DNA of 64,000 bases from Thermoanaerobaculia bacterium (GTDB taxonomy: Bacteria; Acidobacteriota; Thermoanaerobaculia; Multivoradales; SZUA-115). The stretch is from positions 14,715 through 78,714 of the forward strand of contig JBIOXV010000172.1 in assembly GCA_044869805.1 (NCBI GenBank), in the 5' to 3' direction. The notes beneath the pieces are model-generated. The model worked only from the letters and a program-made list of their open reading frames with translations. It searched no databases and was not told the origin of the DNA. Made by a program: the position numbers and the translations under genes. Position 1 is the first letter of the stretch. The number at the start of each line of letters is the position of its first letter. This document shows, one piece after another, positions 1 through 64,000 of this stretch.

Positions 1-102
1 CTTCAGGGCCTCGTCGGTCTGGCCCGTGCGGCGATGCTCCTCGGCGAGCTTCAGGAAGGCTTGGGAGGCGGGCCGCTCGGAGGCGGGGGCGGCGTCAGGC
101 AT
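1..102 (-). CDS. 5' end of a CDS truncated by the window edge, possibly TPR-like
   Basis: A reverse-strand ATG (cat at 100-102) opens a stop-free frame to base 1. It reads MPDAAPASERPASQAFLKLAEEHRRTGQTDEALK. It is absent from the ORF track because it is truncated. No clear SD. Confidence 0.3.
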   Translation of the reverse strand, partial: MPDAAPASERPASQAFLKLAEEHRRTGQTDEALK

Positions 103-233
103 GGGTGGCGCCCCATGCCTCGGGAATCAGGCCGGTGGTTCGAGAGGTCAGCAAGCACAAAACGGCGGCATTATACCAATGTCCTTGCAGGACAAGGGTT
201 TCGGCTGAAGCGCGGCCAACAGGGTGCCGCGCT

Positions 234-1163
234 TCAGGGGCTGACGGTGACGATCTTGGTGATCGAGCTTTCGCCGATGCTGTTCCTGACGGTCAGGGTC
301 ACCGCGAAGTCGCAGCTCGTGGCCGCGCACTGGTAGCGATGGCTCGGGTTCTGGCTCTGAGAGGTGGAGCCGTCTCCGAAGTCCCAGTCCCAATCCGTGG
401 GCCTGCCGGTGGACTGGTCGTCGAACGCCACTAGCAGGCCGCTGATGTCGGTGTCGAAGTCGGCGATCGGCGGCCGTTGGATCAGGATGGTGCTGGACTC
501 GTTCTGGGTGCTGCCGCCGGAACCGCTGGCCTGCACGGTCACTTCGAATTGGTCGCCCGCGAAAGCGAGCAGGTCCGAGCTCGAGACCGTCAGGGTGTCG
601 CTGCGCTGGCCCTGGTTGTCGGTGTTGCGAAAGGCGCCGCCCGAAGCGAGCGTCCCGATATCGGTCTGGAAGTTCACCGGCACGCCGCTGACCGGCTGCC
701 CCTGGGAATCGCGGACCAGCGCCAGCAGCGTAATGGTGCCGCCAGTCTCGGGAATGCTCGAGGGAGTGGCCTGCAGGCTCACGGCGGCGGCGAGCCTGCC
801 GACCTGCACCGTGACCTCGTTCGACTCGGACGGCCCCGAACGCGCGATGAGCTTCGCCTCGCCCGGGCGTCCGCCGCCGGTCAAGATCGCCGTGGCGACG
901 CCGGCGTCGTCGGTCTCGACGGTCGTGGCGCTCAACTGCCCCAGGGTCGTCGAGAGCAGGACCTGCGTGCCGGGGTTGACCGGCGTGCCGTTTTCGCGCC
1001 GGGCACGGACGGTGATCGTGGAAGTGCCGTTGGCGGCGATCTCGGCCGGGCTGGCAGAAAGCGTGAGCACGGCGCCGGAGGGCGCCACCGGAGTCGCCTT
1101 GTCGCAGGCATAGACCAAGGGCAGCAGGGCCGTCGCAAGCAGCAAAATGCGGGGTGTTTTCAT
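234..1163 (-). CDS. Lipoprotein with tandem bacterial Ig-like (Big_1-type) repeats and a C-terminal PKD domain
   Basis: 309-aa ORF with a signal peptide and lipobox (LPLVYAC). It has repeated Ig-like segments (GTSTITVRA..., GGTITLLALVRD...). The C-terminal PKD signature is WDWDFGDGSTS...HRY...VTLTVRN. ATG at 1161-1163. Confidence 0.8.
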   Translation of the reverse strand: MKTPRILLLATALLPLVYACDKATPVAPSGAVLTLSASPAEIAANGTSTITVRARRENGTPVNPGTQVLLSTTLGQLSATTVETDDAGVATAILTGGGRPGEAKLIARSGPSESNEVTVQVGRLAAAVSLQATPSSIPETGGTITLLALVRDSQGQPVSGVPVNFQTDIGTLASGGAFRNTDNQGQRSDTLTVSSSDLLAFAGDQFEVTVQASGSGGSTQNESSTILIQRPPIADFDTDISGLLVAFDDQSTGRPTDWDWDFGDGSTSQSQNPSHRYQCAATSCDFAVTLTVRNSIGESSITKIVTVSP

Positions 1164-1249
1164 CTCAGGGCGAGTATACGGAGCGGGGCGGCCCCCCGTC
1201 TAGGAGACCGCCCCGAGGTGCGAGGCCGCGAGAGAGGAGAGCGCCGGCG

Positions 1250-3070
1250 CTACGAGCTCTCGCTCGGGTCGTTCGGCCCGGTGCACTGCGGGTCGAGCGC
1301 GTCGATGAAGGTGTCGCTGTCGTTGTCGAAGCCGTCGCTGCACTGCGGCACCGCGGGCGCCACGTCGCCGCGGCAGCTCTGGTCGGCCGGAATGAAGGTG
1401 AAGGCGCCGGTCGCGGTGTTCTCGCACTCGGTCAGCAGGTTGGAGACCGTGACGTCGACCGCGGTGCGCACGAAGCGCATGCCCTCCTGCGCGTCGCCGT
1501 TGTCGTTGCAGGCCTCCTCCTCGAAGTCGGGGATCACGGTGCTGACGGCGATCTGGGTGCCGGCCGCGTTGACCGAGATCACGGACGCGGCGGCGTCGCC
1601 GAACAGCACCCGGACCGGGGCCTCGAAGCCGCTGCCTGAAACCGTCACGTTCACCGAGCCGCCGCTCGCGCCGGTGGCGCTGGGCGGCGACACGCCGGTC
1701 ACCACCAGCGACGGGACGCGGTAGCGGAAGTCGGCGATCGGCGGGCCTTCACCGCCGTTGGTGGTGTCGGAGGCACCGCTGTTGACGTTGATCACCTGGA
1801 CCGGCCCGGTCACGTCGGAGCAGCCGGTGACCACCGGGATCGGAGCGCGGACGCGGATCTCCGAGCCGCTGACATTCAGGACCTGCGCCTGGATGCCGGC
1901 GAGGTTGACGGTCACCGGCGACTCGAAGCCCTGGCCGAAGATGGTCACCGTGGCCTGCGAGTCGAACACCACCTGGTCCGGCGACACCGAGGTGATGACC
2001 ACGCCGGCGCCGTAGCGGAAGGCGCCCTGCGAGATGGTGGTGAAGCCGCTCGACAGGTTGCGCACCAGGATGTTGACGAGCTGGTTCTGGTTGCCCTGGC
2101 CGAAGCCGGTGGCGGACGGCGTGCGCACCACGATCTGGGTCGTGCTGGCGGACTCGACCGTGGCCTCGACGCCGCTGAAGGTGCCGGGCGTCAAGCCGAG
2201 GCCAAAGAGCACCTGCACCGGCGGCTGGAAGCCGGAGCCGGTGATGGTCACCCGGGTGCCGCCCTCGTTGACGCCGGAGGCCGGGGTGACCGAGTTCACC
2301 GTCGGCTGGCTGGTGGTTCCGCCGGGGGTGTAGATGAAGCCGCTGGTGAGCTGGTCGAGCTGCTGGTTGTCCTCGTTCAGATGGATGGTCACCACCACGT
2401 TCACCGGCCGCGTGGTGCCCGCGGGCACGGTCTCGGTCGAGGCCGGGGTCACCACCCGGATGCTGGTCGGGGTCACCGACAGCACCTGCGCCGCCACGCC
2501 GTCGAAGGTCACCCGCACCGGCTCGGCGAAGCCGCCGCCCTGGATGGTGACCACGTCACCGCCGTTCGGGGTGCCCTGGCTCGGCTGCACGAAGGAGATG
2601 AAGAAGGTGGCCTCGCCCTCGATCCGCACGTTGGCCTGGCCGATCGAGCCCTCGAGCCGCGCCTGCACCACGGCGGTGCCGGCGACCACCCCGGGGAAGA
2701 GCAGGGTCTGGGCGTTGCCGTTGACCAGGCTGAGCACGCCCGAGGTGATGCCGCTTCCCAGCGAGCCCAGGTCGCCGAGCGAGGTGCTGATCACCACGGT
2801 CGTGCCGTCGGCCGGCGGCTGGCCGTTGTCGCGGCGCCGCACCTGGATGGTGATCGTCGAGGCGTCGTCGGATCCCGCCGGAAGGGTGGCTGGATCGGCG
2901 ACCACGCTGATCGTGAAGTTGTTGGTTCCGCCGCCGCCACCGCCGCCGGGCGGCGCTGGCTGCTGGGTCGGCTCCGAGGGCGAATCGGTCGAGCAGCCTG
3001 CCACGAGCGCCAGAACGCCCAGGCAGACCACCGCCAGCAGCGGGTTTCGGGTCACAAGGTGGGTCTTCAT
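1250..3070 (-). CDS. Lipoprotein with at least four IPT/TIG repeats and a Cys/Asp-rich C-terminal tail
   Basis: 606-aa ORF with lipobox LVAGC and a poly-Gly linker. The IPT/TIG pattern recurs (VNSVTPASGVNEGGTRVTITGSGF, ITSVSPDQ...VTIFGQGF, VTGVSPPS...VTVSGSGF). The tail is CSDGFDNDSDTFIDALDPQC. SD GGGAGAG lies upstream. Confidence 0.8.
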   Translation of the reverse strand: MKTHLVTRNPLLAVVCLGVLALVAGCSTDSPSEPTQQPAPPGGGGGGGTNNFTISVVADPATLPAGSDDASTITIQVRRRDNGQPPADGTTVVISTSLGDLGSLGSGITSGVLSLVNGNAQTLLFPGVVAGTAVVQARLEGSIGQANVRIEGEATFFISFVQPSQGTPNGGDVVTIQGGGFAEPVRVTFDGVAAQVLSVTPTSIRVVTPASTETVPAGTTRPVNVVVTIHLNEDNQQLDQLTSGFIYTPGGTTSQPTVNSVTPASGVNEGGTRVTITGSGFQPPVQVLFGLGLTPGTFSGVEATVESASTTQIVVRTPSATGFGQGNQNQLVNILVRNLSSGFTTISQGAFRYGAGVVITSVSPDQVVFDSQATVTIFGQGFESPVTVNLAGIQAQVLNVSGSEIRVRAPIPVVTGCSDVTGPVQVINVNSGASDTTNGGEGPPIADFRYRVPSLVVTGVSPPSATGASGGSVNVTVSGSGFEAPVRVLFGDAAASVISVNAAGTQIAVSTVIPDFEEEACNDNGDAQEGMRFVRTAVDVTVSNLLTECENTATGAFTFIPADQSCRGDVAPAVPQCSDGFDNDSDTFIDALDPQCTGPNDPSESS

Positions 3071-3103
3071 TGCTGCTCTCCCTCAAGTCCCTGCACGGGC
3101 CTG

Positions 3104-3649
3104 CTACGGCACGAACTCGACGACGAACGAGGCGGTGTTGGACTTCACGTTGTCACCGGCGAGCGTGCGGCCGAAGAACGTGACGTTGCAGTTGATGCGA
3201 ATGGTGGTCTCCCCGGTCTCCTTGTCGAAACCGCCGTTGATGAACTGGAGATCGGAGAGCGGGACGGTGTCGAGCTGCTCCAGGATGAGGACCGGCAGGT
3301 TGTCGATGGTGTCGGTGCCACCTACCGGCACCGCCCCGAAGATGCCGCCGACGTGGGTGGGCGGGCGGCGGGTGCCGCGATCGGCGCGGGTGTAGACCAC
3401 CTCGAAGGAGCGCAGCTCGATGTCCATCAGGTTGCTGGTCACGCCCGCCGGGTCCTTGGCGAAGTTGCTGAGCGTGAACTCCTCGACCTGCACCGCGGTG
3501 GTGCCGTTGACCGAGACCTGGAACGGCAGCCCGTCGAAGCCGGTGATCGTGAGGATGACGCCGCCTTCGCTCTTGTCGGTGCGATCGTTGCAGCTCGTCG
3601 CCATCGCGGCGAGGGCGATCAACCCCAGAGAGATGAGTGTCTTTCGCAT
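3104..3649 (-). CDS. Small lipoprotein of unknown function directly downstream of pilQ
   Basis: 181-aa ORF with signal peptide and lipobox (AAMATSC). GGAGG lies 12 nt upstream of the ATG. It starts 19 nt after the pilQ stop on the same strand. Confidence 0.75.
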   Translation of the reverse strand: MRKTLISLGLIALAAMATSCNDRTDKSEGGVILTITGFDGLPFQVSVNGTTAVQVEEFTLSNFAKDPAGVTSNLMDIELRSFEVVYTRADRGTRRPPTHVGGIFGAVPVGGTDTIDNLPVLILEQLDTVPLSDLQFINGGFDKETGETTIRINCNVTFFGRTLAGDNVKSNTASFVVEFVP

Positions 3650-3668
3650 GGTGCAGCTACCTCCGAAC

Positions 3669-6203
3669 CTACAGGTTGACCACCCGCGGGGTGATGAAGA
3701 TCAAGAGCTCTTCGTTCTCGTCGGTGCGGCGGCGGTTCTTGAAGATCTCACCGATGATCGGGATATTGGCGAGGCCGGGCACGCGGTCCTGGCCCTGGTC
3801 GCTGGTCACCTTGTAGATGCCGCCGATGACGGTGGTGCCGCCGTCGCGCACGATGACCCGGGTCCGCGCCTCCTTGGTGGCGATCGGCGCGTTGGTGGCG
3901 CCGGCGACGGCGAAGGCGAGCTGCGGCTCGCGCTTCCTGACCTCGAGCTCCATCAGCACCGTGCCCTCGGCGGTCACGTGCGGCGTCACCTGCAGCGCCA
4001 GCGTGGCCTTGACGAACTGGGTGGTGACGGTGTTGTTGGTGATGGTCTGGATCGGGATCTGCAAGCCGCTCTGGATCTCGGCCTCCTCGTTGTTGAGCAC
4101 GGCGACCTTGGGCGCCGAGAGAATGCGGATCAGGCCTTCATTCTCCGCCGCCTGGAGAGCGATGTCCAGGTTGAAGCTGTTGAGGACGTTGCCCAGCGAG
4201 AGGTTGAGGAAGCCGTTCCTGGCGCCGGTGATGAGGTTGACGCCGCCCTGGCCCTCGATGTTGTTGGGGAACACCAGGCCGGTGGTGTTGCCGAAGCGGG
4301 CGCTCGCCTCGCCGCCGACCGACCACTGTACGCCGAGCGAGCGCGTGAAGCGCTTGGTGGTCTCGACGATCCGTGCCTCGATCATCACCTGCGGCTCGGG
4401 GGTGTCGAGCTCGTTGATCACCGCCGTCACGGTGTCCATGTACTCGGGCAGCTCTTTGATGATCAGCGAGTTGGTGCGGGTGTCGACCCACACGCTGCCG
4501 CGCTGCGAAAGGATGCCGCCGCGCACCGCGAGCAGGGCGGCGACTTCTCTCGCCGTGGCGTAGGAGAGCCGCCGCATGATGGTCTTCAGCGGCACCTGCA
4601 GCGCCTTGGCGGCGGCCAGCTCCTGCTGCTCCTTGGCCTCGTCCTTCAGCACCTTGATCGGTGCGATGCGCATCACCGTGCCTTCGAGCTCGTAGCCCAG
4701 GCGGTTGACGCGCAGGATCTGCTCCAGCGCCTGATCCCAGGGCACGTTGTTGAGCTCGACCGTCACCGCGCCCTTGACCTCCGGCTGGACGACGATCGAC
4801 AGCCCCGAGATGGCGGCGAAGCTGCGCAGCGTCTCGACCAGATCGGCGTCGCGCAGGGTCATCGAGATGGTGTCGCCGGAGTAGGTGCGCTCCTGGCCGG
4901 AGACGGTCCGCGAGCCGAAGGTCTTGGTAGTGAAGGTGCGGTCCCCGGGGCCCTCGTCCACCGCCGGCGCCTCCTCCACGGCCCGGGCCGCGTAGGCGCC
5001 GAGGTCGTTGGTCGGCATCGGACGGCGCGGCGGAGGCTCCGCCGCGCGTGGCGCGGCGACCGGCGGCGGAGCGGCGGGCGCCGCGCGCACCACGGCGGGC
5101 GCCGGACGCGCGGGCGCGGCCTCGACCGGCGCCGGCTCCTCGGGGGCCGGTTCGGAGACTGGCACCGGGCGGCTCACCGGCCGTGGGCTCTCGACCACCG
5201 GGCTGGCGGATGCCGGGGAGCCGGGCTCGACGAAGCGCACGGTCAGCCCCGAGGCGGTGCGGTCGATCTCCGGCAGGGCCGGGCCGGTGAGGTCGAAAAC
5301 CACGCGCGAAACCGGCTGCGGGAGGGGCTTGAACTGGGCGGTGCGCACCCGGCGGACCAATCCGCTGCCCACTGGCACGGTGGACGCCGGCGCGGCGTTG
5401 ATCACGCCTTCGAGGTCGATGACGAAGCGCTCCGGGGCCTCGAGGCGGAAGGTCGAGTAGGAGAACTCGCCGTCGCCAGCCACCCTCACGGTGCCGTTGC
5501 CCAGCGCCTCGATCGCTTGCAGGCGGGTGGCGAGCGGGCCGGTTGGCGGCGGCGAGTGATGGGGGTTTTCCAGGGTCCCGAGATCGACGTGCGCGGGGCG
5601 CGGCTCGCTTCCGGCGGTGGGAGTGAGCGCCGTGGGCGCGGGCGCCGCGGGCTCCTCGGGCACCGGCTCGTAGGCCAGCGCGCGGCCGCTCTCGGCCGCC
5701 GGCTGGGCAACCGGGTTGAGCTCGAGGCGCAGCAGGTTGCCGTCGGCGACCAGCGAATGTTCGACCTCGCCGGTGGTCGCCACCGTGAGCCGGGTCAGGG
5801 GGCGGGCGGCATTGCTGTCGCTGTCGACGGCGATCGAGGCGACGAGGCCGCTGCCGGGCAGGCTGGACGGCACTCCGGCGCCGGGCTGGCTGTTCGGAAG
5901 CTCGACCACCAGCTTGCCGTCGTCCGTCCGGTAGCTGGTCCACACCAGGGGCCCGGAAGCGGAGAGGTCCACCCGCATGCCGGGTGCGCCCTCGGCCAGG
6001 TCGATCGACTGGATGGCGATGGGTGGCGGGGTCGCTGGGGCGACGGGAGTCGTCTCCCGTACCGGCGAAGGCGCCGCTGCGGTGGTTGCCACCGACCGGC
6101 TGCCGGAGGAGGAGCACGCCAGCGCGAGGAAGATACCCGTGGCCACCATCAGCGCGATCCAGCGCCGGTTGACGTTGCGTTCGGTTTTCACCAAGTCTCC
6201 CAT
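3669..6203 (-). CDS. pilQ: Type IV pilus secretin PilQ (AMIN repeats plus secretin domain)
   Basis: 844-aa ORF with N-terminal AMIN-like repeats and a Pro/Ala-rich linker. The C-terminal secretin signature is VPGLANIPIIGEIFKNRRRTDENEELLIFITPRVV. It follows pilMNOP. Confidence 0.93.
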   Translation of the reverse strand: MGDLVKTERNVNRRWIALMVATGIFLALACSSSGSRSVATTAAAPSPVRETTPVAPATPPPIAIQSIDLAEGAPGMRVDLSASGPLVWTSYRTDDGKLVVELPNSQPGAGVPSSLPGSGLVASIAVDSDSNAARPLTRLTVATTGEVEHSLVADGNLLRLELNPVAQPAAESGRALAYEPVPEEPAAPAPTALTPTAGSEPRPAHVDLGTLENPHHSPPPTGPLATRLQAIEALGNGTVRVAGDGEFSYSTFRLEAPERFVIDLEGVINAAPASTVPVGSGLVRRVRTAQFKPLPQPVSRVVFDLTGPALPEIDRTASGLTVRFVEPGSPASASPVVESPRPVSRPVPVSEPAPEEPAPVEAAPARPAPAVVRAAPAAPPPVAAPRAAEPPPRRPMPTNDLGAYAARAVEEAPAVDEGPGDRTFTTKTFGSRTVSGQERTYSGDTISMTLRDADLVETLRSFAAISGLSIVVQPEVKGAVTVELNNVPWDQALEQILRVNRLGYELEGTVMRIAPIKVLKDEAKEQQELAAAKALQVPLKTIMRRLSYATAREVAALLAVRGGILSQRGSVWVDTRTNSLIIKELPEYMDTVTAVINELDTPEPQVMIEARIVETTKRFTRSLGVQWSVGGEASARFGNTTGLVFPNNIEGQGGVNLITGARNGFLNLSLGNVLNSFNLDIALQAAENEGLIRILSAPKVAVLNNEEAEIQSGLQIPIQTITNNTVTTQFVKATLALQVTPHVTAEGTVLMELEVRKREPQLAFAVAGATNAPIATKEARTRVIVRDGGTTVIGGIYKVTSDQGQDRVPGLANIPIIGEIFKNRRRTDENEELLIFITPRVVNL

Positions 6204-6243
6204 GACACTCGCCTCTCTTTGCCGGCGCCAGGCTCGCTTCGAG

Positions 6244-6798
6244 CTAGGGGCTGAGGCTCTTGACCACCTCGCGGAACGGCTTCAGGGCTGTTGGGTCCTG
6301 AACGTTTTGCTTGAAGACGATCTCTCTGGCGTTGATCGCGACCACGTCACCGTCGAATAGCTGGTCGCCGACCTTGAGTAGGTAGCTCTTCTTCTCGGAG
6401 GAGTGCACCTGGGCGATGTAGCCGTTGCGGGTCCGGAAGATGCCCGCCAGGACCACCTCGTCGATCATCAAGCCGGGGATGCCCGGCGGCCGTGGCCCCT
6501 TGAACTTGGCTTCGGTGGCGGCGATCTTGAGCGATTTGAACGGATCGCGCCGGCCGCCCGGGTCGTAGCTGTAGCCGCGCCCCGACAGCAGGGCCTCCTC
6601 GCCTTCGAGGATCTCGTCGATGTCCTCGAGCGAGGGCAGCGGCGCCACTACGCCGCTCTCTTCGGTGGTGGTCTCCTCCGGCGCCGCAGTCTCCGCCGGC
6701 TGCTCCTGCGCCGCCCGGGGAAGGACTCCGAAGGCCACCGTGGCGACCACCGCCACGGTGAGCAGCAGGCTGCGGTAGCTCTCGCTCGCTCTACACAT
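6244..6798 (-). CDS. pilP: Pilus assembly protein PilP
   Basis: The C-terminal PilP-like beta domain reads GLMIDEVVLAGIFRTRNGYIAQVHSSEKKSYLLKVGDQLFDGDVVAINAREIVF. I chose the ATG at 6796-6798 (MCRASESY...), which overlaps the pilO stop by 8 nt. The track ORF starts earlier, at 6861. Confidence 0.8.
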   Translation of the reverse strand: MCRASESYRSLLLTVAVVATVAFGVLPRAAQEQPAETAAPEETTTEESGVVAPLPSLEDIDEILEGEEALLSGRGYSYDPGGRRDPFKSLKIAATEAKFKGPRPPGIPGLMIDEVVLAGIFRTRNGYIAQVHSSEKKSYLLKVGDQLFDGDVVAINAREIVFKQNVQDPTALKPFREVVKSLSP

Positions 6799-7483
6799 CG
6801 CCGGCCTTCCTTGCCGCTGCGCCCCGCTTCTTGGCGCCGCCCACTGCGCTGCCGATCTCACCCGCCGCTCCAGCGGCCGAGCGCCCCTGGGCGGCCTCCG
6901 CCTCGGCGCCCTCCTCCTCTTCGTTGTAGAAGAAGGTCTTGGCGATGAAGGCCGCCTGGATCGTCCGCGCGTCCGTCTGCTGCGGCATGGCGGTGATGGT
7001 CAGCTTGTCGATGTTCAAGATGCGCGGGAAACGGCCGATCTTGTCGAAGAACAGCGCCAGGTTGTGGTAGCTGCCCTCGAGCGCGATGTCGATTGGCCAC
7101 TCGCTGTAGAACTCCTTCTTCTGCTCGTTGCCCTCGCGGAACACGTTGAGCGCGAAGTCGCCCTGCTCGGCGAGCGACCGCACCTTGCGCAGCAGCTCCT
7201 GGGTGTTGCGCTTGGCGGGCAGGATGCGCAGCAGCTTCTTGAGCTCGAACTCGAGGCGGCCCACCTCCTCGCGGAACTGCGGCAGGCTCTGGGCGGCGGC
7301 GCGCGCCTCGTCGCGCTTGTCCTCCAGCCGGCGCAGCTCGGCCTTCTGCCGCTTGATCGCCTGCTGCTTCGGCATGGCGAGCTGCCAGTAGCCGGCGCCG
7401 GCCAGGGCAGCGCCGAGGAAGGCGCCGAGCGCCAGCCCATACTGGGGTGACTTGCCGTCGAGGCTGATGCCGAAAAACGCCAC
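6791..7483 (-). CDS. pilO: Pilus assembly protein PilO
   Basis: 230-aa ORF with a TM helix, a coiled coil and a PilO-type C-domain (WPIDIALEGSYHNLALFFDKIGRFPRILNIDKLTI). GTG start. It sits between pilN and pilP. Confidence 0.85.
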   Translation of the reverse strand: MAFFGISLDGKSPQYGLALGAFLGAALAGAGYWQLAMPKQQAIKRQKAELRRLEDKRDEARAAAQSLPQFREEVGRLEFELKKLLRILPAKRNTQELLRKVRSLAEQGDFALNVFREGNEQKKEFYSEWPIDIALEGSYHNLALFFDKIGRFPRILNIDKLTITAMPQQTDARTIQAAFIAKTFFYNEEEEGAEAEAAQGRSAAGAAGEIGSAVGGAKKRGAAARKAGDV

Positions 7484-7495
7484 TGCTGCCTCCGA

Positions 7496-8185
7496 TCAGC
7501 GAGACGGCGAGGTCGACCCCGGCGCCGCCGGCGCCGGGCCGGGCGCTGGCGGCGCGCCCGGCTCACCACCCGCCGGGGGCGCCGCTGGCACGCCGCTCTC
7601 TTCCGACGGGTCGGCCTGCGTCACCGGCCGGTACCCGAACTGGAGAGAGAAGTTGTAGGTGTCTTCCTCGCGCGTGGTTTGCGTGCGCCGCGGCTCCTGG
7701 AACTCGGGCACCCGGTCGAGGTTCTCGATAAAGGCGGCGACGGCGTTGGTGCTGAAGGTCTCGCCGGTGATGCTCACCAGGTTGGAGGTCATGTCGAGCT
7801 TGGTCAGCCACAGCAGCTCGGGCAGGCCGCGCGACACCTCGTCGAGCACGCGCACCGGGCCGCGCTGGTTCGCCTTGAGCTCGGTGATGACCTGGATCTT
7901 GTGCTCGAGCTCGGCCTTCTTGGCCTTGAACTCGGCGACCTCCTCGATGATCGGGGCGAGCTCCTCGAGCTCCTCGTTGACCTCGGCGATCTGGTCGTTG
8001 GTCCTCGCGAGCTCGGAGTAGAGCAGCCACCAGTAGATCCCGAAGCCGGCGACCAGCAGCAGCAGCGCGCCGCCGAACATCCACTTGGCAAGGTCTTCGG
8101 AGCGGAACAGCTTGCCGCTCGTCGCCTTGGCGCGCCGCACCGCGGTCGGGCGCTTGCCCTCGGAAAGCAGGTTGATCTTGATCAT
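7496..8185 (-). CDS. pilN: Pilus assembly protein PilN, with a Pro/Ala-rich C-terminal tail
   Basis: 229-aa ORF starting MIKINLL, with a single TM helix and a coiled coil. It starts 6 nt after the pilM stop. Confidence 0.88.
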   Translation of the reverse strand: MIKINLLSEGKRPTAVRRAKATSGKLFRSEDLAKWMFGGALLLLVAGFGIYWWLLYSELARTNDQIAEVNEELEELAPIIEEVAEFKAKKAELEHKIQVITELKANQRGPVRVLDEVSRGLPELLWLTKLDMTSNLVSITGETFSTNAVAAFIENLDRVPEFQEPRRTQTTREEDTYNFSLQFGYRPVTQADPSEESGVPAAPPAGGEPGAPPAPGPAPAAPGSTSPSR

Positions 8186-8191
8186 GGGTGC

Positions 8192-9250
8192 CTAGTCCCC
8201 TACTTTGCGCACCGCCAAGCCGACCGACACCGCCAGCATGGGGGCGATCGACTGCAGCCACTCGCTCGCGAAGTCCCCCTCCCGGTAGCGAATGCGACGC
8301 AGGGGGTTCATCAGCTCGGTGGGAACCTGGAAGCGGTCGGAGAGCACCTGCTGGAGATTCGGGGTCAGGGCGCAGCCGCCGGAGAGCACCAGCTCGTCGA
8401 CCGGGCCCTCGGAGGCGGTGGCCGAGAAGAAGTCGAAGGTCTTGCGGATCTCCTCGGCCATCTCGGCCGACACCGCGTCGAGCACCGGCTTGGCCTCGGA
8501 GAGGCCGTAGCGGTCGACGGACTCGCCCTTCTTCAGCGCCTCGGCCTGCTCGAAGGAGAGGTTGAACTCGCGCTGCAGCGCCTCGCTGAACTGGTTGCCG
8601 CCGAACGAGATGTCGCGCCAGAAGACGGTCGCGCCGCGGGCCAGGATGTTGATGTTCGTCACCCCGGCGCCCATGTTGATCAGCGCCACCGTCTTCAACA
8701 GGTCGAGGTCGTAGTTGATCTCGTAGGCGTTCTGCACCGCGAAGGCGTCGATGTCGACCAGCACCGGGGCCTTGCCCGTCTGGCTGATCACCGACACGTA
8801 GTCGTTGACCTTGTCGCGCTTGACCGCGACCAGCAGCACTTCCATGTTGTCGCGGCCGGGCTCGCCCTCGGACAGCACCACGTAGTCGAGGCGCACGTCC
8901 TGGATGTCGAAGGGGATGTACTGCTCGGCCTCCCACTGGATGGACTCGGCGAGCTCTTCCGGGGCCATCGCCGGGAGCTGGATCTTCTTGATGATCACCG
9001 AGTGGCCGGAGAGCGAGGTGCCGTAGTTGGTGGCCTTGACCTTGGTCTCGTCGTTGAGCTTGTGGATCGCATCGACGACCAGCGAAGAGTCCATGATCGA
9101 GCCGTCGACGATCGCCTCGGGCGACAGCGGCTCCACCCCCAAGCGCTGGAGGTGGAACTCGCCGGCCTTGCGCTCCTTGACCTCGACGAGCTTGATCGCC
9201 GAGCTGCCGATGTCCAGACCGACCAAGCCCTTGGCGCGTGAGAAGAGCAC
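8192..9250 (-). CDS. pilM: Pilus assembly ATPase-fold protein PilM
   Basis: 352-aa ORF with an actin-like fold signature (GLDIGSSAIKLVEV..., ALINMGAGVTNI). GTG start. First gene of pilMNOPQ. Confidence 0.92.
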   Translation of the reverse strand: MLFSRAKGLVGLDIGSSAIKLVEVKERKAGEFHLQRLGVEPLSPEAIVDGSIMDSSLVVDAIHKLNDETKVKATNYGTSLSGHSVIIKKIQLPAMAPEELAESIQWEAEQYIPFDIQDVRLDYVVLSEGEPGRDNMEVLLVAVKRDKVNDYVSVISQTGKAPVLVDIDAFAVQNAYEINYDLDLLKTVALINMGAGVTNINILARGATVFWRDISFGGNQFSEALQREFNLSFEQAEALKKGESVDRYGLSEAKPVLDAVSAEMAEEIRKTFDFFSATASEGPVDELVLSGGCALTPNLQQVLSDRFQVPTELMNPLRRIRYREGDFASEWLQSIAPMLAVSVGLAVRKVGD

Positions 9251-9385
9251 AGTAGGCCCCCAAAGTCCTGTGGTTACGCCAACTTACAGCGGGATACTTA
9301 AAGCTTGGCTCGAGGCTAACACCAAGAAATATGGGTGTCAAGAGGCAGATGCATCTATGGCCATATAGGCCCACGAGGCAAGTCC

Positions 9386-9415
9386 TTGAACCGACGAGCC
9401 TTGTTCTGTTACGAT
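9386..9415 (+). promoter_or_regulatory. Candidate sigma70-type promoter for rpmB
   Basis: TTGAAC (9386-9391), 18 nt, TACGAT (9410-9415). It lies in the comparatively AT-richer pilM/rpmB intergenic region, about 90 nt upstream of the rpmB ATG. Confidence 0.3.
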
Positions 9416-9507
9416 CCGCGCTCCTGCGCCGGGGCGAGCCATGCCTCGGCCTCCTTCAAGCACTCGTATCACGCACTCGTCGTCAACGCGCTAGGGAGCT
9501 CGAGGCC

Positions 9508-9735
9508 ATGGCCAAGCAATGCGAGATCTGCGGCAAGGGCACCACGTTCGGCCGCAAGATCAGTCACGCCCACAACGTCACCAACCGCAAGATGGAGCCC
9601 AACCTCCAGCGCGTGAAGGCCGTCGTCGACGGCGCCCCGCGCCACATCCGGGTCTGCACCCGCTGCCAGCGCAGCGGCGCCGTCAAGAAGCCGCTGGTGC
9701 GCACCTGGACGCCGGAAGCCTCTCCGGCGACCTAG
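9508..9735 (+). CDS. rpmB: 50S ribosomal protein L28 (Cys-containing zinc-ribbon form)
   Basis: Internal ATG at 9508 with GGGAG upstream. The protein reads MAKQCEICGKGTTFGRKISHAHNVTNRKMEPNLQRVK...CTRCQR, matching the L28 pattern. The track ORF (9331) has a spurious N-terminal extension. Confidence 0.9.
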   Translation: MAKQCEICGKGTTFGRKISHAHNVTNRKMEPNLQRVKAVVDGAPRHIRVCTRCQRSGAVKKPLVRTWTPEASPAT

Positions 9736-9785
9736 AGGCGCACAACGAAACCGTCGCGAGCGGTCGATGCAGCAGGTTTCGGCCG

Positions 9786-12014
9786 CTAGGGCAGGGCCTC
9801 GGCCGAGGCCGTCGCATTCTTCCCCATCCGGCGATCCACCCGCAGCACGCCGGGCACCGCCTGGATCCCCCGCCGCAGCTTCTCGAGGTGCTTGAGGTCG
9901 CGCAGCTCGACCACCACCTGGATCTCGCCGCGGCCGGTCTCCAGGGTGTCGGCATCGATCTGGGTGATGTTGGTGTCGAGCTTGGCGATGGCATCGGTGA
10001 GCTTGGCGAGGATGCCGGGCCGGTCCTCGGTCTCGATCACCAGGCTGATGCGGTAGCGCTCCTCGGCGCTTTTCGCCCAGTCCACCTCGATCTCGCGCTC
10101 CGGATTGAACAGCAGGTTCTTGACGTTCGGGCAGTCGACCGAGTGCACGGAGATGCCGTGGCCACGGGTGACGTAGCCGACGATGCCCTCGCCGGGAAGC
10201 GGGTTGCAGCACTTGGCGAGATAGGCCAGCACGTCGCCGTGGCCCTTGACCTCGATCGGCCCGCCTCGCTGCGGCAGGATGCGGCTGACCACGCGCTGGA
10301 AGCGGCTCTCCTTGGCCGGCGGCTCGGCGAGCTGCTCGGCGGGCAATAGGCGGGCCAGCACCTGGCGCGGCTGCATGCGGCCGAAGCCGATGCGACTGAA
10401 CAGGTCCTCGACCTTGGACAGGCCTTCCTCCACCAACAGCGCATCCAGCGCCGGGTTTTCGAGCAGCTTCTTGTAGCTCGCCCGGTAGCGGCGCGCCTCG
10501 CGCTCCAGCATGCGCTGCCCCAGCTCCATGGCGCGGTTCTTCTGCTGGGCGTTGAGCCACTGGCGGATCTTGGTCTTGGCGCGCGAGGTGGCGACCAGGT
10601 TCAGCCAGTCGCGGCTTGGGGCTCGGTTGGGGTTGGTGATCACCTCCACCATGTCGCCGTTGCCGAGCGGCGTGCGCAGCGGCACCAGCCGGCCGTTGAC
10701 CCGGGCGCCGGCGCAGTGGTGGCCGATGTCGGTGTGCACGCGGTAGGCGAAATCGAGCGGCGTGGCGCCGCGCGGGAACGACATCACGTCGCCCTTGGGA
10801 GTGAAGACGTAGACCTCCTCGGGGTAGAGGTCGACCTTGAGCGAGGTGAGGAAGGTGCGGGGGTCCTGCACCTCCTTCTGCCACTCGAGGAGCTGGCGCA
10901 GCCAGAGGATGTTGCGGTCGGTCGACTCGGGGCCCCTGCCTTCCTTGTAGCGCCAGTGCGCGGCGATGCCTTCCTCGGCCACCAGGTCCATCTCGCGGGT
11001 GCGGATCTGCACTTCGAAAGGCTGGCCGGTGTCGCTGACCACCGTGGTGTGCAGCGACTGGTAGAGGTTGGGCTTCGCCATCGCAATGTAGTCCTTGAAG
11101 CGGCCCGGCACCGGCCGCCAGCTCTGGTGCACCACCCCCAACGCCGCGTAGGTGTCGCGCAGGTTGGGGGTGACGACGCGGAACGCCAGGTAGTCGTAGA
11201 GCTGCGAGATGTCGATCCCCTGGCGTAGCAGCTTGCGGTAGATCGAGTAGTAGCGCTTGACCCGCGAGCTGATCTCGGCCTCGATCCCGGCCTCCTCGAG
11301 CGCCGTCACCAGCCGCCGCCGCAGGCGCTCGATGGCATCGTGGCTGACCTTCATCTTCTCCTTGATCTTGGAGTGCAGCTCGGCGAACTGGTGCGGGTAG
11401 AGGTAGTAGAAGGCGAGGTCCTCGAGGTCGCCCTGCACCCGCGCCATCCCCAAGCGGTGGGCGATGGGGGCGTAGATCTCGAGCGTCTCGCGCGAGATGC
11501 GCCGCCGCTTCTCGGGCGGCAGGTGCTCGAGGGTGAGCAGGTTGTGCAGCCGGTCGGCGAGCTTGATGACGATCACCCGCAGGTCCTTGGCCGAGGCCAG
11601 GATCATCTTGCGGAAGGTCTCGGCCTGCACCTCGTCGCGCCGCACGTAGGCGTGGCGGCCGATCTTGGTCACCCCGTCGACCAGCTCGGCGATCTCCTCG
11701 CCGAAGCGCTCGCGGACCACCTCGCGGGTGGTGAGCGTGTCCTCCAGCACGTCGTGCAGCAGGCCGACGGCGACGCAGGTCTCGTCGAACTTGAGGTCGG
11801 CGAGCAGGTAGGCGACGGAGAGCGGGTGGGTGAAGAACGGCTCGCCGGAGCGGCGGAGCTGGTCCTTGTGCATCGCCTCCGAGAACTCGTAGACGGCGCG
11901 CAGGGCCTGGTGGTCGAACGGCCGCCCTTGGGCCTCCAACCGCTCGAGGACGTCCTCGAAGCGCACCCGCCCCCGCGCCTTGACGGGCGGGGGCGGCAGG
12001 TGATCCGTCTTCAC
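9786..12014 (-). CDS. rel: Bifunctional (p)ppGpp synthetase/hydrolase (RelA/SpoT homolog)
   Basis: 742-aa ORF. It has an HD hydrolase motif (HPLSVAYLL...LLHDVLEDT), a synthetase domain (YIAMAKPNLYQSLHTTV), and TGS and ACT-like C-terminal regions. GTG start. Confidence 0.95.
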   Translation of the reverse strand: MKTDHLPPPPVKARGRVRFEDVLERLEAQGRPFDHQALRAVYEFSEAMHKDQLRRSGEPFFTHPLSVAYLLADLKFDETCVAVGLLHDVLEDTLTTREVVRERFGEEIAELVDGVTKIGRHAYVRRDEVQAETFRKMILASAKDLRVIVIKLADRLHNLLTLEHLPPEKRRRISRETLEIYAPIAHRLGMARVQGDLEDLAFYYLYPHQFAELHSKIKEKMKVSHDAIERLRRRLVTALEEAGIEAEISSRVKRYYSIYRKLLRQGIDISQLYDYLAFRVVTPNLRDTYAALGVVHQSWRPVPGRFKDYIAMAKPNLYQSLHTTVVSDTGQPFEVQIRTREMDLVAEEGIAAHWRYKEGRGPESTDRNILWLRQLLEWQKEVQDPRTFLTSLKVDLYPEEVYVFTPKGDVMSFPRGATPLDFAYRVHTDIGHHCAGARVNGRLVPLRTPLGNGDMVEVITNPNRAPSRDWLNLVATSRAKTKIRQWLNAQQKNRAMELGQRMLEREARRYRASYKKLLENPALDALLVEEGLSKVEDLFSRIGFGRMQPRQVLARLLPAEQLAEPPAKESRFQRVVSRILPQRGGPIEVKGHGDVLAYLAKCCNPLPGEGIVGYVTRGHGISVHSVDCPNVKNLLFNPEREIEVDWAKSAEERYRISLVIETEDRPGILAKLTDAIAKLDTNITQIDADTLETGRGEIQVVVELRDLKHLEKLRRGIQAVPGVLRVDRRMGKNATASAEALP

Positions 12015-12037
12015 ATTCGGGAATTATAAGGGCGGCG

Positions 12038-14575
12038 TCAGGCCCGCTTGGCCGCGGCCCGCTCGTCGGTACGCAGCGCGCGCGCCTCGCGGCCGAAGAA
12101 TTTCTCCCACAGCAGAGCGAAGGGGCTCGCGATGTAGATCGAGGAGTAGGTGCCGACGATCACGCCGACGAAGAGGATGAAGGCGAAGCCGCGCAGCACC
12201 TCGCCGCCCCACAGCATCAGCGCCAGGCAGGCGGTCATGGTGGTGCCGCCGGTGAGGATGGTCCGTGACAGCGTTTGGTTGAGGCTCAGGTTCATGGTGT
12301 CGACGAGCGGCGTGCGGCGCGAGCGCCGCATGTTCTCGCGCACGCGGTCGAACACCACCACCGTGTCGTTGACCGAGTAGCCGACCAGGGTGAGGAAGGC
12401 GGCGATGGTCGTCAGGTTGAACTCGAAGCCGAAGATGGCGAACAGGCCCACCGTCACCAGCACGTCGTGGACGGCCGCCATCAGGGCACCGACCCCGAAG
12501 CGCAGCTCGAAGCGGATCCAGATGTAGACCAGCATCCCGAGCAGCGAGGAGATCACCGCCAGGATACCCTTGCGGCGCAGCTCCGAGCCCACCTGCGGGC
12601 CCACGTTCTCGGTGGACCGCACCTCGAAGTCCGGGTGCTTGGCCTGCAAGGCCGCGACCAGCTCCTTGGCGCTTCCCTCCTCGCTTCCGGGGCGGGTGGG
12701 GGTGCGGATCAGGACCTCGTTCTCCTCCACCCGACCGATGCGCTGGATCTGGGCGTCGCCGAAGCCGGCCTGGCCCAGGACCGAGCGCAGCTCGTCGACC
12801 TGCGGCTGGCTCGGGAAGCGCAGCGTGAGCTGGGTGCCACCCGTGAAGTCGATGCCGAAGTTGAGCTTGCTGGCGCCGAAGATGGCCACCATACCGATGG
12901 CGATGACCACGAAGGAGATCACCACCCAGAACTTGCGGTAGCGCATGAAGTTGAAGTTGGTGGCCGGGAACCGCAGGCCCCAGATCGCCATCTTGCCCTC
13001 GCCCTTCTCGCGCCAGCGGGCCAGGGCGTCGAACAGCCAGCGGCTGAAGAAGACACCGGCGAAGAGCGTGGCCAGGATGCCGAGCGACAGCGTCACCGCG
13101 AAGCCCTTGACCGGCCCGGTGCCGAAGCTGAACAGGAAGAGGGCCGCCACCAGGGTGGTGATGTTGGAGTCCACGATCGAGGACAGCGCCTTGGTGAACC
13201 CGGCATCGATCGACGAGCGCACCGTGCGCCCGGCCTTGAGCTCCTCGCGAATGCGCTCGAAGACCAGCACGTTGGCGTCGAAGGCCATGCCGATGGTGAG
13301 CACGATGCCGGCGATGCCGGGCAGCGTGAGCACGGCGCCGGTGCTCCCCAGAGCGCCAAACAGGAGAACGACGTTGAGCGCCAGCGCCGCCACCGCGTTG
13401 AAGCCGGTCAGCGAGTAGACGGCGAACATGGCGACAATGGTCAGCACGGTGGCGATCACGCCGGCCTCGAGGCCGCGGCGGACGGAGTCGGCGCCCAGCG
13501 AGGCGCCCACGGTGCGCTCCTCTAGATACTGGATGCCGGCCGGCAAGGCTCCGGAGCGCAGCGTGGTCACCAGGTCCTCGACCTCTTGCAGGGTGCGGAT
13601 GCCGGTGATCTGCCCGCGGTCGCTGATCCGCTCCTGAATGGTCGCCACGCTGCGCACCTTGCCATCCAGGATCACGGCCAGCTTGCGGCCCTTGCTCTCG
13701 TTGGTGACCTTGCTGAAGATCCGCGCCCCGTCCTGCGACAGCTCGAAGTGCACGGCCGGGCGCTGGTACTCGTCGGTGCCCACGCGGGCGGTGCGCAGGT
13801 CGCGGCCGGTGATCACCTGGCGCCTCTCCAGCGCCCAGAACCGCTCGTCAACCTGCTTGTCCTGGCTGTCGAAGACCGGCTCCGGAAGCACCTCCACGTT
13901 CTCCGGAGTCGTGCCTCCGAAGAGCGCCGCCAGGGCCTCGCGGCTGGGGGCCGGGTTGCCGCCGCCGGCGGCATCGACCAGCCGGAGCTCGAGGAAGGCC
14001 GTGCTCTTGATCAGGTTCTTGACGCGCTCGGGGTCCTCGACCCCGGGAAGCTGGACGATGATGCGCTCGCTGCCCGGCTGGCGGGCGATCTGGTGCTCGG
14101 CGACGCCGAAGGCATCGACGCGGTTGTTGATGGTCTGTAACGCCTGCTCGACCGCCTGGTTCTTGATCTCCACCCGATTGGCGTCGGTCATCGTGAAGAC
14201 CAGCTTGTCGCCGCGGCGGCTCCTCTCCCAACGCGGGCTGTTGCCGGGCCCGTACTTGAAGAAGTCGTCGTAGATCTCCTCGATCACCGGGTCGCGGTCG
14301 GGGGGCACGCCGGCCGCCTCGAAGCTGGTGTCGCCGATCCGGCGCACCGTGATGCCGGTGACTCCCTTGTTCACCGCCTCGCGGCGCAGCAGCTCCATGT
14401 CCTTCTCGGTCTCGGCGCGCAGCGCGTCCTCGGACTTCACCTGCAGCACCAGGTGCATGCCGCCCTGGAGGTCGAGGCCGCGCTTGATCTTTTCCTTGGG
14501 CGGCAGGGAGTAGAGCAGTGCCACGGCCGTGATGGCCGCGATCAGCGCTCCCCGCCAGACGAGGCTCTTGTTCAT
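12038..14575 (-). CDS. secDF: Fused protein-export membrane protein SecDF
   Basis: 845-aa ORF. The SecD N-terminus (GLDLQGGMHLVLQV) and periplasmic domain are followed by a SecF half (FMRYRKFWVVISFVV...), with 12 TM-like segments. Confidence 0.95.
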   Translation of the reverse strand: MNKSLVWRGALIAAITAVALLYSLPPKEKIKRGLDLQGGMHLVLQVKSEDALRAETEKDMELLRREAVNKGVTGITVRRIGDTSFEAAGVPPDRDPVIEEIYDDFFKYGPGNSPRWERSRRGDKLVFTMTDANRVEIKNQAVEQALQTINNRVDAFGVAEHQIARQPGSERIIVQLPGVEDPERVKNLIKSTAFLELRLVDAAGGGNPAPSREALAALFGGTTPENVEVLPEPVFDSQDKQVDERFWALERRQVITGRDLRTARVGTDEYQRPAVHFELSQDGARIFSKVTNESKGRKLAVILDGKVRSVATIQERISDRGQITGIRTLQEVEDLVTTLRSGALPAGIQYLEERTVGASLGADSVRRGLEAGVIATVLTIVAMFAVYSLTGFNAVAALALNVVLLFGALGSTGAVLTLPGIAGIVLTIGMAFDANVLVFERIREELKAGRTVRSSIDAGFTKALSSIVDSNITTLVAALFLFSFGTGPVKGFAVTLSLGILATLFAGVFFSRWLFDALARWREKGEGKMAIWGLRFPATNFNFMRYRKFWVVISFVVIAIGMVAIFGASKLNFGIDFTGGTQLTLRFPSQPQVDELRSVLGQAGFGDAQIQRIGRVEENEVLIRTPTRPGSEEGSAKELVAALQAKHPDFEVRSTENVGPQVGSELRRKGILAVISSLLGMLVYIWIRFELRFGVGALMAAVHDVLVTVGLFAIFGFEFNLTTIAAFLTLVGYSVNDTVVVFDRVRENMRRSRRTPLVDTMNLSLNQTLSRTILTGGTTMTACLALMLWGGEVLRGFAFILFVGVIVGTYSSIYIASPFALLWEKFFGREARALRTDERAAAKRA

Positions 14576-14589
14576 GATGGGATGCCTTT

Positions 14590-14946
14590 CTACACGCTGA
14601 GCTTGTCGGCGTCCTTCTCGGCGCTGGCCTCGAGGCCGGAGACCGCCGCCTTGGACACCCGCACCCTGACGTTGTCGGCGATCTTCAGCAGCACCACCGG
14701 GCCGTCGACGCTCACCACCTCGCCGTAGAGGCCGCCGTTGGTGACCACCTTGTCGCCCTTCTTCAGGGCCTCGATCAGCCGCTGCAGGTCCTGCTGGCGC
14801 TTGCGCGCCGGCCGCAGCAGAAGGAAGTAGAAGATGAGGAAGATGACCAGAATGGGGGCCAGCGAGACCAGGAACTCGCCCGTCGAGGGCTGCGCCTGCG
14901 CCACCACCGGGATCGAGGCTCGGAAGATCGCGGAAAAGTCGATCAC
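14590..14946 (-). CDS. yajC: Preprotein translocase subunit YajC
   Basis: 118-aa ORF with the YajC signature FYFLLLRPARKRQQ...KGDKVVTNGGLYGEVV. It sits upstream of secDF. Confidence 0.92.
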   Translation of the reverse strand: MIDFSAIFRASIPVVAQAQPSTGEFLVSLAPILVIFLIFYFLLLRPARKRQQDLQRLIEALKKGDKVVTNGGLYGEVVSVDGPVVLLKIADNVRVRVSKAAVSGLEASAEKDADKLSV

Positions 14947-15058
14947 GTGCAGGCTCCTAGTGAATGTGCCGGGGCAGGGCGATCACTCTCTGGTGACGGC
15001 GAAACCCCGACAAAGGACGCGGTCTCGCCGGAGGTCCTTCTCGCGGCAGGTCCTTTGG

Positions 15059-16156
15059 TCAGGGAGTTCTCAAGGCGGGCGCCGCCAGATCGCTTAAGCG
15101 TCCAGACCGGATAGCGTGCCTGAGATCCGCCATGAAGTCAAGGTAATGGTGGAGGTTGTGGACCGTGGCGAGCACCGCTCCGGTGAGCTCGCCGGAGCGC
15201 ACCAGATGGTGCAGGAAAGCGCGGGAGACGCGCCGGCAAACCGGGCAGCCGCAGGCCGGGTCCGGCGGCGCCGGATCGGCCGCGTGGCGGGCGTTCTTGA
15301 TCTTGAGCAGCCCCGAGCGGGTGAACAGCACGCCGTGGCGTGCGTTCCTCGCCGGCAGCACGCAGTCGAAGAGGTCCACTCCCTGGCGCACGGCGTGGAG
15401 GATGTCGTCGGGGTAGCCGACGCCCATCAGGTAGCGGGGCCGCTCGGCGGGCAGCAGCGGCGCCGTCCACTCGACGGCACTGCGGCGATCGATCTCGCCC
15501 TCGCCCACCGAGACGCCGCCGATGGCGTAGCCGTCGAATTCGAGCTCGGAGAGCTCCGCCGCGGCGCGCTCGCGGAGCTCACGGAAGACGCTCCCCTGGA
15601 CGATGCCGAAGAGCCCGCCCGGCGCGCCCGGCCAGGCCTCGCGGGCGCACCGCGCCCAGGCGAGGGTGCGGGCCCAGGAGGCGGCCGCCTCTGCCGCGCT
15701 GACCGGAAAGGGCGGGCACTCGTCGAGCACCATGGCGACGTCCACCCCCAGGCGGAGCTGGGACTGGACCACGCTCTCGGGGGTGAAGCGCAGCGGGCTG
15801 CCGTCGAGGTGGCTGCGGAAGGTCACCCCGCCGTCGTCGACCCGCCGCAGGCCGGCGAGGCTCCACACCTGGAAGCCGCCGCTGTCGGTCAAGATCGGGC
15901 GCTGCCAGCCGGCGAAGCTGTGCAGGCCGCCGAGGCTCTCGATGAGCTCGATGCCGGGGCGCAGCGACAGGTGATAGAGGTTGGCGAGCAGGATCTGCGC
16001 GCCCGCCTGCTCCAGAGCATCGGGCGAGATCCCCTTGACCGCGCCCAGCGTGGCGACCGGCATGAAGGCCGGGGTTTCGACCACGCCGTGCGGAGTCAGG
16101 AGGCGGCCGGCGCGCGCCAGGCCGTCGACCGTGAGGACCTCGAAGCGCAGGGTCAC
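15059..16156 (-). CDS. tgt: tRNA-guanine transglycosylase
   Basis: 365-aa ORF with the N-terminus ARAGRLLTPHGVVETPAFMPV, the motif LTDSGGFQV and a zinc site (CGCPVC...H). The tgt-yajC-secDF order is conserved. Confidence 0.95.
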   Translation of the reverse strand: MTLRFEVLTVDGLARAGRLLTPHGVVETPAFMPVATLGAVKGISPDALEQAGAQILLANLYHLSLRPGIELIESLGGLHSFAGWQRPILTDSGGFQVWSLAGLRRVDDGGVTFRSHLDGSPLRFTPESVVQSQLRLGVDVAMVLDECPPFPVSAAEAAASWARTLAWARCAREAWPGAPGGLFGIVQGSVFRELRERAAAELSELEFDGYAIGGVSVGEGEIDRRSAVEWTAPLLPAERPRYLMGVGYPDDILHAVRQGVDLFDCVLPARNARHGVLFTRSGLLKIKNARHAADPAPPDPACGCPVCRRVSRAFLHHLVRSGELTGAVLATVHNLHHYLDFMADLRHAIRSGRLSDLAAPALRTP

Positions 16157-16181
16157 GATTCAGGCGCGTGCGGCGCTGGGG

Positions 16182-16919
16182 CTACGACGCTCGATCCAGA
16201 TCCACCACCCTGACCTCGACCCCCGGCGGCAGCTTGAGCTCGAAGCGGTCCGGCGGCAGGTCGGCGTTGACCTCGAGGTTCTCGAAGAAGTACTCGGTGA
16301 CCGCGCCGTCTCCGGACTCGTACTTGAGGTGCGTGGGGATGTAGCGCACCGGGTCGATCCACAGGGTGAGCGACTTCAGCCGCTTGGCGACCCGCGCGTA
16401 GCGCGGCGTCATCTCCAGCCGGTACGGGGTCTTGGCGTCCCCGGGAAAAGCGGCGCGCACGTCGAAGTACTCGAGCAGCGTGTCGAGCGAGCCGGTCGCC
16501 CCCAGGTACTTGAGCACCCGCTCGGAGTAACGGCCGATCCGCATCTCGTCGGCGCGCGCCAGGTCGCGGTACCAGGTGGTCATGGTCTTGCCGTGGATCA
16601 GCATGCTGATCGGCCGCGGGCTCTCGTACTCCCAGCGCACGCGGTCGGGCGCGGCGTAGGAGAAGACGCCGCGTGACTCTTCGGGAGCGACCAGGAACTC
16701 GCTCTCCTGCTTCTGGACGAAGCGCGCCTCGAGGGTCTTGACCTTGCCCTGCTCGAGCTTGACACGCTCGACCAGCGCGTCGAGCCGCTCGGTCGCCGAG
16801 AGGCTGGGGTCGCGGGGATCGGGCGGCGCGGCTGGGCCCGGGACGGCGAGCGCCACCGGGGATGCGAGGGCGAGGGCCGCCACCGCGGCAAGGGTCTGCT
16901 CGAGGAACGGGATTCGCAT
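16182..16919 (-). CDS. LolA-like outer-membrane lipoprotein carrier family protein
   Basis: Internal ATG at 16917-16919 (MRIPFLEQTLAAVAALALA... signal peptide). LolA-like core: LEARFVQKQESEF...GVFSYAAPDRVRWEY...TTWY. The upstream 360 aa of the 606-aa track ORF are Arg/Pro/Ala-rich junk. Confidence 0.8.
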   Translation of the reverse strand: MRIPFLEQTLAAVAALALASPVALAVPGPAAPPDPRDPSLSATERLDALVERVKLEQGKVKTLEARFVQKQESEFLVAPEESRGVFSYAAPDRVRWEYESPRPISMLIHGKTMTTWYRDLARADEMRIGRYSERVLKYLGATGSLDTLLEYFDVRAAFPGDAKTPYRLEMTPRYARVAKRLKSLTLWIDPVRYIPTHLKYESGDGAVTEYFFENLEVNADLPPDRFELKLPPGVEVRVVDLDRAS

Positions 16920-17014
16920 AGTCGCGCTAGACAGCACAGCCCGTGCCAGGTGGGCAGCGGGCAAACTCACGAATCGTAGCATGCGCCCAGCCGGTGCCGG
17001 GCGATCCGCCGCCC

Positions 17015-17797
17015 TCAGAAGCCGAAGCCGTCGGCGGCGAGATCCTGCGCAATCGCCTGCAGCAGGGCCTCGCGCCGGTGGTTGATGTAGAAGTGGTCGC
17101 CGGGGAACATGCGCAGGCTGAAGGGACTGCTGCTGTAGACCCGCCAGGCTTCGAGGTGGGCGCGGGAGATCTCGGGGTCGGCGAGACCGCCCCAGGCCGA
17201 GAGCGGGAAGGCCAGGGGCGCCTCCGGCGCCACTTGGTAGGACTCGACCATCTCGAAGTCGGCGCGCAAGGTGGGCAGCAACATCTTCATCAGCTCGGGG
17301 TGTTGCAGGGCCTCCTCGGGCGTGCCGTTGAGCTCGCGCAGGCGGGCGAGGAACTCCTCCTCCGGCAGGCCGGTCATCGGTTCCTTGTCGTCCGGCAGGT
17401 GGGGAGCGCGGCGCGCCGAGGCGAACAGGCGCCGCGGCTGCGGCCCGCCCTCGCGGCGCAGCCAGCGCGCCAGCTCGAAGGCGACGAGCGCTCCCAACGA
17501 GTGACCGAAGAGGGCGAAGGGCCGGTCGAGGAGCGGCAAGAGCGCCGGCCCGGCGCCGGCCACCGCCTCGGCGACGCTCTCGCAGGGTGCCTCGCGGAAG
17601 CGGCTCGCCCTGCCCGGCAGCTCGACGGCGAAGACCTCGATGCCGGCGGGAAGCAGCTCCGACCACCCGCGGTAGATGCCGGAGGCGCCGCCGGCATAGG
17701 GAAAGCAGAACAGCCGCCAACGCGCCTCCGCGGTGGCGTGGCCTGCCGACTTGGGAGGCAGCGGGACGATCCAGGGACTGCGGCTGCTCGAGGGCAT
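17015..17797 (-). CDS. Type II thioesterase (alpha/beta hydrolase, GrsT/TEII-like)
   Basis: It carries RLFCFPYAGGASGIYRGW and the nucleophile motif GHSLGA, with a C-terminal GDHFY. I chose the start at the ATG 17797 (MPSSSRS...). No NRPS or PKS gene is in the window. Confidence 0.8.
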   Translation of the reverse strand: MPSSSRSPWIVPLPPKSAGHATAEARWRLFCFPYAGGASGIYRGWSELLPAGIEVFAVELPGRASRFREAPCESVAEAVAGAGPALLPLLDRPFALFGHSLGALVAFELARWLRREGGPQPRRLFASARRAPHLPDDKEPMTGLPEEEFLARLRELNGTPEEALQHPELMKMLLPTLRADFEMVESYQVAPEAPLAFPLSAWGGLADPEISRAHLEAWRVYSSSPFSLRMFPGDHFYINHRREALLQAIAQDLAADGFGF

Positions 17798-17955
17798 GGC
17801 GGGTTGCGGGACGCGCCGGAGTTTTAACCGAAACGCGCCGCGGGCGCCAGCGGCCGCCACCACCACCGCGGACGTTGACAGTGCCGGGGGTGGGTGCTAG
17901 CTTGCCGCCCTTCGGCCGGCGCGGCGGACGCGGCGAGCTTGTGGAGCTCTTGGAC

Positions 17956-18258
17956 ATGCCTGATCTGGGATCGAAGCACGAGTGCCCCAACTGCGGGATC
18001 AAGTTCTACGACCTCGGCAAGCCCGAGCCGATCTGCCCCAAGTGCGGCGCCAACGTCAAGCACCTCGCTCCCAGCGAGCCTGCGAGCGCCTCGCAAGCGG
18101 CCCGCCGCCGCCGCAAGGCGGAGCTCGCCGCCGAGGATGAGGTCACCGAGGCGGAGGATGCGCCGGGTGCCGACGCCGGCGAGCCCATCCTCGACGCCGA
18201 CGAAGACGAGGAGATCGCCGGCGAGGAGGAAGCCGATCTCGTCGACCTCGAGGACTGA
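17956..18258 (+). CDS. FYDLN_acid-type zinc-ribbon protein (TIGR02300-like) with an acidic tail
   Basis: ATG at 17956. The protein reads MPDLGSKHECPNCGIKFYDLGKPEPICPKCG, followed by a Glu/Asp-rich C-terminus. The track ORF from 17587 has a spurious N-terminus. Confidence 0.8.
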   Translation: MPDLGSKHECPNCGIKFYDLGKPEPICPKCGANVKHLAPSEPASASQAARRRRKAELAAEDEVTEAEDAPGADAGEPILDADEDEEIAGEEEADLVDLED

Positions 18259-18268
18259 CGCCGGGCGG

Positions 18269-18784
18269 GTGCCTTTCGCGCTCGGCCTGGGCGCCAACCT
18301 CGGACCTGCCGAACAGACTCTGCGCCACGCCATCCATTGCCTGGAGCGGGCGCTGGGGCCGCTCACCGTCGGCGGCCTGTACCGCACCCTCCCCCACTCT
18401 TCCATCCCGCAGCCGCCGTTCCTCAACACCGCCGTCGCCGGCGCCACGCGCTTGGCGCCCGAGGAGATCCTCGCCTTGGGCCAGGAGCTCGAGCGCCAGG
18501 CCGGCCGCCTGCCGGGCCCGCGCCACGGGCCGCGCCCGCTCGACGTGGACCTCCTGGTCTACGGCGATCGGGTGCTCGCGGGCCCGCACCTCAACGTTCC
18601 CCATCCGCGCCTGCGCCAACGGCGCTTCGTGCTCGCGCCGCTGGCCGACGCGGCGCCCGAGCTCGCGGTGCCGCCCGACGGCGCGCGGGTGGTGGAGCTG
18701 CTGGCCGCGGTCGGGCAGGAGCGGGAAGTGGAGCGCCTGCCGTGGGCTATCATGCCCGTGCCCGACTCGGACCGGCCGCCGTGA
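18269..18784 (+). CDS. folK: 2-amino-4-hydroxy-6-hydroxymethyldihydropteridine pyrophosphokinase
   Basis: HPPK pattern: LGLGANLG...QPPFLNTAVAG...GPRPLDVDLLVYGD...VPHPRLRQRRFVLAPL. I chose the GTG start at 18269; the start is uncertain. Confidence 0.85.
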   Translation: MPFALGLGANLGPAEQTLRHAIHCLERALGPLTVGGLYRTLPHSSIPQPPFLNTAVAGATRLAPEEILALGQELERQAGRLPGPRHGPRPLDVDLLVYGDRVLAGPHLNVPHPRLRQRRFVLAPLADAAPELAVPPDGARVVELLAAVGQEREVERLPWAIMPVPDSDRPP

Positions 18785-19458
18785 GCTCGACCAGCTATCT
18801 GCCGCTCTTCCCGCTGCCCAACGTGGTGCATTTTCCGGGCACCGATCTGAAGCTCCACGTCTTCGAGCCGCGCTACCGCAAGCTGGTGCGCGACCTGCTC
18901 GAGGTGGCGCCCGAGAGCCGCTTCGTCGGCATGGTGCTGATGAAGCCGGGGGCCAGCAAGCTGGGCGTGCCGGAGGTGTTCCCGGGCGGCACCGCGGGCC
19001 TGCTGGTCGACGTCGAGCTGCTCGCGGACGGCCGCTCCAACATCCTGCTGCACGGCGACTTCCGTTTCGAGATCGAGCGCGAGGTCGACGCCAACCCCTA
19101 CCGGCGGGCCCTGGTGCGGCAGCTCGCCGAGCCACAGCTCGCCGAGGACGACGCCGGCATCCTGACCGTGCGCCGCGGCCTGCTCGAGCTGGTCGGCGCC
19201 CTGGCGGCGGAGATCGGCGACGCCTTCCCGTTGCGGCAAGAGCACTTCGGCGACGCCGCCGAGACGCTGCCCTTCGAGCTGCTGGTCAACCGCATCGCGG
19301 CGGAGATCGACCTGCCGGCGATGACCAAGATCCAGCTCTTGAACGACGCCCTGCCGGAGCGCGCCGTCAGCCTGCTCGACATCCTGCGCAACCGCCGGCA
19401 GGTGCTGGACGTGCTCCGCCCGTTCCGCCATCTGGCCACCGACAGCGAGCTCAATTGA
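18781..19458 (+). CDS. LON substrate-binding (N-terminal) domain protein
   Basis: The GTG at 18781 overlaps the folK stop (GTGA). LPLFPLPNVVHFPGTDLKLHVFEPRYRKLV is typical of the LON N-domain family. Confidence 0.8.
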   Translation: MSSTSYLPLFPLPNVVHFPGTDLKLHVFEPRYRKLVRDLLEVAPESRFVGMVLMKPGASKLGVPEVFPGGTAGLLVDVELLADGRSNILLHGDFRFEIEREVDANPYRRALVRQLAEPQLAEDDAGILTVRRGLLELVGALAAEIGDAFPLRQEHFGDAAETLPFELLVNRIAAEIDLPAMTKIQLLNDALPERAVSLLDILRNRRQVLDVLRPFRHLATDSELN

Positions 19459-20651
19459 GCGTCCTTTCGCTGCGCGACCCGGTGCACGGCTTCATCCGTG
19501 CCGACGAGCTCGAGGCGGCGCTCATCGCCAGCGCGCCGGTGCAGCGGCTGCGCTTCATCCACCAGCTCGGCCTCTCGCACCTGGTCTTCCCCGGCGCCGA
19601 GCACAGCCGCTTCTCGCACGCGGTGGGCGCCATGGCGCTCGCCGGGCGGGTCTACGACCAGCTCGCGGCCAAGGGAGGCGGCCTGCTGCCGGACGACCGC
19701 CGGGCGCCGGAGCGCCGGCTGGTGCGGGCGGCGGCCCTGCTGCACGACATCGGCCACGCGCCCTACAGCCACTCGGCCGAGGAGCTGTTCGAGGAGGAGA
19801 TCGACCACGAGGAGATGACCCGTCGCCTGCTCGCCCTGCCCGAGGTGGAAAGCGCCTTTCGCAGTCACGGCCAGGGCCTGACGCCGGAGCACGTGCTCGC
19901 GCTGCTGGCCGGCGGCGAAGGGCCGACCGGCAGCCTGCTGGCGCAGATCGTTTCCGGCGAGCTCGACGTCGACAAGATGGACTACTTGCTGCGCGACAGC
20001 CTGTACTGCGGCGTGCGCTACGGCAACTACGACCTCGAGCGCCTGCTCGACACCATCGCGCCCCTGGCCGACGCCGAGGCCGGCCGCTGGGGGGTGGGGG
20101 TCGAGGAGGGCGGCGTGCACGCTCTCGAGGCGCTGGTGATGGCGCGCTACTACATGTTCACCCAGGTCTACTTCAACCTCACCAGCAAGGCGCTCGAGCT
20201 GCACTTGAACGAGTGGCTGCTGGCCGAGAACCGCCGTTGGCCGGCCGATCCGCGGGCCTTCCTCGCCGAGGACGACGTCTCGGTGCTGACCGCGATGCGG
20301 CGCTCGCCGAGCGTGCACGCGGCGGCAGTGGTGGAGCGCCGCCACTACCCGCTCGCCTACCAGACGCGGGAACACCTGTCGGCGGCCGACAACTCGCGCT
20401 TCCGCGCCCTGATCGCCGAGCTCTCGGCGGAGCTCGGCGCGGGCAGCCTGCTGATCTCGCACTCCTCGAAGGACTCGCACCGGCTGGGCAAGGCGCGGGT
20501 CCTGGTGCGGCGCCTCGACGGCGCGCTCGAGCCCATGGAACGCGCCAGCCACTTCATCGGCCACCTGCGGCGCATCGACCGCTTCCGGGTCTACACGCCG
20601 CCGGCGCTGGTCGACCAGGTGGCGGCGGCGATCAAGGAGCGCTGGGAGTAG
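19455..20651 (+). CDS. HD-domain phosphohydrolase (SAMHD1/COG1078-like)
   Basis: 398-aa ORF. The TTG start overlaps the upstream stop by 4 nt. It contains RFSHAVG...LLHDIGHAPYSH...DKMDYLLRD. Confidence 0.85.
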   Translation: MSVLSLRDPVHGFIRADELEAALIASAPVQRLRFIHQLGLSHLVFPGAEHSRFSHAVGAMALAGRVYDQLAAKGGGLLPDDRRAPERRLVRAAALLHDIGHAPYSHSAEELFEEEIDHEEMTRRLLALPEVESAFRSHGQGLTPEHVLALLAGGEGPTGSLLAQIVSGELDVDKMDYLLRDSLYCGVRYGNYDLERLLDTIAPLADAEAGRWGVGVEEGGVHALEALVMARYYMFTQVYFNLTSKALELHLNEWLLAENRRWPADPRAFLAEDDVSVLTAMRRSPSVHAAAVVERRHYPLAYQTREHLSAADNSRFRALIAELSAELGAGSLLISHSSKDSHRLGKARVLVRRLDGALEPMERASHFIGHLRRIDRFRVYTPPALVDQVAAAIKERWE

Positions 20652-20699
20652 GGGCGGCCCTCGTGGCCGCCCGTCCGAGGGCAGGCACAAGGCCTGCCC
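20652..20699. terminator. Two tandem GC hairpins between convergent genes (candidate bidirectional terminators)
   Basis: gggcggcc-ctcgt-ggccgccc (20652-20672) and gggcaggc-acaag-gcctgccc (20679-20699). Each has a perfect 8-bp stem. No U-tract. Confidence 0.45.
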
Positions 20700-20752
20700 C
20701 TACAGGGCCAGCAGGTGGCGCCCTCGCCCGGCGCCGGCGTGGTGGGGAACCC

Positions 20753-22336
20753 TCAACCCCAAGGCCACCACTTCTTCCAGCCGCGCGCCTCCCCCTTGCG
20801 CAGCAGCTTCTCCATCTCGTGGCGCTGCCCCGCCGCCGCGGGATCGTCGGCCAGGTTGTAGAGCTCGTCCGGGTCGGCCTGGTGGTCGTAGAGCTCGGCG
20901 CGCTCGCGGCTGCCCCACTCGGTGTACCGGAAGCGCTCGGTGCGCACCGTCCTCGCCAGCTCGTCCTCGCCGTCGCCGATCGAGAGCACGGTGTAGGCCG
21001 GGCGTTCCCAGGCCGCGGCCGGCTGGCGCAGCAGGGGCAGCAGGCTCTTGCCCTCGAGCCCCTCCGGCAGCGGCAGCCCGGCCAGCTCGGACAGCGTCGG
21101 GTAGAGGTCGAGGAGCTCGACCGGCCGCGGGCAACGCGCGCCGGCGGCGATGCCCGGCCCGGTCACCATCAGCGGCACCCGCACCGCCGGCTCGTAGAGC
21201 GCCCCCTTGCCCCACAGGCCGCCGTGCTCGCCGAGCAGGAAGCCGTGGTCGGAGGTCAGCACCACCACCGTGCTCTCCGCCAGGCCCAGCTTGTCCAGCG
21301 CCTCGAGCACCAGCCCGACCTGCGAGTCGACGTAGGACACCGAGGCGTAGTACGAGGCGATCACCCGGCGCTGCTCGTCGGGCGTCATCGACGGGAAGCT
21401 CGCTCGGGTGTGCACGGCGCGCGGCGGCACCGGGGGCGCGCCGGGCGGCGGCGCGATCGGCAGCTCGATCGACTCCGGCGGGTAGAGGGCGAAGAACTTC
21501 TCCGGCGCCTCGAAGGGCAGGTGCGGCCGGTGGAAGCCCAGGGCCATGAAGAACGGCTCCTCGCGGCGCTGCGAGCGCTTGAGCCAGCGCACGGCCTCCT
21601 CGGCCACGTGGTGGTCGCGGAGGTTCAACCTCGCCTCGGCGCCCTCGACCACGATGGGTGAGAGCAGGCGGTTCTCGCCCTCGCCGTCGTCAGCCGCCGG
21701 GTCCTCGTGGCGCTGCGGCGCCGCCCGGCCCTCCTCCCCGGCTCGCGCGGAGGCTCTGGCATTCGGCTCGTCCCGGGCGCTCGGCTCGCGCTTGGCGCCG
21801 GCCTGGGACGCCTCACCCAGCTTGAGCTTGGCGAGCGGCCGGTTGAGCTTGCCGACCACATCCCACTCGATGGCGCCCTCGAAGGCGACGCCGTGCAGGA
21901 TCTTGCCGGCGCGCATGGTCCAGTAGCCATGCTGCCGGAAATGGGTCGGCAGCGAGACGTTCTCCGCCAAGGCACGGGCGGGAGGCGTGCGCATGGAGAG
22001 CACGCCGAGGGTCTGCGGCCGGCGTCCCGCCAGGAACGAGGTCCGCGAGGGATTGCACAGCGGGTACTGGCAGTAGGCGCGCTCGAAGACCACGCCGCGA
22101 GCGGCCAGGCGGTCGACGCTCGGTGTCGAAACCCGCGCGTTGCCGTAGGCGCCGAGCGCGGTGTTGAGGTCGTCGACGACCATCAGCAGCACGTTGGGCC
22201 GCGGCCCGGCGGGCGCCGGCGCGGAGGCCATCTCGCCGCGGCAACCCGAGAGCAGACCACCCAGGGACAGGCAGCCCAGCAGCACCAGGGCCGCGAGCGG
22301 ACCGACACGACAAGCCTTCACTCGGGCCTCTTTCAT
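20753..22336 (-). CDS. Cys-type sulfatase (lipoprotein)
   Basis: 527-aa ORF with lipobox LLSGC. The sulfatase N-terminus reads NVLLMVVDDLN and the FGly motif is CNPSRTSFLAGR. A charged low-complexity insert (EPSARDEPNARASARAGEEGRAAPQRHEDPAADDGEGE) is present. Confidence 0.9.
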   Translation of the reverse strand: MKEARVKACRVGPLAALVLLGCLSLGGLLSGCRGEMASAPAPAGPRPNVLLMVVDDLNTALGAYGNARVSTPSVDRLAARGVVFERAYCQYPLCNPSRTSFLAGRRPQTLGVLSMRTPPARALAENVSLPTHFRQHGYWTMRAGKILHGVAFEGAIEWDVVGKLNRPLAKLKLGEASQAGAKREPSARDEPNARASARAGEEGRAAPQRHEDPAADDGEGENRLLSPIVVEGAEARLNLRDHHVAEEAVRWLKRSQRREEPFFMALGFHRPHLPFEAPEKFFALYPPESIELPIAPPPGAPPVPPRAVHTRASFPSMTPDEQRRVIASYYASVSYVDSQVGLVLEALDKLGLAESTVVVLTSDHGFLLGEHGGLWGKGALYEPAVRVPLMVTGPGIAAGARCPRPVELLDLYPTLSELAGLPLPEGLEGKSLLPLLRQPAAAWERPAYTVLSIGDGEDELARTVRTERFRYTEWGSRERAELYDHQADPDELYNLADDPAAAGQRHEMEKLLRKGEARGWKKWWPWG

Positions 22337-22351
22337 TCGTCAACCCCCAGA

Positions 22352-23236
22352 CTAGCCCGCACAGCGGAACCCCAGGCTGTTGAGGCCACTGTCCGGCGTC
22401 GCCTGGCTGCGCGCCGCCACGCGGTAGCCCGTGCAGTAGTTCTCGCTGCACAGGAACGAGCCGCCGCGGATCGACCGCGCCTCGCCGGTGGCCGGGCCTC
22501 GCGGGTCGTCGCGCGGGCTCTCGGCGTAGTAGCCGGGGTCGTACCAGTCGGCCGTCCATTCCCAGACGTTGCCGGTCATGTCGTAGAGCCCGAGGCCGTT
22601 GGGCGGGAAGCTCTCGACCGGGGCGCGGCTCACGAATCCGTCCTCCCCCTCGTCCCCGAGCGGGAAGCTGCCCTGGTAGACGTTGGTGTGGTGCCTGCCC
22701 TCGGCCAGCAGCTCGTCGCCCCAGCCGTAGGCCCTGCCCTCCAGCCCGCCGCGCGCCGCGAGCTCGAACTCGGCCTCGGTGGGCAGGCGGCCGCCGCGCC
22801 AGCGGCAGAAGGCGACGGCGTCGTTCCAGGAGACCTGCGTCACCGGCTCTCTCTCCTGCGCTCGCCGCCCAGGCCCCTCCGGCTCCCTCCAGCTCGCACC
22901 GTCGACCTTCGTCCACTCGCCACGCTGTGCATCGAAGGCGCCCGACCAGCCGAAGCCCTCGGCCTCGGTCCGGTAGCCGGTAGCCTCGACGAAGCGGGCG
23001 AACTCGCCGACCGTGACCTCGTGGCGGTCGATGGCGAAGGGCTGCAAGCGGACCTCGTGCACCGGGCCTTCGTAGGGAAAGCCTTGGTCCGTGCCCATGT
23101 GGAACGAGCCGCCTGCGATGCGCACCATGGATGCGGTGGCCAGGGATCCCCCGGCGGCCGGCGGCGCCGGGGCGCCGCAGGAGCAGGCGAGCAGCGCAGC
23201 GGTCAGCAGGGCGACGGCAGGGCAGCGGCAGCTCAT
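22352..23236 (-). CDS. Formylglycine-generating enzyme (SUMF1/FGE family, lipoprotein)
   Basis: 294-aa ORF with lipobox LLACSC. It contains HEVTVGEFARFV, GNVWEWTADWY and RGGSF...LGFRCA. Its ATG overlaps the upstream stop (ATGA). Confidence 0.9.
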   Translation of the reverse strand: MSCRCPAVALLTAALLACSCGAPAPPAAGGSLATASMVRIAGGSFHMGTDQGFPYEGPVHEVRLQPFAIDRHEVTVGEFARFVEATGYRTEAEGFGWSGAFDAQRGEWTKVDGASWREPEGPGRRAQEREPVTQVSWNDAVAFCRWRGGRLPTEAEFELAARGGLEGRAYGWGDELLAEGRHHTNVYQGSFPLGDEGEDGFVSRAPVESFPPNGLGLYDMTGNVWEWTADWYDPGYYAESPRDDPRGPATGEARSIRGGSFLCSENYCTGYRVAARSQATPDSGLNSLGFRCAG

Positions 23237-24138
23237 CGCAGCAAGTCCCGGAGCGCCGCTTCGAGGTCGGGGAAGCGGAACGAGAAGCCGAGCTCTGCGA
23301 GGCGTCTGGGTACGGCCCGCTGGCTGACCAGCAGGGCGTCGGCCATCTCGCCCAGCGCCAGCCGCACGGCGAAGGACGGGGCGGGCAGGAGGCTCGGGCG
23401 CCGCAGCACCCGGCCCAGGGTGCGCGCCAGCTCGCGCGCGGTGACGGGCCGGGGTGCGGTCAGGTTGAAGGGGCCGCTCGCGGTCTCGTGCGCGAGCAGG
23501 AAGCGGATGGCGGCAACGTGGTCGGCGACGTGGATCCAGGGCCGCCAGGCATCGGCGCCGCCCACCGTTCCGCCGGCGAAGAGGCGGAACGGCAGCGCCA
23601 GCCGGGGCAGCGCGCCACCCTCCCGCGCCAGCACCATGGCGGTGCGCAGCACGGCGCGCCGCACGCCAAGCGCCTCGACGTCGGCCGTCACCGCCTCCCA
23701 GTCGCGGCAGACCTCGGCCAGGAACCCCGACCCCAGGGGCGAGCCCTCGTCGAGCTCGCGGGCGCCGCCGTCGCCGTAGCAGCCTACCCCCGAAGCCTGC
23801 AGCAGCACCCGCGGCTTCTCCTCCGCCTGCTCCACGGCGGCGAGCACCGCCTCGCCGGAGCGCACGCGGCTGTCGTAGATGCGGCGCTTGCGAGCCGCCG
23901 TCCAGCGGCCGGCGCCGATGTTCTCGCCCGCCAGGTGGACGATCGCCGCGCCGGCCACCAGGTGGCCCCAGCCGGTGGCGGTCTTGGCGTCCCAGCCCAC
24001 GGCCCGCACCCCCGGCGGCAGGGCCCCGGCGGCCGACGGGTCGCGGGTCAGCACCACGACTTCGTGGCCGCCGGCCGCGAGCTCGCGCCGCAGGTGGCTG
24101 CCGATCAGGCCGGTGCCGCCGGTGATGAGAACGCGCAT
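23233..24138 (-). CDS. TIGR01777-type NAD-dependent epimerase/dehydratase (YfcH-like)
   Basis: It begins MRVLITGGTGLIGSHL (Rossmann fold) and has a C-terminal DUF1731-like region (PSFAVRLALGEMADALLVSQR). I chose the start at the ATG 24138. Confidence 0.85.
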   Translation of the reverse strand: MRVLITGGTGLIGSHLRRELAAGGHEVVVLTRDPSAAGALPPGVRAVGWDAKTATGWGHLVAGAAIVHLAGENIGAGRWTAARKRRIYDSRVRSGEAVLAAVEQAEEKPRVLLQASGVGCYGDGGARELDEGSPLGSGFLAEVCRDWEAVTADVEALGVRRAVLRTAMVLAREGGALPRLALPFRLFAGGTVGGADAWRPWIHVADHVAAIRFLLAHETASGPFNLTAPRPVTARELARTLGRVLRRPSLLPAPSFAVRLALGEMADALLVSQRAVPRRLAELGFSFRFPDLEAALRDLLR

Positions 24139-24193
24139 CGAAGAGTTAGAGCGCTGAACGAGGCCACGAGACAAACCGTCGCGAGCGGGTGGC

Positions 24194-25939
24194 TCATACC
24201 ACTGCCAGTTCCTCTTCGAGCTGCTGCCTGCGCTCCAGGTCCGCGTAGTAGCCGCCGCGGGCCACCAGCTCGCCGTGGGTGCCGCGCTCGACGATCCGCC
24301 CCTGCTCGAGCACCACGATCTGGTCCGCCGACTTGACGGTGGACACGCGGTGCGAGACCAGGAACACCGTGCGGCCGGCGAAGATGCGCCGCAGGTTGGC
24401 GAGGATCTTCTCCTCGGTATGGGTGTCGACCGCCGACAGGCAGTCGTCGAGCAGCAGAATACGCGGCCGGCGCAGCAGGGCGCGGGCCAGCGCCACGCGC
24501 TGCTTCTGGCCGCCGGAGAGCGTGATCCCCCGCTCCCCCACCATGGTCTCGAGGCCGCGCGGGAAGCCGGCCAAGTCCTCGTCGAGGCCGGCGAGCAGCG
24601 CCGCCTCGAGCACCTGCTCGTCGCTCGCCTCCGGCACGCCGAGGGCGATGTTGTCGCGCACCGTGGCCGAGAACAGGAAGGTCTCCTGCGGCACCATGCC
24701 GATCGCGGCGCGCAAGGTGGCGAGCGGAAGCTGGCGCACGTCGATGCCGTCCACCGCCAGGGTGGCGGGCGGCGGGTCGATCAGCCGCGGGACGAGCGAC
24801 AGCAGCGTGCTCTTGCCCGAGCCGGTGCGGCCGACGATCGCCACCGTGCTGCCGGCCGGCGCGTCGAGGTCGAGCCCCAAGAGCACCGGCGCTCCCTCGC
24901 CGTAGGCGAAGTCGAGCTCCCGGAAGCGCACCGCGCCGCGAATGGTGTGGCCGGCGAAGGCCTCGCTGCCGGCCAAGTCGGCGATCGCCGGCTCGATCTC
25001 CATCACCTCGCGGATGCGGCCCAGCGAAGCCGTGCCGCGCTCGACCAGGTTCGAGACCCAGCCGACGGCGATCATCGGCCACACCATGCGGCCGAGGAAG
25101 AAGTTGAAGGTCACGAACTCGCCGACGCTGATCGCGCCCTGGCGCACCAGCAGGCCGCCATAGCCGAGCACCACCACGTAGCCCAGGCCGATCAGCCCTT
25201 CGAGCGCCGGCATGAAGGCGGCGTTCCAGCGGATAAGGCTGCGGTTGGCCTCGACGTTGGCGCGGTTGGCGCGGTCGAAGCTCGCCTCCTCGAAGCGCTC
25301 GCGGGCATAGGCGCGCACCACTCGCACCCCGGCCAGGTGCTCCTGCACCCGTGCCGAGAGCGAGGAGAACCGCTCCTGCACGGTGGTGAAGAGCTGGTGG
25401 ATGCGGGTGCCGAACCCGCGCGTGGCCACCGCCGTGAGCGGCATGGTGGCGAGCGCCGCCAGCGCCAGCAGGGGGTGGATTCGCAGCATGAAGAACAGCG
25501 ACCCGAGGCCGGTGAACAACGTGTTGCCGGCGTACATGATCGCCGGCCCGCAGATCATGCGCACCGCCGAGAGATCGTTGGTGGCGCGCGCCATCAGGTC
25601 GCCGGTCTGGCGGTTCTGGAAGAAGGACAACGGCTGCTTCTCGAGGTGGGCGAAAAAGCGGGTGATCATGTCGCGCTCGATCGAACGGCTCATGGTCACC
25701 AGGATCATGCGCTGCAGGTAGGTGAACAGGCCGCGCACCGCCGCCACCCCGATCAGCAGGCCGGCGTAGAGCAGGATCGTGCGACTCGAGAGCTCGGCGG
25801 TGAGCGCGTCCACGGCGCGGCCGAGCAGGATCGGCGAGGCGAGCCCCACCACCGAGGCGGCGAGGATCGCCGCCATGCCCGCGGTGAGCGATCCCCGATA
25901 GCGGCGGAAGTAGGGAAGGAGGTAAGAGAGCTTCTTCAT
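24194..25939 (-). CDS. ABC exporter, fused permease/ATPase (MsbA/multidrug type)
   Basis: Six TM helices precede the NBD, which has Walker A (GRTGSGKST), the signature (LSGGQKQR) and Walker B (ILLLDD). I chose the start at MKKLSYLLPYF (ATG 25939). Confidence 0.9.
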   Translation of the reverse strand: MKKLSYLLPYFRRYRGSLTAGMAAILAASVVGLASPILLGRAVDALTAELSSRTILLYAGLLIGVAAVRGLFTYLQRMILVTMSRSIERDMITRFFAHLEKQPLSFFQNRQTGDLMARATNDLSAVRMICGPAIMYAGNTLFTGLGSLFFMLRIHPLLALAALATMPLTAVATRGFGTRIHQLFTTVQERFSSLSARVQEHLAGVRVVRAYARERFEEASFDRANRANVEANRSLIRWNAAFMPALEGLIGLGYVVVLGYGGLLVRQGAISVGEFVTFNFFLGRMVWPMIAVGWVSNLVERGTASLGRIREVMEIEPAIADLAGSEAFAGHTIRGAVRFRELDFAYGEGAPVLLGLDLDAPAGSTVAIVGRTGSGKSTLLSLVPRLIDPPPATLAVDGIDVRQLPLATLRAAIGMVPQETFLFSATVRDNIALGVPEASDEQVLEAALLAGLDEDLAGFPRGLETMVGERGITLSGGQKQRVALARALLRRPRILLLDDCLSAVDTHTEEKILANLRRIFAGRTVFLVSHRVSTVKSADQIVVLEQGRIVERGTHGELVARGGYYADLERRQQLEEELAVV

Positions 25940-25999
25940 AGGCGAGCCCCGGCGAGACGAGCGCAAAGGATACTACGGTGCCCGGAGTCACCCCGGCAC

Positions 26000-26005
26000 T
26001 ACAAT
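26000..26005 (+). promoter_or_regulatory. -10-like hexamer 8 nt upstream of the selD-fusion ATG (possible leaderless transcript)
   Basis: TACAAT at 26000-26005, then cgccgccg, then the ATG at 26014. No SD is visible. Confidence 0.25.
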
Positions 26006-26013
26006 CGCCGCCG

Positions 26014-28326
26014 ATGCCGGACCCGAGCCGTACCGCGCCGCGTGCGCAGGAGCCCGTCGAGCTGGTGCTGGTCGGCGCCGGCCACTCGCACGTGCAGGTG
26101 CTGCGCTCCTTCGCCATGGAGCCCCCTTCCGGCGCACGGGTCACGCTGGTCGTCGACACGCCGCTCGCCGTCTACTCGGGCATGGTGCCGGGCTTCGTGG
26201 CCGGCCAGTATCGGGCCGCGGAGCTCGAGATCGACGCCGTGCCGCTGGCGCGGCGGGCCGGCGCGAGGGTGATCCTGGCGCGCTGCTCGGGGATCGACCC
26301 GGTGGCGCGGCGCATCGAGCTCGAGGGACGGCCCGCGATCCCCTACGACCTGGCCTCGCTCGACGTCGGCTCCACCGTTGCCGGCCTAGAGCTGCCCGGC
26401 GTCGCGGCCCGCGCCATCCCCACGCGGCCGATCGGCCGCTTCGTGGGCCGGGTGGCCGCGGTGGAGGAGGCGGCGCGGGCCGCGTTCCGGTCGCGGGCGC
26501 CCTTTCGGGTGGTGATAGTGGGCGGCGGCGCCGGCGGCGTGGAGCTCGCTGCCACCATCCGCACCCGGCTGGAGAGCGGGCCGCGCGAGGAAGGCAGCCG
26601 CCTGGAGGTCTTCCTGGTCGACGGCGATGCGCGCCTGCTCCCCGGCTATCCCGAGCGCCTGGCGCGCCGCGTCGAGCGGGCGCTCGCGCGGCGAGGTGTC
26701 CAGCTCCTCACCGGCCGCACGGTGCTCGCGGCCGAGGACGGCGCGGTCCTCCTCGACGACGGCTCGCGCCTGCCTTGCGACGCGCTCCTCTGGGTGACCG
26801 GAGCGGCCAGCTTTCCCCTCTTCCAGCCCTCGGGCCTCGCCACCGACTCGCGGGGTTTCGTGCTCACCCGGCCGACGCTGCAGGTGATCGGCCACGACGA
26901 CCTGTTCGCGGCCGGCGACTGCTCCACGCTTGCCGACTACCCCGCCACCCGCAAGGCCGGTGTGTACGCTGTGCGCCAGGGCCCGGTGCTGACCCGCAAC
27001 CTGCGCGCCGTCCTGGCCGGCGGCCCGGGCGCGCCGCTCGAGCGCTATCGCCCGCAGACCGATTTCCTGACCCTCCTCAACCTGGGGGACGGCACCGCCG
27101 TGGGCGCCAAGTGGGGCCTCTCCTTCGAGGGCCGCTGGATGATGCGGTGGAAGGACTGGATCGACCGCCGCTTCATGCGCCGCTTCCAGATGCTGGCACC
27201 CGACGGGGCGCCCGGGCCGGCGCTGGCCACCATGCCGCCGATGGAGGGCGCCATGGAGCCGGTGTGCGGCGGCTGCGCCGCGAAGCTCTCACAGGACGCC
27301 CTGGCGCGCGCCCTCGGACGCCTCGGAGCGTCGCCGGCCGCGCCCGAGGTGGTGCTCGGTCTCGCCGAGGCCGACGACGCCGCGGCCTTTCGCACCCCGG
27401 GCGGCGAGCTGCTGGTGGCGAGCGTCGACTCCTTCCGCGCCTTCACCGACGACCCCTACCTGGTCGGCCGGGTGGCGGCGGCCAACGCCGTCTCCGACCT
27501 CGAGGCCAAGGGAGTGGCGCCGCGCTGGGCCCTGGCCCTGGTGGCGCTGCCGCTCGCGGCCGGCGAGCGCGAGGCCGAGGAGACGCTCCTCCAGGTGCTC
27601 GCCGGCGCGCGCGCCGCCTTCGACCCGCTGGGCGTGCGCCTGGTGGGCGGCCACACCAGCCGCGCCACCGAGCTGCAGGTGGGCTTCAGCGTGCAGGGGA
27701 TCGCGGCCTCGGAAGGCGAGCTGCTGCGCCGGCACGGCCGGCTCGAGGCCGGCCAGGCCCTGGTCCTCACCCGGCCCCTCGGCACCGGCGTGCTCCTCCA
27801 CGCCGACATGGCCGGTCGGGCGCGCGGGCCGTGGCTCACGGCCGCCCTCGCCTCGATGCTCACCGGCAACGGCACCGCGGCCGGGGTCGCCCGCGAGGCG
27901 GGGGCCACGGCCTCGACCGACGTCACCGGCTTCGGCCTCGCCGGCCACTTGGTGGCGATGCTCGCCGGGAGCGGCCTCGCTGCCCGCCTGGAGCTCGCCT
28001 CGCTGCCCGCCCTGCCCGGCGCCCTCGAGCTCCTGGCCCGCGGCGAGCGCAGCACCTTTCACGACGAGAACGCCCGCCTGCGCCGCGCCCTGGCCATCCC
28101 CGCGGCCGCGGCCGGCGACCCGCGCCTCGAGCTGCTGTTCGATCCCCAGACCGCCGGCGGGCTGTTGCTGGCGCTGCCGGCCGCGGCGGCGCCGGAAGCG
28201 GTCTCCCGCCTGCGCGCCGCAGGCTGTCTCCAGGCGGCCGTGATCGGCGACATCACGCCGGGCAGGGCCGACGGCGCCGTGGCAGAGGTCATCGTCGCGT
28301 CCGTGGCTCGGTCCCCTGCTTCCTGA
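26014..28326 (+). CDS. selD: Fusion of an FAD/NAD(P)-dependent pyridine nucleotide-disulfide oxidoreductase and selenide, water dikinase
   Basis: The N-terminal half has two Rossmann motifs (LVLVGAGHSH, VVIVGGGAGGVE). The C-terminal half is SelD-like: PVCGGCAAKL (Cys/Lys glycine-rich loop), DDAAAF, VAAANAVSDLEAKG, DVTGFGLAGHL and DPQTAGGLL. Confidence 0.88.
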   Translation: MPDPSRTAPRAQEPVELVLVGAGHSHVQVLRSFAMEPPSGARVTLVVDTPLAVYSGMVPGFVAGQYRAAELEIDAVPLARRAGARVILARCSGIDPVARRIELEGRPAIPYDLASLDVGSTVAGLELPGVAARAIPTRPIGRFVGRVAAVEEAARAAFRSRAPFRVVIVGGGAGGVELAATIRTRLESGPREEGSRLEVFLVDGDARLLPGYPERLARRVERALARRGVQLLTGRTVLAAEDGAVLLDDGSRLPCDALLWVTGAASFPLFQPSGLATDSRGFVLTRPTLQVIGHDDLFAAGDCSTLADYPATRKAGVYAVRQGPVLTRNLRAVLAGGPGAPLERYRPQTDFLTLLNLGDGTAVGAKWGLSFEGRWMMRWKDWIDRRFMRRFQMLAPDGAPGPALATMPPMEGAMEPVCGGCAAKLSQDALARALGRLGASPAAPEVVLGLAEADDAAAFRTPGGELLVASVDSFRAFTDDPYLVGRVAAANAVSDLEAKGVAPRWALALVALPLAAGEREAEETLLQVLAGARAAFDPLGVRLVGGHTSRATELQVGFSVQGIAASEGELLRRHGRLEAGQALVLTRPLGTGVLLHADMAGRARGPWLTAALASMLTGNGTAAGVAREAGATASTDVTGFGLAGHLVAMLAGSGLAARLELASLPALPGALELLARGERSTFHDENARLRRALAIPAAAAGDPRLELLFDPQTAGGLLLALPAAAAPEAVSRLRAAGCLQAAVIGDITPGRADGAVAEVIVASVARSPAS

Positions 28327-28338
28327 TCTCTCGCCGCC

Positions 28339-30822
28339 TCAGTCTCCGCGCAGTGCCTCGAGAGGGCTCGAGCCCGCCGCCTGCCGCGCCGGGAGGAGGC
28401 TCGCCAGCAGGGCCACGGCGGCGACCAGAAGCGCCACCGCGGCGAGCGTCGGGGCGTCGGTGGGGCTGATCCCGTAGAGCAGAGCCGCGAGCGCGCGGCT
28501 GGTGGCCACGGCCAGGGCGAGCCCGGCGCCGATGCCGGCCAGAGCGAGGCCCATCCCCTGGCGCAGCACGAGGCGCAGGATGTCGCCGCGGGCTGCTCCC
28601 ACCGCCATGCGGACGCCGATCTCCCGCCGGCGCTGGCCGGCGGTATAGAGCATGAGGCCGTAGATCCCGAGCGCCGCGAGCCCCAAGCCGATGAAGCCGA
28701 GGACGGAGAACAGGACCGCCGCCATGCGAGGCAGGAAAAGGGTGAGCCCGAGGGTGTCCTCGAGAGTCTCGAGGCGGGCGAGCGCTACCTGGGCATCGAC
28801 CTCGTGGATCGCCGTGCGCAGACCGCCGAGCGCCGCCCGCGCCTCGCCATGAGTCCTTGCCACGAGCGTCTCCGAGCCGGTGGTGATCTCGCCGCTCTCG
28901 CCCAGATCGCTCCATCGGCCCTGGTCCAGGGCACGCCAGAGAAACGGTCGGGGAGCCTCGCCGAGGGTGCGGTACTTGCCGTCCCGCACCACGCCCACCA
29001 CCTCGTAGATAGCGCCGTAGGGTGCGCCCCCATCGGCCATCCGCAGCCGCTGCCCCAGCGCCTCTCCCTGCGGCCAGAAGCGTGCCGCGAAGCTCTGGTT
29101 GACCACCGCCACGAGAGGTGCGCCCTCACGGTCGCCGGCCTCGAAGCCACGCCCGCGAAGCACCGGGGTGCGCAGGGTCTCGAAGTAACCGGGGCTCACC
29201 AGGGCGCTGTCCACGGCGGGCCACGCTCCGGCCGGCGGCTCGTCCGGCACCGCCGCTACGCGGTCGTAGCGGATCTCGACGGTGAGCGGCAAGTGGCTCG
29301 CCAGAGCCACGGACTCGATGCCGGGAAGCGAACGCACCCCCTCCGTGAGGCGCGCGAAGAAGTCCTCGGTTTCGGCGCGCGAGAAACCCTGCAGGCGGGG
29401 GGCGACGGTGGCGACGACGACCCCCGAGGGCTCGAAGCCGGGGTCCACGCGATGCGCGTTGGCGAGGCTGCGCGCCGCCAGCCCGGCGTCTACCAGGAGC
29501 ACCAGCGACAGCCCCACCTGCGCCACCACCAGCAGGCCGCCGAGCCGGCGCTGGACACGGCCGCCGGCGCTCGCCCCGCTGCGCAGCATGGTCGCGAGGT
29601 CGCCGCGGGCTGCCGTCCAGGAAGGCGCCAGGCCAAAGAGGAGGGTCGACAGGATCGAGGCAGCCAGGGTGAAGAGCAGGACCCGCCCGTCCAGAGCGAG
29701 ATCGAGCGCGAGGTCCACCGGCACCGGCAAGCGGAGCGCGGTGAAGGCGCGGTTCGAGGTCCAGGCCAGGCCCAGCCCGAGGCCACCGCCGAGGATCGCC
29801 AGCAGCAGGCTCTCGGCCAGGAGCTGGCGCGCCACGGCTGCCGTGCCGGCACCCAGGGCCCGGCGGGTGGCGATCTCGCGCCGCCGCGACAGAGCGCGGG
29901 CCAGGACGAGGTTGGCGACGTTGGTGCTGGCGATCAGCAGCACCAGGCCGATCACCCCCATGACGACGCTCGAGGCGGCGCCCAGCCTGGCGTCGACGCC
30001 GGGCAGGATGCGCACCCGGCTGGCCGGCACGGCCAGGAGCCCGCCTGCCGAACCGGGCGGCTGCTCGCCGATACGCGGCGCGAGGGCCGCGAGCTCGCCC
30101 GTGACCTCCGCCCAGGTCACGCCCGGCTCCCGCCGGCCCATCGCCCACAGCCAGCGGAGCTGGCGGCCGCCTCGCGGCGCACGCCCGGCGCCGGCGAGGT
30201 CGAGCCGTACCCAGACCTCGGGCGCCGCTGCCCGCGCGAGGCCGAAGAACCCGGGAGGAGCGACGCCGACCACCGTGTGGACCTTGCCGTTGAGGCGGAC
30301 AGTCTGGCCCAGGACCCGCGGATCGGCGCCGAACCGCCGCCTCCAGGCGAGGTAGCTCAGCACCGCCTCGTCCCCAGGAGCGCTCTCCGCCGCGCCGGCC
30401 GCCGACTCGGCACCGAAGAAACGGCCCAGGGCAGGCTCCAGCCCGAGCGTCGAGAAGTAGCCGGCGGTGGCCCGCACGCCGAGGACGAGCCGGCTCTCCT
30501 CGCCGCGCTCCAGGGCCATGGGCGCATAGCAGTAGGCGAAGAGGGCGCCGAGCCCCCGCACCGCGCCGCCGAGGTCCAGATACTCGGCCGTCGACAGCGG
30601 CGACGCGGCCATGAGCTCGCCCGGCGACGCGGTGTAGATCGCCACCAGCTCCTCCGGTGCCACCACCGGCAGCGGCCGGAAGAGCGTGGCGTTGACCAGA
30701 CTGAAGACCGCGGCGTTGAGCCCGATGCCGAGCGCCAGGATGGCCACCGCCGCCGCGGCAAAGCCAGGGCTCGCACGGAGCTGGCGGACGGCGCAGCGCA
30801 GGTCGTGTGCGAGGAGGGTCAT
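28339..30822 (-). CDS. ADOP-family duplicated FtsX/MacB-type ABC permease
   Basis: 827-aa ORF. The N-terminus reads LRCAVRQLRASPGFAAAAVAILALGIGLNAAVFSLVNATLFRPLP. Two MacB-periplasmic plus FtsX 4-TM modules follow. No adjacent ATPase gene. Confidence 0.88.
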   Translation of the reverse strand: MTLLAHDLRCAVRQLRASPGFAAAAVAILALGIGLNAAVFSLVNATLFRPLPVVAPEELVAIYTASPGELMAASPLSTAEYLDLGGAVRGLGALFAYCYAPMALERGEESRLVLGVRATAGYFSTLGLEPALGRFFGAESAAGAAESAPGDEAVLSYLAWRRRFGADPRVLGQTVRLNGKVHTVVGVAPPGFFGLARAAAPEVWVRLDLAGAGRAPRGGRQLRWLWAMGRREPGVTWAEVTGELAALAPRIGEQPPGSAGGLLAVPASRVRILPGVDARLGAASSVVMGVIGLVLLIASTNVANLVLARALSRRREIATRRALGAGTAAVARQLLAESLLLAILGGGLGLGLAWTSNRAFTALRLPVPVDLALDLALDGRVLLFTLAASILSTLLFGLAPSWTAARGDLATMLRSGASAGGRVQRRLGGLLVVAQVGLSLVLLVDAGLAARSLANAHRVDPGFEPSGVVVATVAPRLQGFSRAETEDFFARLTEGVRSLPGIESVALASHLPLTVEIRYDRVAAVPDEPPAGAWPAVDSALVSPGYFETLRTPVLRGRGFEAGDREGAPLVAVVNQSFAARFWPQGEALGQRLRMADGGAPYGAIYEVVGVVRDGKYRTLGEAPRPFLWRALDQGRWSDLGESGEITTGSETLVARTHGEARAALGGLRTAIHEVDAQVALARLETLEDTLGLTLFLPRMAAVLFSVLGFIGLGLAALGIYGLMLYTAGQRRREIGVRMAVGAARGDILRLVLRQGMGLALAGIGAGLALAVATSRALAALLYGISPTDAPTLAAVALLVAAVALLASLLPARQAAGSSPLEALRGD

Positions 30823-30871
30823 CGCGGATGCGCCCCCGCGGCAGGGGCAGTGGCCTGAGCTCAGCGCGCCC

Positions 30872-31594
30872 TCAGGCGAGGGCGTGGAAGACCTTCTGCA
30901 CGTCGTCGTCCTGCTCCAGCCGGTCGACCAGCTTCAGCACCTCGGTCGCCTTGTCCTCGGGCAGCTCGACGGGAGTCTGCGGGACGTACTCGGACTCCGC
31001 CGAGAGCGGCGTGATGCCGCGGTCCTCGAGGCCCTTCTGCAGATGGCCGAAGTCGGCGAAGGCACAGCGCAGCACGAGCTGCGGCTCGCCCTTTTCGCCC
31101 GTCGACTCGCCCAGCTCCTCGAGCCCGTGGTCGATCAGCTCGAGCTCCAGCTCCTCGGCGTCGAGGCCGGCCGGGTTCAAGCGGAAGGCTCCCATGCGCT
31201 TGAACAGGAAGCTCACGCTGCCGCTGTTGCCGAGGTTGCCGTTCCCCTTGTTGAAGTGCATCCGCAGGTTGGAGACGGTGCGCGTCGGGTTGTCGGTGGC
31301 GGTCTCGACCAGGATGGGAACGCCGTGGGGGCCGTAGCCCTCGTAGAGGACCTCCTGGTAGTTCTCCGCTTCCTTGCCCGCGGCGCGCTTGATCGCCGCC
31401 TCGACCTTGTCTTTCGGCATGTTGACGGCGCGCGCGTTCTGCACCACGCGCCGCAGCATGGGGTTCGCGGCCGGGTCAGGGCCGCCCGCCTTGACGGCGA
31501 TGGTGATGTCCTTGCCGATCCTGGCGAACTGCTTCGCCATGCGGTCCCAGCGGGCGAACATCACGTGCTTGCGGGTTTCGAAGATACGTCCCAT
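30872..31594 (-). CDS. yebC: YebC/PmpR (TACO1) family transcriptional regulator
   Basis: Internal ATG at 31594. It contains [35 protein letters not shown] and [19 protein letters not shown]. The upstream part of the 523-aa track ORF is low-complexity junk. Confidence 0.88.
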
Positions 31595-31695
31595 GGTCTG
31601 TCCGCGGAGATGGAGGTCCAGGAAGTCCAGAGTGGAGCCGCCCGGGAGCGCCGGGCTGCGGTTTGAAGGCGACGGGCCTTTGTTGCGGGCCGAAT

Positions 31696-32772
31696 CTAGC
31701 TTGAGGGCGGAGGTGGAGTAAAGGGTTCGCCCTCGGCGCCCAGCTCCCGCCGCCGGGCCTCGGCCGGCAGCTCGGCGAGGCGACGCACCCGGGCGAAGAA
31801 GCGACCGAGGTCGCCGGCCTCGCTCGAGAGCAGGGCCTCGAAGCCGGGCACCAGCTCGTGATAAGCGCTGAACGAGGCGAGCCGAGCGTTGTTGAGGCCG
31901 CTCTCGAACCATCCCGCGTACGGCGATCTGCCCCACTCCGCGGCCTTCCGCAGGTGCTCCGCCCTGAGCTCGGCCAGCACCTCCGCCTTGCGGCGGCGTT
32001 TCCAGTCGTCGGCTTCGGCCGCGGCGTAGACGGCGGCCAGCCGCAGTCGCGCCCCCGCCACCAGGCGGGCGACCTCGGCCTCGTGGGACCGCCCGGCACG
32101 GTAGGCCGCGACCTCTTCGCCCCGCCCCCGGGCGGCGAGCCAGCGCTCCACCCCCGCCTGCTCCACGGCGGTGGCGAAGGACTCGTTGAAGGCGGTGTCG
32201 TCGCGCACGTAGACCACCTGGTGCGCGAGCTCGTGGAAGAGCAGGCCGGCGAGGTCGGCATCGGGCAGGGCGAGGAAGGTGTTGAGCACCGGGTCGTCGA
32301 GCCAGCCCAGAGTCGAGAAGGCTGCCACGCCGCCGATATCCACGTCGTGGCCCTGATCGCGCCAGCGCGCCGCGAAGCGCTCGGCCGCCTGGCGCGAGAA
32401 GTAGCCGCGGTAGGTCACGCAGCCGGCGATGGGGAAGCACCACTGCCGCGGCTCGAGCGCCAGCTCCGGCGCCACCACCACCGTCCAGGTCGAGTAGGGT
32501 CGGCCGAGGTCGGCGTAGGAACGGTAGCTGCCGTTGTCCGGCAGCGCCAGCGCCTCGACCGCGAACTCCCGCATCTCCTGCACCACCTGGAGCCGGCCGC
32601 GCAGCTCGGCGTCGACGGCGGGGTCGGCGAGCAGGCGCGCGATCGAGCGCCGCTTGCAGACGATCTCCAGGCCGCCTCGCACCGCCTGCGCGTAGTAGCC
32701 CACGCTGCTGCAGGCGCCGGCCAGGCCGAGGCAGGCGGCGACCACCAGGACGCGGGCGAAGCGTCGGCGCAC
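31696..32772 (-). CDS. Putative aminopeptidase (PF10023/DUF2265-like zinc protease, lipoprotein)
   Basis: 358-aa ORF with lipobox LAGACSS. It contains [12 protein letters not shown]..., TYRGYF and HELAHQ. Confidence 0.8.
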
Positions 32773-32902
32773 GTGGCCGACTCTATCCGCAGCGGGCCTA
32801 CCAACACGGCCGGGACAAGCCCGGCCGCTTCGTCCGGAAGGGGCACGGCTCCGGGGTAGCGGCCGGACCTGTGCCGGCCTTCCTGCACCTCCAGGCCGGC
32901 CT

Positions 32903-33655
32903 TCAGTCAGGCCGGAACAGCTCCGCGGGTGCGTGGACCAACCCGGCGGCGCTCGTCCCCGGATGGCTCGCCAGGTATTCCTCGACCAGCCGGAAGCCCA
33001 GCGCGTAGCCGGTCCAGCGCGGCAGGGCCGGGTCGGTGCCGAAGAACCAGGCGCCGAAGTCGAAGGTCGTGGAGTCGAAGAGCGGCCGCGCCTGGGCCAT
33101 GTAGTGCGGGATCGAGGCTTCGGAGAGGGCGCTGGACCACGGCGGGATCGGTGCGCCCAGGAGCTCCACCGCGAAATGGTCCGCCATTCCCTCGGAGATC
33201 ATGGCCTCGAGCAGCGTCACCCCGTAGCCCGGGCCTCGCCAACGCGCTGCATGGTGCAGCTCGTGGGCGGCGAGCGGCGGCAGGCGATCGGGCAGCACCT
33301 GGGCCAGCGCCGGGAAGGCTGGGTCGGCCACGATCTCGATGGTGAAGGCATTGGGCGTGTAACCGCCGAGACCGTAGCCGGGGATGGAGCGCGCCCGGTC
33401 CGGCGACACCAGGAAGGTGACGCCCCCGACCGGGATCGCCCTCGCGGCGGTCTCGAAGGTGGAGATCAGAAGACCCCGGATCGCCGGCTCGACCGCCGCG
33501 AGCTGGCCGTTGGGGTCGACGACGACGATCGAGCTAGAGCCCGGCGGGTCGCCTGGCTCGGAGGGCGAGCGGCGGTCGCAGGCCGCGGCGGCGAGCCAGA
33601 CGCCGGTGATCCAAAGGGCGGCGAGCGAGGCGAAGGCGGGAGCGCGGCGCTGCAT
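32903..33655 (-). CDS. DUF2268-like predicted Zn-dependent protease (lipoprotein)
   Basis: 250-aa ORF with signal peptide and lipobox (LAAAAC). It carries an HELHH metal-binding-type motif. Confidence 0.7.
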   Translation of the reverse strand: MQRRAPAFASLAALWITGVWLAAAACDRRSPSEPGDPPGSSSIVVVDPNGQLAAVEPAIRGLLISTFETAARAIPVGGVTFLVSPDRARSIPGYGLGGYTPNAFTIEIVADPAFPALAQVLPDRLPPLAAHELHHAARWRGPGYGVTLLEAMISEGMADHFAVELLGAPIPPWSSALSEASIPHYMAQARPLFDSTTFDFGAWFFGTDPALPRWTGYALGFRLVEEYLASHPGTSAAGLVHAPAELFRPD

Positions 33656-33782
33656 ACGGGCCCTCCTTCGGAAAAACGGCGGTCGATCTGGTAAGCGACG
33701 CTTGCAAGTCCTCTGCCGCCGGGTGCTAGCCTGCGCTCCTACTCATGCCCCCCTACCCATGCGTCTCGAGAAGGAGCTCCCG

Positions 33783-35219
33783 ATGAAGGCGCCAGCCGCC
33801 GCCCGGCTCATCGCCGCGGCCTGCTTCCTCTGTTCTTCGGCCCTCGCCGCCGACGGCCCCCCGGCCGCCGCCGCCACTGCGCCGCCGCGCACTCTGCGGC
33901 TCGACTACGTACACGCGGGCAACGCCGGCGAGGAGCGTTTCGCGCTTGAGCGCGTGGTGCTCGAGCCGCTCGCCTGGCCGGGCAATCCCCGCCGGCCGTT
34001 CGACGACACCAACCTCGGCCCCTATCGCTTCGAGGTGATCGACGGCGAGACTGGCCGCCCTCTCTACTCGCGCGGCTTCGCCTCGATCTTCGGCGAGTGG
34101 CAGACCACGGCCGAGGCCAAGGAGCTGTGGCGGGCGTTCTCCGAGTCGGTGCGCTTCCCGGCGCCCGAGAAGCCGGTGCGGATGATCCTCAAGAAGCGCG
34201 ATGCCGGCCAGGCCTTCGTCGAGGTGGCGAGCTTCGCGATCGATCCCGCGAGCCCGTTCATCGACCGCTCGGCGCCGCCGGCCCCGGGGCCGGTGCTCGA
34301 GATCCAGAAGAGCGGCGACCCGGCCGGCAAGGTGGACCTGCTGCTGCTCGGCGACGGCTACACGACGGCCGAGCAGGGCAAGTTCGAGCGCGACGCCCGC
34401 CGCCTGGCCGAGGTGCTGTTCTCGCACTCTCCGTTCAAGGAGCACCGCGGCGACTTCAACGTCTGGGCGCTGGCGCCGGCCGCGGCCGAGAGCGGCGTCT
34501 CGCGCCCCTCGACCGGCGTCCACCTGCGCTCGCCGCTCGGCGCCACCTACGACGCCTTCGGCTCCGAGCGCTACGTGCTCTCCTTCGACAACCGCGCCTT
34601 CCGCGACGTCGCCGCCTTCGCGCCCCACGACTTCGTGGAGATCCTGGTCAACGGCGCCACCTACGGCGGCGGCGGCATCTTCCAGCTCTACGGCACGGTG
34701 GCGGCCGACAGCGCCTGGGCGCCCTACATCTTCGTGCACGAGTTCGGGCACCACTTCGCCGCCCTGGCGGACGAGTACTACACCTCGCCCGTGGCCTACG
34801 AGCCGAAGGGGGACACGGCGCGCGTCGAGCCCTGGGAGAAGAACGTCACGGCCGACCCCCGGGCCGCGAAGTGGAGCGATCTCGCGAGCCCCGGCGTGCC
34901 GCTCGCCACGCCGTGGCGGAAGGCCGAGTTCGAGGCCTTCCAGCGCGACGTCCAGGCCCGGCGCCGGGCGATCCGCGCCGCGCGCCGGCCGGAGGCCGAG
35001 ATGGACGCCCTGTTCCGCGAGGAGCAGGCCCACGCCACCCGCCTGCTGGGCAGCGACGAGCACTCCGGCAAGGTGGGCGCCTTCGAAGGCGCCTCCTACG
35101 AGGCGCAGGGCCTCTACCGGCCGCAGGAGGACTGCACCATGTTCACCCGCGACGAGGTGGGCTTCTGCGCCGTGTGCCGGCGGGCGATCGAAGAGGTGAT
35201 CGACCTGTACACGAAGTAG
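33783..35219 (+). CDS. Peptidase M64 (IgA-peptidase family) metalloprotease, exported
   Basis: The ATG at 33783 is preceded by AAGGAG. It has a signal peptide (MKAPAAARLIAAACFLCSSALA). It contains VDLLLLGDGYT and HEFGHHFAALADEYY. Confidence 0.88.
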   Translation: MKAPAAARLIAAACFLCSSALAADGPPAAAATAPPRTLRLDYVHAGNAGEERFALERVVLEPLAWPGNPRRPFDDTNLGPYRFEVIDGETGRPLYSRGFASIFGEWQTTAEAKELWRAFSESVRFPAPEKPVRMILKKRDAGQAFVEVASFAIDPASPFIDRSAPPAPGPVLEIQKSGDPAGKVDLLLLGDGYTTAEQGKFERDARRLAEVLFSHSPFKEHRGDFNVWALAPAAAESGVSRPSTGVHLRSPLGATYDAFGSERYVLSFDNRAFRDVAAFAPHDFVEILVNGATYGGGGIFQLYGTVAADSAWAPYIFVHEFGHHFAALADEYYTSPVAYEPKGDTARVEPWEKNVTADPRAAKWSDLASPGVPLATPWRKAEFEAFQRDVQARRRAIRAARRPEAEMDALFREEQAHATRLLGSDEHSGKVGAFEGASYEAQGLYRPQEDCTMFTRDEVGFCAVCRRAIEEVIDLYTK

Positions 35220-36232
35220 GGCACGGGGCCACGCCTACAGCCTTCGGGCCGGCCGTCGGCCTCGACGCGCAGGTAGAGCTGGTGCAGCATCTCGACCACT
35301 CGCTCGAAGCGCCGCTGGGCCTCGCCGTGGGTGTCACGGGTCAGGCCGGCGAACTGTCGCGCCTGGAGGCTCCGCCCGCGACCGAGCACCTCGAGCGCCA
35401 GGTCGACGTAGCGAGCGGCGTAGAGGTTGCCCGGCAGGTCGGCGACTTCCTCCTCGGCTAGGCGGCGGGCGAGCTCCGAGATATCGGTGGCCGAGAGCGC
35501 CAGCACCCGTGCCTCGGCTCCGTCCGCCGGCGAGGCCTGCGCCGTGGCCCGGCCCGCCTCCAGGCGCAGCAGCCAGCCTCCCTCGCCCTGCTCCGGCCGT
35601 TCGGCTTCCTCGAGGAGCTGCAGCACCACGGTCTCGCCCGCCAGGCGGCCGTCGGCGACCTTCGCTAGCCCCTCGGCGAGGCTGGCGGCACGCTCACCCT
35701 CGGCGCCGGCGCCCGCGACGGCCGCGAGGACCTCCTCCGCCAGCTCGCGGAGGGCCGCCGATTGGCGACCGCCGGCGAGCTGGAACACCTGCTTCTCGAC
35801 GCCGTCGAGGCGCAGCTTGACCCTGCAGACGAGCTCCAGTGCCAGGGACGGCTCGCCGGGAGCCGGGTCGTCCCGGCCGCCGTAGCGCTCGGCGAGGGAG
35901 GCGAAGCCTTGCTGGCGGAAGGCCTCCAGCAGCAGGCGGATCTCACCGCGCTCGAGAGTGAGCTGGCGTTCCTGGTCCCAGATGGCGACGCCGCTGCCAA
36001 ACACAGTGACCGAGCGCATGCCGGCCTCGCCACCGCACTCCACTTCGATCTCGAGCTCGTCCCAGGACTGTTTCGACAGGGCCTGCTCGAGCGCCCGACT
36101 CAGCGGCTCGTCCACCGCCGGCGGCAGGGCCGTCGGGGAGGTCAGCGCCAAGGGGCGCAGGCGGTCGCCGCAGGCTGCCAGTAGACAGAGGGCCAAGGCA
36201 AAGGCGAGCGCCGTCCCACGGGTTCTGTTCAT
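35114..36232 (-). CDS. Lipoprotein of unknown function with an apparent internal duplication
   Basis: ATG at 36232 (MNRTRGTALAFALALCLLAACGD). Two similar halves are visible by eye. The last ~35 codons are antisense to the M64 gene's 3' end. Confidence 0.6.
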   Translation of the reverse strand: MNRTRGTALAFALALCLLAACGDRLRPLALTSPTALPPAVDEPLSRALEQALSKQSWDELEIEVECGGEAGMRSVTVFGSGVAIWDQERQLTLERGEIRLLLEAFRQQGFASLAERYGGRDDPAPGEPSLALELVCRVKLRLDGVEKQVFQLAGGRQSAALRELAEEVLAAVAGAGAEGERAASLAEGLAKVADGRLAGETVVLQLLEEAERPEQGEGGWLLRLEAGRATAQASPADGAEARVLALSATDISELARRLAEEEVADLPGNLYAARYVDLALEVLGRGRSLQARQFAGLTRDTHGEAQRRFERVVEMLHQLYLRVEADGRPEGCRRGPVPYFVYRSITSSIARRHTAQKPTSSRVNMVQSSCGR

Positions 36233-36416
36233 CCTCGCTCCGAGCCGAGTGGGTCCCGTTTGTACCACGGCCGCCTGCCGGCACACGGGCTGTCCCGGCG
36301 ACGGTGGCAGCCGGCACTCTTAGGACAGGTAATCTTCCGCCATTTTCGCCGGGATCGGCGGGCATCGCCGGCTTGCGATCGCCCGGGCGCCCCGACGAGC
36401 TTAAGTCAAGGAGGCC

Positions 36417-38057
36417 GTGATGAGCTCAGTCCCGAACGGAGCCCGCCTCGCTGTGGCCCTCGCGCTCGTCGGAGCGCTGCCGGCCGTCCCCGCCCTCGCG
36501 GCGTCGCCCGACCATCCCGAGGTCAGCTTCGCCGTGCGGCACGACGTCTCACCGCCGCTCGCCCAGCAGCCGATCCGCCGCCCGCGGGCCGGCCAGCCCG
36601 ATCGGCAGATCCCCCTGCGCGTGCCGCTGGACTTGGCGGCCCGGTATCACCCCACCCCGCCCGCCGCGGACCCGCTGCTCGCGGTGAGCGAGACCTTCGC
36701 GGTCGCCACACCCTCTCCGATCCTCACTTTCGAGGGCCTGTCGGACGACGACAACGCCGCCGTCACCGGCGGCCGGATCGTGCCGCCGGACACCCAGGGC
36801 GACGTGGGCCTCACCCAGTACCTCCAGGCGATCAACCTGATCCTCGCCGTCTACAACAAGGCGACCGGGGCCCGCACCTTCGGCCCGGTGACGGTCGCCT
36901 CGCTGTGGGCCGGCTTCGGGGGCGAATGCGAAACCAACAACGACGGCGATCCCATCGTGCTGTACGACGACGCGGCCGACCGTTGGCTGGTGAGCCAGTT
37001 CGCGATCGCCGCCGACGGCCACCAGTGCATCGCCATCTCCACCACCAACAACCCCGCCGGCTCCTATTTCCGCTACGACTTCGTGGTCAGCCCCGACGCC
37101 TTCAACGACTATCCCAAGCTCGGCGTCTGGCCGGACGGCTACTACATGAGCGCCAACGAGTTCGAGACCAACTTCACCGGCGCCATCGCGGTGGCCTTCG
37201 AGCGCAGCAGGATGCTGCTCGGCCAGCCCGCTCAGATGGTGAAGTTCGGGCCTCTCGCCTGTGGCAGCGAGTGCTTCTTTTCCCTCCAGCCCTCTCACTT
37301 CGAGGGCGGCACGGCGCCGCCGGCCGGCGCGCCCAACACCTTCGTGATGGCCTTCGACGACGAAACCTGGGGAACCGGCTCCAACCCGGACGGCTACCGG
37401 ATCTGGGACTTCACCGTCAACTGGACGAGCCCGGGCAGCTCTAGCTTCATCGTCCGTCCACAGGTCAACGCTCCCGAGTTCGACGCCAACCTGTGCAACT
37501 TCTCGCGGAACTGCATCCGCCAGCCCTCGCCAGGCGAGCGCCTGGACCCGCTGGGTCAGTTCACTATGTTCCGGGCTCAGTACCGAAACTTCGGCACCAG
37601 CGAGCGGATCGTCCTCAACCACACGGTGGACGTGGGCAGCAACCGCGCCGGGGTGCGCTGGACCGAGCTGCGCGACAACGGCAGCGGCTGGGTGCTGCAC
37701 CAGACCGGGACCGTCGCACCCGGCTCCGATTCACGCTGGGTGGGCTCGATCGCCATGGACGGTGACGGCAACATCGCGCTCGGCTACAGCGTCTCGAGCC
37801 AGACCGTCAGGCCCTCGATCCGCTACGCCACGCGCTCGGCGGGAGACCCCTTGGGCACCATGGGCGCGGAGGTGACGCTGCAGGCCGGGGCGGGCGTACA
37901 GCGCCAGTCCTTCAACCGCTGGGGCGACTACTCGACGATGAGCGTCGACCCGGCGGACGACTGCACCTTCTGGTACACGCAGGAGTACTACGCCAACAAC
38001 GGCAGCTTCGACTTCAAGACGCGGATCGGCTCGTTCAAGGTGCCGGGCTGTAGCTGA
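36417..38057 (+). CDS. Secreted protein of unknown function (possibly a sialidase/BNR-like beta-propeller)
   Basis: 546-aa ORF with AAGGAGG upstream and a signal peptide (ALVGALPAVPALAA). The motifs DGDPIVLYD and RWGDYSTMSVDP resemble propeller families. The function call is weak. Confidence 0.7.
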   Translation: MMSSVPNGARLAVALALVGALPAVPALAASPDHPEVSFAVRHDVSPPLAQQPIRRPRAGQPDRQIPLRVPLDLAARYHPTPPAADPLLAVSETFAVATPSPILTFEGLSDDDNAAVTGGRIVPPDTQGDVGLTQYLQAINLILAVYNKATGARTFGPVTVASLWAGFGGECETNNDGDPIVLYDDAADRWLVSQFAIAADGHQCIAISTTNNPAGSYFRYDFVVSPDAFNDYPKLGVWPDGYYMSANEFETNFTGAIAVAFERSRMLLGQPAQMVKFGPLACGSECFFSLQPSHFEGGTAPPAGAPNTFVMAFDDETWGTGSNPDGYRIWDFTVNWTSPGSSSFIVRPQVNAPEFDANLCNFSRNCIRQPSPGERLDPLGQFTMFRAQYRNFGTSERIVLNHTVDVGSNRAGVRWTELRDNGSGWVLHQTGTVAPGSDSRWVGSIAMDGDGNIALGYSVSSQTVRPSIRYATRSAGDPLGTMGAEVTLQAGAGVQRQSFNRWGDYSTMSVDPADDCTFWYTQEYYANNGSFDFKTRIGSFKVPGCS

Positions 38058-39471
38058 GCCCGGCCGATTCCAGCTTCGCCGCCTCCTCCCGCACCACCTG
38101 GTCCGCGGTCAGGCTGGTGCGGGAACTCTTGATGACCGAGAGCTGGTCCAGTAGCCAGGGCGCCGGATCGGCGCCCGTGGCGCGGGCCGTCCTGGCGACG
38201 GCCGCGGCCGCGGCCTTGAGGCAGTTCCTGGGCTCGATGCGATCGAGCTCGTCCCAGAACCAGCCGCAGGAAGAGAACATGCGGTGCCTGAGGCGCTGCG
38301 CCTCGAGGAGATCGCCCAGGCGCGTGACCTCGATGCGCTTGAGCGCGCGCTTCGCAAAGGCGGCCGCCAGCTTGGGCAAGGTCCGCCGGCCGAGTGCCAA
38401 GTCGATCGCGGCCAGCAACAGGCCGTGCGGGTCGTCCACCAGCTCGCCGGCGGCCTGCTGGTAGGCGCGATCGAGATCGACCGCCAAGGCGTTGAGCGCG
38501 GCGCGCAGCGGCGCCTTCCAGTGCGCCTGCGGGGTGCAGTGGCAGAGGTCGCTCCAGCGCGCCACGCCATGGTGACAGCTCCAGGAGCTGGGCTCGACCA
38601 CCTCCATCGACTGGCGCGGCGGGTGCGCGTCGAGGAAGCGGGCGAGGTTGGTGACCTCGAAGCCAGCACGCGACGCGGAGCTCCTCAGCAGGCGGCGCAG
38701 GAAGAGCTGGCGGTCCTTCTGATGGTGGCCGTAGAGCTCGCCGTCGGTGGCGATGAGCAGCAGCCGGTCCTCGCCCTCGGGCTCGAGCCGGGCGCCCAGG
38801 GGCTTGAGCTGCTCGCGGGCGAAGCGGTCGGCGTTGGTGGTGGCGCTGGGGTCGAAGGAGATGCGGCCCGAGAGGCTGCGCACGAAGAAGAAGGCGGCGA
38901 GGCGCCGGCCCTGGGGAAGCTCCACCCAGTAGGGCCGCGTGGGGTCGAGGGTCTGGGTCTTCGCCTGCCAGGGGGCGAGGACCGTGAATTCGATCCCTTG
39001 CTCGGCCGCCACCGCCAGCGTCTCGCGGTCGGCCGCCGTCTCCGGCAGCCACAGGCCGCGGGGCTTCCGACCGAAGCGCCGCTCGAAGTCGGCAACTCCC
39101 CAGGCGATCTCGAGCTCCTTCTCGGCCCGGGTGGCGAGCGGCAGGATGGTGTGGTGGTAGCTCTGGGCGAGCGCTCCGCCGGTGCCCGAGCGGCCGGCTC
39201 CAGATCGCCGGGCGCTCGCCTTGTCGGCGGCGACGATCTTCTTGTGCACGGCGGGGGCCGCGCGCGCCATCCAGGCGAGCAGAGTGGGGCCGAAGTCGAA
39301 GGACAGCAGCTCGTAGTTGCCGGCCTCGGCGTTCGGCCGGTAGCACTCGGCGGTGATCTTCTCGTTGAAGTTGGGATAGGGATCGGCGCCGGGCTCTTCC
39401 GGGATCTCGCCGCTCGCCGGGTCGTCGCGCGGAGGTTGGTAGAAGTGGCCGTGGACGGCGAGGAAGGTCAC
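38035..39471 (-). CDS. Glycoside hydrolase family 57 protein (DUF3536-type)
   Basis: The GTG at 39469-39471 gives VTFLAVHGHFYQPPRDDP... It also contains WLPETAAD and IATDGELYGHH. Only the last 478 aa of the 1151-aa track ORF belong to this gene. Confidence 0.85.
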   Translation of the reverse strand: MTFLAVHGHFYQPPRDDPASGEIPEEPGADPYPNFNEKITAECYRPNAEAGNYELLSFDFGPTLLAWMARAAPAVHKKIVAADKASARRSGAGRSGTGGALAQSYHHTILPLATRAEKELEIAWGVADFERRFGRKPRGLWLPETAADRETLAVAAEQGIEFTVLAPWQAKTQTLDPTRPYWVELPQGRRLAAFFFVRSLSGRISFDPSATTNADRFAREQLKPLGARLEPEGEDRLLLIATDGELYGHHQKDRQLFLRRLLRSSASRAGFEVTNLARFLDAHPPRQSMEVVEPSSWSCHHGVARWSDLCHCTPQAHWKAPLRAALNALAVDLDRAYQQAAGELVDDPHGLLLAAIDLALGRRTLPKLAAAFAKRALKRIEVTRLGDLLEAQRLRHRMFSSCGWFWDELDRIEPRNCLKAAAAAVARTARATGADPAPWLLDQLSVIKSSRTSLTADQVVREEAAKLESAGLSYSPAP

Positions 39472-40688
39472 GCCGCCCGTACCTTGACTCGCTCCCCCAC
39501 CAGCTCGAGCAGGCGCTTGAGCTCGTCGTAATCCGGGTAGCGCAGCCGCACCCAGGCGTTGGCCATGTAGCCCGCCTCCACCGGCTGGGTACGCGAGCCC
39601 ACCGGTGGAAAGTGATAGTCGATGATCCACTCCGCGAGCTCGTGCTCCATCTCCTCGACGCCCTCGTAGGCGACGATCCGCCCGTCGCGGTCCGGCCGCA
39701 GGTTGACGATGCCGGCCGAGAAGCGCCGGCTGGGCACCTGGGTGGTGTGGCCGTGGACGATCGCCGCCGCCCACTCGCGGTAGACGTCCATCTCGTTGGC
39801 GGCGCAGTAGAGGTCCCAGGCGCCCACCCCCGGCGGCCGGCAGCCGATCTCCGAGAACTTGAGGCCCTTGTTGCCGAAGAACCACTCCATGTGGGTGGCC
39901 GAGGTGCCGATCGAGAGCGCCGCGATCACCTGCGTCCCCAGCCGCTTGACCTCGTCGTACCCTGAAGAGTCGATGCGGTTGGTGGCGATGAACATCGGCG
40001 AGACGTGGCGCTCGCGCATCGCGGTCAGCACCCGCGGGTAGTAGTGGGTGATGAACTCGTGGCCTACCTCGCCGCCGGCGGTGATGGTGTCGTAGAAGCC
40101 CTCGTGCCCGTCGATGAACTCCTCGACGGCGACCGAGGCGCCGCGCTCGAAGCCCTGCTCGGCAATCGCCGCCTCGAGCTCGCGCGCGTCGTCGGCGCGC
40201 GTGGTGCCGGCGGCGCCGGCGCCGCTCCTCGGCTTCAAGATCACGGGGAAGCCGACGCGCGCCGCGAAGTCGCGCACCTCCGCGGCCGAGGAAGCCGCCG
40301 CCGACTGCGCGCAGGGGATGCCCTGCTCGCGCAGGAACTCCTTCATCGCCGGCTTGTCGCGGCAGAGGTAGGTGGTCTGGACCGAGGTGCCGGGGATGCC
40401 GCAGGCCTCGCGCACATGCGCCGCGGTCATCACGTGCGCCTCGATGGTGGCTTCGAGGCGATCCACCCAGCCGCGCCGCTGCACGTTGCGCACCGCCTCG
40501 AGCAGGGACTCCTCGTGTACCACCGAGGAGACCTCCTCGTAGTCGTGCAGCATTCGCCTGAGATCGGACGGCAGGGCCGAGGCCGGCACCTCGCCGATCG
40601 CCGTCACCTTGGCCCCCACCTCGGCCAGGCCGCGCACGAACTTGCGCTGGTTGAAGGGGAAGGCGGGCTCCACGAAGACCACGTGCAT
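39468..40688 (-). CDS. ATP-grasp ligase, paralog A (~406 aa, L-amino-acid-ligase-like)
   Basis: ATG at 40688 with GGAG 7 nt upstream. It begins MHVVFVEPAFP and contains VGFPVILKPRSGAGAAGT, VEEFIDGHE and THMEWF...EIGCRPPG. Its stop overlaps the GH57 GTG (GTGA). Confidence 0.85.
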   Translation of the reverse strand: MHVVFVEPAFPFNQRKFVRGLAEVGAKVTAIGEVPASALPSDLRRMLHDYEEVSSVVHEESLLEAVRNVQRRGWVDRLEATIEAHVMTAAHVREACGIPGTSVQTTYLCRDKPAMKEFLREQGIPCAQSAAASSAAEVRDFAARVGFPVILKPRSGAGAAGTTRADDARELEAAIAEQGFERGASVAVEEFIDGHEGFYDTITAGGEVGHEFITHYYPRVLTAMRERHVSPMFIATNRIDSSGYDEVKRLGTQVIAALSIGTSATHMEWFFGNKGLKFSEIGCRPPGVGAWDLYCAANEMDVYREWAAAIVHGHTTQVPSRRFSAGIVNLRPDRDGRIVAYEGVEEMEHELAEWIIDYHFPPVGSRTQPVEAGYMANAWVRLRYPDYDELKRLLELVGERVKVRAA

Positions 40689-40715
40689 GCGGGTTCTCCA
40701 AAGCCGGGAACGCGG

Positions 40716-40724
40716 GGATAATAC
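40716..40724. promoter_or_regulatory. AT-rich core GGATAATAC that can act as a -10 element on both strands of the divergent intergenic region
   Basis: Plus strand: GATAAT (40717-40722) lies 9 nt before the ATG at 40732, with no SD. Minus strand: TATTAT (40718-40723) lies about 30 nt before the ATG at 40688, which does have an SD. Confidence 0.3.
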
Positions 40725-40731
40725 ACCGCCT

Positions 40732-41682
40732 ATGGCGAGGGCTATCGTTCTTCTGGGGCCGCAGCGGCTGCAGCCGACGCTGGTATCGGTGTGCGACGAG
40801 ATGGGCCTTCGGGGTCCCATCGCGGCGGTCACCGCCGGCTGGCAGGAGCGCGAGGCCGAGGTCGAGGAGATGCGGGCGCATCTCAATCGCCCGGTGGTCA
40901 ACCTGATGCTCCACGAGCGGGGCGAGAAGCTCTTCGCCGCCGATCCCAGGCTGGCCGAGAAGTACCGCGAGCGGCAGGACCGCCTGCGCGACCTGCAAGC
41001 GCTCTACCGCCTGCGCCTGGCCCACGCCCTGGCCGCGGCGCGCGAGGTGATGAGCCGCGCCGCCGCTTCGCTTCCCGGGGGCTCGGAGCTGTTCGAGCCC
41101 GAGGTCGAGGCGGCGATCGACGCCGTGCGCGACCTGGACGCGCACCACCTGGCGCGCGTGCGCGAGGTGCACGCGCGCTTCGAGGCCGAGGCGAGGCCCC
41201 TCGAGCGGCCCGCCCTGCTGCGCCACCGGCACGAGCTCGGCCGCCTGCTCGCCGGCTCCACGGCGCTCGCCATCGCCGGCGGCCACGTCGCCGTGCTGCT
41301 CAACCGGCTGCGCCTCTTCGGGGTGCTGGAGCTCGCCGGCGCGCGGCCGATCATCGCCTGGTCGGCCGGCGCCATGGTGCTCGGCGACCGCGTCGTCCTG
41401 TTCCACGACAACCCGCCGCAGGGCGCCGGCAACGCCGAGCTGCTGGAGGCCGGGCTGGGGCTGTTCGCCGACCTGCTGCCCCTGCCGCACGCCGGCAAGC
41501 GCCTAGAGCTCGACGACACCCTGCGCGTCTCGCTCTTCGCCCGTCGCTTCGCCCCCGCCGCCTGCGTGGCCTTGGATCCCCTGGCCCGCGTCTCGCGCCG
41601 CGAGGCCGGCGGCTGGCGGCCGGGCCCCGGCACCCAGGTACTGACCGCCAAGGGAGCCCTGCGGAAGGCCGCTTCGCTATGA
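40732..41682 (+). CDS. Peptidase S51 (peptidase E/cyanophycinase)-like protein with a long helical insert
   Basis: ATG at 40732. It begins MARAIVLLGPQ. It has a GG-turn (LAIAGGHVAVLLNRL) and a nucleophile-type motif (IIAWSAGAMVLG), then LPLPHAG. About 110 aa of helical sequence is inserted. Confidence 0.65.
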   Translation: MARAIVLLGPQRLQPTLVSVCDEMGLRGPIAAVTAGWQEREAEVEEMRAHLNRPVVNLMLHERGEKLFAADPRLAEKYRERQDRLRDLQALYRLRLAHALAAAREVMSRAAASLPGGSELFEPEVEAAIDAVRDLDAHHLARVREVHARFEAEARPLERPALLRHRHELGRLLAGSTALAIAGGHVAVLLNRLRLFGVLELAGARPIIAWSAGAMVLGDRVVLFHDNPPQGAGNAELLEAGLGLFADLLPLPHAGKRLELDDTLRVSLFARRFAPAACVALDPLARVSRREAGGWRPGPGTQVLTAKGALRKAASL

Positions 41683-42815
41683 GCCTGGCGATCCACGAGC
41701 TGCAGCGCAAGAAGCGCATCACCACCAAGGCGGTCGACGACTTCCTGGCCAAGAACGCCTTCCCGCTGGTCGAGGGGCCGAGCGTGACCTTCGTCTATCG
41801 CGGCAAGGCGGACGCCGTGCTGCTCCAGCACTTCATCTACGGGCTGCCCACCTCGCGGCCCTTCAAGCGCATCGACGGCGCCGACCTCTGGTACCTGGTG
41901 ATGGAGCTCCCCGCCAACTCGCGGGTGGAGTACAAGCTGAACGTGGTGAACGGCAAGGATCACCACTGGATCCGCGATCCTTTAAACCCGGTCACCGCCC
42001 GCGACCCGTTCGGCGCCAACTCGGTGGTTCACTCCGCGGGGCACGTGCAGCCGGATTGGACGCTCTTCGACCCGGAGGCCCGCCCCGGCACGATCGAGGA
42101 GCGCGAGATCAAGAGCGAGGCCTTCAAGCGTACCCACGGCTACCGGCTCTACCTGCCGGCACGCTTCAGGACTACCCGGCGCTACCCGCTCCTCGTCCTC
42201 CACGACGGCGACGACTACCTGCGCTTCGCCTCCCTCCAGACGGTGCTCGACAACCTGATCCACCGCATGGAGGTGGCGCCGATCATCGTCGCGCTGATCT
42301 CTTCGCGCGAGCGCCTGACCGAGTACGCGGACGACCCGCGCCACGCGCGCTTCGTGGCCGAGGAGCTGCTGCCCCAGCTCGACCGTACCCTGCCCCTGGA
42401 GCCCTCCCCGGCGGCCCGCGGCCTCGCCGGAGCGAGCTTCGGCGCCGTGGCGTCGCTGGCCACCGCCTGGCGCTACTCCGGGCGCTTCGGCAGGCTGCTC
42501 CTGCAGTCGGGCTCCTTCGCCTTCACCGACATCGGCCACCACAAGCGGGGCCCGGCCTTCGACCCGGTGGTCAAGTTCGTCAACGCCTTCCGCGATCAGC
42601 CGGGGCGGCCGACGGAGAAGGTCTTCGTCTCCTGCGGCACCTACGAGTCGCTGATCTACGAGAACCGCTCGCTCGTCCCGCTGCTGCAGGCCACCGGCAT
42701 GGAGGTCCGCTACGTGGAGGCGCGCGACGGCCACAACTGGGAGAACTGGCGCGACCGCCTGCGCGAGGGCCTCTCGTGGCTGTTCCCCGGGCCACTGTGG
42801 ATGGTGTATGAGTAG
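41679..42815 (+). CDS. Esterase (PF00756/enterochelin-esterase-like) with an N-terminal E-set/CBM48-like beta domain
   Basis: The ATG overlaps the upstream stop (ATGA). The N-domain reads VTFVYRGKADAVLLQ...WYLVMELPANSRVEYKLNVVNG. The hydrolase part contains YPLLVLHDGDDY, GLAGASFGA (GxSxG) and ARDGHNWENW. Confidence 0.8.
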   Translation: MSLAIHELQRKKRITTKAVDDFLAKNAFPLVEGPSVTFVYRGKADAVLLQHFIYGLPTSRPFKRIDGADLWYLVMELPANSRVEYKLNVVNGKDHHWIRDPLNPVTARDPFGANSVVHSAGHVQPDWTLFDPEARPGTIEEREIKSEAFKRTHGYRLYLPARFRTTRRYPLLVLHDGDDYLRFASLQTVLDNLIHRMEVAPIIVALISSRERLTEYADDPRHARFVAEELLPQLDRTLPLEPSPAARGLAGASFGAVASLATAWRYSGRFGRLLLQSGSFAFTDIGHHKRGPAFDPVVKFVNAFRDQPGRPTEKVFVSCGTYESLIYENRSLVPLLQATGMEVRYVEARDGHNWENWRDRLREGLSWLFPGPLWMVYE

Positions 42816-42840
42816 ACCACCTACCGACGAAAGGTAAACC

Positions 42841-44112
42841 ATGGCCACCGTCACCAAGAAGATCGGGCTCTCCCTGGGCGCAGACCTCTGCTGGCCCCTG
42901 TGCTACGAGGAGATCGTCAAGCAGCTCGAGCTGGCGGTGCCGATCGACGGGCACACGGTCGGCGTCGAAGTCGAACGGGTCACTATCGAGCCCTTCAACC
43001 TGCGCCAGCCGGTGAAGTACGACTTGGTGCTCGATCGGCTCACCCACTGGTACCACACCAGCCGCGAGTGGATCAAAAAAGCGGTGCTGATGAACGACCT
43101 CTACGTGCTCAACAACCCGTGGGCCATCCAGTCTATGGAGAAGCACACCACCTACTGCGCCATGATGCGCCTCGGCTTCCCGATCCCCGAGACCTGGATG
43201 CTGCCGCCCAAGGAGTACGAGCCCTCCGACGACCTGCAGGTCACGCTCGAGCGCTACGCGCGGCTCTTCAGCCTGTCCTCGATCGGCGACGAGGTCGGAT
43301 ACCCGATGTTCATGAAGCCGTTCGACGGCGGCGCCTGGAAGGGGGTGCAGCGCATCGAGGACGCCGCCGCCCTGCGCGCGGCCTACGAAGGCAGCGGCAA
43401 GAACATCATGCACCTGCAGAAGGCGGTGGAGGGCTTCGACCTCTTCGTGCGCGGCATCGGCATCGGGCCGCAGGTGCGCTGCGTGCGTTACAACCCGTCG
43501 GCGCCGCTCCATGCGCGCTACGAGGTGGCCTTCAACTTCCTGACCGGCGAGGAGGCCTCCTACCTGCGCGACCAGACGCTGACCATCAACACCTTCTTCG
43601 GCTGGGACTTCAACTCCTGCGAGTCGCTGCGCCAGGGCGGGGTCTTCTACCCTATCGACTTCGCCAACGCCTGCCCCGACTCGCAGGTGACCTCGCTGCA
43701 CTTCCATTTCCCTTGGCTGGTCAAGGCGCAGGTGCGCTGGAGCCTGTTCTGCGCCCTGACCGATCGCAAGATGCGCAAGAACCTGGACTGGGAGCCGTAC
43801 TACCTGATCGCCGACCGCGACGACCTCTCCTTCCGAGAGAAGCTCGCCGCCTACGCCCAGATCGCCGACCAGCGCCTGGACACCGAGCGCTTCCAGGACT
43901 TCTGCAACCGCAATTTGGCGCACCTCGACGAGGTGTCGTGGGAGTTCTTCGGCACCGGCACCGCCAAGGAGGCAGTGCGCAGCAAGGTGGCCGCCCTCTT
44001 CCCGGAGCACGAGATCGAAGAGTTCACCGAGCACTTCTGGGGCCTGATCCAGTTCTGGCGCAAGACCGAGTCCGACCGCATCGGCACGGGGCGAGGGGAG
44101 GAGACGGCGTAG
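42841..44112 (+). CDS. ATP-grasp fold protein, divergent type B (423 aa)
   Basis: It contains VGYPMFMKPFDGGAWKGVQRI, IMHLQKAVEGFDLFVRGIGIG and YPIDFANACP. It is not alignable by eye with paralogs A, C or D outside the core motifs. Confidence 0.75.
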   Translation: MATVTKKIGLSLGADLCWPLCYEEIVKQLELAVPIDGHTVGVEVERVTIEPFNLRQPVKYDLVLDRLTHWYHTSREWIKKAVLMNDLYVLNNPWAIQSMEKHTTYCAMMRLGFPIPETWMLPPKEYEPSDDLQVTLERYARLFSLSSIGDEVGYPMFMKPFDGGAWKGVQRIEDAAALRAAYEGSGKNIMHLQKAVEGFDLFVRGIGIGPQVRCVRYNPSAPLHARYEVAFNFLTGEEASYLRDQTLTINTFFGWDFNSCESLRQGGVFYPIDFANACPDSQVTSLHFHFPWLVKAQVRWSLFCALTDRKMRKNLDWEPYYLIADRDDLSFREKLAAYAQIADQRLDTERFQDFCNRNLAHLDEVSWEFFGTGTAKEAVRSKVAALFPEHEIEEFTEHFWGLIQFWRKTESDRIGTGRGEETA

Positions 44113-44167
44113 GTCGACCTTTCCAAGCTCGCCCGCCTTCGCACTCTGCGACTGGAGACACTTGCCT

Positions 44168-47167
44168 ATGGCCTCTCGCCGCCTGATCTGCCTCGCCTTC
44201 GCTTTCATGGCCGCCGCGGCTCGCGGTGACGACGACCTCGACGCGCGCCTCGCCGAGATCGCCGCCTGCCAGCTCGACACCGCCAAGGCGGTCACCGTCC
44301 GCGGCCTCGCGCTCAACACCGGCATGGCCACCCTCAAGGTGGACACCGGCACCTTCTTCCCCGCCAGCCCGGTGGCCGGCCGGGTGACGGAAGCGGTCTT
44401 CCTGGGCAAGGCGCGGCTGGTGCTCGATCCCCCCGACGAGATCGAGCGCGCGCAGCTCGAGATCTTCACCGGCCGGACGCGCCTCGAGGTGGAGATCTCC
44501 GAGGCCGCTTTCGTGCTCGCCAGTGACCGGGCCGCGGAAGCGGTGTTCAAGCGCTCGCCGGCCGCGGTCGAGCCGGCCCTCGCCAGCCGGGCGACGGAGC
44601 TCTTCGCCACCTGGAAGGCGAGCCCGGAGCGCAAGCAGCTCGACGTCGACGGCGCCATCCTCGCCGACAGCCTCGGCGACGCCTTCGCCCAGGGCTACTT
44701 CGCCGGCTGGTTCCAGAGCGCGGAGCTGGGCAAGTTCCTCTACCTGGTCGAGCCGAGCTCCGTCGAGCAGGTGACGCTCGGGCAGTTCGTGCCCATCGAC
44801 CTCACCAAGAAAGAGAAACGCAAGGCGGCCAAGCTGATCCACCGCGAGCAGCGGCGGGGGCGGCTGATCGGCATCGAGGTCGAGGACCTGGGGCAGTGGG
44901 ATACCTGGGTCTCGGCCTCGCTCCGCGGCGCCGCGGCCGGGCCCACGCCCGGCGATCCCGGCTTCGAGCCCGAGCGCTACGTGGTCGATCTCTCGCTCGC
45001 CGACCGCGACCTCGCGGTCAGCGGCCGGGCGCAGATCCAGCTCCGGGCCACGCTCGGCATCACCCGCATCGTGCACCTCGCCGTCCACTCCGAGCTCGAA
45101 GTGACGAAGGTGCTGGGCGAAGGCGGGGAGGCGCTGCCCTTCCGCCAGACCGGCGGCGAGGTGATGGTCGTGCTGCCGCGGGCGCCGGCGGCGGGAGAGA
45201 CCGCCGTCGTCGAGGCCCACTTCGACGGGGAGCTGCTGGAGAAGGTCGAGGGCGGCGTCTTCCTCCTCGCCGAGACCGTGAACTGGCACCCCCACGCCGG
45301 CGACGTCGACCGTGCCACCTACGACGTGACCTTCCACTGGCCGGGGCGCCTCGAGCTGCTGGCCGGCGGCAAGCGGGTGGGCGGCGGCGCGGAGAAGAGC
45401 GGCCGGCAATGGGAGCGGCGGTCGATCGAGCTGCCGGCCGCGGGGCTCGGCTTCGAGGTCGGCAAGTTCCATCTCACGACCCGCCAGGCCGGGCACGTGG
45501 CGATCCGGCTGGGGATGATGCCTTTCGCCGGCGAGGGCCGCAAAGGAATCGAGGAACGCATCCTCGATGCCGCCAGCCGGTCCCTCACCTACTTCGAGGA
45601 GGCCTTCGGTCCCTACCCGCTCGACGAGCTGATCCTAGTGCTGACCCCGCGCCTCTACTCGCAGGCCCTGCTCGGTTTCGTCACCCTGTCGGCGGTGATG
45701 ATGGCCGAAGACAGCCTCTTGGTCTGGCTGATCGGCCTCGAGGACCCGCGCACGGTGATCGCCCACGAGGTCGCGCACCAGTGGTGGGGCCACCAGGTGG
45801 GCTGGCTGGGCTACCGCGACCAGTGGCTGTCCGAGGCGATGGCCAACTACGCGGCGGTGCTCTTCGCGCGGAACGAGCTCGGCGGCGAGCTGCGCTACGC
45901 CCGCGGCCCCACCTCCGACTGGCAGGCGGCGCTGCTCGAGGAGACCGCGGACGGCCGGCCCATCGAGTCGCTGGGGCCGCTGGTGCTCGGGGCGCGGCTC
46001 TCCTCGAGCCGCGGCGGCGACGCCTATAGCTCGATCGTCTACCGCAAGGGGGCGGTAGTGCTCGACATGCTCGCCCGCCGCTTCGGCGAGCAGGCCTTCC
46101 TCGGCATGCTCAAGAAGACCGCCGAGGTCGCCGCCCACCGCGCCATCTCGACCGAGATCTTCCTCGACGCGCTGGAGCGGCAGTCCGGGGTCGAGCTCGA
46201 CGGCTTCGCCGGCCAGTTCATCTACGGCACCGGCCTGCCGGAGGTGTACTACGACTACACCTTCGCCCAGGCGGAGGGCGGCAAGTGGAAGGTGACCGGC
46301 ACCGCCCGCCAGAGCGCCCCTTACCGCTTCCGGTACCGCGTGGTGGAGAGCGCCGGCGGCTTCGACGTGGGGCGCGAGCGGATCGACCTGGCGCGGGTCG
46401 CCGACTCGGCGCTGATCGTGCCGGTGCAGATCGCGCTGTACGACCCGACGAAGCAGGAGGAGAAGAAGGCGAAGCGCAGCGAGGCGCGCGCGATCGGCAA
46501 CAGTCTGCTCTCGGGCCACATCCTGCTCCGGGGCGAGTCGACGCCCCTCTCCTTCGAGCTCGACCACGAGCCCAAGGAGGTCTGGCTCGACCGCCGGGAG
46601 GAGGTGTTCGGCCGCTTCTTCAACCAGCGTCGGCATCCGAAGCGCATGCTCCTGTACCAGGCGATCGACCTCGCGGCCGCCGGCCGCCGCGAGGAGGCGC
46701 TGGCGCTCGCCGCCCAGGCCCTCGCCGCCGAGACCTTCTCCGGCCCCCGTTACGAGGACTCTCCCGGGCCCGAGGACCTCGAGGCCGAGGCGCAGTCGCT
46801 CGACGGCCAGGTGCACCTCCTGCTCGGCCGCCTCCACCTCGACGCCGGCCGCGACGCCGAGGCGCGCTCGGCGCTGGGCGCGGCGAGAGACCTCCTCGAG
46901 CCCGGCAAGCACCCGTGGCGGAAGGGGGAGATCGACCTGCTGGACGCCCGCCTGGCGCTGCACGAGAAGGACTTCGAGCGCGCCTACCGCCTGCTGCGCA
47001 AGGGGGTGGTCAAGCAGGGCACCATCGAGGGCGCCGAGGGCTCGCTGCTGCTGGCGATCGCGGCCCGCGCCACCGGCCACACCGAGGAAGCGAAGCAGGC
47101 GATCGAGGACGCCAAGCAAGGAGGCGCCGAGGTGGGGGCGCTCACCGCGGCGGCCAAGCCCCGCTGA
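44168..47167 (+). CDS. Exported M1-like gluzincin metalloprotease with a C-terminal helical/TPR-like region
   Basis: It has a signal peptide (MASRRLICLAFAFMAAAARG). It carries HEVAHQWWG-x18-E (WLSEAMANY). I see no GXMEN motif upstream of HEXXH. The helical-repeat tail is about 250 aa. Confidence 0.85.
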   Translation: MASRRLICLAFAFMAAAARGDDDLDARLAEIAACQLDTAKAVTVRGLALNTGMATLKVDTGTFFPASPVAGRVTEAVFLGKARLVLDPPDEIERAQLEIFTGRTRLEVEISEAAFVLASDRAAEAVFKRSPAAVEPALASRATELFATWKASPERKQLDVDGAILADSLGDAFAQGYFAGWFQSAELGKFLYLVEPSSVEQVTLGQFVPIDLTKKEKRKAAKLIHREQRRGRLIGIEVEDLGQWDTWVSASLRGAAAGPTPGDPGFEPERYVVDLSLADRDLAVSGRAQIQLRATLGITRIVHLAVHSELEVTKVLGEGGEALPFRQTGGEVMVVLPRAPAAGETAVVEAHFDGELLEKVEGGVFLLAETVNWHPHAGDVDRATYDVTFHWPGRLELLAGGKRVGGGAEKSGRQWERRSIELPAAGLGFEVGKFHLTTRQAGHVAIRLGMMPFAGEGRKGIEERILDAASRSLTYFEEAFGPYPLDELILVLTPRLYSQALLGFVTLSAVMMAEDSLLVWLIGLEDPRTVIAHEVAHQWWGHQVGWLGYRDQWLSEAMANYAAVLFARNELGGELRYARGPTSDWQAALLEETADGRPIESLGPLVLGARLSSSRGGDAYSSIVYRKGAVVLDMLARRFGEQAFLGMLKKTAEVAAHRAISTEIFLDALERQSGVELDGFAGQFIYGTGLPEVYYDYTFAQAEGGKWKVTGTARQSAPYRFRYRVVESAGGFDVGRERIDLARVADSALIVPVQIALYDPTKQEEKKAKRSEARAIGNSLLSGHILLRGESTPLSFELDHEPKEVWLDRREEVFGRFFNQRRHPKRMLLYQAIDLAAAGRREEALALAAQALAAETFSGPRYEDSPGPEDLEAEAQSLDGQVHLLLGRLHLDAGRDAEARSALGAARDLLEPGKHPWRKGEIDLLDARLALHEKDFERAYRLLRKGVVKQGTIEGAEGSLLLAIAARATGHTEEAKQAIEDAKQGGAEVGALTAAAKPR

Positions 47168-47177
47168 CCGCCGGCCG

Positions 47178-47435
47178 TTACTCGGTCATCCGGCTGCGCC
47201 GGGCCCGATTCTCCAGCATCTCCAGGAACCACGCCTCGGGGGTCGCCACGTCGCGCCAGCGGTAGATCAGCATCGCCACCACGTCGGCGAGGATCACGGC
47301 GGCGGTGTCGGGGTGCACGCCGTAGCGCTGAAACATCTCGATGATGCGCGGCTCGAGGCGCGCGACCAGGGCCTGGATCTCCTTCCACTGACCCGGCTCG
47401 CCGTCCTCTCCGCCGCCGTCATCACCGTCCGACAT
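47178..47435 (-). CDS. Small protein with an acidic Gly/Asp/Glu N-terminal tail, unknown function
   Basis: The ATG at 47435 gives MSDGDDGGGEDGEPGQWKEIQALVARL... (85 aa). It lies downstream of glgA on the same strand. Confidence 0.5.
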   Translation of the reverse strand: MSDGDDGGGEDGEPGQWKEIQALVARLEPRIIEMFQRYGVHPDTAAVILADVVAMLIYRWRDVATPEAWFLEMLENRARRSRMTE

Positions 47436-47441
47436 GGCTTC

Positions 47442-47447
47442 ATTATC
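47442..47447 (-). promoter_or_regulatory. -10-like GATAAT 6 nt upstream of the small-ORF ATG (possible leaderless transcript)
   Basis: The reverse strand reads GATAAT-gaagcc-ATG. No SD. Confidence 0.25.
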
Positions 47448-47488
47448 TACGCGGTCAAGACCGGCCCCCAGGATACGCGGCCGGCGCA

Positions 47489-47509
47489 CGCCGGGATTAC
47501 CGCCCGGCG
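47489..47509 (-). terminator. Hairpin about 20 nt downstream of the glgA stop
   Basis: cgccggg-attaccg-cccggcg, a 7-bp stem. No U-tract. Confidence 0.3.
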
Positions 47510-47528
47510 TAACGCGCCCGGGGCGAGA

Positions 47529-49043
47529 TCAGAAGTGCCCCGCCAGGAGCGCCTCGTACAGTGCCACGTAGCGCTCGATCTGCGACTCCCAGGAGAAGTC
47601 CCGGCTCATGCCGGCGAGCATCAATCGCCGCCAGGCCTCGCGATCCTGGTAGAGGTCGAGCGCCTGGTTCACGGCCCACGCCAGGCCCTCGGGCGTGAAG
47701 TGCTCGAATACGAAGCCGGTGCCACTGCCGTCCCCGGGGTCGAAGGGCTCCACCGTGTCGGCGAGGCCGCCGGTCTTGCGCACCACGGGCGGCGTGCCGT
47801 AGCGCTGGCTGTACATCTGGTTCAAGCCGCAGGGCTCGTAGAGCGAGGGCATGAGGAAGATATCGGCGCCCGCCTCGATCAGATGGGCCAGCGGCTCGCT
47901 GTAACCGCGGTAGAAGACCACGCGGTCGGGGAAGCCGTGCTGCAGCCCGGCGAAGAACTCCTCGTACTTGCGCTCGCCGTTGCCGAGCACCACCAGGCGG
48001 GCGTTGCGTCGCGCCAGCAGGCCCGGCAGGACCTCGAAGAACAGGTCGAAGCCCTTCTGCGCGGTGAGGCGCGACACCACGCCCAAGAGTGGCACCCGCT
48101 CCTCGGCGGCCGAGCCGGGAGCGGCGAGCCCCAGGGAGGCCAGCCCCAGAGAAGCTAGCAAATCGGCCTTGTTGGCGGCCTTGCCGGAGAGGTCGGCCGC
48201 CGAGTAGGGGTGGGGGATGTGGGGGTCGTTCGCCGGGTCCCACTCCTCGGCGTCGATGCCGTTGACGATCCCCACCAGGTGGTCGCCGCGCGCCCGCAGC
48301 ACGCCCTGGAGCCCCATGCCGTAGCGGTCGGTCTGGATCTCCAGGGCGTGGGTGCGCGACACGGTGGTGATGACCCCGGCATAGAGCAGGCCGGTCTTCA
48401 AGAAGTTGATCCGCCCGGCCGCGAGGTCGTCCTGGTAGAGGTAGGAGGCGACCCCCGCGAGCCCCAGCTCGGGCAGCAGGCCGCTGCCGAACACTCCCTG
48501 GTAGCCCACGTTGTGCAGCGTGAGCACGGTCTTGGTGCCGGCGAACAGGCGGTCCCAGGCGTAGACGGTGCGCAGGTAGAGGGGCATCAAGGCGGTGTGC
48601 CAGTCGTGCGCGTGCACGATGTCCGGTGCCCAGCCCATGCGCTGGCAGCACTCGAGCGCCGCCCGCGACAGGAAGGCGAAGCGCAGCGCCTCGTCCGCGT
48701 CCTGCGTGTAGTAGCCCTCGCGGTCGTAGAGCGCCGGGCAGTGGATGAAGTAGAGCGGCGGCCCGCCGCCGTGGGTGCCGACGCCCGGCAGCGGCGCCGT
48801 GTAGGCGGAGAAGGAGAGGTGGCGGTCGCCCACCGAGATCGGCACGTCGCGCAGGAAGGCGACCGGGAAAAACGAGTGCTGCGAGCGATCGATCTTCGAG
48901 TACAGCGGCAGGAAGGCGCGCACGTCGTGCCCGGCGCGGTCGAGGTAGCGGGCGAGCGAGGCGGCGACATCGCCCAGGCCGCCGGTCTTGGCGAACGGGG
49001 TGAGCTCGGAGCTCGCCTGGCAGATGCGCAGCGGCCGGTCCAC
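47529..49043 (-). CDS. glgA: Glycogen synthase (ADP-glucose type, GT5)
   Basis: The GTG at 49041-49043 overlaps the glgC TAG by 1 nt. It contains SSELTPFAKTGGLGDV, HAHDWH, NGID...WDP, and PSLYEPCGLNQMY plus RKTGGLADTV. Only the last 504 aa of the 1172-aa track ORF belong to this gene. Confidence 0.92.
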   Translation of the reverse strand: MDRPLRICQASSELTPFAKTGGLGDVAASLARYLDRAGHDVRAFLPLYSKIDRSQHSFFPVAFLRDVPISVGDRHLSFSAYTAPLPGVGTHGGGPPLYFIHCPALYDREGYYTQDADEALRFAFLSRAALECCQRMGWAPDIVHAHDWHTALMPLYLRTVYAWDRLFAGTKTVLTLHNVGYQGVFGSGLLPELGLAGVASYLYQDDLAAGRINFLKTGLLYAGVITTVSRTHALEIQTDRYGMGLQGVLRARGDHLVGIVNGIDAEEWDPANDPHIPHPYSAADLSGKAANKADLLASLGLASLGLAAPGSAAEERVPLLGVVSRLTAQKGFDLFFEVLPGLLARRNARLVVLGNGERKYEEFFAGLQHGFPDRVVFYRGYSEPLAHLIEAGADIFLMPSLYEPCGLNQMYSQRYGTPPVVRKTGGLADTVEPFDPGDGSGTGFVFEHFTPEGLAWAVNQALDLYQDREAWRRLMLAGMSRDFSWESQIERYVALYEALLAGHF

Positions 49044-50308
49044 TAGACCTCCGTGCCGTCCGGCACCACCGCCCCGGCCGCCACCACGATGATGCCGTCG
49101 CGGATGCACCAGTTGTCGCCGTCGGCGTGGGTCACGCCGCCCGCGTTGACCAGCTTGACGCCGTTGCCGATGCGCACGTCGCGGTCGAGGATGGCGTGCT
49201 TGATCACGCAGTCGCGGCCGATACCGAGCGGGATGTTGCTGCCCGCCGCCTCGTCGGGCTCGAAGAAGTTGGCGCCCATCACCACGCTGTCCTCGACCAC
49301 CGAGCCGGAGCGGATCACCGAGCGCACCCCGAAGATCGAGCGCTGGATCTCGGCGCCGGTGATGATCGAGCCGTCGCACAGCACCGAGTGGTAGACCCGG
49401 CACTCGTTCACCTTCACCCCGGGCAGGAAGCGCGGGTGGGTGAAGATCGGGTAGTCGGGGCTGTAGAGGTTGAGCGGCGGCACCGGCACCGCGAGCTCCA
49501 GGTTCGAGCTGTGGAAGTTGCCGATGGTGCCGATGTCGCGCCAGTAGCCGTCGTAGCCGAAGGCGTAGATCTTCCGCTCGTGGATCGCCTTGGGGATGAT
49601 CTCTTTGCCGAAGTCGTGGTCGTCGGTGCCCACCAGCAGGTCGCGCAGCAGGCCGGGGCGGAAGACGTAGATGCCCATGCTGGCGAGGAGCGCGTCCTCC
49701 TCGGTTTCGAAGCCGAGCTTCTTCAGCGTGGCGGCGTCGGTAATCAGGCGGTCGAGGACCTCCTTCTCGGTCGGCTTCTCCACGAACTCGATGATGCGGC
49801 CGGCGGAGTTGACGCGCATGATCCCCAGGCCTTTGGCCTGTGACCGGGGCACCGCCTTGACCGCCACCGTCATGTCCGCCTTCTTCTGCCGATGGGTGTC
49901 GACGAAGTTCCTCATCTCCATCAGGTAGAGCTGGTCGCCGGACAGCACCAGCACCTCGGAAGGCTGCAGCAGGAGCAGCCGGTCCAGGTTCTGGCGCACG
50001 GCGTCGGCCGTGCCCTGGTACCAGTCGCGGCGCTCGAGGCCCTGCTCGGCGGCCAGGATGTTGACGAAGCCGCGCGAGAAGACGTCGAAGCGATAGGTCT
50101 GCGCGATGTGCTGGTGCAGGCTCGCCGAGTTGAACTGGGTCAAGACGAAGATGCGGGTGATGCCGGCGTGCAGGGAGTTCGAGATCGGCACGTCGATCAG
50201 CCGAAACTTGCCCCCCACCGGCACCGCCGGCTTGGCCCGGCTCTTGGTGAGCGGCCACAGGCGCGCTCCCTGCCCACCCCCCAGGATCGCGGTGACGACG
50301 TTCCTCAT
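49043..50308 (-). CDS. glgC: Glucose-1-phosphate adenylyltransferase
   Basis: 421-aa ORF. It contains ILGGGQGARLWPLTKSRAKPAVPVGGKFRLIDVPISN and a C-terminal left-handed beta-helix. SD GAGAGGGG lies upstream. Confidence 0.95.
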   Translation of the reverse strand: MRNVVTAILGGGQGARLWPLTKSRAKPAVPVGGKFRLIDVPISNSLHAGITRIFVLTQFNSASLHQHIAQTYRFDVFSRGFVNILAAEQGLERRDWYQGTADAVRQNLDRLLLLQPSEVLVLSGDQLYLMEMRNFVDTHRQKKADMTVAVKAVPRSQAKGLGIMRVNSAGRIIEFVEKPTEKEVLDRLITDAATLKKLGFETEEDALLASMGIYVFRPGLLRDLLVGTDDHDFGKEIIPKAIHERKIYAFGYDGYWRDIGTIGNFHSSNLELAVPVPPLNLYSPDYPIFTHPRFLPGVKVNECRVYHSVLCDGSIITGAEIQRSIFGVRSVIRSGSVVEDSVVMGANFFEPDEAAGSNIPLGIGRDCVIKHAILDRDVRIGNGVKLVNAGGVTHADGDNWCIRDGIIVVAAGAVVPDGTEV

Positions 50309-50347
50309 CGGCGCCCCTCTCTTGAAGCCAAGCCTCTGAGGTGGCAG

Positions 50348-50377
50348 ATCTTACTCGCACTCGCCCGCCCGGCCCAA
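50348..50377 (-). promoter_or_regulatory. Candidate promoter for glgC-glgA
   Basis: The reverse strand reads TTGGGC (50372-50377), 18 nt, TAAGAT (50348-50353). It lies 39 nt upstream of the glgC ATG. Confidence 0.25.
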
Positions 50378-50383
50378 GGCCGC

Positions 50384-50389
50384 TATACT
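50384..50389 (+). promoter_or_regulatory. -10-like TATACT 8 nt upstream of the ATP-grasp C start (possible leaderless transcript)
   Basis: TATACT, then ccccgccc, then the GTG at 50398. No SD and no convincing -35. Confidence 0.25.
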
Positions 50390-50397
50390 CCCCGCCC

Positions 50398-51618
50398 GTG
50401 CCGCACGTCGTCTTCGTAGCGCCGTTCCTGATGCCGGCCACGGCGCGCTTCGCGCAGGCCACGGCGAGCCTGCCGGGGGTCAAGGTCGGGCTCATCACCC
50501 AGGACCCGGCGGCCAAGATCCCGCCTTCGCTCGCCGCCTCGATCGCCGCCCACCGGCGGGTGGAGAACGCTTTCGACCCGGTGCGCTTGGCCGATGCGGC
50601 CCGCGACCTCGCGCGCTCGATCGGCGGCCTCGACCGGCTGATGGGGGCCCTGGAGCAGCTCCAGGTGCCGCTCGCCCAGGCGCGCGAGATCCTGGGGGTC
50701 GAGGGCATGCGGGTAGAGGCGGCGAAGAACTTCCGCGACAAGGCGCGCATGAAGACCGTGCTGCGGGAGGCCGGCCTGCCCTGCGCCCGCCACCGGCTGG
50801 CGGCTTCCGCCGAGGAGGCGCGCGACTTCGCGCGCGAGGTCGGCCTGCCGCTGGTGGTCAAGCCCCCGGACGGCGCGGGCGCCAAGGCCACCTTCAGGGT
50901 GGGCACGCCCGAGGCGCTGGAGGAGGCCTTGAAGGTCAACGCGCCGGCGCCCGGCCGCCCGGTGCTGCTCGAGGAGTTCGTCACCGGCGACGAGTACTCT
51001 TTCGAGACCGTTTCGATCGCCGGCCGGCCGGTGTGGTACTCCTCCACCCGCTACCTGCCGACGCCGCTCGAGGCGATGCACAACCCATGGATTCAGTGGT
51101 GCGTGCTGCTGCCTCGGGAGCGCGAGGACCCGCGCTTCGACGACGTCAAGGAAGTGGCTTTCAAGGGGCTCGCGGCGCTGGGCATGGGCACCGGCCTCTC
51201 GCACATGGAGTGGTTTCGGCGCCGCGACGGCTCGCTCGCCATCTCCGAGGTCGCCGCCCGCCCTCCGGGCGCGCAGATCACCACCCTGGTTTCGGTGGCG
51301 CACGAGTTCGACTTCCTCGCCGCCTGGGCACGCCTCATGGTGTTCAGCGAGTTCCATCCGCCGCCGCGCAAGTGGGCCTCCGGCGCCGCCTTCTTCCGCG
51401 GCATGGGCGGGAGCCGCGTCAAGGCCGTGCACGGCCTCGACCAGGCGCAGAAGGAGCTGGGGCCGCTGGTGGTCGAGGCCAAGCTGCCCAAGCCCGGCGC
51501 CCCCAAGTCCGACAGCTACGAGGGCGACGGCTACGCCGTGCTGCGCCACGAGAGCACCGAGACGGTACGGAAGGCGCTGATGCGGCTGGTGGCGCTGGTG
51601 CGCGTCGAATACAACTGA
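50398..51618 (+). CDS. ATP-grasp ligase, paralog C (~406 aa)
   Basis: I chose the GTG at 50398 by alignment with the paralog N-termini (VPHVVFVAPFLMP). It contains VGLPLVVKPPDGAGAKAT, LEEFVTGDE and SHMEWF...EVAARPPG. Confidence 0.82.
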   Translation: MPHVVFVAPFLMPATARFAQATASLPGVKVGLITQDPAAKIPPSLAASIAAHRRVENAFDPVRLADAARDLARSIGGLDRLMGALEQLQVPLAQAREILGVEGMRVEAAKNFRDKARMKTVLREAGLPCARHRLAASAEEARDFAREVGLPLVVKPPDGAGAKATFRVGTPEALEEALKVNAPAPGRPVLLEEFVTGDEYSFETVSIAGRPVWYSSTRYLPTPLEAMHNPWIQWCVLLPREREDPRFDDVKEVAFKGLAALGMGTGLSHMEWFRRRDGSLAISEVAARPPGAQITTLVSVAHEFDFLAAWARLMVFSEFHPPPRKWASGAAFFRGMGGSRVKAVHGLDQAQKELGPLVVEAKLPKPGAPKSDSYEGDGYAVLRHESTETVRKALMRLVALVRVEYN

Positions 51619-51628
51619 GATCCCGTCG

Positions 51629-52846
51629 ATGAACGTGGTGATGATCGCTCCGGCCTACCCGTGGGAGATGACCCTCTTCACCCGCGGGCTGGCGCGGGTG
51701 GGCGCCAAGGTGCTCGGCGTGGGGGACACGCCGGCCGCGGGGCTGTCGCCGATGGTGAAGGAGAGCCTCGCCGCCTACCTGCACGTGCCCTCGCTGTGGG
51801 ACGAGGAGGCAGTGATCGAGGCCGTGCGCCGGCACCCGGCGGCGCGCTCGCTCGACCTCGTGGAATGCCTGTGGGAGCCGGGCATGATCCTCGCCGCCCG
51901 GCTGCGCGAGCGGCTGGGCCTGCCCGGCATGACGGTCGCCGAAACCGTTCCCTTCCGCGACAAGGGGCGAATGAAACAGGTGCTCGACGCCGCCGGCATC
52001 CGCACTCCGCGTCACTTCCGCGCCGCGTCGACCCGCGAGGTGCGCGCCGCGGCCGAACGCATCGGCTTCCCGCTGATCGTCAAGCCGATCGCCGGCGCCG
52101 GCTCCAAGGACACCCATCGGGTCGACGACGACGCGGAGCTCGAGCAGGTCATCGCCAAGGTCCGGCACGTCGAGGAGGTGAGCGTCGAGGAGTACATCGA
52201 GGGCGAGGAGCACACTTTCGACACCATCTGTGCCGACGGCGAGATCCGCTATTTCAACCTCGCCTGGTACCGGCCGCGGCCGCTGCTGCAGCGCACCGTC
52301 GAGTGGATCAGCCCGATGACCGTCACCCTGCGGGACGTGTTCCGCGACGACCTCGCACCGGGCCGAGAGATGGGCCAGGCGGTGCTCGAGGCCCTGGGAT
52401 TCAAGACCGGCTTCACCCACATGGAGTGGTTCCTGAAGCCTGACGGCGAGGCGGTGTTCGGCGAGATCGGCGCCCGCCCGCCCGGCGCGCGCTCGACCGA
52501 GCTGATGAACTACGGCTGCGACATCGACGTCTTCACCGGCTGGGCCGAGGCGGTGTGCCACCGGCGATTCAGCCAGAAGGTGGTGCGCCGCTACAACAGC
52601 GCCGTGATCTTCAAGCGCGCCCAGGGCCAGGGCCGCATCCAGCGCATCGAGGGCCTGGAGCGCCTGCTCGGCCGCTTCGGCGAGGCGATCGTCTCCGTCG
52701 ATCTCCTGCCGATCGGCTCGCCGCGCCGCAACTGGCTCCAGACCCTGCTCTCCGACGGCCACGTCATCCTCCGCCACCCGCACCTACCGACCTGCATCGA
52801 GATGGCGGACACGGTGGCCGAGGAGCTGCAGCTCTACGCTGCCTAG
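51629..52846 (+). CDS. ATP-grasp ligase, paralog D (405 aa)
   Basis: It begins MNVVMIAPAYPWE and contains IGFPLIVKPIAGAGSKDT, VEEYIEGEE and THMEWF...EIGARPPG. It starts 10 nt after paralog C. Confidence 0.85.
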   Translation: MNVVMIAPAYPWEMTLFTRGLARVGAKVLGVGDTPAAGLSPMVKESLAAYLHVPSLWDEEAVIEAVRRHPAARSLDLVECLWEPGMILAARLRERLGLPGMTVAETVPFRDKGRMKQVLDAAGIRTPRHFRAASTREVRAAAERIGFPLIVKPIAGAGSKDTHRVDDDAELEQVIAKVRHVEEVSVEEYIEGEEHTFDTICADGEIRYFNLAWYRPRPLLQRTVEWISPMTVTLRDVFRDDLAPGREMGQAVLEALGFKTGFTHMEWFLKPDGEAVFGEIGARPPGARSTELMNYGCDIDVFTGWAEAVCHRRFSQKVVRRYNSAVIFKRAQGQGRIQRIEGLERLLGRFGEAIVSVDLLPIGSPRRNWLQTLLSDGHVILRHPHLPTCIEMADTVAEELQLYAA

Positions 52847-54420
52847 CGCAGCGCCAGCCGCAGCGCTGCGACCTCCCCCGACAGCTCGTCGGCCACCGCG
52901 ACCGCGACGGCCTCGCTGTCGGCGGCGAGCACGAGCTCCGTGACGTAGCTGAGCCGGCAGGGCTCTGCCTCCATCGTGGGGCGCGTGGCGCGCAGCGCCA
53001 GGCGCTCGACCGGAGAGGCCCTGCCCCCCGGCTCCCTCACCGCCACCGCCAGCGTCAGCCGCGCCTGCTCGCCGCTCGCCGTGGTCTCGAAGCGCACGTG
53101 GTCGCAGGGCAGAGCGAAATCGAGCGGAAACGCGATCGTCCCGGTGCCGCGGGAGACGGCGGGACCGGCGACCGCGGTGAGCCGCAGCGGGTTCTCGCCA
53201 TTGCCCCGCCAGAGCGCCCCCAACGCGTGGGCAGCGGGCGAAGGGCCGGCCTCGGCGAGCGCCACCGTGGACGCGTGGCGTACTTCCAGTCGGGGCCGCG
53301 AGACCTCGACCTTGATCATCGGCGAAGCACCCTCCACGGCTGCCGGCGCCGCGAAGCGCAGCCGGTAGGTGCCGCCGAGCAGCGTCTCCAGCCGTTCCAT
53401 CGCGGCCTGCGGGTGGCCGGCGCGGAGCAGCTCGCCGCCGCTCGACCGGGCGAGCTCCGCGAGATGCGGCTCGAAGAGGGTGCGGCGCTCGAGCGATCCC
53501 GCGAGGCCGCCGCGCAGCTCTGCCGCAGCCGGCTCCACGATCCACGGAAAGAACGTCACCTGCGCCTGGCCGGCCGCGGCGAGCAAAGCAGCGAGGCGGG
53601 GCGGCACGTTTCTTCCCTGGCCCGAGGGCAGCGGCGGCTGCGACACCAGATAGCGCAGCGACGGGCTGTCCTGGGGCGACCCAGGCAACGGGGTCTCCGT
53701 TCCGCTCACCACGCGCACGCTGAAGCTCCTCGGGGCCTCGCTGGTCGAGCGCGGATCGCTGGCGTAGGGCAACCCGCCCGTCACGTAGAGGAGCGCCTTC
53801 GGGCCGGCGAGGTCACCGACCGCCTGGAGCAGGGACTCGAGCCCGTCGAGCGAGGCACGGCTGGCGCGGCGCAGGGCGTCGTCGAGGCTGGCGCGCTCTC
53901 CCAGCGCGACGGGTGCGTGGTCCGGCTGCTCGGGGCTCCGCCTTCGCCACTGCCGGTCGACCTCGACCGCGAGCGCGGTGGCCCGGCGCCCTGAGAGCTC
54001 CGCGAGCCGCAACTGGGCCGTGGAGCCGTCGCGGGCAAGCGGCGCCACCAGCTCGAGGCTGCCGTCGAAGGAGGCGAGGAGCACGCGATCGCCGCGCTGG
54101 GCGCGCGCCGAGGTGAAGCGCGCCAGCGCATCGACCAGGCCCTGAAGGCGGCCGGGGGGCAGAAGCTGGTGATCGACCAGGACGACGAAGGTCTGACTTC
54201 CGCCCGCCGGCTGCTGCAGCTCCTGGACCGGCAGCCCGGCGAGGGAGACGCGGAATTCGGCCGCCTCGAGGTCGGTCACCGGCCGGCCCTGACGGTCGAG
54301 CACCAGGGCGGCGAGCTCGACGCTCGGCAGGAAGGAGTGCGGCGCTCCCTCCTGGGCTATGGCCGCGCCCAGCCACGCGACTCCACTCAGAACGAGACCG
54401 CCGAGCCGGGATGCCTTCAC
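52843..54420 (-). CDS. VWA-domain protein of the acidobacterial VWFA-related type (TIGR03436-like)
   Basis: The GTG at 54420 overlaps the upstream TGA (GTGA). It has a signal peptide (LVLSGVAWLGAAIAQ). The N-terminal pattern is VELAALVLDRQGRPVTDLEAAEFRV...QTFVVLVDH. Confidence 0.7.
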   Translation of the reverse strand: MKASRLGGLVLSGVAWLGAAIAQEGAPHSFLPSVELAALVLDRQGRPVTDLEAAEFRVSLAGLPVQELQQPAGGSQTFVVLVDHQLLPPGRLQGLVDALARFTSARAQRGDRVLLASFDGSLELVAPLARDGSTAQLRLAELSGRRATALAVEVDRQWRRRSPEQPDHAPVALGERASLDDALRRASRASLDGLESLLQAVGDLAGPKALLYVTGGLPYASDPRSTSEAPRSFSVRVVSGTETPLPGSPQDSPSLRYLVSQPPLPSGQGRNVPPRLAALLAAAGQAQVTFFPWIVEPAAAELRGGLAGSLERRTLFEPHLAELARSSGGELLRAGHPQAAMERLETLLGGTYRLRFAAPAAVEGASPMIKVEVSRPRLEVRHASTVALAEAGPSPAAHALGALWRGNGENPLRLTAVAGPAVSRGTGTIAFPLDFALPCDHVRFETTASGEQARLTLAVAVREPGGRASPVERLALRATRPTMEAEPCRLSYVTELVLAADSEAVAVAVADELSGEVAALRLALR

Positions 54421-55046
54421 CAGCGCAAGGTTACTCCGGCCGTGGCATCGGCCTGGTAGAGGTCGCCCCCCACGCTCTGCGGCAGTCCCGTCCACCAGCC
54501 TCGCCCTTCGAAGCGCAGGCTCACGCGCTCGGTGAGCGCGACCTTGAGGCCCAGCCCCAGGCTGGCTGCAGGGTGCTCGCCCTCCGGCCAGGTGTGCAGG
54601 AAGGTGCGGCGCCCCGAGGTCGCGAGGTGCGCCAGCCCCACGGTGGCAGCGGCAAAGGGGCTGAGCCGCTCTCCGGGGCGCTGGTAGACGACCCCGACCT
54701 GGAAGTGGGTGGTGGTAAGCGTGTTTTCGTCGAACACCACCGGCTCGACCGGGAGCGTGTGCGGGTCGTCGACGAAGCCGAGGTCGCTCTCTTGCCGGCT
54801 CACCAAGGCTTCCAGGCCCCATCCGCCACGCAGCTCATGGTCGACGATGAGGCCGAAGGCGGGCCCGGAGTCCGCCGCCACGTTGATGGGGCAAGGCGCC
54901 TGGATCGAGGCGAGGCAGACGACCGACTGGGCGTAGGCGACGTCGCCGTCGCGGTAGGCGACGGAGGGAGTGATCTCGACGCCGTGCGCGGTCGTGGTGC
55001 AGAGTGAGGCGAGAAGCAGGCCGGGAAGGAAGCGGAACCAACGCAT
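54417..55046 (-). CDS. Outer-membrane beta-barrel protein (OmpW/porin-like)
   Basis: The ATG at 55046 is preceded by AAGGAG. It has a signal peptide (MRWFRFLPGLLLASLCTTTAHG), alternating beta-strand patterns and a C-terminal aromatic residue (GVTLRW). Confidence 0.7.
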   Translation of the reverse strand: MRWFRFLPGLLLASLCTTTAHGVEITPSVAYRDGDVAYAQSVVCLASIQAPCPINVAADSGPAFGLIVDHELRGGWGLEALVSRQESDLGFVDDPHTLPVEPVVFDENTLTTTHFQVGVVYQRPGERLSPFAAATVGLAHLATSGRRTFLHTWPEGEHPAASLGLGLKVALTERVSLRFEGRGWWTGLPQSVGGDLYQADATAGVTLRW

Positions 55047-55167
55047 GGGCTCTCCTTTCGCAGAGGGATTGCCTCGTTTGCGGTCCCTCGGGCGCCGAAT
55101 CGTGGGCACCTCCCCTCAAGATCCCGTGCCTCCGCGCAAGTGTTAGGACCAGAACGCGAGCACTGCG

Positions 55168-57789
55168 TCATCGCCAGTCGCCCTGCAGCTCGAATGCGGC
55201 CCAGAACGAGGGGGCGCGCCAGCGAGCGTCGCCCCAGAGGGCGGCGTGGGCGGCCCGCAGCGCCGCCGCCGCGGGCAGGCGTTCGGCGAGCAGGCCGGTG
55301 TAGAAGCGGCCCATGAACGCGGCGGCGGCCTCGTCCGCCACCGGCCACGAGCTGACCAGCACGCGCTCTGCCCCGGCGGCGAGAAAGCCGCCCGGCAGCC
55401 CCACGATGCCCTCGCTCTCCACTTGCTGGCCGAGCGCCGTGCGGCAGGCGGAGAGGGTGACGAGGTCCGCCGCCAGGTCGAGGCGTGCGATCTCGAGCAG
55501 CCGCAGCCAGCCGTCTCGCGGCCGGCCCTGCCGATCGACGAGCGAGAGGGCGAGCCCCGAGACCTCCGGCTGGTGGGCGTCGATCAGGCCATGGGTGGCG
55601 AGGTGCAGGGTGTGGTAGGAGCCGAGCGCGCCGCCGCGCAGGAGCTCGGCATCGGCCTCGAAGTCGAGGGCGACGAAGGCCTCGCCGGCCGGTGGCAGCC
55701 GGGCCAGGATCTCGGCTTCCCGCCGCGTCGCCGGAAGCCGCGGCAGATAGCCAGCCGGTCCGGCCGCCGGCCGGGGCGGCGACAGCCGCGGGTCCGCGGC
55801 GGAGAACACCGGATCGGCGAGGATCGCTAGCGTGCGCCCGGGCTGAGGCCGGCGAGCCGGGCGCTCCCGCAGCGCGGCGAGGACCCCGGCAGAAGGCAGC
55901 GACACCAGCTCTCGGGCGACACCCAGCGGCCGCCGCAGCGAATCGCCCGGCAGCGGCAAAGCCGCGAACGGCAGGTGGGCCAGGGCGCCGTCCGGCACCA
56001 CGACGACGCGAGGCCGGCTGAGCTCGGCGGCCACGGGCCCGAGCAGCAGCTCCGCGAGCGCCGCCGCAGCCACCTCGGCCGGGGCGCGAAAGGCGCGCTC
56101 GTGGCTGCGTGCCAGGAGCTCGTGCAGCCGGACGGCGGCGGGCTCGATCTCGCCTCGGCGAGGGAGCACGGCCACCTGCAGCGAGCCCGGCGTCAGCACC
56201 CACACGTAACTCGCCCGGCGGCCGAGGAAGTACTCGAGGAGGACCGTGTCGCCGTCGAGAAGGCCAGCGGCGCCGGCGTGGTCGAGGGCCGCGGGGCGCA
56301 GGGCCGCGGCCGGCAGGGCTGCTCGCCAAGACGCTTCCGCGTCGCGGTACTCCTCGAGCAGGGCCTCCAGCTCGCGCGCCCGCTCGGACGATTCTCTCTC
56401 CCGCCCGGCCTCGGCCAGCCGGCGTTGCTCGCCGGCCAGGGCGCTTGCCCGGCGCGCGAGAACGGTGAGCGCCTGCGCAGCGGGGTCCTCGTCGTCCCCC
56501 CGGCGCAGCCACAACTGCTCGCGCAGGCTCTGCGCTCGCGCGGCCTCCGCGGCCTCCAGTGCGCGGCCTGCGAAACCCTGCCCCGGCCGCTGCTGCTCGA
56601 GCTCGATCAGCAGCTCCACCAACAGCTCGTAGAGATCGCGCTGCGAGGCCACCCAGGAGGATCGAAGGTCGGGCCGCAGCACCCTGGCCCGGACCGAGCG
56701 CACCAGCGCCAGTGCCTCGTTCACCCTCTCCACGGCGGCCTCGGGCCGGCCGCGGTCGCGCGCCAGGCGCGCCTGCCGGGCGAGGGTGAAGGCCTGCTCC
56801 CAGGGATTCGCAAGGCGCCGCTGCACGGCGAGCGCGGTCGCCAACAGCTCCTCCGCCGCCGCCAGCCGACCCTGCCGGCGTTCGGCCTCTCCGAGGTTGC
56901 CGAGGGTGGCCGCCTCGCCTCGCAGATCGTGCTCCAGGCGCCGCAAATGGAGGGCGGCCTCGAACGCCTTCTTGGCTGCGGCCGGCTCCCCCATCTCGTG
57001 ATGCGCGAGGCCCAGGTTGTTGAGCAGGTCGGCCTCGGCCCGCCGGTCGGCCACGGAGCGATGAATCGCCAGCGCCAGGTCGAACAGCTCGCGCGCCTGC
57101 TTCGCCTCGCCTGACCGCAGCCGGACTCGGCCCAGGTTGTTGAGCGCCGCTGCTTCGCCGGCGCGGTCGCCGAGCTCACGGGTCAGCTTCAGGGCGCCGT
57201 GCAGCTTCTGCTCAGCCGGCAGCCGGCGGCCGAGACCCGTGAGCAGGACTCCGAGGTTGTTGAGCGCGGCGGCCTGGCCTGCCCGGTCGCTCAGCTCCTT
57301 GGTGAGCCACAGCGCTCGGCGGTGGAGCTCGAGGGCTTGCTGCACCTCGCCGAGGTCGGCATAGAGCGTCGCGAGATTGTGGGTGGTCTCGGCCTCCGCC
57401 GCAGGATCGCGCGCGTCCCGGCGCAGCGCCAGCGCCTGCTCGAGCAACTTCACCGCTTCGACGGCGCCGCCTTCCTCGACCGCGAGCAGACCGAGGTTGT
57501 TGAGCACCGCCGCCTCGCCTTGCCGGTGGCCGGCGGCGCGATAGATCTCGAGCGTCCGCTCGTAGATCACCTCGGCTGCCGGCCGATCGCCTCGCTCGGC
57601 CGCGACCTGGGCCTCTCGAAAGAGCTCGGCGGCGAGAGCGATCTCACCGGCCGAAGGCTCCTGGGCCGAAGCGCCTTGGGCCGAAGCAGCTGGGGTCGAA
57701 GCCACTGGGGCCAGGACCGGCAGCGCAAGAAAGACCAGCCACAGGGCGCCAGCGCGGGCCGGGAGAGAGAGCGGCTCCCAGCCGAGCAT
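55168..57789 (-). CDS. Exported TPR-repeat CHAT-domain (caspase-like) protease
   Basis: ATG at 57789 with a signal-like N-terminus (ALWLVFLALPVLAPVAS). It has about 9 TPR units (recurring NNLG...). The C-terminal CHAT domain retains His (TLHLATHG) and Cys (LVTLSACRTA). The 218 N-terminal aa of the track ORF overlap the anti-sigma gene out of frame. Confidence 0.85.
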   Translation of the reverse strand: MLGWEPLSLPARAGALWLVFLALPVLAPVASTPAASAQGASAQEPSAGEIALAAELFREAQVAAERGDRPAAEVIYERTLEIYRAAGHRQGEAAVLNNLGLLAVEEGGAVEAVKLLEQALALRRDARDPAAEAETTHNLATLYADLGEVQQALELHRRALWLTKELSDRAGQAAALNNLGVLLTGLGRRLPAEQKLHGALKLTRELGDRAGEAAALNNLGRVRLRSGEAKQARELFDLALAIHRSVADRRAEADLLNNLGLAHHEMGEPAAAKKAFEAALHLRRLEHDLRGEAATLGNLGEAERRQGRLAAAEELLATALAVQRRLANPWEQAFTLARQARLARDRGRPEAAVERVNEALALVRSVRARVLRPDLRSSWVASQRDLYELLVELLIELEQQRPGQGFAGRALEAAEAARAQSLREQLWLRRGDDEDPAAQALTVLARRASALAGEQRRLAEAGRERESSERARELEALLEEYRDAEASWRAALPAAALRPAALDHAGAAGLLDGDTVLLEYFLGRRASYVWVLTPGSLQVAVLPRRGEIEPAAVRLHELLARSHERAFRAPAEVAAAALAELLLGPVAAELSRPRVVVVPDGALAHLPFAALPLPGDSLRRPLGVARELVSLPSAGVLAALRERPARRPQPGRTLAILADPVFSAADPRLSPPRPAAGPAGYLPRLPATRREAEILARLPPAGEAFVALDFEADAELLRGGALGSYHTLHLATHGLIDAHQPEVSGLALSLVDRQGRPRDGWLRLLEIARLDLAADLVTLSACRTALGQQVESEGIVGLPGGFLAAGAERVLVSSWPVADEAAAAFMGRFYTGLLAERLPAAAALRAAHAALWGDARWRAPSFWAAFELQGDWR

Positions 57790-57818
57790 GGCCAAGGCTG
57801 CCCAGCGCGTCGTCAAGG

Positions 57819-58613
57819 TCAGGGCTCCTCGAAGACGGCGCGATACTCCTCGATCAACGACTCGCTCCCGCCGCGAACGCCCAGCAGGCGGAAGCGCAGC
57901 TCTCCCACGGCGAGGCGCTGCGGCAGGAGCAGCGAGAAGCTCCCGGACTCGCCCGGCTCGACGGCACCCTGCCACAGGGGCTTGCCCGACCTTTCCTCGA
58001 CCGAGAGACGATAGGAGGTGAAGGCCTGGGCGTCGGCGGGCGGCGTGAGCAGGACGGTGACCCAGCGGGCCGCGCGGGGCAGGGAGACGCTCTGCGGCCC
58101 CTCCTCGCCCCGTGGGCGGAAGCTCCCGGGGTAGAGGTCGACGACCGCCGCACCCGCCTGCGGCTCGAACGCCGCACGCAGCCGCGAATTCTCGGAGGCG
58201 AGCGAGAAGGCCCACAGGCCTAGCCCCGCGGCAGCCAGGAAGAGCGCGGCTACAAGGCTCGGCACGAGCCTGTTCGCGAGCTGTCGCCGAGATCCCGGAA
58301 GCGAAGCCGGGGAAGGCGCGGCCGGCGGGAAGGCGCGGGCCACCACGGCGTCGACCGCGGCCGCCAGCGCCTCCGGCTCGAGGTCCACATCCGGCTGAGC
58401 GTCGGCGGCGAGCGCGCGCAGCTCGAGCGCCCGGTCCGTGCACTCGCGGCAGGCGGCGAGGTGGGCCTCGATCTGGTCCCGCTCCGCCGCCGCCAGCTCG
58501 GCCTGGGCGAAGGCTCCGAGCGCAGCGGGCGAGGGATGCTGCTCGGAGCCCTCGGCGAGGAGGGCGAAGGCCTGGTAGAGCTCTGCCTCGGAAAGTGGAT
58601 CTCGCTCGTTCAC
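57819..58613 (-). CDS. Anti-sigma factor (zf-HC2 type, single-pass membrane protein)
   Basis: 264-aa ORF with HLAACRECTD (HxxxCxxC) and a TM segment (LVPSLVAALFLAAAGLGLWAF). The periplasmic domain is about 125 aa. It starts 4 nt after the sigma gene stop. Confidence 0.8.
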   Translation of the reverse strand: MNERDPLSEAELYQAFALLAEGSEQHPSPAALGAFAQAELAAAERDQIEAHLAACRECTDRALELRALAADAQPDVDLEPEALAAAVDAVVARAFPPAAPSPASLPGSRRQLANRLVPSLVAALFLAAAGLGLWAFSLASENSRLRAAFEPQAGAAVVDLYPGSFRPRGEEGPQSVSLPRAARWVTVLLTPPADAQAFTSYRLSVEERSGKPLWQGAVEPGESGSFSLLLPQRLAVGELRFRLLGVRGGSESLIEEYRAVFEEP

Positions 58614-58617
58614 GGCC

Positions 58618-59268
58618 TCATCCTTCGCCTCTTCGGTCCTCGCCGGCGAGCTCGGCCTCGAGCCGCTTCCGCGCCTGGTACAGGTGCGCCTTCACGGTAT
58701 CCACGGTCAGCCCCATGAGGACCGCGATCTCGCCGTAGCTCCTCTCCTGGTACACCCGCAGCGCAAGGCAGGTGCGCATCCGCGCCGGCAGGCGCTCGAT
58801 CGCCTGCCGCAGCCGCTCCCGCCGTTCCTTGGCGAGCGCCTGGCGCAGCGGGTCGTCCGCGAGCGGTGCCCGAGCCACCTCCGCCAAGGCCGATCCCTCC
58901 GGCAGATCCACCATGGCCGTCTCGCCCTGGCGTTTGTGCGCGCGTACGCGGCGCACCGCCTTGCGCAGCACGTTGGCCGCGATCTCGAACAGCCAGGGCT
59001 CGAAGCGCGTGGCCTGGCGGACCTCCGCCAACCCTCTTACGATCCCGAGGAACGTCTGCTGGGTTAGATCGCGCGCCTCCTCGTCGGCGAGGCCCCGCCG
59101 CACGAAGTAGCGGTGCACCGGGCGGTAGTAGGCCTCGACTAAGCGCCGGAAGCTCGCTTCGCGGTCGCTCCCCCGCCGCCACGCGGCGACCAGCCGATCG
59201 ATCTCCTCGCGCTCCAAGCGCCGCCAGTCTATTGCTCTGCCGTGACCGGTCTCTGCAAGTGACCCCAA
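58618..59268 (-). CDS. ECF (sigma-70 family) RNA polymerase sigma factor 1
   Basis: Region 2 reads FRRLVEAYYRPVHRYFVRRGLADEEARDLTQQTFL. Region 4 reads SYGEIAVLMGLTVDTVKAHLYQARKRL. There is no ATG. Candidate TTG starts are at 59268 and 59217, so the start is uncertain. Confidence 0.75.
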   Translation of the reverse strand: MGSLAETGHGRAIDWRRLEREEIDRLVAAWRRGSDREASFRRLVEAYYRPVHRYFVRRGLADEEARDLTQQTFLGIVRGLAEVRQATRFEPWLFEIAANVLRKAVRRVRAHKRQGETAMVDLPEGSALAEVARAPLADDPLRQALAKERRERLRQAIERLPARMRTCLALRVYQERSYGEIAVLMGLTVDTVKAHLYQARKRLEAELAGEDRRGEG

Positions 59269-59274
59269 CGCTCC

Positions 59275-59288
59275 CGCGCCCTGGCGCG
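59275..59288. promoter_or_regulatory. Palindrome CGCGCC-CT-GGCGCG centred between the two divergent ECF sigma genes
   Basis: Perfect 6+6 inverted repeat at 59275-59288. It could be an operator, or a chance event in GC-rich DNA. Confidence 0.2.
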
Positions 59289-59299
59289 TCTTAGAGAGC

Positions 59300-59878
59300 G
59301 TGGAACGAACGGTGGTGCTGGGAGAGCTGACGCTGCGACCGATCGAGGCAGAGGAAGCGGGCGAACGGTTGGAGCGGCTCTTCGACGCCCACCACCAACG
59401 CCTGTTTCGCCTGGCGCGGCGGCTCAGCTCGGACGCCGAGGAGGCCCGCGACCTGGTACAGGAGACCTTCCTGCGCGCGGCGCGGCGGCCGGCGGCGGTC
59501 CCCGAGGGCGAGAGTGGCGGCGAGGCCTGGCTGGTGCGCGTACTGGTCAACCTCTGCCGCGATCGTTACCGGCGCCGCTCCGTGCGCCAGGAGTCGCGGC
59601 CCGCCCTGGCGGTGCCGAGTGCCGTCCAGGACCCGGCGGAGGCGGCCGTGGCCAGGGCGTCGGTGACCGCGGCGCTGGCGCGGCTTCCGGCGCGGCGGCG
59701 GGCCGTGGTGGTGCTCGCCGAGCTCGAGGAGCTGCCGAACGTGGAGGTGGCGCGGCTCCTGGGGATGGCCAAGGTCACCGTGCGCTGGCATCTCGCCGCC
59801 GCGCGCAAGCAGCTCGCCGTGATCCTGCGGCCGGTGCTGAAGGCGCCCGGTGCTCGCATCGAGGAGGTGGAACCATGA
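59300..59878 (+). CDS. ECF (sigma-70 family) RNA polymerase sigma factor 2
   Basis: Region 2 reads LFDAHHQRLFRLARRLSSDAEEARDLVQETFL. Region 4 reads LPNVEVARLLGMAKVTVRWHLAAARKQL. The start is a GTG at 59300; an in-frame TTG further downstream with GAGGAAG upstream is an alternative. Confidence 0.78.
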   Translation: MERTVVLGELTLRPIEAEEAGERLERLFDAHHQRLFRLARRLSSDAEEARDLVQETFLRAARRPAAVPEGESGGEAWLVRVLVNLCRDRYRRRSVRQESRPALAVPSAVQDPAEAAVARASVTAALARLPARRRAVVVLAELEELPNVEVARLLGMAKVTVRWHLAAARKQLAVILRPVLKAPGARIEEVEP

Positions 59879-60465
59879 GCTCGAACCGCAAGCCCGAGAC
59901 GGACCTGACCCGGCTGCTGCGGCGGGGAGACCCGGCCTTGGAAGGCGAAAGTCTGCCGCCCACCGACGTGGCGCGGATGCGCCGCAGCATGCTCGCCGCG
60001 ATCGAGGCGGCGGTCAGGCCACCCTTGCTCCCCTGGCGGCCGGTACTCGCCGCGGCCGGCAGCGTGGCCCTCGTCTTCGCCTTGGGGGTCGCCTGGTGGA
60101 GGCTCGGACCGCCGGCCGGATCGAGAGAAGAGAAGCTGGCCGTCGTAGTCGGCGTACCAGAACCGCCTGGCCAGATGCTTCCCGCCGAGCCGGCAGGCGC
60201 CAGCCGCGGAACCGCGGCGGCGCAGCAGCAGCTCACCCGCAGTGCACCAGCTCCAGGCGCCATCACCCCTGCGTCGCGGCCGGCTCGCAAGCCGCGGCCC
60301 GCTCGGCCGGGTCCCGCTGCCCCGCGGGCGGCGCCGGCCTCCCCGGCGGGGGCCGCGGTCCATGCCGCACGCCAGGTCGAGTTCGAAACCCCGGGCGGGA
60401 CCCGTGTCGTCTGGGTCCTCGACCCTTACTTCTCTCTCCACCCAACGGAGGTTCAAACCCGATGA
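59875..60465 (+). CDS. Single-pass membrane protein, candidate non-canonical anti-sigma factor
   Basis: The ATG overlaps the sigma-2 stop (ATGA) and is preceded by GAGGAGG. It has a TM segment (VLAAAGSVALVFALGVAWW) and a Pro/Ala-rich periplasmic region. No zf-HC2 Cys/His motif. Confidence 0.65.
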   Translation: MSSNRKPETDLTRLLRRGDPALEGESLPPTDVARMRRSMLAAIEAAVRPPLLPWRPVLAAAGSVALVFALGVAWWRLGPPAGSREEKLAVVVGVPEPPGQMLPAEPAGASRGTAAAQQQLTRSAPAPGAITPASRPARKPRPARPGPAAPRAAPASPAGAAVHAARQVEFETPGGTRVVWVLDPYFSLHPTEVQTR

Positions 60466-61238
60466 AGATCCTGCGACTGCCTTGCCGGCCCTGGTCTCTG
60501 CTCGCCCTGGGCCTAGTCTGGGCCGTGGCCCTCGCGCTCCCCATGCCGCTTTCCGCGGCAGAAGGCGGGAAGGTGGATGTCTACGAGCGCGAATACATGC
60601 TGCGCCAGCTCTCGTCGCACGAGGCCGAGGTCCTGCTGTGGGACCAGTGCCCCAAGCCGCCCACCGGAGTGTGCCGTGTGCGCGGCACCGGGCTGCGGGA
60701 CGGCGTGTGGGTCATCGTCGTGTACGCGGACGACGCCACCCACGCCCGCATCGCTCGCGCCCTCGCAGCGCAAGACGTGTTGCCGGCCACCCACGCCTTC
60801 CAGGTGGTCTTGCTCCTCGCCGACCGCCAGACCGGCGGCATCCCCAAGGAGCTGCCTGCCAACACGCAGAAGGCCCTGCAGGATGTGGTGGGCTTCCTGC
60901 CCTTCACCCGCTTCCGCGTGCTCGACTCGGGCTGGGTGCGCACCGCGGGCGACGGCCAGTTGCTGCTGGGAGGCTTGGCCGGCCCACCCATCCAGGTGAC
61001 GCTCGAGCTCGGCCGCCGTGGGGGCGACCAGATGTACATGCAAGGCTTCCAGGTGGCAGCCCCGATCGTGCCGCCGAGCTACGATCCCAAGGACGCGAAG
61101 AACCCGCCGCACTGGCCGATGCGCATCCTGATCAACACCGCCTTCGGGATCAGGCTCGGCGAAACGCTGGTGGTCGGCACCTCGAGGCTCGACGGAGGCG
61201 ACGAGGCGCTGGTAGCGCTGGTGAGCGCCGTGGAGTAA
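60462..61238 (+). CDS. Secreted protein of unknown function (weak resemblance to secretin N-domain modules)
   Basis: The ATG overlaps the upstream stop (ATGA), with GGAG upstream. It has a signal peptide (LLALGLVWAVALALPMPLSAA). Only the last 258 aa of the 462-aa track ORF belong to this gene. Confidence 0.65.
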   Translation: MKILRLPCRPWSLLALGLVWAVALALPMPLSAAEGGKVDVYEREYMLRQLSSHEAEVLLWDQCPKPPTGVCRVRGTGLRDGVWVIVVYADDATHARIARALAAQDVLPATHAFQVVLLLADRQTGGIPKELPANTQKALQDVVGFLPFTRFRVLDSGWVRTAGDGQLLLGGLAGPPIQVTLELGRRGGDQMYMQGFQVAAPIVPPSYDPKDAKNPPHWPMRILINTAFGIRLGETLVVGTSRLDGGDEALVALVSAVE

Positions 61239-61308
61239 GGAGCATGTGCGGCGTGGCCCGCGCGGGCGCTACCCAGCCGTGGGGTAGTCTTCGCGCGGAC
61301 CGCCGACC

Positions 61309-62901
61309 GTGCAGACCGCCAGCGCAGAGCCGATCGCCACAGCCTCATCGCACCCGGATGCCGCCCCCGCACGCTCCCGTCGCGCCGGGATCCTCCTCCA
61401 CCCGACCTCGCTCCCCGGCCCTTTCGGCATCGGTGACCTGGGCCCGGCCGCGGAGGCGTTCCTCGACTGGGCGGCGAGCGCCGGCCAGGGGACCTGGCAG
61501 GTGCTTCCCCTCTCGCCCACGGGCTACGGCAACTCGCCCTACAGTGCGCTGTCTTCGTTCGCCGGCAACCCGCTGCTGATCTCTCCCGAGGCGCTGGAGC
61601 GCGACGGCCTGCTCGACGCGGCGGAGCTCGAGCGGCTGCCGCGGAGCGCCGGCTCCCGCGTCGACTTCCCGGCGGTGCACGCCGCCAAGGCCGCGATACT
61701 CCGCGCCGCGTGGGAGCGCTTCCGTTCGACACCGCCGGCCGGTCTCGGCGACGCCCTCGAGCTTTTCTCCAGCGTCGCCGCGACCGCCGCCTGGCTCGAC
61801 GAATGGTGCCTGTTCGCGGCACTGCGCGACCGCTTCGCCGGCCGGCCCTGGCCGGCCTGGGACCGCGAGCTGGCGCACCGCGAACCCGCGGCCCTGGCGA
61901 CGGCACGCCGCGAGCTCGAGGCGGAGATCGCCTTCCGCCGCTTCGTCCAGTTCCTCTTCTTCCGCCAGTGGCAGGCGATTCGGGAGCGGGCGCGAGTGTT
62001 GGGCATCGAGGTGATGGGCGACCTGCCGATCTACGTGCCGCTCGACAGTGCGGACGTGTGGTCGCGCCAGGACCTGTTCGAGCTCGACGATGGCGGCCGG
62101 TCGCTCGCGGTCTCGGGTGTGCCGCCGGACGCCTTCAGCAGCACGGGCCAGCTCTGGGGCACGCCCATCTACCGCTGGGACCGCCTCCGCGACGAGGAGT
62201 TCGGCTGGTGGGTCGACCGCCTGCGCGCCAGCCTGCGCTTCGCCGATCGCGTGCGGCTCGACCACTTCCGCGGCTTCGAGTCGTACTGGCGCGTGCCGGC
62301 CGAGGCCGAGACCGCGATCGACGGCCGGTGGGAGCCGGGGCCGGGCCTCGGTCTCTTCGAGGCCTTCGAGCGTGGCCTGGGGAGGCCGAACCTGGTCGCG
62401 GAGGATCTGGGGGTGATCACGCCCGAGGTCGAGTCGCTGCTCGAGGCGACCGGCCTGCCGCGCATGAAGGTCTTGCAGTTCGCCTTCTCCGAGGCCGACA
62501 GCAAGCACCTGCCGCACCACCACCTGCCCAAGGCGGTGGCCTACACCGGCACCCACGACAACGACACGGTGCGCGGCTGGTTCTCCGGCCTCGGCCCGGA
62601 GGAGCGACAGAGGGCGCGGGATTACCTGGGGCTGGAAGAGCGAACCGGGAGCGGAGGGGAAAGCGGCATCGAGTGGGCGATGATCCGCGCCGCGTACACC
62701 TCGGTGGCGGAGACCGCCGTGGTGCCGCTCCAGGACGTGCTGGGCCTGGGCAGCGAGGCGCGGATGAACCGGCCGGGAAGGCCGGAGGGCAACTGGTCGT
62801 GGCGGGCGCGGGAAGAGGAGGTCCGCGCCGGGCTCTCCGCACGCCTGCGGCGGCTGGCCGAGATCAGCGGCAGGCTGAGCTCGGCGTCGCGCACCCCCTG
62901 A
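61309..62901 (+). CDS. malQ: 4-alpha-glucanotransferase (amylomaltase, GH77)
   Basis: 530-aa ORF. It contains RRAGILLHPTSLPGPFGIGDLG, YSALSSFAGNPLLISPE, RLDHFRGF, EDLGVITPEV and YTGTHDNDT. Confidence 0.93.
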   Translation: MQTASAEPIATASSHPDAAPARSRRAGILLHPTSLPGPFGIGDLGPAAEAFLDWAASAGQGTWQVLPLSPTGYGNSPYSALSSFAGNPLLISPEALERDGLLDAAELERLPRSAGSRVDFPAVHAAKAAILRAAWERFRSTPPAGLGDALELFSSVAATAAWLDEWCLFAALRDRFAGRPWPAWDRELAHREPAALATARRELEAEIAFRRFVQFLFFRQWQAIRERARVLGIEVMGDLPIYVPLDSADVWSRQDLFELDDGGRSLAVSGVPPDAFSSTGQLWGTPIYRWDRLRDEEFGWWVDRLRASLRFADRVRLDHFRGFESYWRVPAEAETAIDGRWEPGPGLGLFEAFERGLGRPNLVAEDLGVITPEVESLLEATGLPRMKVLQFAFSEADSKHLPHHHLPKAVAYTGTHDNDTVRGWFSGLGPEERQRARDYLGLEERTGSGGESGIEWAMIRAAYTSVAETAVVPLQDVLGLGSEARMNRPGRPEGNWSWRAREEEVRAGLSARLRRLAEISGRLSSASRTP

Positions 62902-62917
62902 GCTGCCGTCGGGCCGC

Positions 62918-63523
62918 TCAGGAGGGGCGCTTCGCGCCCAACAGGCTGCCGAGCACGCCGATGCCGCTCGCCGCCAGGTCGTCGAGCATCGAGCCGTCGC
63001 CGTCGCGGTCGAAGAGCGAGCCCAGGGAGCCCATCAGATCGGGCGCCGCTTCGGTGGCGCGCGTCTGCTCCTTTTCGAGCAGGTCGGAGAGCCCGCCAGC
63101 GTCGAGGTCGCGTCGCCGTTGCAGCTTGCCGAGCGCCGCCATGACGATCGGCGCCAGCAGGGCGAGGATGCGCGCCACCTGAGCGCCGTCGAGGCCCGAG
63201 GAGCGGCCGAGGGTGCTCTCCACGGCATCCCGCTTGCCTCCCAGCACGTGGCCCAGGATGCCGTCACCGAGCGAGAAGTTGCCGCCGCCGAGGAAGCTCC
63301 CCAGGTCGTCGAGCAAGCTGCCGTCGTGATCGCGGTTGAGAGCACCGAGGATCGACGCGGCGTCGCCCGCGCTGGCGTTCCTCGCCAGCGCGCTGACCAG
63401 CATGGGGACCGCGGTCTCGACGACGTTGCGGGTGGCCCCGATGCCGGTGCCGGCCTGCCGGCTGATCTCGGCGACCGTGTCGTCGCCGAGGTGCTGACCC
63501 AAGAGGTCGAAGATCGAGGACAT
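62918..63523 (-). CDS. DUF937 family protein
   Basis: 201-aa ORF beginning MSSIFDLLGQHLG. It has repeated DGS(L/M)LDDL motifs typical of DUF937. Confidence 0.8.
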   Translation of the reverse strand: MSSIFDLLGQHLGDDTVAEISRQAGTGIGATRNVVETAVPMLVSALARNASAGDAASILGALNRDHDGSLLDDLGSFLGGGNFSLGDGILGHVLGGKRDAVESTLGRSSGLDGAQVARILALLAPIVMAALGKLQRRRDLDAGGLSDLLEKEQTRATEAAPDLMGSLGSLFDRDGDGSMLDDLAASGIGVLGSLLGAKRPS

Positions 63524-63578
63524 GCGGTGCTCCTCCTATTGACCGGAGCTCACGATTTTGCCGAGGCGGCGCCAGAGG

Positions 63579-64000
63579 CTAGTGCGGCAAGGGCGGCTGG
63601 GCGGAGATCGAGCGGCCCTTGTGCTCGGCCAGCGGGCTGGCAAAGCCGGCGCAACCGTCGAGCTCGAGCAGGCGCTCGGTCTCGACGATGCGCGGGCGCT
63701 CGGCGAAGCCGTCGCCCGCTGGCACGCGCTCGAGATAGGTCTGTTTCAGACGCCGGTAGTTGGCGCGGCTCGAGAAATGGACTACCAGGCTCTTGCGCGT
63801 CAGTGCCGGCACCTCGGGCGTCGAGCCGCCATGGAGCAGCGAGTGGTGCCAGAGCAGGGCCTCGCCGCGCCGCGGCGTGAAGGGCACCACCGCGAGGTTC
63901 GCGCGCCGCATCTCGGCGCGGTCGAACTCCTCCATGGCGCGGATCTCGGCCTCGCCGTGGCGCTTGTGATCGAAGCGATGCTCGCCTGCCGCGAGCTGGT
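63579..64000 (-). CDS. Phytanoyl-CoA dioxygenase (PhyH) family protein, 5' end beyond the window
   Basis: The frame is open from 64000 (…EHRFDHKRHGEAEIRAMEEFD...). It contains LLWHHSLLHGGS (the distal His of the 2-His-1-carboxylate fold). The stop is at 63579. Confidence 0.75.
   Translation of the reverse strand, partial: QLAAGEHRFDHKRHGEAEIRAMEEFDRAEMRRANLAVVPFTPRRGEALLWHHSLLHGGSTPEVPALTRKSLVVHFSSRANYRRLKQTYLERVPAGDGFAERPRIVETERLLELDGCAGFASPLAEHKGRSISAQPPLPH

Follow-up and report, generated by a model that had tools for sequence, protein, structure and literature searches.

An uncharacterised cluster of ATP-grasp ligases, esterases and an S51-fold peptidase linked to bacterial glycogen synthesis genes

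The enzymes of bacterial glycogen metabolism are regarded as a closed set: GlgC, GlgA, GlgB, GlgP, GlgX and MalQ, or the GlgE route. The families most similar to the proteins described below are known from other settings. L-amino-acid-ligase-like enzymes of the ATP-grasp type usually join free amino acids, while ester formation is known for other ATP-grasp enzymes, VanA and the graspetide ligases. S51 enzymes (PepE, CphB) are aspartate-specific, and the known substrates of Fes, IroD and IroE are amino-acid O-esters. A 2024 review of prokaryotic alpha-glucan enzymes mentions neither ATP-grasp enzymes nor esterases. Our literature search found no description of a cluster with the composition reported here, in agreement with an earlier reading of the sequence alone (the sequence-only reading), which knew of no such characterised system.

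The window (the whole 64-kb stretch of DNA analysed) holds one copy of a widespread, cytoplasmic and uncharacterised cluster genetically wired to glycogen synthesis. The conserved set consists of a GT5 glycogen synthase, the ATP-grasp proteins A, C and D, a further, very strongly conserved ATP-grasp protein B, and three serine hydrolases, namely a Fes-like esterase, a small esterase and an S51-fold protein.

Genes of the cluster in the window

All ten reading frames assigned to the locus by the sequence-only reading translate cleanly at their positions and form four alternating transcription units, as described there; malQ (GH77, 61309-62901), which had been placed 8 kb further on, lies about 8.5 kb downstream. 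Profile searches against Pfam, as proposed, and against NCBIfam matched GH57 and DUF3536, ATP-grasp (in A, C and D), PF00756 and Peptidase_M1. The term "island" does not hold in the compositional sense, since the GC content of the cluster (0.67-0.72) falls inside the range of the remaining window (0.65-0.77) and it is flanked by core chromosomal genes (type IV pilus, RelA/SpoT, SecDF).

A (39468-40688, minus strand), C (50398-51618, plus strand) and D (51629-52846, plus strand) match Pfam ATP-grasp profiles (ATP-grasp_4/3 for D). Judging by sequence, they are paralogs resembling L-amino-acid ligases: they have the three-domain ATP-grasp layout, a length of about 400 aa and similarity to known ligases. 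C is 32-34% identical to A and D, and D is 36% identical to A. Among solved structures, A is best matched by the L-amino acid ligase 4wd3 (E 2.4e-14). The ligase matches of the group also include 3vot (4.7e-9), and the Pfam match to LAL_C2 is weak. With cyanophycin synthetase, all three give partial matches (E 1e-9 to 1e-12), restricted to about 90 residues of its ATP-grasp region.

B (42841-44112, plus strand) has no match in Pfam, but its structure model folds as an ATP-grasp of the RimK/graspetide-ligase type, with low model confidence at residues 120-191. Its closest structural neighbours are RimK, ArgX/LysX and the graspetide ligases, and VanA is also among the neighbours. The catalytic motifs of B are intact, and its C-terminal helical domain is unique to it. 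The likeness to RimK is at fold level only, as B scores 25.1 bits against the cut-off of 143.4 for TIGR00768. The call of four ATP-grasp enzymes therefore stands, by Pfam for A, C and D and by fold for B. Against the NCBIfam housekeeping families PurK, PurT, Ddl, CarB and RimK, A-D score 15-70 bits where the cut-offs are 143-1027 (PurK 36-38 vs 318, PurT 31-33 vs 502, Ddl 38-45 vs 243, RimK 25-42 vs 143), so a housekeeping identity, which the sequence-only reading had named as a possible refutation, is rejected for all four.

The S51-like protein (40732-41682, plus strand) scores 21.1 bits with the Pfam S51 profile, below the cut-off of 23.9. Its identity is nevertheless confirmed, because the 17 best Foldseek matches in the PDB to its AlphaFold2 model (pLDDT 89.7) are all S51 enzymes, cyanophycinase and peptidase E included, which upholds the earlier call by fold. 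W210-S211-x-G-A-M, H225, E236 and H253 are invariant in the protein and 22 homologs, and the residue at position 282 is mostly acidic; the Ser211 motif, His253 and acid 282 correspond to the Ser-His-acid triad expected of a cyanophycinase-like peptidase. The protein carries a helical hairpin insertion of about 110 residues. Neither it nor B belongs to any curated family.

The Fes-like esterase (41679-42815, plus strand) consists of an E-set N-domain followed by an alpha/beta hydrolase domain (PF00756, E 2.5e-23, 83.6 bits) with a GASFG nucleophile elbow. The isolated N-domain scores 27.5 bits with Enterochelin_N (cut-off 27.1), and the protein matches the Fes structure 2b20 (E 2.7e-15). Thus the Fes-like and E-set parts of the original description are upheld, whereas its CBM48-like part is not: the N-domain has no match to CBM_48, and CBM_20 appears only at E=0.03. 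Both domains of Fes are present, but the esterase remains below the Fes equivalog cut-off (PRK10439, 108.9 vs 222 bits), and siderophore genes were seen neither in the window nor in the compared loci. The second, small esterase (about 240 aa) is absent from the window; the catalytic motifs of both esterases are intact.

Both enzymes of ADP-glucose glycogen synthesis pass their family cut-offs: GlgA (47529-49043, minus strand) reaches 515 bits with TIGR02095 (cut-off 328) and contains the KTGGL motif, and GlgC (49043-50308, minus strand), an accessory gene of the cluster, reaches 537.3 bits with NF002772 (cut-off 537).

GH57/DUF3536 (38035-39471, minus strand), an alpha-glucan enzyme, starts with a 4 bp overlap with the stop of A. 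The exported M1 metallopeptidase (44168-47167, plus strand; PF01433) has a signal-peptide-like N-terminus, the only one among the cluster proteins. The sequence-only reading counted both as members of the system, which the comparison contradicts: GH57/DUF3536 is absent from 164 other loci and, like M1, recurs only in the closest relative (L165). Both are lineage-specific and lie outside the conserved unit; M1 is probably a passenger gene in the slot held elsewhere by the small esterase.

Conservation and association with glycogen genes

B is the most conserved core gene. More than 7000 relatives of it are in the databases, and at least 569 species have one; the best 80 are 61-74% identical to it and come from at least seven phyla. 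Relatives occur in Acidobacteriota, Myxococcota, Planctomycetota, Gemmatimonadota, Eisenbacteria, Proteobacteria and Acidimicrobiia. An independent metagenome scan recovered the same cluster, together with a second B subfamily (42-48% identical) whose loci retain both esterases. B and the pair of esterases are the oldest core of the cluster.

Conservation was counted over the 47 loci that have flanks of at least 8 kb at either end. The Fes-like esterase is found in 42 of them, the small esterase in 41, the S51 gene in 35, orthologs of A (55-67% identity) in 31, of C in 28 and of D in 27. GT5 glgA orthologs (50-66% identity) are present in 25 loci across phyla, and all eight genes occur together in 15. 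The arrangement is kept in dozens of species, although gene order varies. Some lineages add further genes: GCS2 and CBS (12 loci, with the GCS2-type ligase in Myxococcota clusters), an AstE/AspA-like gene (6 loci) or, in Woeseia, a BesA-like gamma-glutamyl ligase.

In 14 loci, A follows glgA on the same strand at a distance of 2-93 bp. By our estimate from one glgA per 5 Mb genome, about 0.4% of loci would be expected to have a glgA within 10 kb by chance. The gene order in Woeseiaceae (L079) is GlgX ... C, S51, esterase, B, small esterase, D, glgA, A, glgB. Depending on the lineage, GlgB, GlgX, GlgP, MalQ, GlgC or, in the window, GH57 is added; the GlgC gene adjoins the cluster in 5 of the 47 loci, mainly of the Acidobacteriota type. 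On the other hand, 22 of the 47 loci have the esterase and B core with no glgA within 10 kb, and in Acidimicrobiia neither S51 nor glgA adjoins this core. Overall, the gene context strongly supports the link to the glucan reserve drawn by the sequence-only reading, and the cluster is very probably a real functional unit linked to glycogen. Since it recurs beside glycogen genes in at least seven phyla and its core proteins have no known function, it is probably the sign of a process, so far undescribed, that is connected with the bacterial glucose reserve.

Possible functions of the cluster

As the best explanation of this gene context we tentatively propose a writer/eraser cycle acting on the alpha-glucan through amino-acyl or peptidyl esters. 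The ATP-grasp enzymes would activate carboxylates to acyl-phosphates and link an amino acid or short peptide, probably aspartate-containing, through ester and amide bonds to hydroxyls of the glucan or to a residue bound to it. Once the reserve is mobilised, both esterases and the S51 peptidase would remove the decoration, which may adjust the properties of the granule or add a nitrogen store to that of carbon. Consistent with such a cycle, the catalytic motifs are intact in B, S51 and both esterases, the esterase has the architecture of an enzyme that cleaves amino-acid O-esters, S51 enzymes are aspartate-specific and the structural neighbours of B include ester-making ligases. However, no carbohydrate-binding module was found in any ligase, the esterase N-domain being of the Fes type, enzymes resembling A, C and D usually join free amino acids, and the core can stand without glgA or, in Acidimicrobiia, without an adjoining S51. 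Amino-acylated glycogen in bacteria has no precedent known to us. The broader proposition, that bacteria of many phyla decorate glycogen with ester-linked amino acids or short aspartate peptides as a combined carbon and nitrogen reserve or as a switch of granule solubility and access, is rather doubtful at present.

The main rival, fairly unlikely in our opinion, is a separate cytoplasmic reserve of peptide or poly-amino acid, or a soluble oligopeptide, which the ATP-grasps would make and S51 degrade in a cyanophycin-like manner, the glycogen genes being merely co-regulated. The cyanophycinase/peptidase E fold of S51, the partial matches of A, C and D to cyanophycin synthetase besides L-amino-acid ligases, the extra amide ligases and amidases of some lineages and the loci lacking glgA all suit such a reserve. 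An all-amide polymer, however, leaves the two conserved esterases, the oldest partners of B, unexplained; none of A-D contains the Mur-ligase-like domain of CphA; and the tight operon coupling of glgA and A, with glgB right after A, exceeds usual co-regulation.

Alternatively, the GT5 enzyme could glucosylate a non-glucan acceptor, giving a small peptide or amino-acid conjugate that serves as a compatible solute or thiol-like cofactor. Pairs of glycosyltransferase and ligase are known to build mycothiol and bacillithiol, PF00756 includes the thioesterase S-formylglutathione hydrolase, and the Myxococcota clusters contain a GCS2-type ligase. We consider this improbable, as GT5 scores as a genuine ADP-glucose glycogen/starch synthase and the recurrent neighbours (GlgB, GlgX, GlgP, MalQ, GH57) are polymer enzymes.

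Equally improbable is a reversible RimK/LysX-like modification of a protein, such as a glycogen enzyme or granule protein, by B, with the esterases erasing the mark. The closest structural neighbours of B do act on proteins or peptides, and its very high conservation across phyla fits a macromolecular partner. Yet no conserved carrier or precursor gene was found in the cluster, where gaps do not exceed 89 bp and the sole small ORF (47178-47435) has conserved counterparts in close relatives only, and the three ligase-like paralogs and S51 would be left unexplained.

That housekeeping ATP-grasp genes came to lie beside a glycogen operon by chance, the null hypothesis of the sequence-only reading, is refuted by the cross-phylum conservation in varied gene orders and by the housekeeping scores, nothing having been found in its favour. 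As neither chance co-localisation nor housekeeping identity holds, the reading of the locus as a candidate synthesis and turnover system is supported in part; the product it put forward, a small peptide, poly-amino acid or amino-acyl conjugate, stays a proposal.

Whether the cluster serves to decorate the glucan, to build a new peptide reserve or to make a new glucoside, the biochemistry would be new; decoration, if true, would add a layer to glycogen biology that was not known before. Seven additional enzymes, of which four consume ATP, are kept in operons with glycogen synthase in phyla that include abundant soil and marine-sediment groups, which implies that an entire process connected with the carbon reserve has gone unnoticed. 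Solving the cluster would give function to thousands of proteins labelled hypothetical; being compact and cytoplasmic, it is directly testable by heterologous expression.

Comparison with known systems

Starch phosphorylation by GWD/PWD with SEX4/LSF2 and ester ubiquitylation of glycogen by HOIL-1 are conceptual analogues only: they share an ATP-dependent writer, a hydrolytic eraser and a storage glucan with the proposed cycle, but they are eukaryotic and their enzyme families are unrelated, and the decoration considered here is a proposal from genes.

B differs from RimK/LysX and the graspetide ligases in its family score and C-terminal domain, and no substrate protein or precursor peptide gene is located near it. 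The cluster esterase has the architecture of Fes, IroD and IroE but lies below their equivalog cut-off, away from siderophore synthesis, receptor or transport genes.

With cyanophycin metabolism (CphA/CphB) the cluster would share ATP-grasp synthesis, S51-fold breakdown and the setting of a cytoplasmic reserve. The polymer of that system is multi-L-arginyl-poly-L-aspartate. In place of a multidomain CphA, which joins an ATP-grasp G domain to a Mur-ligase-like M domain, the cluster has four separate ATP-grasp proteins, its S51 protein differs from CphB by the helical insertion and the sub-threshold score, and its integral parts include a glycogen synthase and two esterases.

RizA, BL00235 and BacD are the best sequence matches of A, C and D and agree with them in length and domain layout, although the similarity is remote (E 1e-14 to 1e-5). 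The three paralogs are conserved as a set, and they are found among glycogen genes, not in an antibiotic gene cluster. Classical glycogen operons (glgBXCAP), for their part, are without ligases, esterases or peptidases, whereas the window combines these with a GlgA and a GlgC of the classical families and with MalQ and GH57 nearby.

Conservation of the ligase-hydrolase cluster

The sequence-only reading had proposed that four ATP-grasp ligases (A, B, C and D) form a system with the hydrolases and glycogen genes among which they lie. A neighbourhood check on 47 loci that extend at least 8 kb to each side of B, using the window proteins as queries, has found this co-localisation to be conserved across phyla, which excludes chance juxtaposition. 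B has more than 7000 relatives in the databases; identity is at least 68% for each of the best 120, nearly all of which are labelled hypothetical. Scanning a single genome from each species gave at least 569 species with a B relative, and the best 80 of these (61-74% identity) come from Acidobacteriota, Myxococcota, Planctomycetota, Gemmatimonadota, Eisenbacteria, Gamma- and Alphaproteobacteria and Acidimicrobiia.

The most frequent companions of B are a Fes-like esterase (42 of the 47 loci) and a second esterase of about 240 aa (41), followed by a protein of the S51 (cyanophycinase/peptidase E) type (35), A (31), C (28), D (27) and the GT5 gene glgA (25). Fifteen of the 47 loci carry the complete set of eight genes. 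In the window, the order is A (minus strand), then S51, esterase and B (plus), glgA and glgC (minus), and C and D (plus). Woeseiaceae have C, S51, esterase, B and small esterase, followed by D on the opposite strand and then glgA and A, while Kofleriaceae have glgA, A, S51, esterase, B and small esterase. Since gene order differs between phyla, it argues for selection for proximity rather than a single inherited arrangement.

The same cluster came up again in an independent scan of metagenomes that started from distant paralogs of B. The scan also revealed a second B subfamily (42-48% identical), in which the order esterase, small esterase, B is preserved; therefore, B and the two esterases look like the oldest core. 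This subfamily occurs in L086, L090, L094, L103, L117, L123, L131, L147, L148 and L161 with the local order reversed, and in L117 it is adjoined by GlgB and GlgP.

Two genes counted as cluster members by the sequence-only reading did not hold that place. GH57 and the M1 peptidase were found, besides the window, only in its closest relative (L165, B 92% identical), and are lineage-specific additions. The slot right after B, taken in the window by the M1 gene (44168-47167, plus strand), is occupied in most other genomes by the 240-aa esterase (L001 11266-12009 is the paired position), which is absent from the entire 64 kb window. In 12 loci, from Myxococcota and some Acidimicrobiia, the small esterase is immediately followed by a fusion of a GCS2 carboxylate-amine ligase with CBS domains (12054-13916 in L018, with the 11 others matching in position), after which an AstE/AspA-like amidase often comes (six loci). 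In Woeseiaceae and related Gammaproteobacteria a fifth, BesA-like (gamma-glutamyl) ligase lies 3' of the cluster (L047 15967-17529, L079 17335-18870, L073 16443-17516); it matches NF042917 with an E-value of 1e-51, under the cut-off.

The cluster is surrounded in the window by core-chromosome genes (type IV pilus, RelA/SpoT, SecDF), and these flanks together with the GC content rule out a compositional island or recent transfer. GC content at 42001-44000 is 0.669, against about 0.71 on either side; this stretch coincides with B, the cluster's best-conserved protein. An Rfam scan of 36-55 kb gave a single, chance-level match. An 85-aa ORF (47178-47435, minus) with an acidic N-terminus and no family match lies directly downstream of glgA; only close relatives within the Acidobacteriota keep it at that place, L005 with 41% identity and L165 as an 81-aa gene. 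L165 also has an eCIS_core (contractile injection system) gene inserted between glgC and C (17838-19502), and shares with the window an M64 (IgA-peptidase-like) metallopeptidase upstream of the cluster (33384-35219, plus). Further upstream, a single ORF (25942-28326, plus) combines pyridine nucleotide-disulphide oxidoreductase and AIR-synthase-related (SelD/ThiL-like) domains. Three large flanking ORFs (52843-54822, minus; 36417-38057, plus; 35114-36286, minus) have no significant family match, and none of them recurs in the other loci.

Ligases and hydrolases

All ten reading frames delineated earlier proved open throughout on translation, and Pfam and NCBIfam searches bore out most of their assignments: GH57 with DUF3536 (38035-39471, minus), the ATP-grasp domains of A (39468-40688, minus), C (50398-51618, plus) and D (51629-52846, plus), the PF00756 esterase (41679-42815, plus), the M1 peptidase, whose N-terminus is signal-peptide-like, GlgA and GlgC. 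The stop of A and GH57 overlap by 4 bp. A, C and D are paralogs of one another (32-36% pairwise identity), each kept as a separate orthologous group, and match best to the L-amino-acid ligases RizA and BL00235. B (42841-44112, plus) gave only weak Ddl matches in sequence and profile searches of the PDB; the residues with which it binds ATP and Mg (K159, E261, D273 and N276) are retained even in paralogs with just 28-58% identity. None of the ligases approaches an NCBIfam housekeeping cut-off, so assignment to housekeeping ATP-grasp families fails. A search for fusions of B with its partners found one weak esterase-B chimera (P0395). A graspetide system is ruled out, as there is no precursor gene.

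The S51-like protein (40732-41682, plus) scores under the Pfam cut-off and has no PDB match by sequence or profile search. Its confident structure model (pLDDT 89.7) places it among S51 enzymes, which account for all of the best 17 Foldseek matches in the PDB. About 110 residues are inserted as a helical hairpin, and 22 homologs show no variation in the nucleophile motif Trp-Ser-x-Gly-Ala-Met or in His225, Glu236 and His253. The Fes-like esterase matches structure 2b20 (E 2.7e-15). Its N-domain, described earlier as E-set/CBM48-like, is Fes-like (27.5 bits to Enterochelin_N for the isolated domain), while the CBM48 part of that description has to be dropped: neither a CBM_48 match nor a glycogen-binding module was detected in it. 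A role of this esterase in siderophore metabolism is ruled out, as no siderophore genes lie nearby. The second esterase is a PF00756 protein with a GASxG motif. Nucleophile motifs are kept in all three hydrolases, and signal peptides are absent from all conserved cluster proteins.

Link to glycogen and possible function

GlgA of the window (47529-49043, minus) scores 515 bits against TIGR02095 (cut-off 328) and matches E. coli GlgA over its full length (278 bits). GlgC (49043-50308, minus) scores 537.3 bits against NF002772 (cut-off 537), and MalQ (GH77) is encoded at 61309-62901. In 14 loci, glgA and A share a strand, with glgA 2-93 bp upstream; by our own estimate, chance would place glgA within 10 kb in far fewer than 1% of loci. 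Across phyla, the GlgA proteins linked to the cluster share 50-66% identity. In a Woeseiaceae locus (L079) the cluster sits between GlgX and GlgB, with glgB directly 3' of A, and other lineages have GlgB, GlgX, GlgP, a GT3 synthase-phosphorylase fusion, MalQ or GlgC within 10 kb.

The acyl-phosphates generated by ATP-grasp enzymes react with amines or hydroxyls, Fes-type esterases hydrolyse O-esters of amino acids, and S51 enzymes recognise aspartyl bonds. We tentatively favour an ATP-driven writer/eraser cycle acting on alpha-glucan, its chemistry inferred from these enzyme families: amino-acyl or short peptidyl groups would be put on the glucan via ester and amide bonds and the same groups would be taken off again. 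The main rival, which we consider rather unlikely, is a separate cyanophycin-like peptide reserve merely co-regulated with glycogen; it accounts for the S51-like protein and the ligases, but leaves the two core esterases and the operon coupling of glgA to A unexplained. A small glucosylated conjugate as the product, or a RimK-like protein modification, appears improbable, each less likely than the writer/eraser cycle or the peptide reserve.

Relation to known systems

Source annotations of the cluster proteins are generic, and B homologs are either called hypothetical or labelled automatically as RimK or Ddl. Pfam and NCBIfam contain no curated family for B or the S51-like protein, and no equivalog for A, B, C, D, the S51-like protein or the esterases. 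A comprehensive 2024 review of prokaryotic alpha-glucan enzymes mentions neither ATP-grasp enzymes nor an esterase. No description of the cluster was found in the full-text literature covered; the ATP-grasp amidoligase survey of Iyer et al. (2009), outside that coverage, might mention part of this neighbourhood. Within the families, annotations and literature covered, the cluster thus differs from every known system.

Follow-up and report, generated by a model that had tools for sequence, protein, structure and literature searches.

Three adjoining plus-strand genes at 40732-44112 of the window (the whole 64,000-nt stretch of Thermoanaerobaculia bacterium DNA analyzed), encoding an S51-like serine hydrolase, a Fes-like esterase (EST1), and a divergent ATP-grasp ligase (AGb), represent, in this genome, a conserved cytoplasmic module. 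The reading that we favor, to which a probability of roughly 45% is assigned, is that the module is a make-and-break system that works in the cytoplasm on a peptide or depsipeptide of non-ribosomal origin that is tied to glycogen metabolism. The wider module also takes in three L-amino acid ligase (LAL)-type ATP-grasp proteins (AGa, AGc, and AGd, all encoded in the window), usually a second esterase (EST2), and, in Myxococcota, a GCS2/CBS ligase. Using ATP and acyl-phosphate chemistry, the ligases would produce a non-ribosomal peptide-type compound, possibly an oligomer or polymer, with amide and probably also ester bonds, which three serine hydrolases would disassemble. No description of this gene system was found in the literature searched.

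A first-pass annotation had joined the three genes with a fourth, an M1-family metallopeptidase gene (44168-47167, plus strand), in a unit of one ligase and three hydrolases. The sequence features that it listed were all confirmed, including the tight linkage of the genes, whereas its interpretation is partly supported. The S51-like stop and the EST1 start overlap as ATGA at 41679-41682, 25 nt separate the EST1 stop (42815) from the AGb start (42841), and 55 nt lie between AGb and M1 (44113 to the M1 ATG at 44168). The single ligase was an undercount, as four ATP-grasp genes lie around the locus in the window. Upstream, the S51-like gene is separated from the divergent AGa gene by a 43-nt spacer (40689-40731), in which a −10-like GATAAT (40717-40722) lies 9 nt before the S51-like ATG. 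When scanned with a generic sigma-70 model, the spacer showed no complete promoter. ATAAT/TATAA-type boxes occur at equal distance from the start in loci L001, L003, L009, L016, and L062, and the position of GATAAT suggests that the S51-like transcript may be leaderless or carry a very short leader.

The module was compared across 80 loci, which were the best-scoring AGb matches, mostly in metagenome bins, so the frequencies reported are no unbiased census. These loci cover at least six phyla (Acidobacteriota, Myxococcota, Planctomycetota, Eisenbacteria, Binatia, Actinomycetota, and one Steroidobacteraceae genome). EST1 is immediately 5′ of AGb in 54 of 77 loci, and an S51-like gene precedes EST1/AGb in 46 of 68; the linkage of S51-like, esterase, and ATP-grasp genes is thus real and conserved. 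EST2, a short second esterase gene, lies directly 3′ of AGb in 54 of 76 loci, in some overlapping the AGb stop codon, and is absent from the window, where the M1 gene fills its slot. A GCS2+CBS ligase gene (GS-fold) is found directly 3′ of EST2 in 19 loci. An AGb subfamily of ∼35% identity is again encoded directly 3′ of a homologous long S51 protein, a recurrence that fits the turnover layout, on the logic of cphA with cphB, proposed in the first-pass annotation.

This arrangement bears on a salvage or catabolic role, in which the hydrolases would break down a compound containing ester or peptide bonds, whether taken up or made by the cell, and the ligases would re-use the acids, the two classes acting on different bonds. 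Fes, PepE, and cyanophycinase are catabolic enzymes, as Fes-type esterases and S51 peptidases classically are, and the module is variable, the S51-like and EST1 genes being undetected near AGb in some loci (e.g. L002, L004, and L006). However, the stop/start overlaps (S51-like/EST1 and AGb/EST2) and the ancient S51-AGb pair point to a single process, and no conserved transporter was found in the clusters. Salvage is considered improbable.

The M1 gene is treated here as a lineage-specific passenger or local neighbor. Its product (PF01433, E = 7e-21 in Pfam) has a C-terminal TPR and, as previously noted, the M1-type motif (HEVAH535-x18-E558) without GXMEN, whose slot is occupied by LGFVTL, conserved family-wide in the alignment. 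The N-terminus (MASRR, then LICLAFAFMAAAA, then RG) resembles a signal peptide, with a best 10-residue hydropathy of 2.75 versus 1.2-1.5 for the S51-like protein, esterase, and AGb; N-terminal hydropathy revealed no export signals in the module proteins, in keeping with the earlier view that the M1-like protein alone carries one. Such an exported peptidase would not act on a cytoplasmic product. The original proposal, in which all four genes serve one product and the M1-like protein processes it or a related substrate extracytoplasmically, accords with the shared strand, the 55-nt gap, a GGAG ∼10 nt 5′ of the M1 ATG (an in-frame TTG is also present at 44162), and the absence of terminator-like sites from a sequence scan of 40732-47167. 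The S51-like/EST1/AGb/M1 order, moreover, recurs in L001, the closest relative, and on another contig of this species, and the M1 gene may be co-transcribed with the module. In contrast to the conserved three-gene linkage, the M1 gene follows AGb in only 1 of 60 loci and so failed the synteny check in relatives. The post-AGb slot usually holds EST2, and ∼50%-identical M1 orthologues in other genomes adjoin the ribosomal/rpoA operon or EF-G. The M1 family is small (269 matches), and its organism-named members are Acidobacteriota/Thermoanaerobaculia except for two metagenome-assembled genomes labeled “bacterium” and “Deltaproteobacteria,” whereas the module occurs in six phyla or more. The M1-like protein would also reside in a different compartment from the other proteins. 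The M1 gene was rejected as a module member on synteny, the unrelated neighborhoods of its orthologues, and the usual presence of EST2 in its slot, and a functional four-gene unit is very improbable.

The S51-like protein (40732-41682, plus strand; 316 aa) scored 21.1 bits with the Pfam S51 model, under the 23.9-bit cut-off. Its AlphaFold2 model is confident (pLDDT 90.9, pTM 0.89), and the fold is confidently predicted to be cyanophycinase-like. The WSAGA nucleophile-type motif reported earlier is present at residues 210-214, and the candidate triad is Ser211-His253-Asp282, of which Ser211 and His253 fall on catalytic positions of PepE in the alignment. The helical insert, previously estimated at ∼110 residues, comprises ∼115 (residues ∼59-175) in the model, with helices at 60-70, 72-112, 118-154, and 160-174.

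The favored make-and-break reading would follow the pair logic of cyanophycin synthetase (CphA) with cyanophycinase (CphB). Both systems genetically pair an ATP-grasp ligase with an S51-fold serine hydrolase, and they would share a cytoplasmic make-and-break logic in reserve metabolism. The module nevertheless lacks CphA architecture, having neither the Mur-ligase-type M domain nor the N domain, and cyanophycin synthetase models cover ∼90 generic ATP-binding residues at 38-47 bits, against cut-offs of 850-877. It comprises four separate ATP-grasp proteins rather than one multidomain enzyme, its two esterases have no counterpart in cyanophycin metabolism, and it is linked to glgA. The S51-like protein, of which ∼200 of 316 residues can be aligned with cyanophycinase, differs from CphB in its helical hairpin and in a GGH in place of the expected GGN motif. 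As no Mur-ligase-type domain was found in the module and the synthetase models scored far under cut-off, a cyanophycin system proper was rejected.

EST1 (41679-42815, plus strand; 378 aa) combines an E-set N-domain with a PF00756 catalytic domain (E = 2.5e-23, Pfam), in which the GxSxG is intact (GASFG, residues 251-255, containing Ser253) and is accompanied by His352 and Glu323. EST2 likewise retains GxSxG and the catalytic His, and AGb, the S51-like protein, and both esterases look active. The two-part build of EST1 is that of Fes and IroD, and residues 97-369 match Fes (E = 2.9e-31; PDB 2b20, E = 2.7e-15), an enzyme that cuts amino-acid (seryl) ester bonds. EST1 differs in scoring 109 bits against the 222-bit Fes equivalog cut-off, in being paired with ATP-grasp ligases, and in a neighborhood free of genes for siderophore synthesis, receptors, or export. 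The usual presence of a second esterase gene after AGb lends weight to the proposal of an ester-linked (depsi) product. EST1 and EST2 could also be transferases or amidases rather than breakdown enzymes.

AGb (42841-44112, plus strand; 423 aa) matched no Pfam family and is annotated solely as “hypothetical.” Comparison by hhalign related it to LAL-type ATP-grasps (97.4% probability, E = 9e-12), and profile matches included Ddl, RimK, and biotin carboxylase. The ATP-binding Lys and acidic Mg-binding residues are retained, K159, R204, E261, D273, and N276 are invariant; the structure model is of low confidence (pLDDT 49.5). Past the ATP-binding stretch, the only and best matches are of the RimK/LysX/GshB type (COG0189; E = 2e-4 over residues 55-220; TIGR00768, E = 1e-5), and one source labels an AGb fragment “glutathione synthase/RimK-type ligase-like.” This would suit reversible protein tagging: AGb would extend a target protein, perhaps an enzyme of glycogen metabolism, with amino acids at its C-terminus or on a side chain, and the S51-like peptidase and esterases would erase the tag. 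Consistent with this, AGb is strongly conserved, with a median identity of 67% across the 80 loci and their phyla; at 50% clustering, only one full-length sequence lies near family level (698 bits) and the next full-length sequences reach at most 440 bits. Such a pattern is common in enzymes that touch a conserved macromolecule. AGb departs from RimK and its relatives, however, in scoring 25 bits against a RimK family cut-off of 143, in a D-x-x-N in place of the usual E-x-N, and in carrying ∼130 additional, helical residues at its C-terminus. The clusters yielded neither an S6- or LysW-like partner nor a conserved ORF of 30-119 aa that might encode a small carrier or precursor. The three extra LAL-type enzymes, the GCS2 ligase, and both esterases fit poorly with tagging, which is regarded as a long shot.

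The remaining ligases are AGa (39468-40688, minus strand; 406 aa; Pfam ATP-grasp, E = 5e-11), AGc (50398-51618, plus strand), and AGd (51629-52846, plus strand). AGc probably starts at the GTG at 50398 (MPHVVFVAP), with a TATACT (50384-50389) 8 nt 5′. AGa adjoins the module in 33 of 63 loci; AGc and AGd are present in 25 and 19, respectively, of 39 fully flanked loci, and all three lie within 10 kb in 18 of these 39. The three proteins match most of the ATP-grasp domain of L-amino acid ligases (RizA, 4wd3; BL00235, 3vot; BacD), AGa with E = 2.4e-14 to 4wd3, and retain the KP, EEF, and E-x-x-x-RPPG motifs. They differ from those enzymes in co-occurring as paralogues of only 32-36% mutual identity and in standing beside glycogen genes rather than in an antibiotic gene cluster. 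Against the favored reading, four or five different ligases exceed the need of a simple storage polymer; cyanophycin requires two ligase activities.

Ties to glgA, glgC, and a GH57 gene had been overlooked in the first-pass annotation. The GH57 + DUF3536 gene (38035-39471, minus strand; PF03065, E = 2e-20, and PF12055, E = 2e-22, in Pfam) encodes a putative α-glucan-active enzyme, and its GTG start overlaps the AGa stop codon (GTGA), a 4-nt overlap also seen in public gene calls for L081. The ADP-glucose-type glycogen synthase gene glgA (47529-49043, minus strand) is canonical (515 bits with TIGR02095, cut-off 328), and its probable start is the GTG at 49043, overlapping the stop of the glucose-1-phosphate adenylyltransferase gene glgC (49043-50308, minus strand; NF002772, 537.3 bits against 537). 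A 103-aa ORF 3′ of glgA (47178-47489, minus strand) belongs to no Pfam family and is conserved in the closest relatives only (tblastn matches in L082, L001, and L002). Of the 39 fully flanked loci, 19 have glgA no more than 10 kb from AGb. In the loci inspected, it adjoins one LAL-type gene despite rearrangements, with a glgA-to-AGa gap of 2-75 nt in eleven. The glgA linkage may mean co-regulation only.

The same neighborhood could reflect cytoplasmic α-glucan decoration, in which the ATP-grasp ligases would attach amino acids or short peptides through ester bonds to the hydroxyls of glycogen or of an oligosaccharide resembling it, EST1 (docked by its E-set domain) and EST2 would strip the esters, and the S51-like peptidase would trim the peptide part. 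The persistent adjacency of glgA to LAL-type ligases, the translational coupling of AGa and GH57 in the window, an isoamylase gene two genes from AGa in L087, and the standing of two esterases as the most constant partners of AGb are consistent with this scheme. As a conceptual precedent, the cytoplasmic α-glucan methylglucose lipopolysaccharide (MGLP) of mycobacteria bears acyl groups in ester linkage, and its gene cluster includes a GH57 enzyme and a GlgA-like transferase. ATP-grasp enzymes such as VanA and the graspetide ligases can form esters. MGLP is, however, made with acyl-CoA-type acyltransferases and methyltransferases rather than ATP-grasp ligases, and no homology with the present locus was found beyond GH57 and GlgA. 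To our knowledge, no ATP-grasp enzyme acylates a sugar hydroxyl, all of the ligases lack a carbohydrate-binding module, and in 20 of the 39 fully flanked loci glgA is not found within 10 kb. The N-domain of EST1 speaks to both sides: its likeness to the enterochelin-esterase N-domain and to CBM48, noted earlier, holds at the sequence level, but 22 of 24 relatives match Enterochelin_N (best E = 9e-8), compared with weak matches to CBM_20 in 11 (best 4e-4) and to CBM_48 in 2 (best 1e-5), placing it closer to Fes than to starch-binding modules. Glucan decoration is a serious but unlikely alternative.

In the favored make-and-break reading, we infer that the ligases and hydrolases share one compound. 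Because the module stays by glgA and, in the window, also by glgC and the GH57 gene, this compound would probably be made and consumed alongside glycogen, within the metabolism of the cell's reserves or energy state. The gene set is widespread and unstudied, with four or five ligases and three hydrolases that travel with glycogen synthase.

The first-pass annotation had described four plus-strand genes at 40732-47167 as a single operon combining one ligase with three hydrolases, and re-reading the sequence reproduced the layout it gave. The first gene encodes an S51-like serine hydrolase (40732-41682, 316 aa) and shares an ATGA overlap with the second, which encodes the Fes-like esterase EST1 (41679-42815, 378 aa). 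The divergent ATP-grasp protein AGb (42841-44112, 423 aa) follows after a gap of 25 nt, and an M1-like metallopeptidase gene (44168-47167), with GGAG before its ATG, follows after a further 55 nt. The motifs reported for the products were all found (WSAGA in the S51-like protein, GASFG in EST1, and HEVAH-x18-E without GXMEN in the M1-like protein), and among the four only the M1-like product has a predicted signal-peptide-like N-terminus. The genes described are therefore real, but the frame was too narrow, because more of the same system lies around them: the ATP-grasp gene AGa, of the L-amino-acid-ligase (LAL) type, which is divergent on the minus strand (39468-40688) and lies 43 nt upstream of the S51-like gene; two further LAL-type paralogues, AGc and AGd; and the glycogen genes glgA and glgC. 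The closest relatives are from Thermoanaerobaculia, Acidobacteriota; the exact AGb protein is also encoded on a contig of GCA_044868515.1, and the gene order is the same on a second public contig.

A consensus scan revealed no terminator-like sites within the block at 40732-47167, a promoter consensus scan gave no match, and no matches were returned by an Rfam search of 36000-54000. A -10-like GATAAT (40717-40722) is present 9 nt 5' of the S51-like ATG at 40732, and a -10-like TATACT (50384-50389) is present 8 nt 5' of the probable AGc start, GTG 50398; similar boxes occur at equal distance in five further Acidobacteriota loci. The proximity of these boxes to the start codons suggests that the S51-like and AGc transcripts are leaderless or near-leaderless. 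A longer AGc open reading frame can be read from 50341, which is probably not the real start.

To place the genes in a wider context, 80 loci from species-representative genomes were fetched with an AGb homologue alignment, and the window proteins were mapped onto them by tblastn. The loci span Acidobacteriota, Myxococcota, Planctomycetota, Eisenbacteria, Binatia, Actinomycetota and one Steroidobacteraceae genome; two carry an Enterobacteriaceae label, probably through mis-binning, and one (L058) is from the cultured carrier Nannocystis punicea FL3 (NZ_CP114040.1, around 12.67-12.70 Mb). Because these loci were the best-scoring for AGb and most of them come from metagenome bins, the frequencies that follow, as well as the median AGb identity of 67%, are biased upwards. 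EST1 was found directly upstream of AGb in 54 of 77 loci and the S51-like gene upstream of EST1 in 46 of 68, and AGa was adjacent, in either orientation, in 33 of 63. Among the 39 fully flanked loci, AGc was present within 10 kb in 25, AGd in 19 and glgA in 19, with all three LAL paralogues within this distance in 18, whereas the chance expectation for a single-copy gene within 10 kb in genomes of 5-13 Mb is well under 1%. The co-directional order glgA-AGa-S51-EST1-AGb was observed in eleven loci, with glgA-to-AGa gaps of 2-75 nt, and in the subset of loci read in detail glgA keeps adjoining one LAL-type gene despite many rearrangements. All-against-all clustering of open reading frames of at least 120 aa from the 80 loci, which was confounded by alternative-frame reading frames in DNA of such high GC content (~70% in this region), gave no further very common long partner gene, and no conserved small carrier or precursor reading frame of 30-119 aa was found in the clusters.

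The synteny that upheld the S51-like, EST1 and AGb genes as a unit did not extend to the fourth gene, which was found downstream of AGb in only 1 of 60 loci, that of the nearest relative. Two orthologues of ~50% identity lie beside rpoA and the ribosomal operon and beside EF-G/dNK, respectively, with AGb not nearby. The claim that the M1-like gene belongs to one unit with the others was accordingly abandoned; it is a passenger and is excluded from the conserved AGb module. The protein matches PF01433 (E 7e-21), retains the M1 zinc site (HEVAH535...E558) and carries the family-wide VY(R/K)KGA with its catalytic tyrosine. Alignment of 12 members showed that HExxH, the downstream glutamate and the YxKG tyrosine are kept and that signal-like N-termini are present in all 12. 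The slot of GXMEN is occupied by LGFVTL in the window protein, the core GF(V/M)TL being found in nearly all of the aligned orthologues. Identity with PepN was rejected, since pepN models scored at most 49 bits against cut-offs of at least 591 and GXMEN is absent. The family yielded 269 matches, the window protein and its relatives (P0405-P0524) having a C-terminal TPR tail, and the named matches all come from Acidobacteriota/Thermoanaerobaculia except for two metagenome-assembled genomes labelled 'bacterium' and 'Deltaproteobacteria'. The protein thus looks like an exported M1-fold enzyme, specific to Acidobacteriota, that lacks the motif anchoring the substrate N-terminus, and the family is probably not one of aminopeptidases.

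AGb falls in neither a Pfam nor an NCBIfam family, and its public annotation is 'hypothetical'. Comparison with an LAL profile by hhalign gave a probability of 97.4% (E 9e-12), aligning AGb 99-286 with LAL 130-314 and superposing K159, E261 and D273 on LAL K152, E268 and E280. These three residues are invariant in a 22-sequence alignment reaching down to 27% identity, and AGb is firmly assigned by sequence to the ATP-grasp fold, with the predicted ATP-binding lysine and acidic Mg ligands kept. An AlphaFold2 model of AGb was of low confidence (pLDDT 49.5, from a 15-sequence alignment at 67-91% identity) and was left out of the analysis. Weak matches extending past the ATP-binding stretch were to RimK/LysX; assignment as a RimK family alpha-L-glutamate ligase was rejected, TIGR00768 scoring 25.1 bits where the cut-off is 143.4. 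More than 7000 matches were obtained among 90%-identity sequence clusters, and AGb is ~65-70% identical among Acidobacteriota, Myxococcota and Planctomycetota. At 50% clustering, only one full-length sequence stood near family level (698 bits, against at most 440 for the next full-length sequences), as would be expected if the main AGb clade is tightly conserved. A Pfam scan of long AGb proteins gave no accepted gene fusion; the one candidate, P0377, carries a C-terminal esterase fragment that could be a gene-calling artefact.

In more distant branches, the gene for a long S51 protein, homologous to that of the window, once more immediately precedes AGb relatives of only ~35% identity; the two S51 proteins have the motifs GG-x-V..L.NRLR, SAGA and PHA in common. 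One such locus has an adjoining GDSL esterase, and in a third AGb branch a PF00756 esterase lies 4 kb away. As the pairing recurs in distant AGb branches, with an esterase nearby in two of three, the association of ligase and S51 hydrolase is, on these comparisons, older than the present module. In a separate, only distantly related module, seen in L085 (5305-7991) and L089 (6540-9230), HEAT-repeat and DUF3806 genes lie upstream of, and divergent from, the long S51 gene (464-486 aa), which is followed by the AGb-like ATP-grasp gene and, in L089, by two Ser/Thr kinase genes. Still more distant AGb-like paralogues in L084 (1302-2732) and L092 (8001-9335) have settings quite different from that of the module; one such paralogue has a ~35-aa insert and adjoins a Rieske/VanA_C oxygenase gene, and another has as its neighbors an adenylation-PKS pair and a C39-peptidase ABC exporter.

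AGa, AGc and AGd are mutually 32-36% identical, and the solved structures nearest to them are those of L-amino acid ligases (for AGa, 4wd3 at E 2.4e-14 and 3vot at E 4.7e-9); the LAL_C2 match was weak (E 0.0024) and fell below the cut-off. The AGa stop codon overlaps the GTG start of a GH57/DUF3536 gene on the minus strand (GTGA, 39468-39471), and because of this overlap translation of the amino-acid-ligase-type AGa is predicted to be coupled to that of an alpha-glucan enzyme. A 546-aa plus-strand reading frame (36417-38057) lies immediately upstream of the GH57 gene; its N-terminus is hydrophobic and signal-like, and it matches no Pfam family. Downstream of the four-gene block, on the minus strand, are glgA and glgC, both canonical, with AGc and AGd beyond them. 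The probable GTG start of glgA at 49043 overlaps the glgC stop (TAGTG, 49041-49045, minus strand), and if this start is used the two genes are probably translationally coupled. A 103-aa reading frame downstream of glgA (47178-47489, minus strand) matches no Pfam family and encodes a protein whose N-terminal part is acidic and rich in Gly and Asp; the frame is kept, in the same position, only in L082, L001 and L002. A cyanophycin locus was rejected, no Mur-ligase domain being present in the four ATP-grasp proteins (405-423 aa); in contrast to cyanophycin synthetase, their matches to TIGR02068/NF010623 span only ~90 residues and score 38-47 bits, where the cut-offs are 850-877.

A confident model of the S51-like protein (pLDDT 90.9) showed a predicted class-I glutamine-amidotransferase-like alpha/beta fold, with structural matches to the cyanophycinase-like peptidase 6nqc and to the PepE-type structures 7ffp, 6a4t and 3l4e. 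The extra helical insert that had been noted is borne out as a long hairpin (residues ~59-175) to which the matched S51 structures, of 194-266 residues, do not extend; the alignment with cyanophycinase takes in ~200 of the 316 residues. The window protein narrowly missed the PF03575 gathering cut-off (21.1 versus 23.9 bits), and a precomputed PF03575 match is present on many of its homologues. In the model, strand 207-210 turns into helix 212-216 at an elbow that carries Ser211 of WSAGA, and strand 248-252 ends at His253. An insert-free family profile put both on the catalytic serine and histidine of Deinococcus PepE 6a4t (E ~0.9 for the alignment alone), and both are invariant in 30 homologues, so that the nucleophile elbow and catalytic histidine of S51 enzymes are in place. 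The third triad residue in PepE and CphB is a glutamate. No invariant glutamate follows His253 in the 30 homologues; the acid of the triad is probably Asp282, which closes strand 277-281 and whose position is occupied by Asp or Glu in 29 of them.

EST1 is a full-length yet distant Fes homologue matching PF00756 (E 2.5e-23); across the family alignment Ser253 and His352 never vary, and Glu323 is nearly invariant. It differs from enterochelin esterase in missing the equivalog cut-off of NF007758 (108.9 versus 222 bits), and from the Fes N-domain in scoring 23.9 bits with Enterochelin_N against a cut-off of 27.1. A siderophore pathway was rejected, as no NRPS/NIS synthetase, receptor or exporter genes were found near the loci examined. 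The N-domain (residues ~30-125) is an E-set module nearest to that of Fes, with weaker similarity to CBM_20 and CBM_48; among 24 relatives, Enterochelin_N was matched in 22 (best E 9e-8), CBM_20 in 11 (4e-4) and CBM_48 in two (1e-5).

Two further members of the module are absent from the window. EST2, a ~245-aa PF00756 esterase in Pfam-annotated public loci, lies right after AGb and overlaps its stop codon; it follows AGb in 54 of 76 loci. No full-length EST2 homologue is present in the 64-kb window, where its usual slot is occupied by the M1-like gene. In 19 Myxococcota/Binatia loci a 653-aa protein with a GCS2 domain and two CBS domains is encoded directly after EST2 (for example, L036:12018-13976); the gene was traced only via its antisense shadow in the small-ORF screen. 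The GCS2 domain, a glutamine-synthetase-fold carboxylate-amine ligase, marks this protein as a fifth ligase of the module. CBS domains commonly bind adenine nucleotides.

The conserved set is cytoplasmic, combines three serine hydrolases with four or five ligases that activate carboxylates, and is linked to alpha-glucan synthesis genes. In the reading we favor, to which we assign a probability of roughly 0.45, the product is a free compound of peptide or depsipeptide type that is synthesized and used in concert with glycogen: the ligases would assemble a non-ribosomal peptide-type compound, which the hydrolases would dismantle. Ester bonds in the product are likely, given two esterases, one of them related to a seryl-ester-cleaving enzyme, and the variety of ligases speaks against a simple homopolymer. 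Control of the module by energy state is suggested by the ligase with CBS domains and by the glycogen linkage. Covalent decoration of the glucan itself is considered unlikely. Use of the ligases for protein tagging seems distinctly improbable, and a salvage role for the set is just as hard to credit. A more ambitious proposal, and a doubtful one, is that ATP-grasp chemistry yields a new cytoplasmic biomaterial, either glycogen or a glycogen-like alpha-glucan to which amino acids or peptides are joined by ester bonds, or a branched depsipeptide reserve polymer beside glycogen; its dedicated mobilizing enzymes would then be the cyanophycinase-like hydrolase and the two esterases. Were it true, at least six phyla would share a bacterial storage or glucan-modification chemistry of a new class.

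No description of this gene combination was found in the full-text literature searched, the coverage of which did not include the 2009 amidoligase-neighborhood survey of Iyer et al., which may mention it. For annotation, the lesson is that a tidy four-gene 'operon' proved to be a conserved module plus an unrelated exported peptidase replacing the usual second esterase. AGb, which is unstudied, is accompanied by another three or four ligases, by three serine hydrolases and by glycogen synthase. Because the set is so conserved and so widely distributed among abundant bacteria of soil, sediment and water, it very likely makes something physiologically important that is so far undescribed. Should the reading prove right, a product serving as a reserve compound or as a modification of glycogen would be a new element in bacterial carbon and nitrogen storage, and the module would offer new ligase chemistry for biotechnology.

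Follow-up and report, generated by a model that had tools for sequence, protein, structure and literature searches.

The window (the whole 64 kb stretch of DNA that was analysed) contains three related ATP-grasp genes. C and D form a tandem pair, and A lies at a distance. They are accompanied by glycogen genes, two putative hydrolases, and a fourth, divergent protein of the ATP-grasp fold, B. The features are as follows.

38035..39471, minus strand: GH57 and DUF3536 alpha-glucan enzyme (Pfam PF03065, PF12055)
39468..40688, minus strand: paralog A, LAL-like ATP-grasp enzyme, 406 aa (Pfam PF02222, above cut-off)
40732..41682, plus strand: S51-like (peptidase E/cyanophycinase-like) protein, 316 aa, divergent from A
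41679..42815, plus strand: PF00756 esterase with an enterochelin-esterase-like N-terminal domain, 378 aa (Pfam Esterase 2.5e-23, Enterochelin_N)
42841..44112, plus strand: B, divergent ATP-grasp-fold protein with a C-terminal helical domain, 423 aa
47529..49031, minus strand: glycogen synthase glgA (GT5, ADP-glucose type; TIGR02095, 515 bits against a cut-off of 328)
49043..50308, minus strand: ADP-glucose pyrophosphorylase glgC (Pfam NTP_transferase and LbH_GLGC), divergent from C and D
50309..50397, no strand: divergent intergenic region of 89 nt, common to glgC and the C-D pair
50398..51618, plus strand: paralog C, LAL-like ATP-grasp enzyme, 406 aa, GTG start (Pfam PF02222)
51629..52846, plus strand: paralog D, LAL-like ATP-grasp enzyme, 405 aa, starting 10 nt past C

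The initial annotation described one ATP-grasp family of about 406 aa, with C and D in tandem and A as a distal copy. The coordinates and lengths (406, 406, and 405 aa) agree with this description, and a tblastn search found exactly three copies of the family in the window. The motif blocks quoted for the three proteins were all recovered in place by alignment. Full-length pairwise BLASTP gave 32% identity for A/C (E 2e-59), 36% for A/D (E 4e-77), and 34% for C/D (E 4e-57). The likeness covers the whole length of the proteins; as the nearest solved ATP-grasp enzyme shares only about 20% identity, the kinship of A, C, and D exceeds that of generic ATP-grasp motifs. The GTG start of C is consistent with the N-termini of its orthologs.

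Alpha-glucan genes adjoin both A and the C-D pair. The GTG start of the GH57 gene overlaps the stop codon of A by 4 nt (GTGA), and the two genes are predicted to be translationally coupled in the window. The GlgA translation contains the KTGGLGDV and RKTGGLADTV motifs, and the divergent layout of glgA-glgC and C-D is repeated in other genomes. The intergenic regions are just 10-89 nt, and no Rfam families were found in the window. By their coordinates, these gaps are too small for a small carrier-protein or precursor-peptide gene within the cluster. An M1 peptidase (44162-47167), which appears to carry a signal peptide, was rejected as a member of the set: of the loci retrieved, the closest relative (L004) is the only one where it comes after B, and the one further match (L023, 24%) is distant and non-syntenic.

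The S51-like protein scores 21.1 bits (E 2.7e-4) with the Pfam Peptidase_S51 model, below the cut-off of 23.9. Two of its motifs, GGH and AWSAGAM (the latter with the Ser), can be aligned to peptidase E DR_1070. Hardly any ortholog departs from the Ser motif; the catalytic His at the aligned position is found in the window copy and is missing in several orthologs. This gene is kept adjoining the esterase and B in other loci. No signal peptide was seen in the esterase; among solved structures it comes closest to Fes (2.7e-15) and ferulic acid esterases.

B had been assigned to a separate ATP-grasp lineage, which is borne out by its fold matches. It has no Pfam family, and its profile-to-PDB sequence matches are confined to the ATP-binding strand. 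Compared with its nearest known group, that of RimK, LysX-ArgX, ITPK1, and synapsin, B has an additional C-terminal helical domain of about 125 aa. Membership in the RimK family was rejected (TIGR00768, rimK_fam, 25 bits against a cut-off of 143); the likeness is in fold only.

Active site and nearest known enzymes

A, C, and D have the three-domain ATP-grasp fold. Their closest matches by both sequence and structure are the L-amino-acid ligases (EC 6.3.2.28/6.3.2.49 type) 3VOT, 4WD3, and 3VMM, which are BL00235, RizA, and BacD-YwfE, respectively. Like these ligases, the three proteins have about 400 aa in three domains. The common active-site pattern consists of a KP...G-x-G loop, an EE(F/Y)I hinge, H-x-E, and E-x-(G/A)-x-R-x-x-G, the last replacing the E-x-N of D-Ala-D-Ala ligases. 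However, the identity to the L-amino-acid ligases is only about 18-22%. LAL_C2 (PF18603) gave 18.6 bits for A, below the cut-off of 29.4, and no match for C and D; the BacD equivalog NF053745 gave 27-32 bits, with a cut-off of 850. A specific curated family was sought in Pfam and NCBIfam, and only generic ATP-grasp matches were obtained, with the specific models far below cut-off. Since all curated family cut-offs are widely missed, "amino-acid ligase" is only the nearest analogy for these proteins.

The products of A, B, D, the S51-like gene, and the esterase gene (the five that were looked up) all have exact entries in the public protein collection. The database names are "hypothetical", "ATP-grasp domain-containing", or mis-transferred, and D orthologs are systematically mis-annotated as "GAR transformylase". 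PurT identity was rejected, with 31-44 bits for C and D against cut-offs of 339-502, and 34 bits for A on NF006766. PurK identity was rejected as well (30-37 bits; cut-off 318). Unlike PurT and PurK, A, C, and D have no purine genes in their context. The PurT/PurK-type annotation is almost certainly a mis-transfer.

Residue conservation was analysed in 173 orthologous sequences from 81 genomes, and residue roles were set by alignment to 3VOT and by general knowledge of the ATP-grasp fold. The Lys, the hinge Glu, His-x-Glu, and Glu-x-x-x-Arg-Pro-Pro-Gly are kept in all three groups. In A numbering, K152, G158, E189, E268, E280, and R284 are at least 95% conserved in each group, and 35 columns are common to all three, including K152, E189, H266, E268, E280, R284, and G287. 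The initial annotation had raised the possibility of pseudo-enzymes; by this residue check none of the three is one, as the ATP/Mg-binding residues are kept throughout.

The loop after the invariant Glu83 is different: it reads TVEAH in A, LEQLQ in C, and LWEPGM in D, and is fixed in each group. This loop contains the position aligned to Pro85 of BL00235, a known specificity residue of that ligase (PMC6920838). It had been suggested that the copies either differ in specificity or act in sequence. Both are plausible from the sequences, and the residues fixed group by group favour distinct specificities.

Orthologous groups and the recurring gene set

Identity among the 173 orthologs is 57-65% within the A, C, and D groups and 32-35% between them. 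The mean is 65% across phyla in the A group and 57% in the C group. For every sequence, the nearest neighbour falls in its own group. A, C, and D are therefore not recent duplicates, and they appear to be three ancient copies that are apparently active. Their equal lengths and common motifs would be compatible with simple duplication, leaving redundant or decaying copies that lie near glycogen genes by accident. This is very improbable: orthologs in other phyla are 51-68% identical to each of the three, whereas the copies are 32-36% identical among themselves, and the catalytic residues are intact. The glycogen link also recurs across phyla in differing gene orders, while chance alone would place a single-copy gene within 10 kb in well under 1% of genomes (a rough estimate).

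D and B each have more than 7000 database relatives. The best 120 listed for each are 65-92% identical, leaving aside the exact entry for D itself. Constraint this strong across phyla points to a role that is important and conserved. The distant relatives of A, C, and D include double-ligase fusions. Long relatives were examined for fusion partners as a clue to the substrate; they are double ligases only, together with one contig artefact carrying a UDP-glucose dehydrogenase fragment, and give no hint.

The recurring gene set consists of A, C, D, B, the S51-like hydrolase, one or two PF00756 esterases, and glycogen synthase. This set was found in at least five bacterial phyla. Among 47 D-anchored genome loci, each with at least 8 kb on either side, C was present in 34, A in 23, and glgA in 22; the S51-like gene, the esterase, and B were present in 18 each, and all three together in 17. 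In 57 of the 70 A-anchored metagenome loci, the gene immediately upstream of A is glgA, in the same orientation, and in eight of the 70 all eight genes fall within about 11 kb. The phyla arrange the same members in different orders. Steroidobacteraceae carry the set a few kb away from glgC and malQ, with glgB equally close in one locus. A span of 10 kb does not always contain all three paralogs, as D is alone in the Nannocystis and Sulfidibacter loci and C is absent from some Gammaproteobacteria loci.

Most genomes have 2-30 nt between C and D, and in at least one locus the two gene calls share 4 nt. Such tight pairing might mean that a single hetero-oligomer, for example a C-D heterodimer, is formed from A, C, and D and catalyzes one reaction, with some copies being structural or regulatory. 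The fused double ligases among the related proteins are in line with this, and PurK and PurT, which are structurally related, are dimers. Nevertheless, a shared complex of this kind is unlikely. All three proteins have full sets of catalytic residues, which is unusual for scaffold subunits, and their specificity loops differ by group. C also heads an operon apart from D in many lineages, and D or A occurs without a nearby C.

Literature searches on ATP-grasp enzymes or L-amino-acid ligases with glycogen genes, cyanophycinase, esterase, operon, or Planctomycetes yielded nothing on this cluster, and no substrate, product, or activity for any member. Because the set is nearly always wired to a glycogen synthase gene, it probably marks an undescribed pathway tied to sugar storage. 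In one rival reading, the glucan itself would be the substrate: one ATP-grasp enzyme would esterify an amino acid or other carboxylate to a glycogen hydroxyl, others would extend it, and the esterases and S51-like enzyme would remove the decoration from the aminoacyl- or peptidyl-glucan. The tightest link of the set, glgA followed at very short distance by A in the same orientation, is consistent with this, as is the coupling of A to the GH57 gene. Two PF00756 esterases are conserved members, and ferulic acid esterases, among their nearest solved relatives, cleave polysaccharide esters. Ester-forming ATP-grasp enzymes exist, for example D-Ala-D-lactate and graspetide ligases, and both are among the fold matches of B. 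Moreover, a Trp directly after the Mg-binding Glu (HMEWF) is found in all three groups and is absent from BL00235 and RizA. On the other hand, the CBM_20 match in the esterase N-terminus, the candidate glycogen-binding domain, is not significant (E 0.029). D can lack nearby glycogen genes, the Dormibacterota loci have no glgA within 10 kb, and co-regulation alone could explain the linkage. Glycogen as the direct acceptor is thus considered improbable.

Proposed pathway and comparison with known systems

The best explanation, to which we give a probability of about 0.55, is that A, C, and D are three distinct ATP-grasp ligases of one cytoplasmic pathway, which acts with B and the hydrolases and is yoked to glycogen synthesis. 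The three proteins would be catalytically competent and form one clade nearest to the L-amino-acid ligases. They probably diverged before the host phyla split and have been kept since as three enzymes. Most likely, each would activate a carboxylate as an acyl-phosphate and ligate it to an amine or hydroxyl partner of its own, so that three different ligation steps would take place within the pathway. The very divergent B might act in the same pathway, and the S51-like enzyme and one or two PF00756 esterases might trim or turn over the product. Candidates for this product are a small peptide-like solute and a nitrogen-containing reserve; given the genetic tie between the pathway and glycogen synthesis, the product is probably made, stored, or used together with alpha-glucan. 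Against this reading speak the widely missed curated cut-offs, the loci in which A, C, and D are apart, and the S51-like orthologs that lack the His; two esterases are also hard to reconcile with a plain peptide product.

The system is widespread and, in the literature searched, undescribed, while the enzyme kind itself is familiar. The near-obligatory coupling of A to glycogen synthase points to an undescribed branch of storage or stress metabolism, carried by abundant, poorly cultured bacteria of soil, sediment, and wastewater. It is a speculative and rather doubtful idea that the four ATP-grasp enzymes and the esterases make a removable amino-acid or peptide decoration on glycogen, or a new nitrogen-containing reserve co-deposited with it. 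If true, Acidobacteriota, Planctomycetota, Dormibacterota, Steroidobacteraceae, and relatives would have a bacterial storage chemistry of a new kind. As L-amino-acid ligases already serve in ATP-driven peptide synthesis, enzymes with three new specificities might be useful biocatalysts.

The cyanophycin system shares with this locus an ATP-grasp ligase beside an S51-family hydrolase and the theme of a storage polymer. Cyanophycinase and peptidase E both belong to S51. The gene set might make a cyanophycin-like poly(amino acid) reserve from separate ATP-grasp modules, with the S51-like protein as depolymerase and co-deposition with glycogen. The conserved Ser motif, the co-located storage-polymer genes, and the weak matches to the ATP-grasp segment of cyanophycin synthetase would fit such a reserve. 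However, A, C, and D score only 36-47 bits with the cyanophycin synthetase models (TIGR02068, NF010623), far below the cut-offs of 850-877, and this identity was rejected. They consist of the ATP-grasp fold alone (405-406 aa), with neither the N domain nor the Mur-ligase-like domain of cyanophycin synthetase, and the S51 match here is below the Pfam cut-off. Esterases would have no role in such a polymer, and the closest known relatives of the three ligases make dipeptides, not polymers (PMC6920838). A reserve of this type is therefore quite improbable.

Known L-amino-acid ligases are single genes of antibiotic or dipeptide pathways in a few taxa. Unlike these, A, C, and D are three ancient paralogs that are retained across phyla in the company of hydrolases and glycogen synthase.

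Three diverged ATP-grasp paralogs

The window has a G+C content of about 70%. Genes were called by third-position G+C, and then checked against families. The ATP-grasp genes and their neighbours are as follows.

Genes of the ATP-grasp region (window coordinates)
38035-39471, minus strand: GH57/DUF3536 gene
39468-40688, minus strand: A, the distal paralog, 406 aa
40732-41682, plus strand: S51-like (peptidase E/cyanophycinase-like) protein
41679-42815, plus strand: PF00756 esterase, 378 aa
42841-44112, plus strand: B, a divergent ATP-grasp protein
44162-47167, plus strand: M1 peptidase with a TPR tail
47529-49031, minus strand: glgA (glycogen synthase)
49043-50308, minus strand: glgC (ADP-glucose pyrophosphorylase)
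50398-51618, plus strand: C, 406 aa, GTG start
51629-52846, plus strand: D, 405 aa, 10 nt downstream of C
60311-60403: tRNA-Gly(CCC), just upstream of malQ
61288-62901: malQ (4-alpha-glucanotransferase, GH77), about 8 kb downstream of D

The exact sequences of A, B, D, and two neighbouring hydrolases are present in a public protein collection, and the ortholog N-termini agree with the GTG start of C. The initial annotation had described an adjacent pair (C and D) plus a distal third copy (A) of one family, and this was confirmed. Pairwise BLASTP aligned the proteins over their full length, well beyond the generic ATP-grasp motifs: A and C share 32% identity (2e-59), A and D share 36% (4e-77), and C and D share 34% (4e-57). 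The tblastn search found exactly three family copies in the window, and every shared motif listed previously was found in register in the alignment.

All three paralogs reached Pfam ATP-grasp models; no specific NCBIfam family was identified for them, every match being far under the curated cut-off. Their nearest solved structures by sequence are the L-amino-acid ligases BL00235 (3VOT, 1.7e-20), then RizA and BacD, with only 18-22% identity. At this low identity, A, C, and D constitute an uncharacterised clade that lies closest to the L-amino-acid ligases and outside any described family. Searching 1.84 billion representative proteins with a profile gave 893 clusters at E <= 1e-30. Some distant relatives of 810-1020 aa (P0377, P0385, P0388, and P0372) contain two ligase modules in one chain, with an LAL_C2 domain in each.

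More than 7000 protein-database relatives of D were found, the best being 65-91% identical. The genome scan identified relatives in more than 500 species; the best 80 belong to Acidobacteriota/Thermoanaerobaculia (including the closest, 91%), Planctomycetota, Steroidobacteraceae and other Gammaproteobacteria, Dormibacterota, Nannocystis, and Sulfidibacter. From 81 loci, 173 full-length proteins of the A, C, and D types were compared: the mean identity inside groups is 0.65 (A), 0.57 (C), and 0.61 (D), with minima of 0.46-0.54; the mean across groups is 0.32-0.35, with a maximum of 0.40. For each of the 173 sequences, the nearest neighbour belongs to its own group. This separation shows that the triplication is older than the spread across these phyla. 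That the three are recent redundant duplicates is already contradicted, and is extremely improbable.

Some Thermoanaerobaculia loci (L052-L055 and L076) have a D-C-D triplet, in which a C-type gene is flanked by two D-type genes with no A-type gene nearby. Locus L075, from a bin labelled Saccharimonadales, resembles the Dormibacterota loci in gene order and ortholog identities; the contigs of L075 and of L062 (bin labelled Mycobacteriales) may be mis-binned.

Active site residues

In 35 columns, the same residue is at least 95% conserved in all three groups. These include the ATP-binding K152 (A numbering), the hinge E189, H266-x-E268, and E280-x-x-x-R284-P-P-G287. The Mg/ATP-binding residues are kept in every group, and none of the paralogs looks like a pseudo-enzyme.

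An invariant Glu83 is followed by a group-fixed loop: T-V-E-A-H in A, L-E-Q-L-Q in C, and L-W-E-P-G-M in D. The Glu-Pro of the D loop is in register with Glu84-Pro85 of BL00235 (HMMER alignment to 3VOT). A review describes Pro85 as a pocket residue that determines specificity, in the way that Trp332 does in BacD (PMC6920838). Following the RPPG motif, A has Val, whereas C and D both have Ala. These differences are compatible with the distinct substrate specificities suggested in the initial annotation, and fall short of proof that the substrates differ.

Recurring gene set and linkage to glycogen synthase

The tblastn search of the window proteins on D-anchored genome loci showed that the same gene set recurs in other phyla, each member as its own ortholog type. 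In the 47 loci where at least 8 kb flanks D on either side, C was found near D in 34, A in 23, and glgA in 22; the S51-like protein, the esterase, and B were each found in 18, and all three together in 17. It is unlikely that A, C, and D are a single hetero-oligomeric enzyme; the loci without C, and those of Nannocystis and Sulfidibacter with D alone, argue against an obligate three-subunit complex.

Metagenome contigs anchored on A served as an independent test. Of the 70 loci for which upstream sequence was available, 57 have glgA immediately upstream of A and in the same orientation, with a gap that is usually below 50 nt; in four more, glgA is divergent from A. One common complete arrangement runs C > S51-like > esterase > B > second esterase, followed by D on the opposite strand and then by glgA > A; all eight genes are present in eight loci. 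Steroidobacteraceae-type loci carry glgC, malQ, and (in L060) glgB within a few kb of the set, and malQ is one more glycogen gene in the window region. The gene order varies across phyla, whereas the membership is constant, a pattern typical of functionally coupled genes. The genetic linkage of the set to glycogen synthase is strong.

A is coupled to glgA in most other genomes; in the window, by contrast, the GTG start of the GH57/DUF3536 gene overlaps the stop codon of A (GTGA, 39468-39471), and this overlap suggests translational coupling of these two genes.

Several other genes lie in the window. A 659-aa protein (52843-54822, minus strand) is convergent with D, with a 4-nt overlap of the 3' ends; its VWA domain of the Acidobacteria type scored below cut-off, and the protein is not conserved beside D elsewhere. 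One ORF (25942-28326, plus strand) joins a pyridine nucleotide-disulphide oxidoreductase domain to AIR-synthase-related (selenophosphate-synthetase-like) domains. Two ECF-type sigma factor genes lie close together on opposite strands (57819-59878), adjoined by a zf-HC2 putative anti-sigma factor gene.

Companion hydrolases and possible function

The S51-like protein scored just under the Pfam cut-off. Alignment with peptidase E places its GGH and AWSAGAM motifs at the oxyanion and nucleophile motifs of that enzyme. The window protein has the aligned catalytic His, whereas several orthologs lack it; the S51-like protein is perhaps not a conventional peptidase. The orthologs without this His are from Dormibacterota (L020:17874-18773, L042:6641-7483, and other loci) and some others; one Planctomycetota ortholog has Ala in place of the putative nucleophile Ser. 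A cyanophycin-like polymer is a less probable explanation than the hetero-oligomer.

The closest matches of the 378-aa esterase are enterochelin esterase (2.7e-15) and ferulic acid esterases; the match of its N-terminus to a starch-binding domain was not significant. A second PF00756 esterase of about 240 aa, with GASIGA as its nucleophile motif (L023:6460-7170, L107:5492-6211, and 20+ other loci), is absent from the window; it is encoded immediately after B in 22 D-anchored genome loci and many A-anchored metagenome loci. Its position is occupied in the window and the closest relative (L004) by the apparently secreted M1 peptidase. This peptidase was rejected as a member of the set: it appears to have a signal peptide, and adjoins B only in L004 among the fetched loci; the one match elsewhere (L023) is distant and non-syntenic.

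Three ligase-like ATP-grasp enzymes of ancient divergence, all intact, are encoded in the region, together with a fourth protein of the ATP-grasp fold and conserved companion hydrolases. By analogy with their closest relatives, A, C, and D would each catalyze an ATP-dependent ligation of its own via an acyl-phosphate, and might act in one pathway with B; the hydrolases would trim or recycle the product, which may be functionally tied to alpha-glucan storage. The probability of this joint reading is roughly 55%. Glycogen might instead be decorated directly; in favour of this are the two esterases, the coupling of glgA to A, and an active-site Trp peculiar to the clade. This reading is about as doubtful as the hetero-oligomer.

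A literature search for this ATP-grasp/glycogen-gene cluster found nothing, and the public names of these proteins are "hypothetical", "ATP-grasp domain-containing", or a mis-transferred "GAR transformylase". The main new result is the genomic context, namely the recurring set and its glgA link. The kind of enzyme is already known; the conserved set of multiple ligases and hydrolases tied to glycogen synthase is absent from the literature searched.
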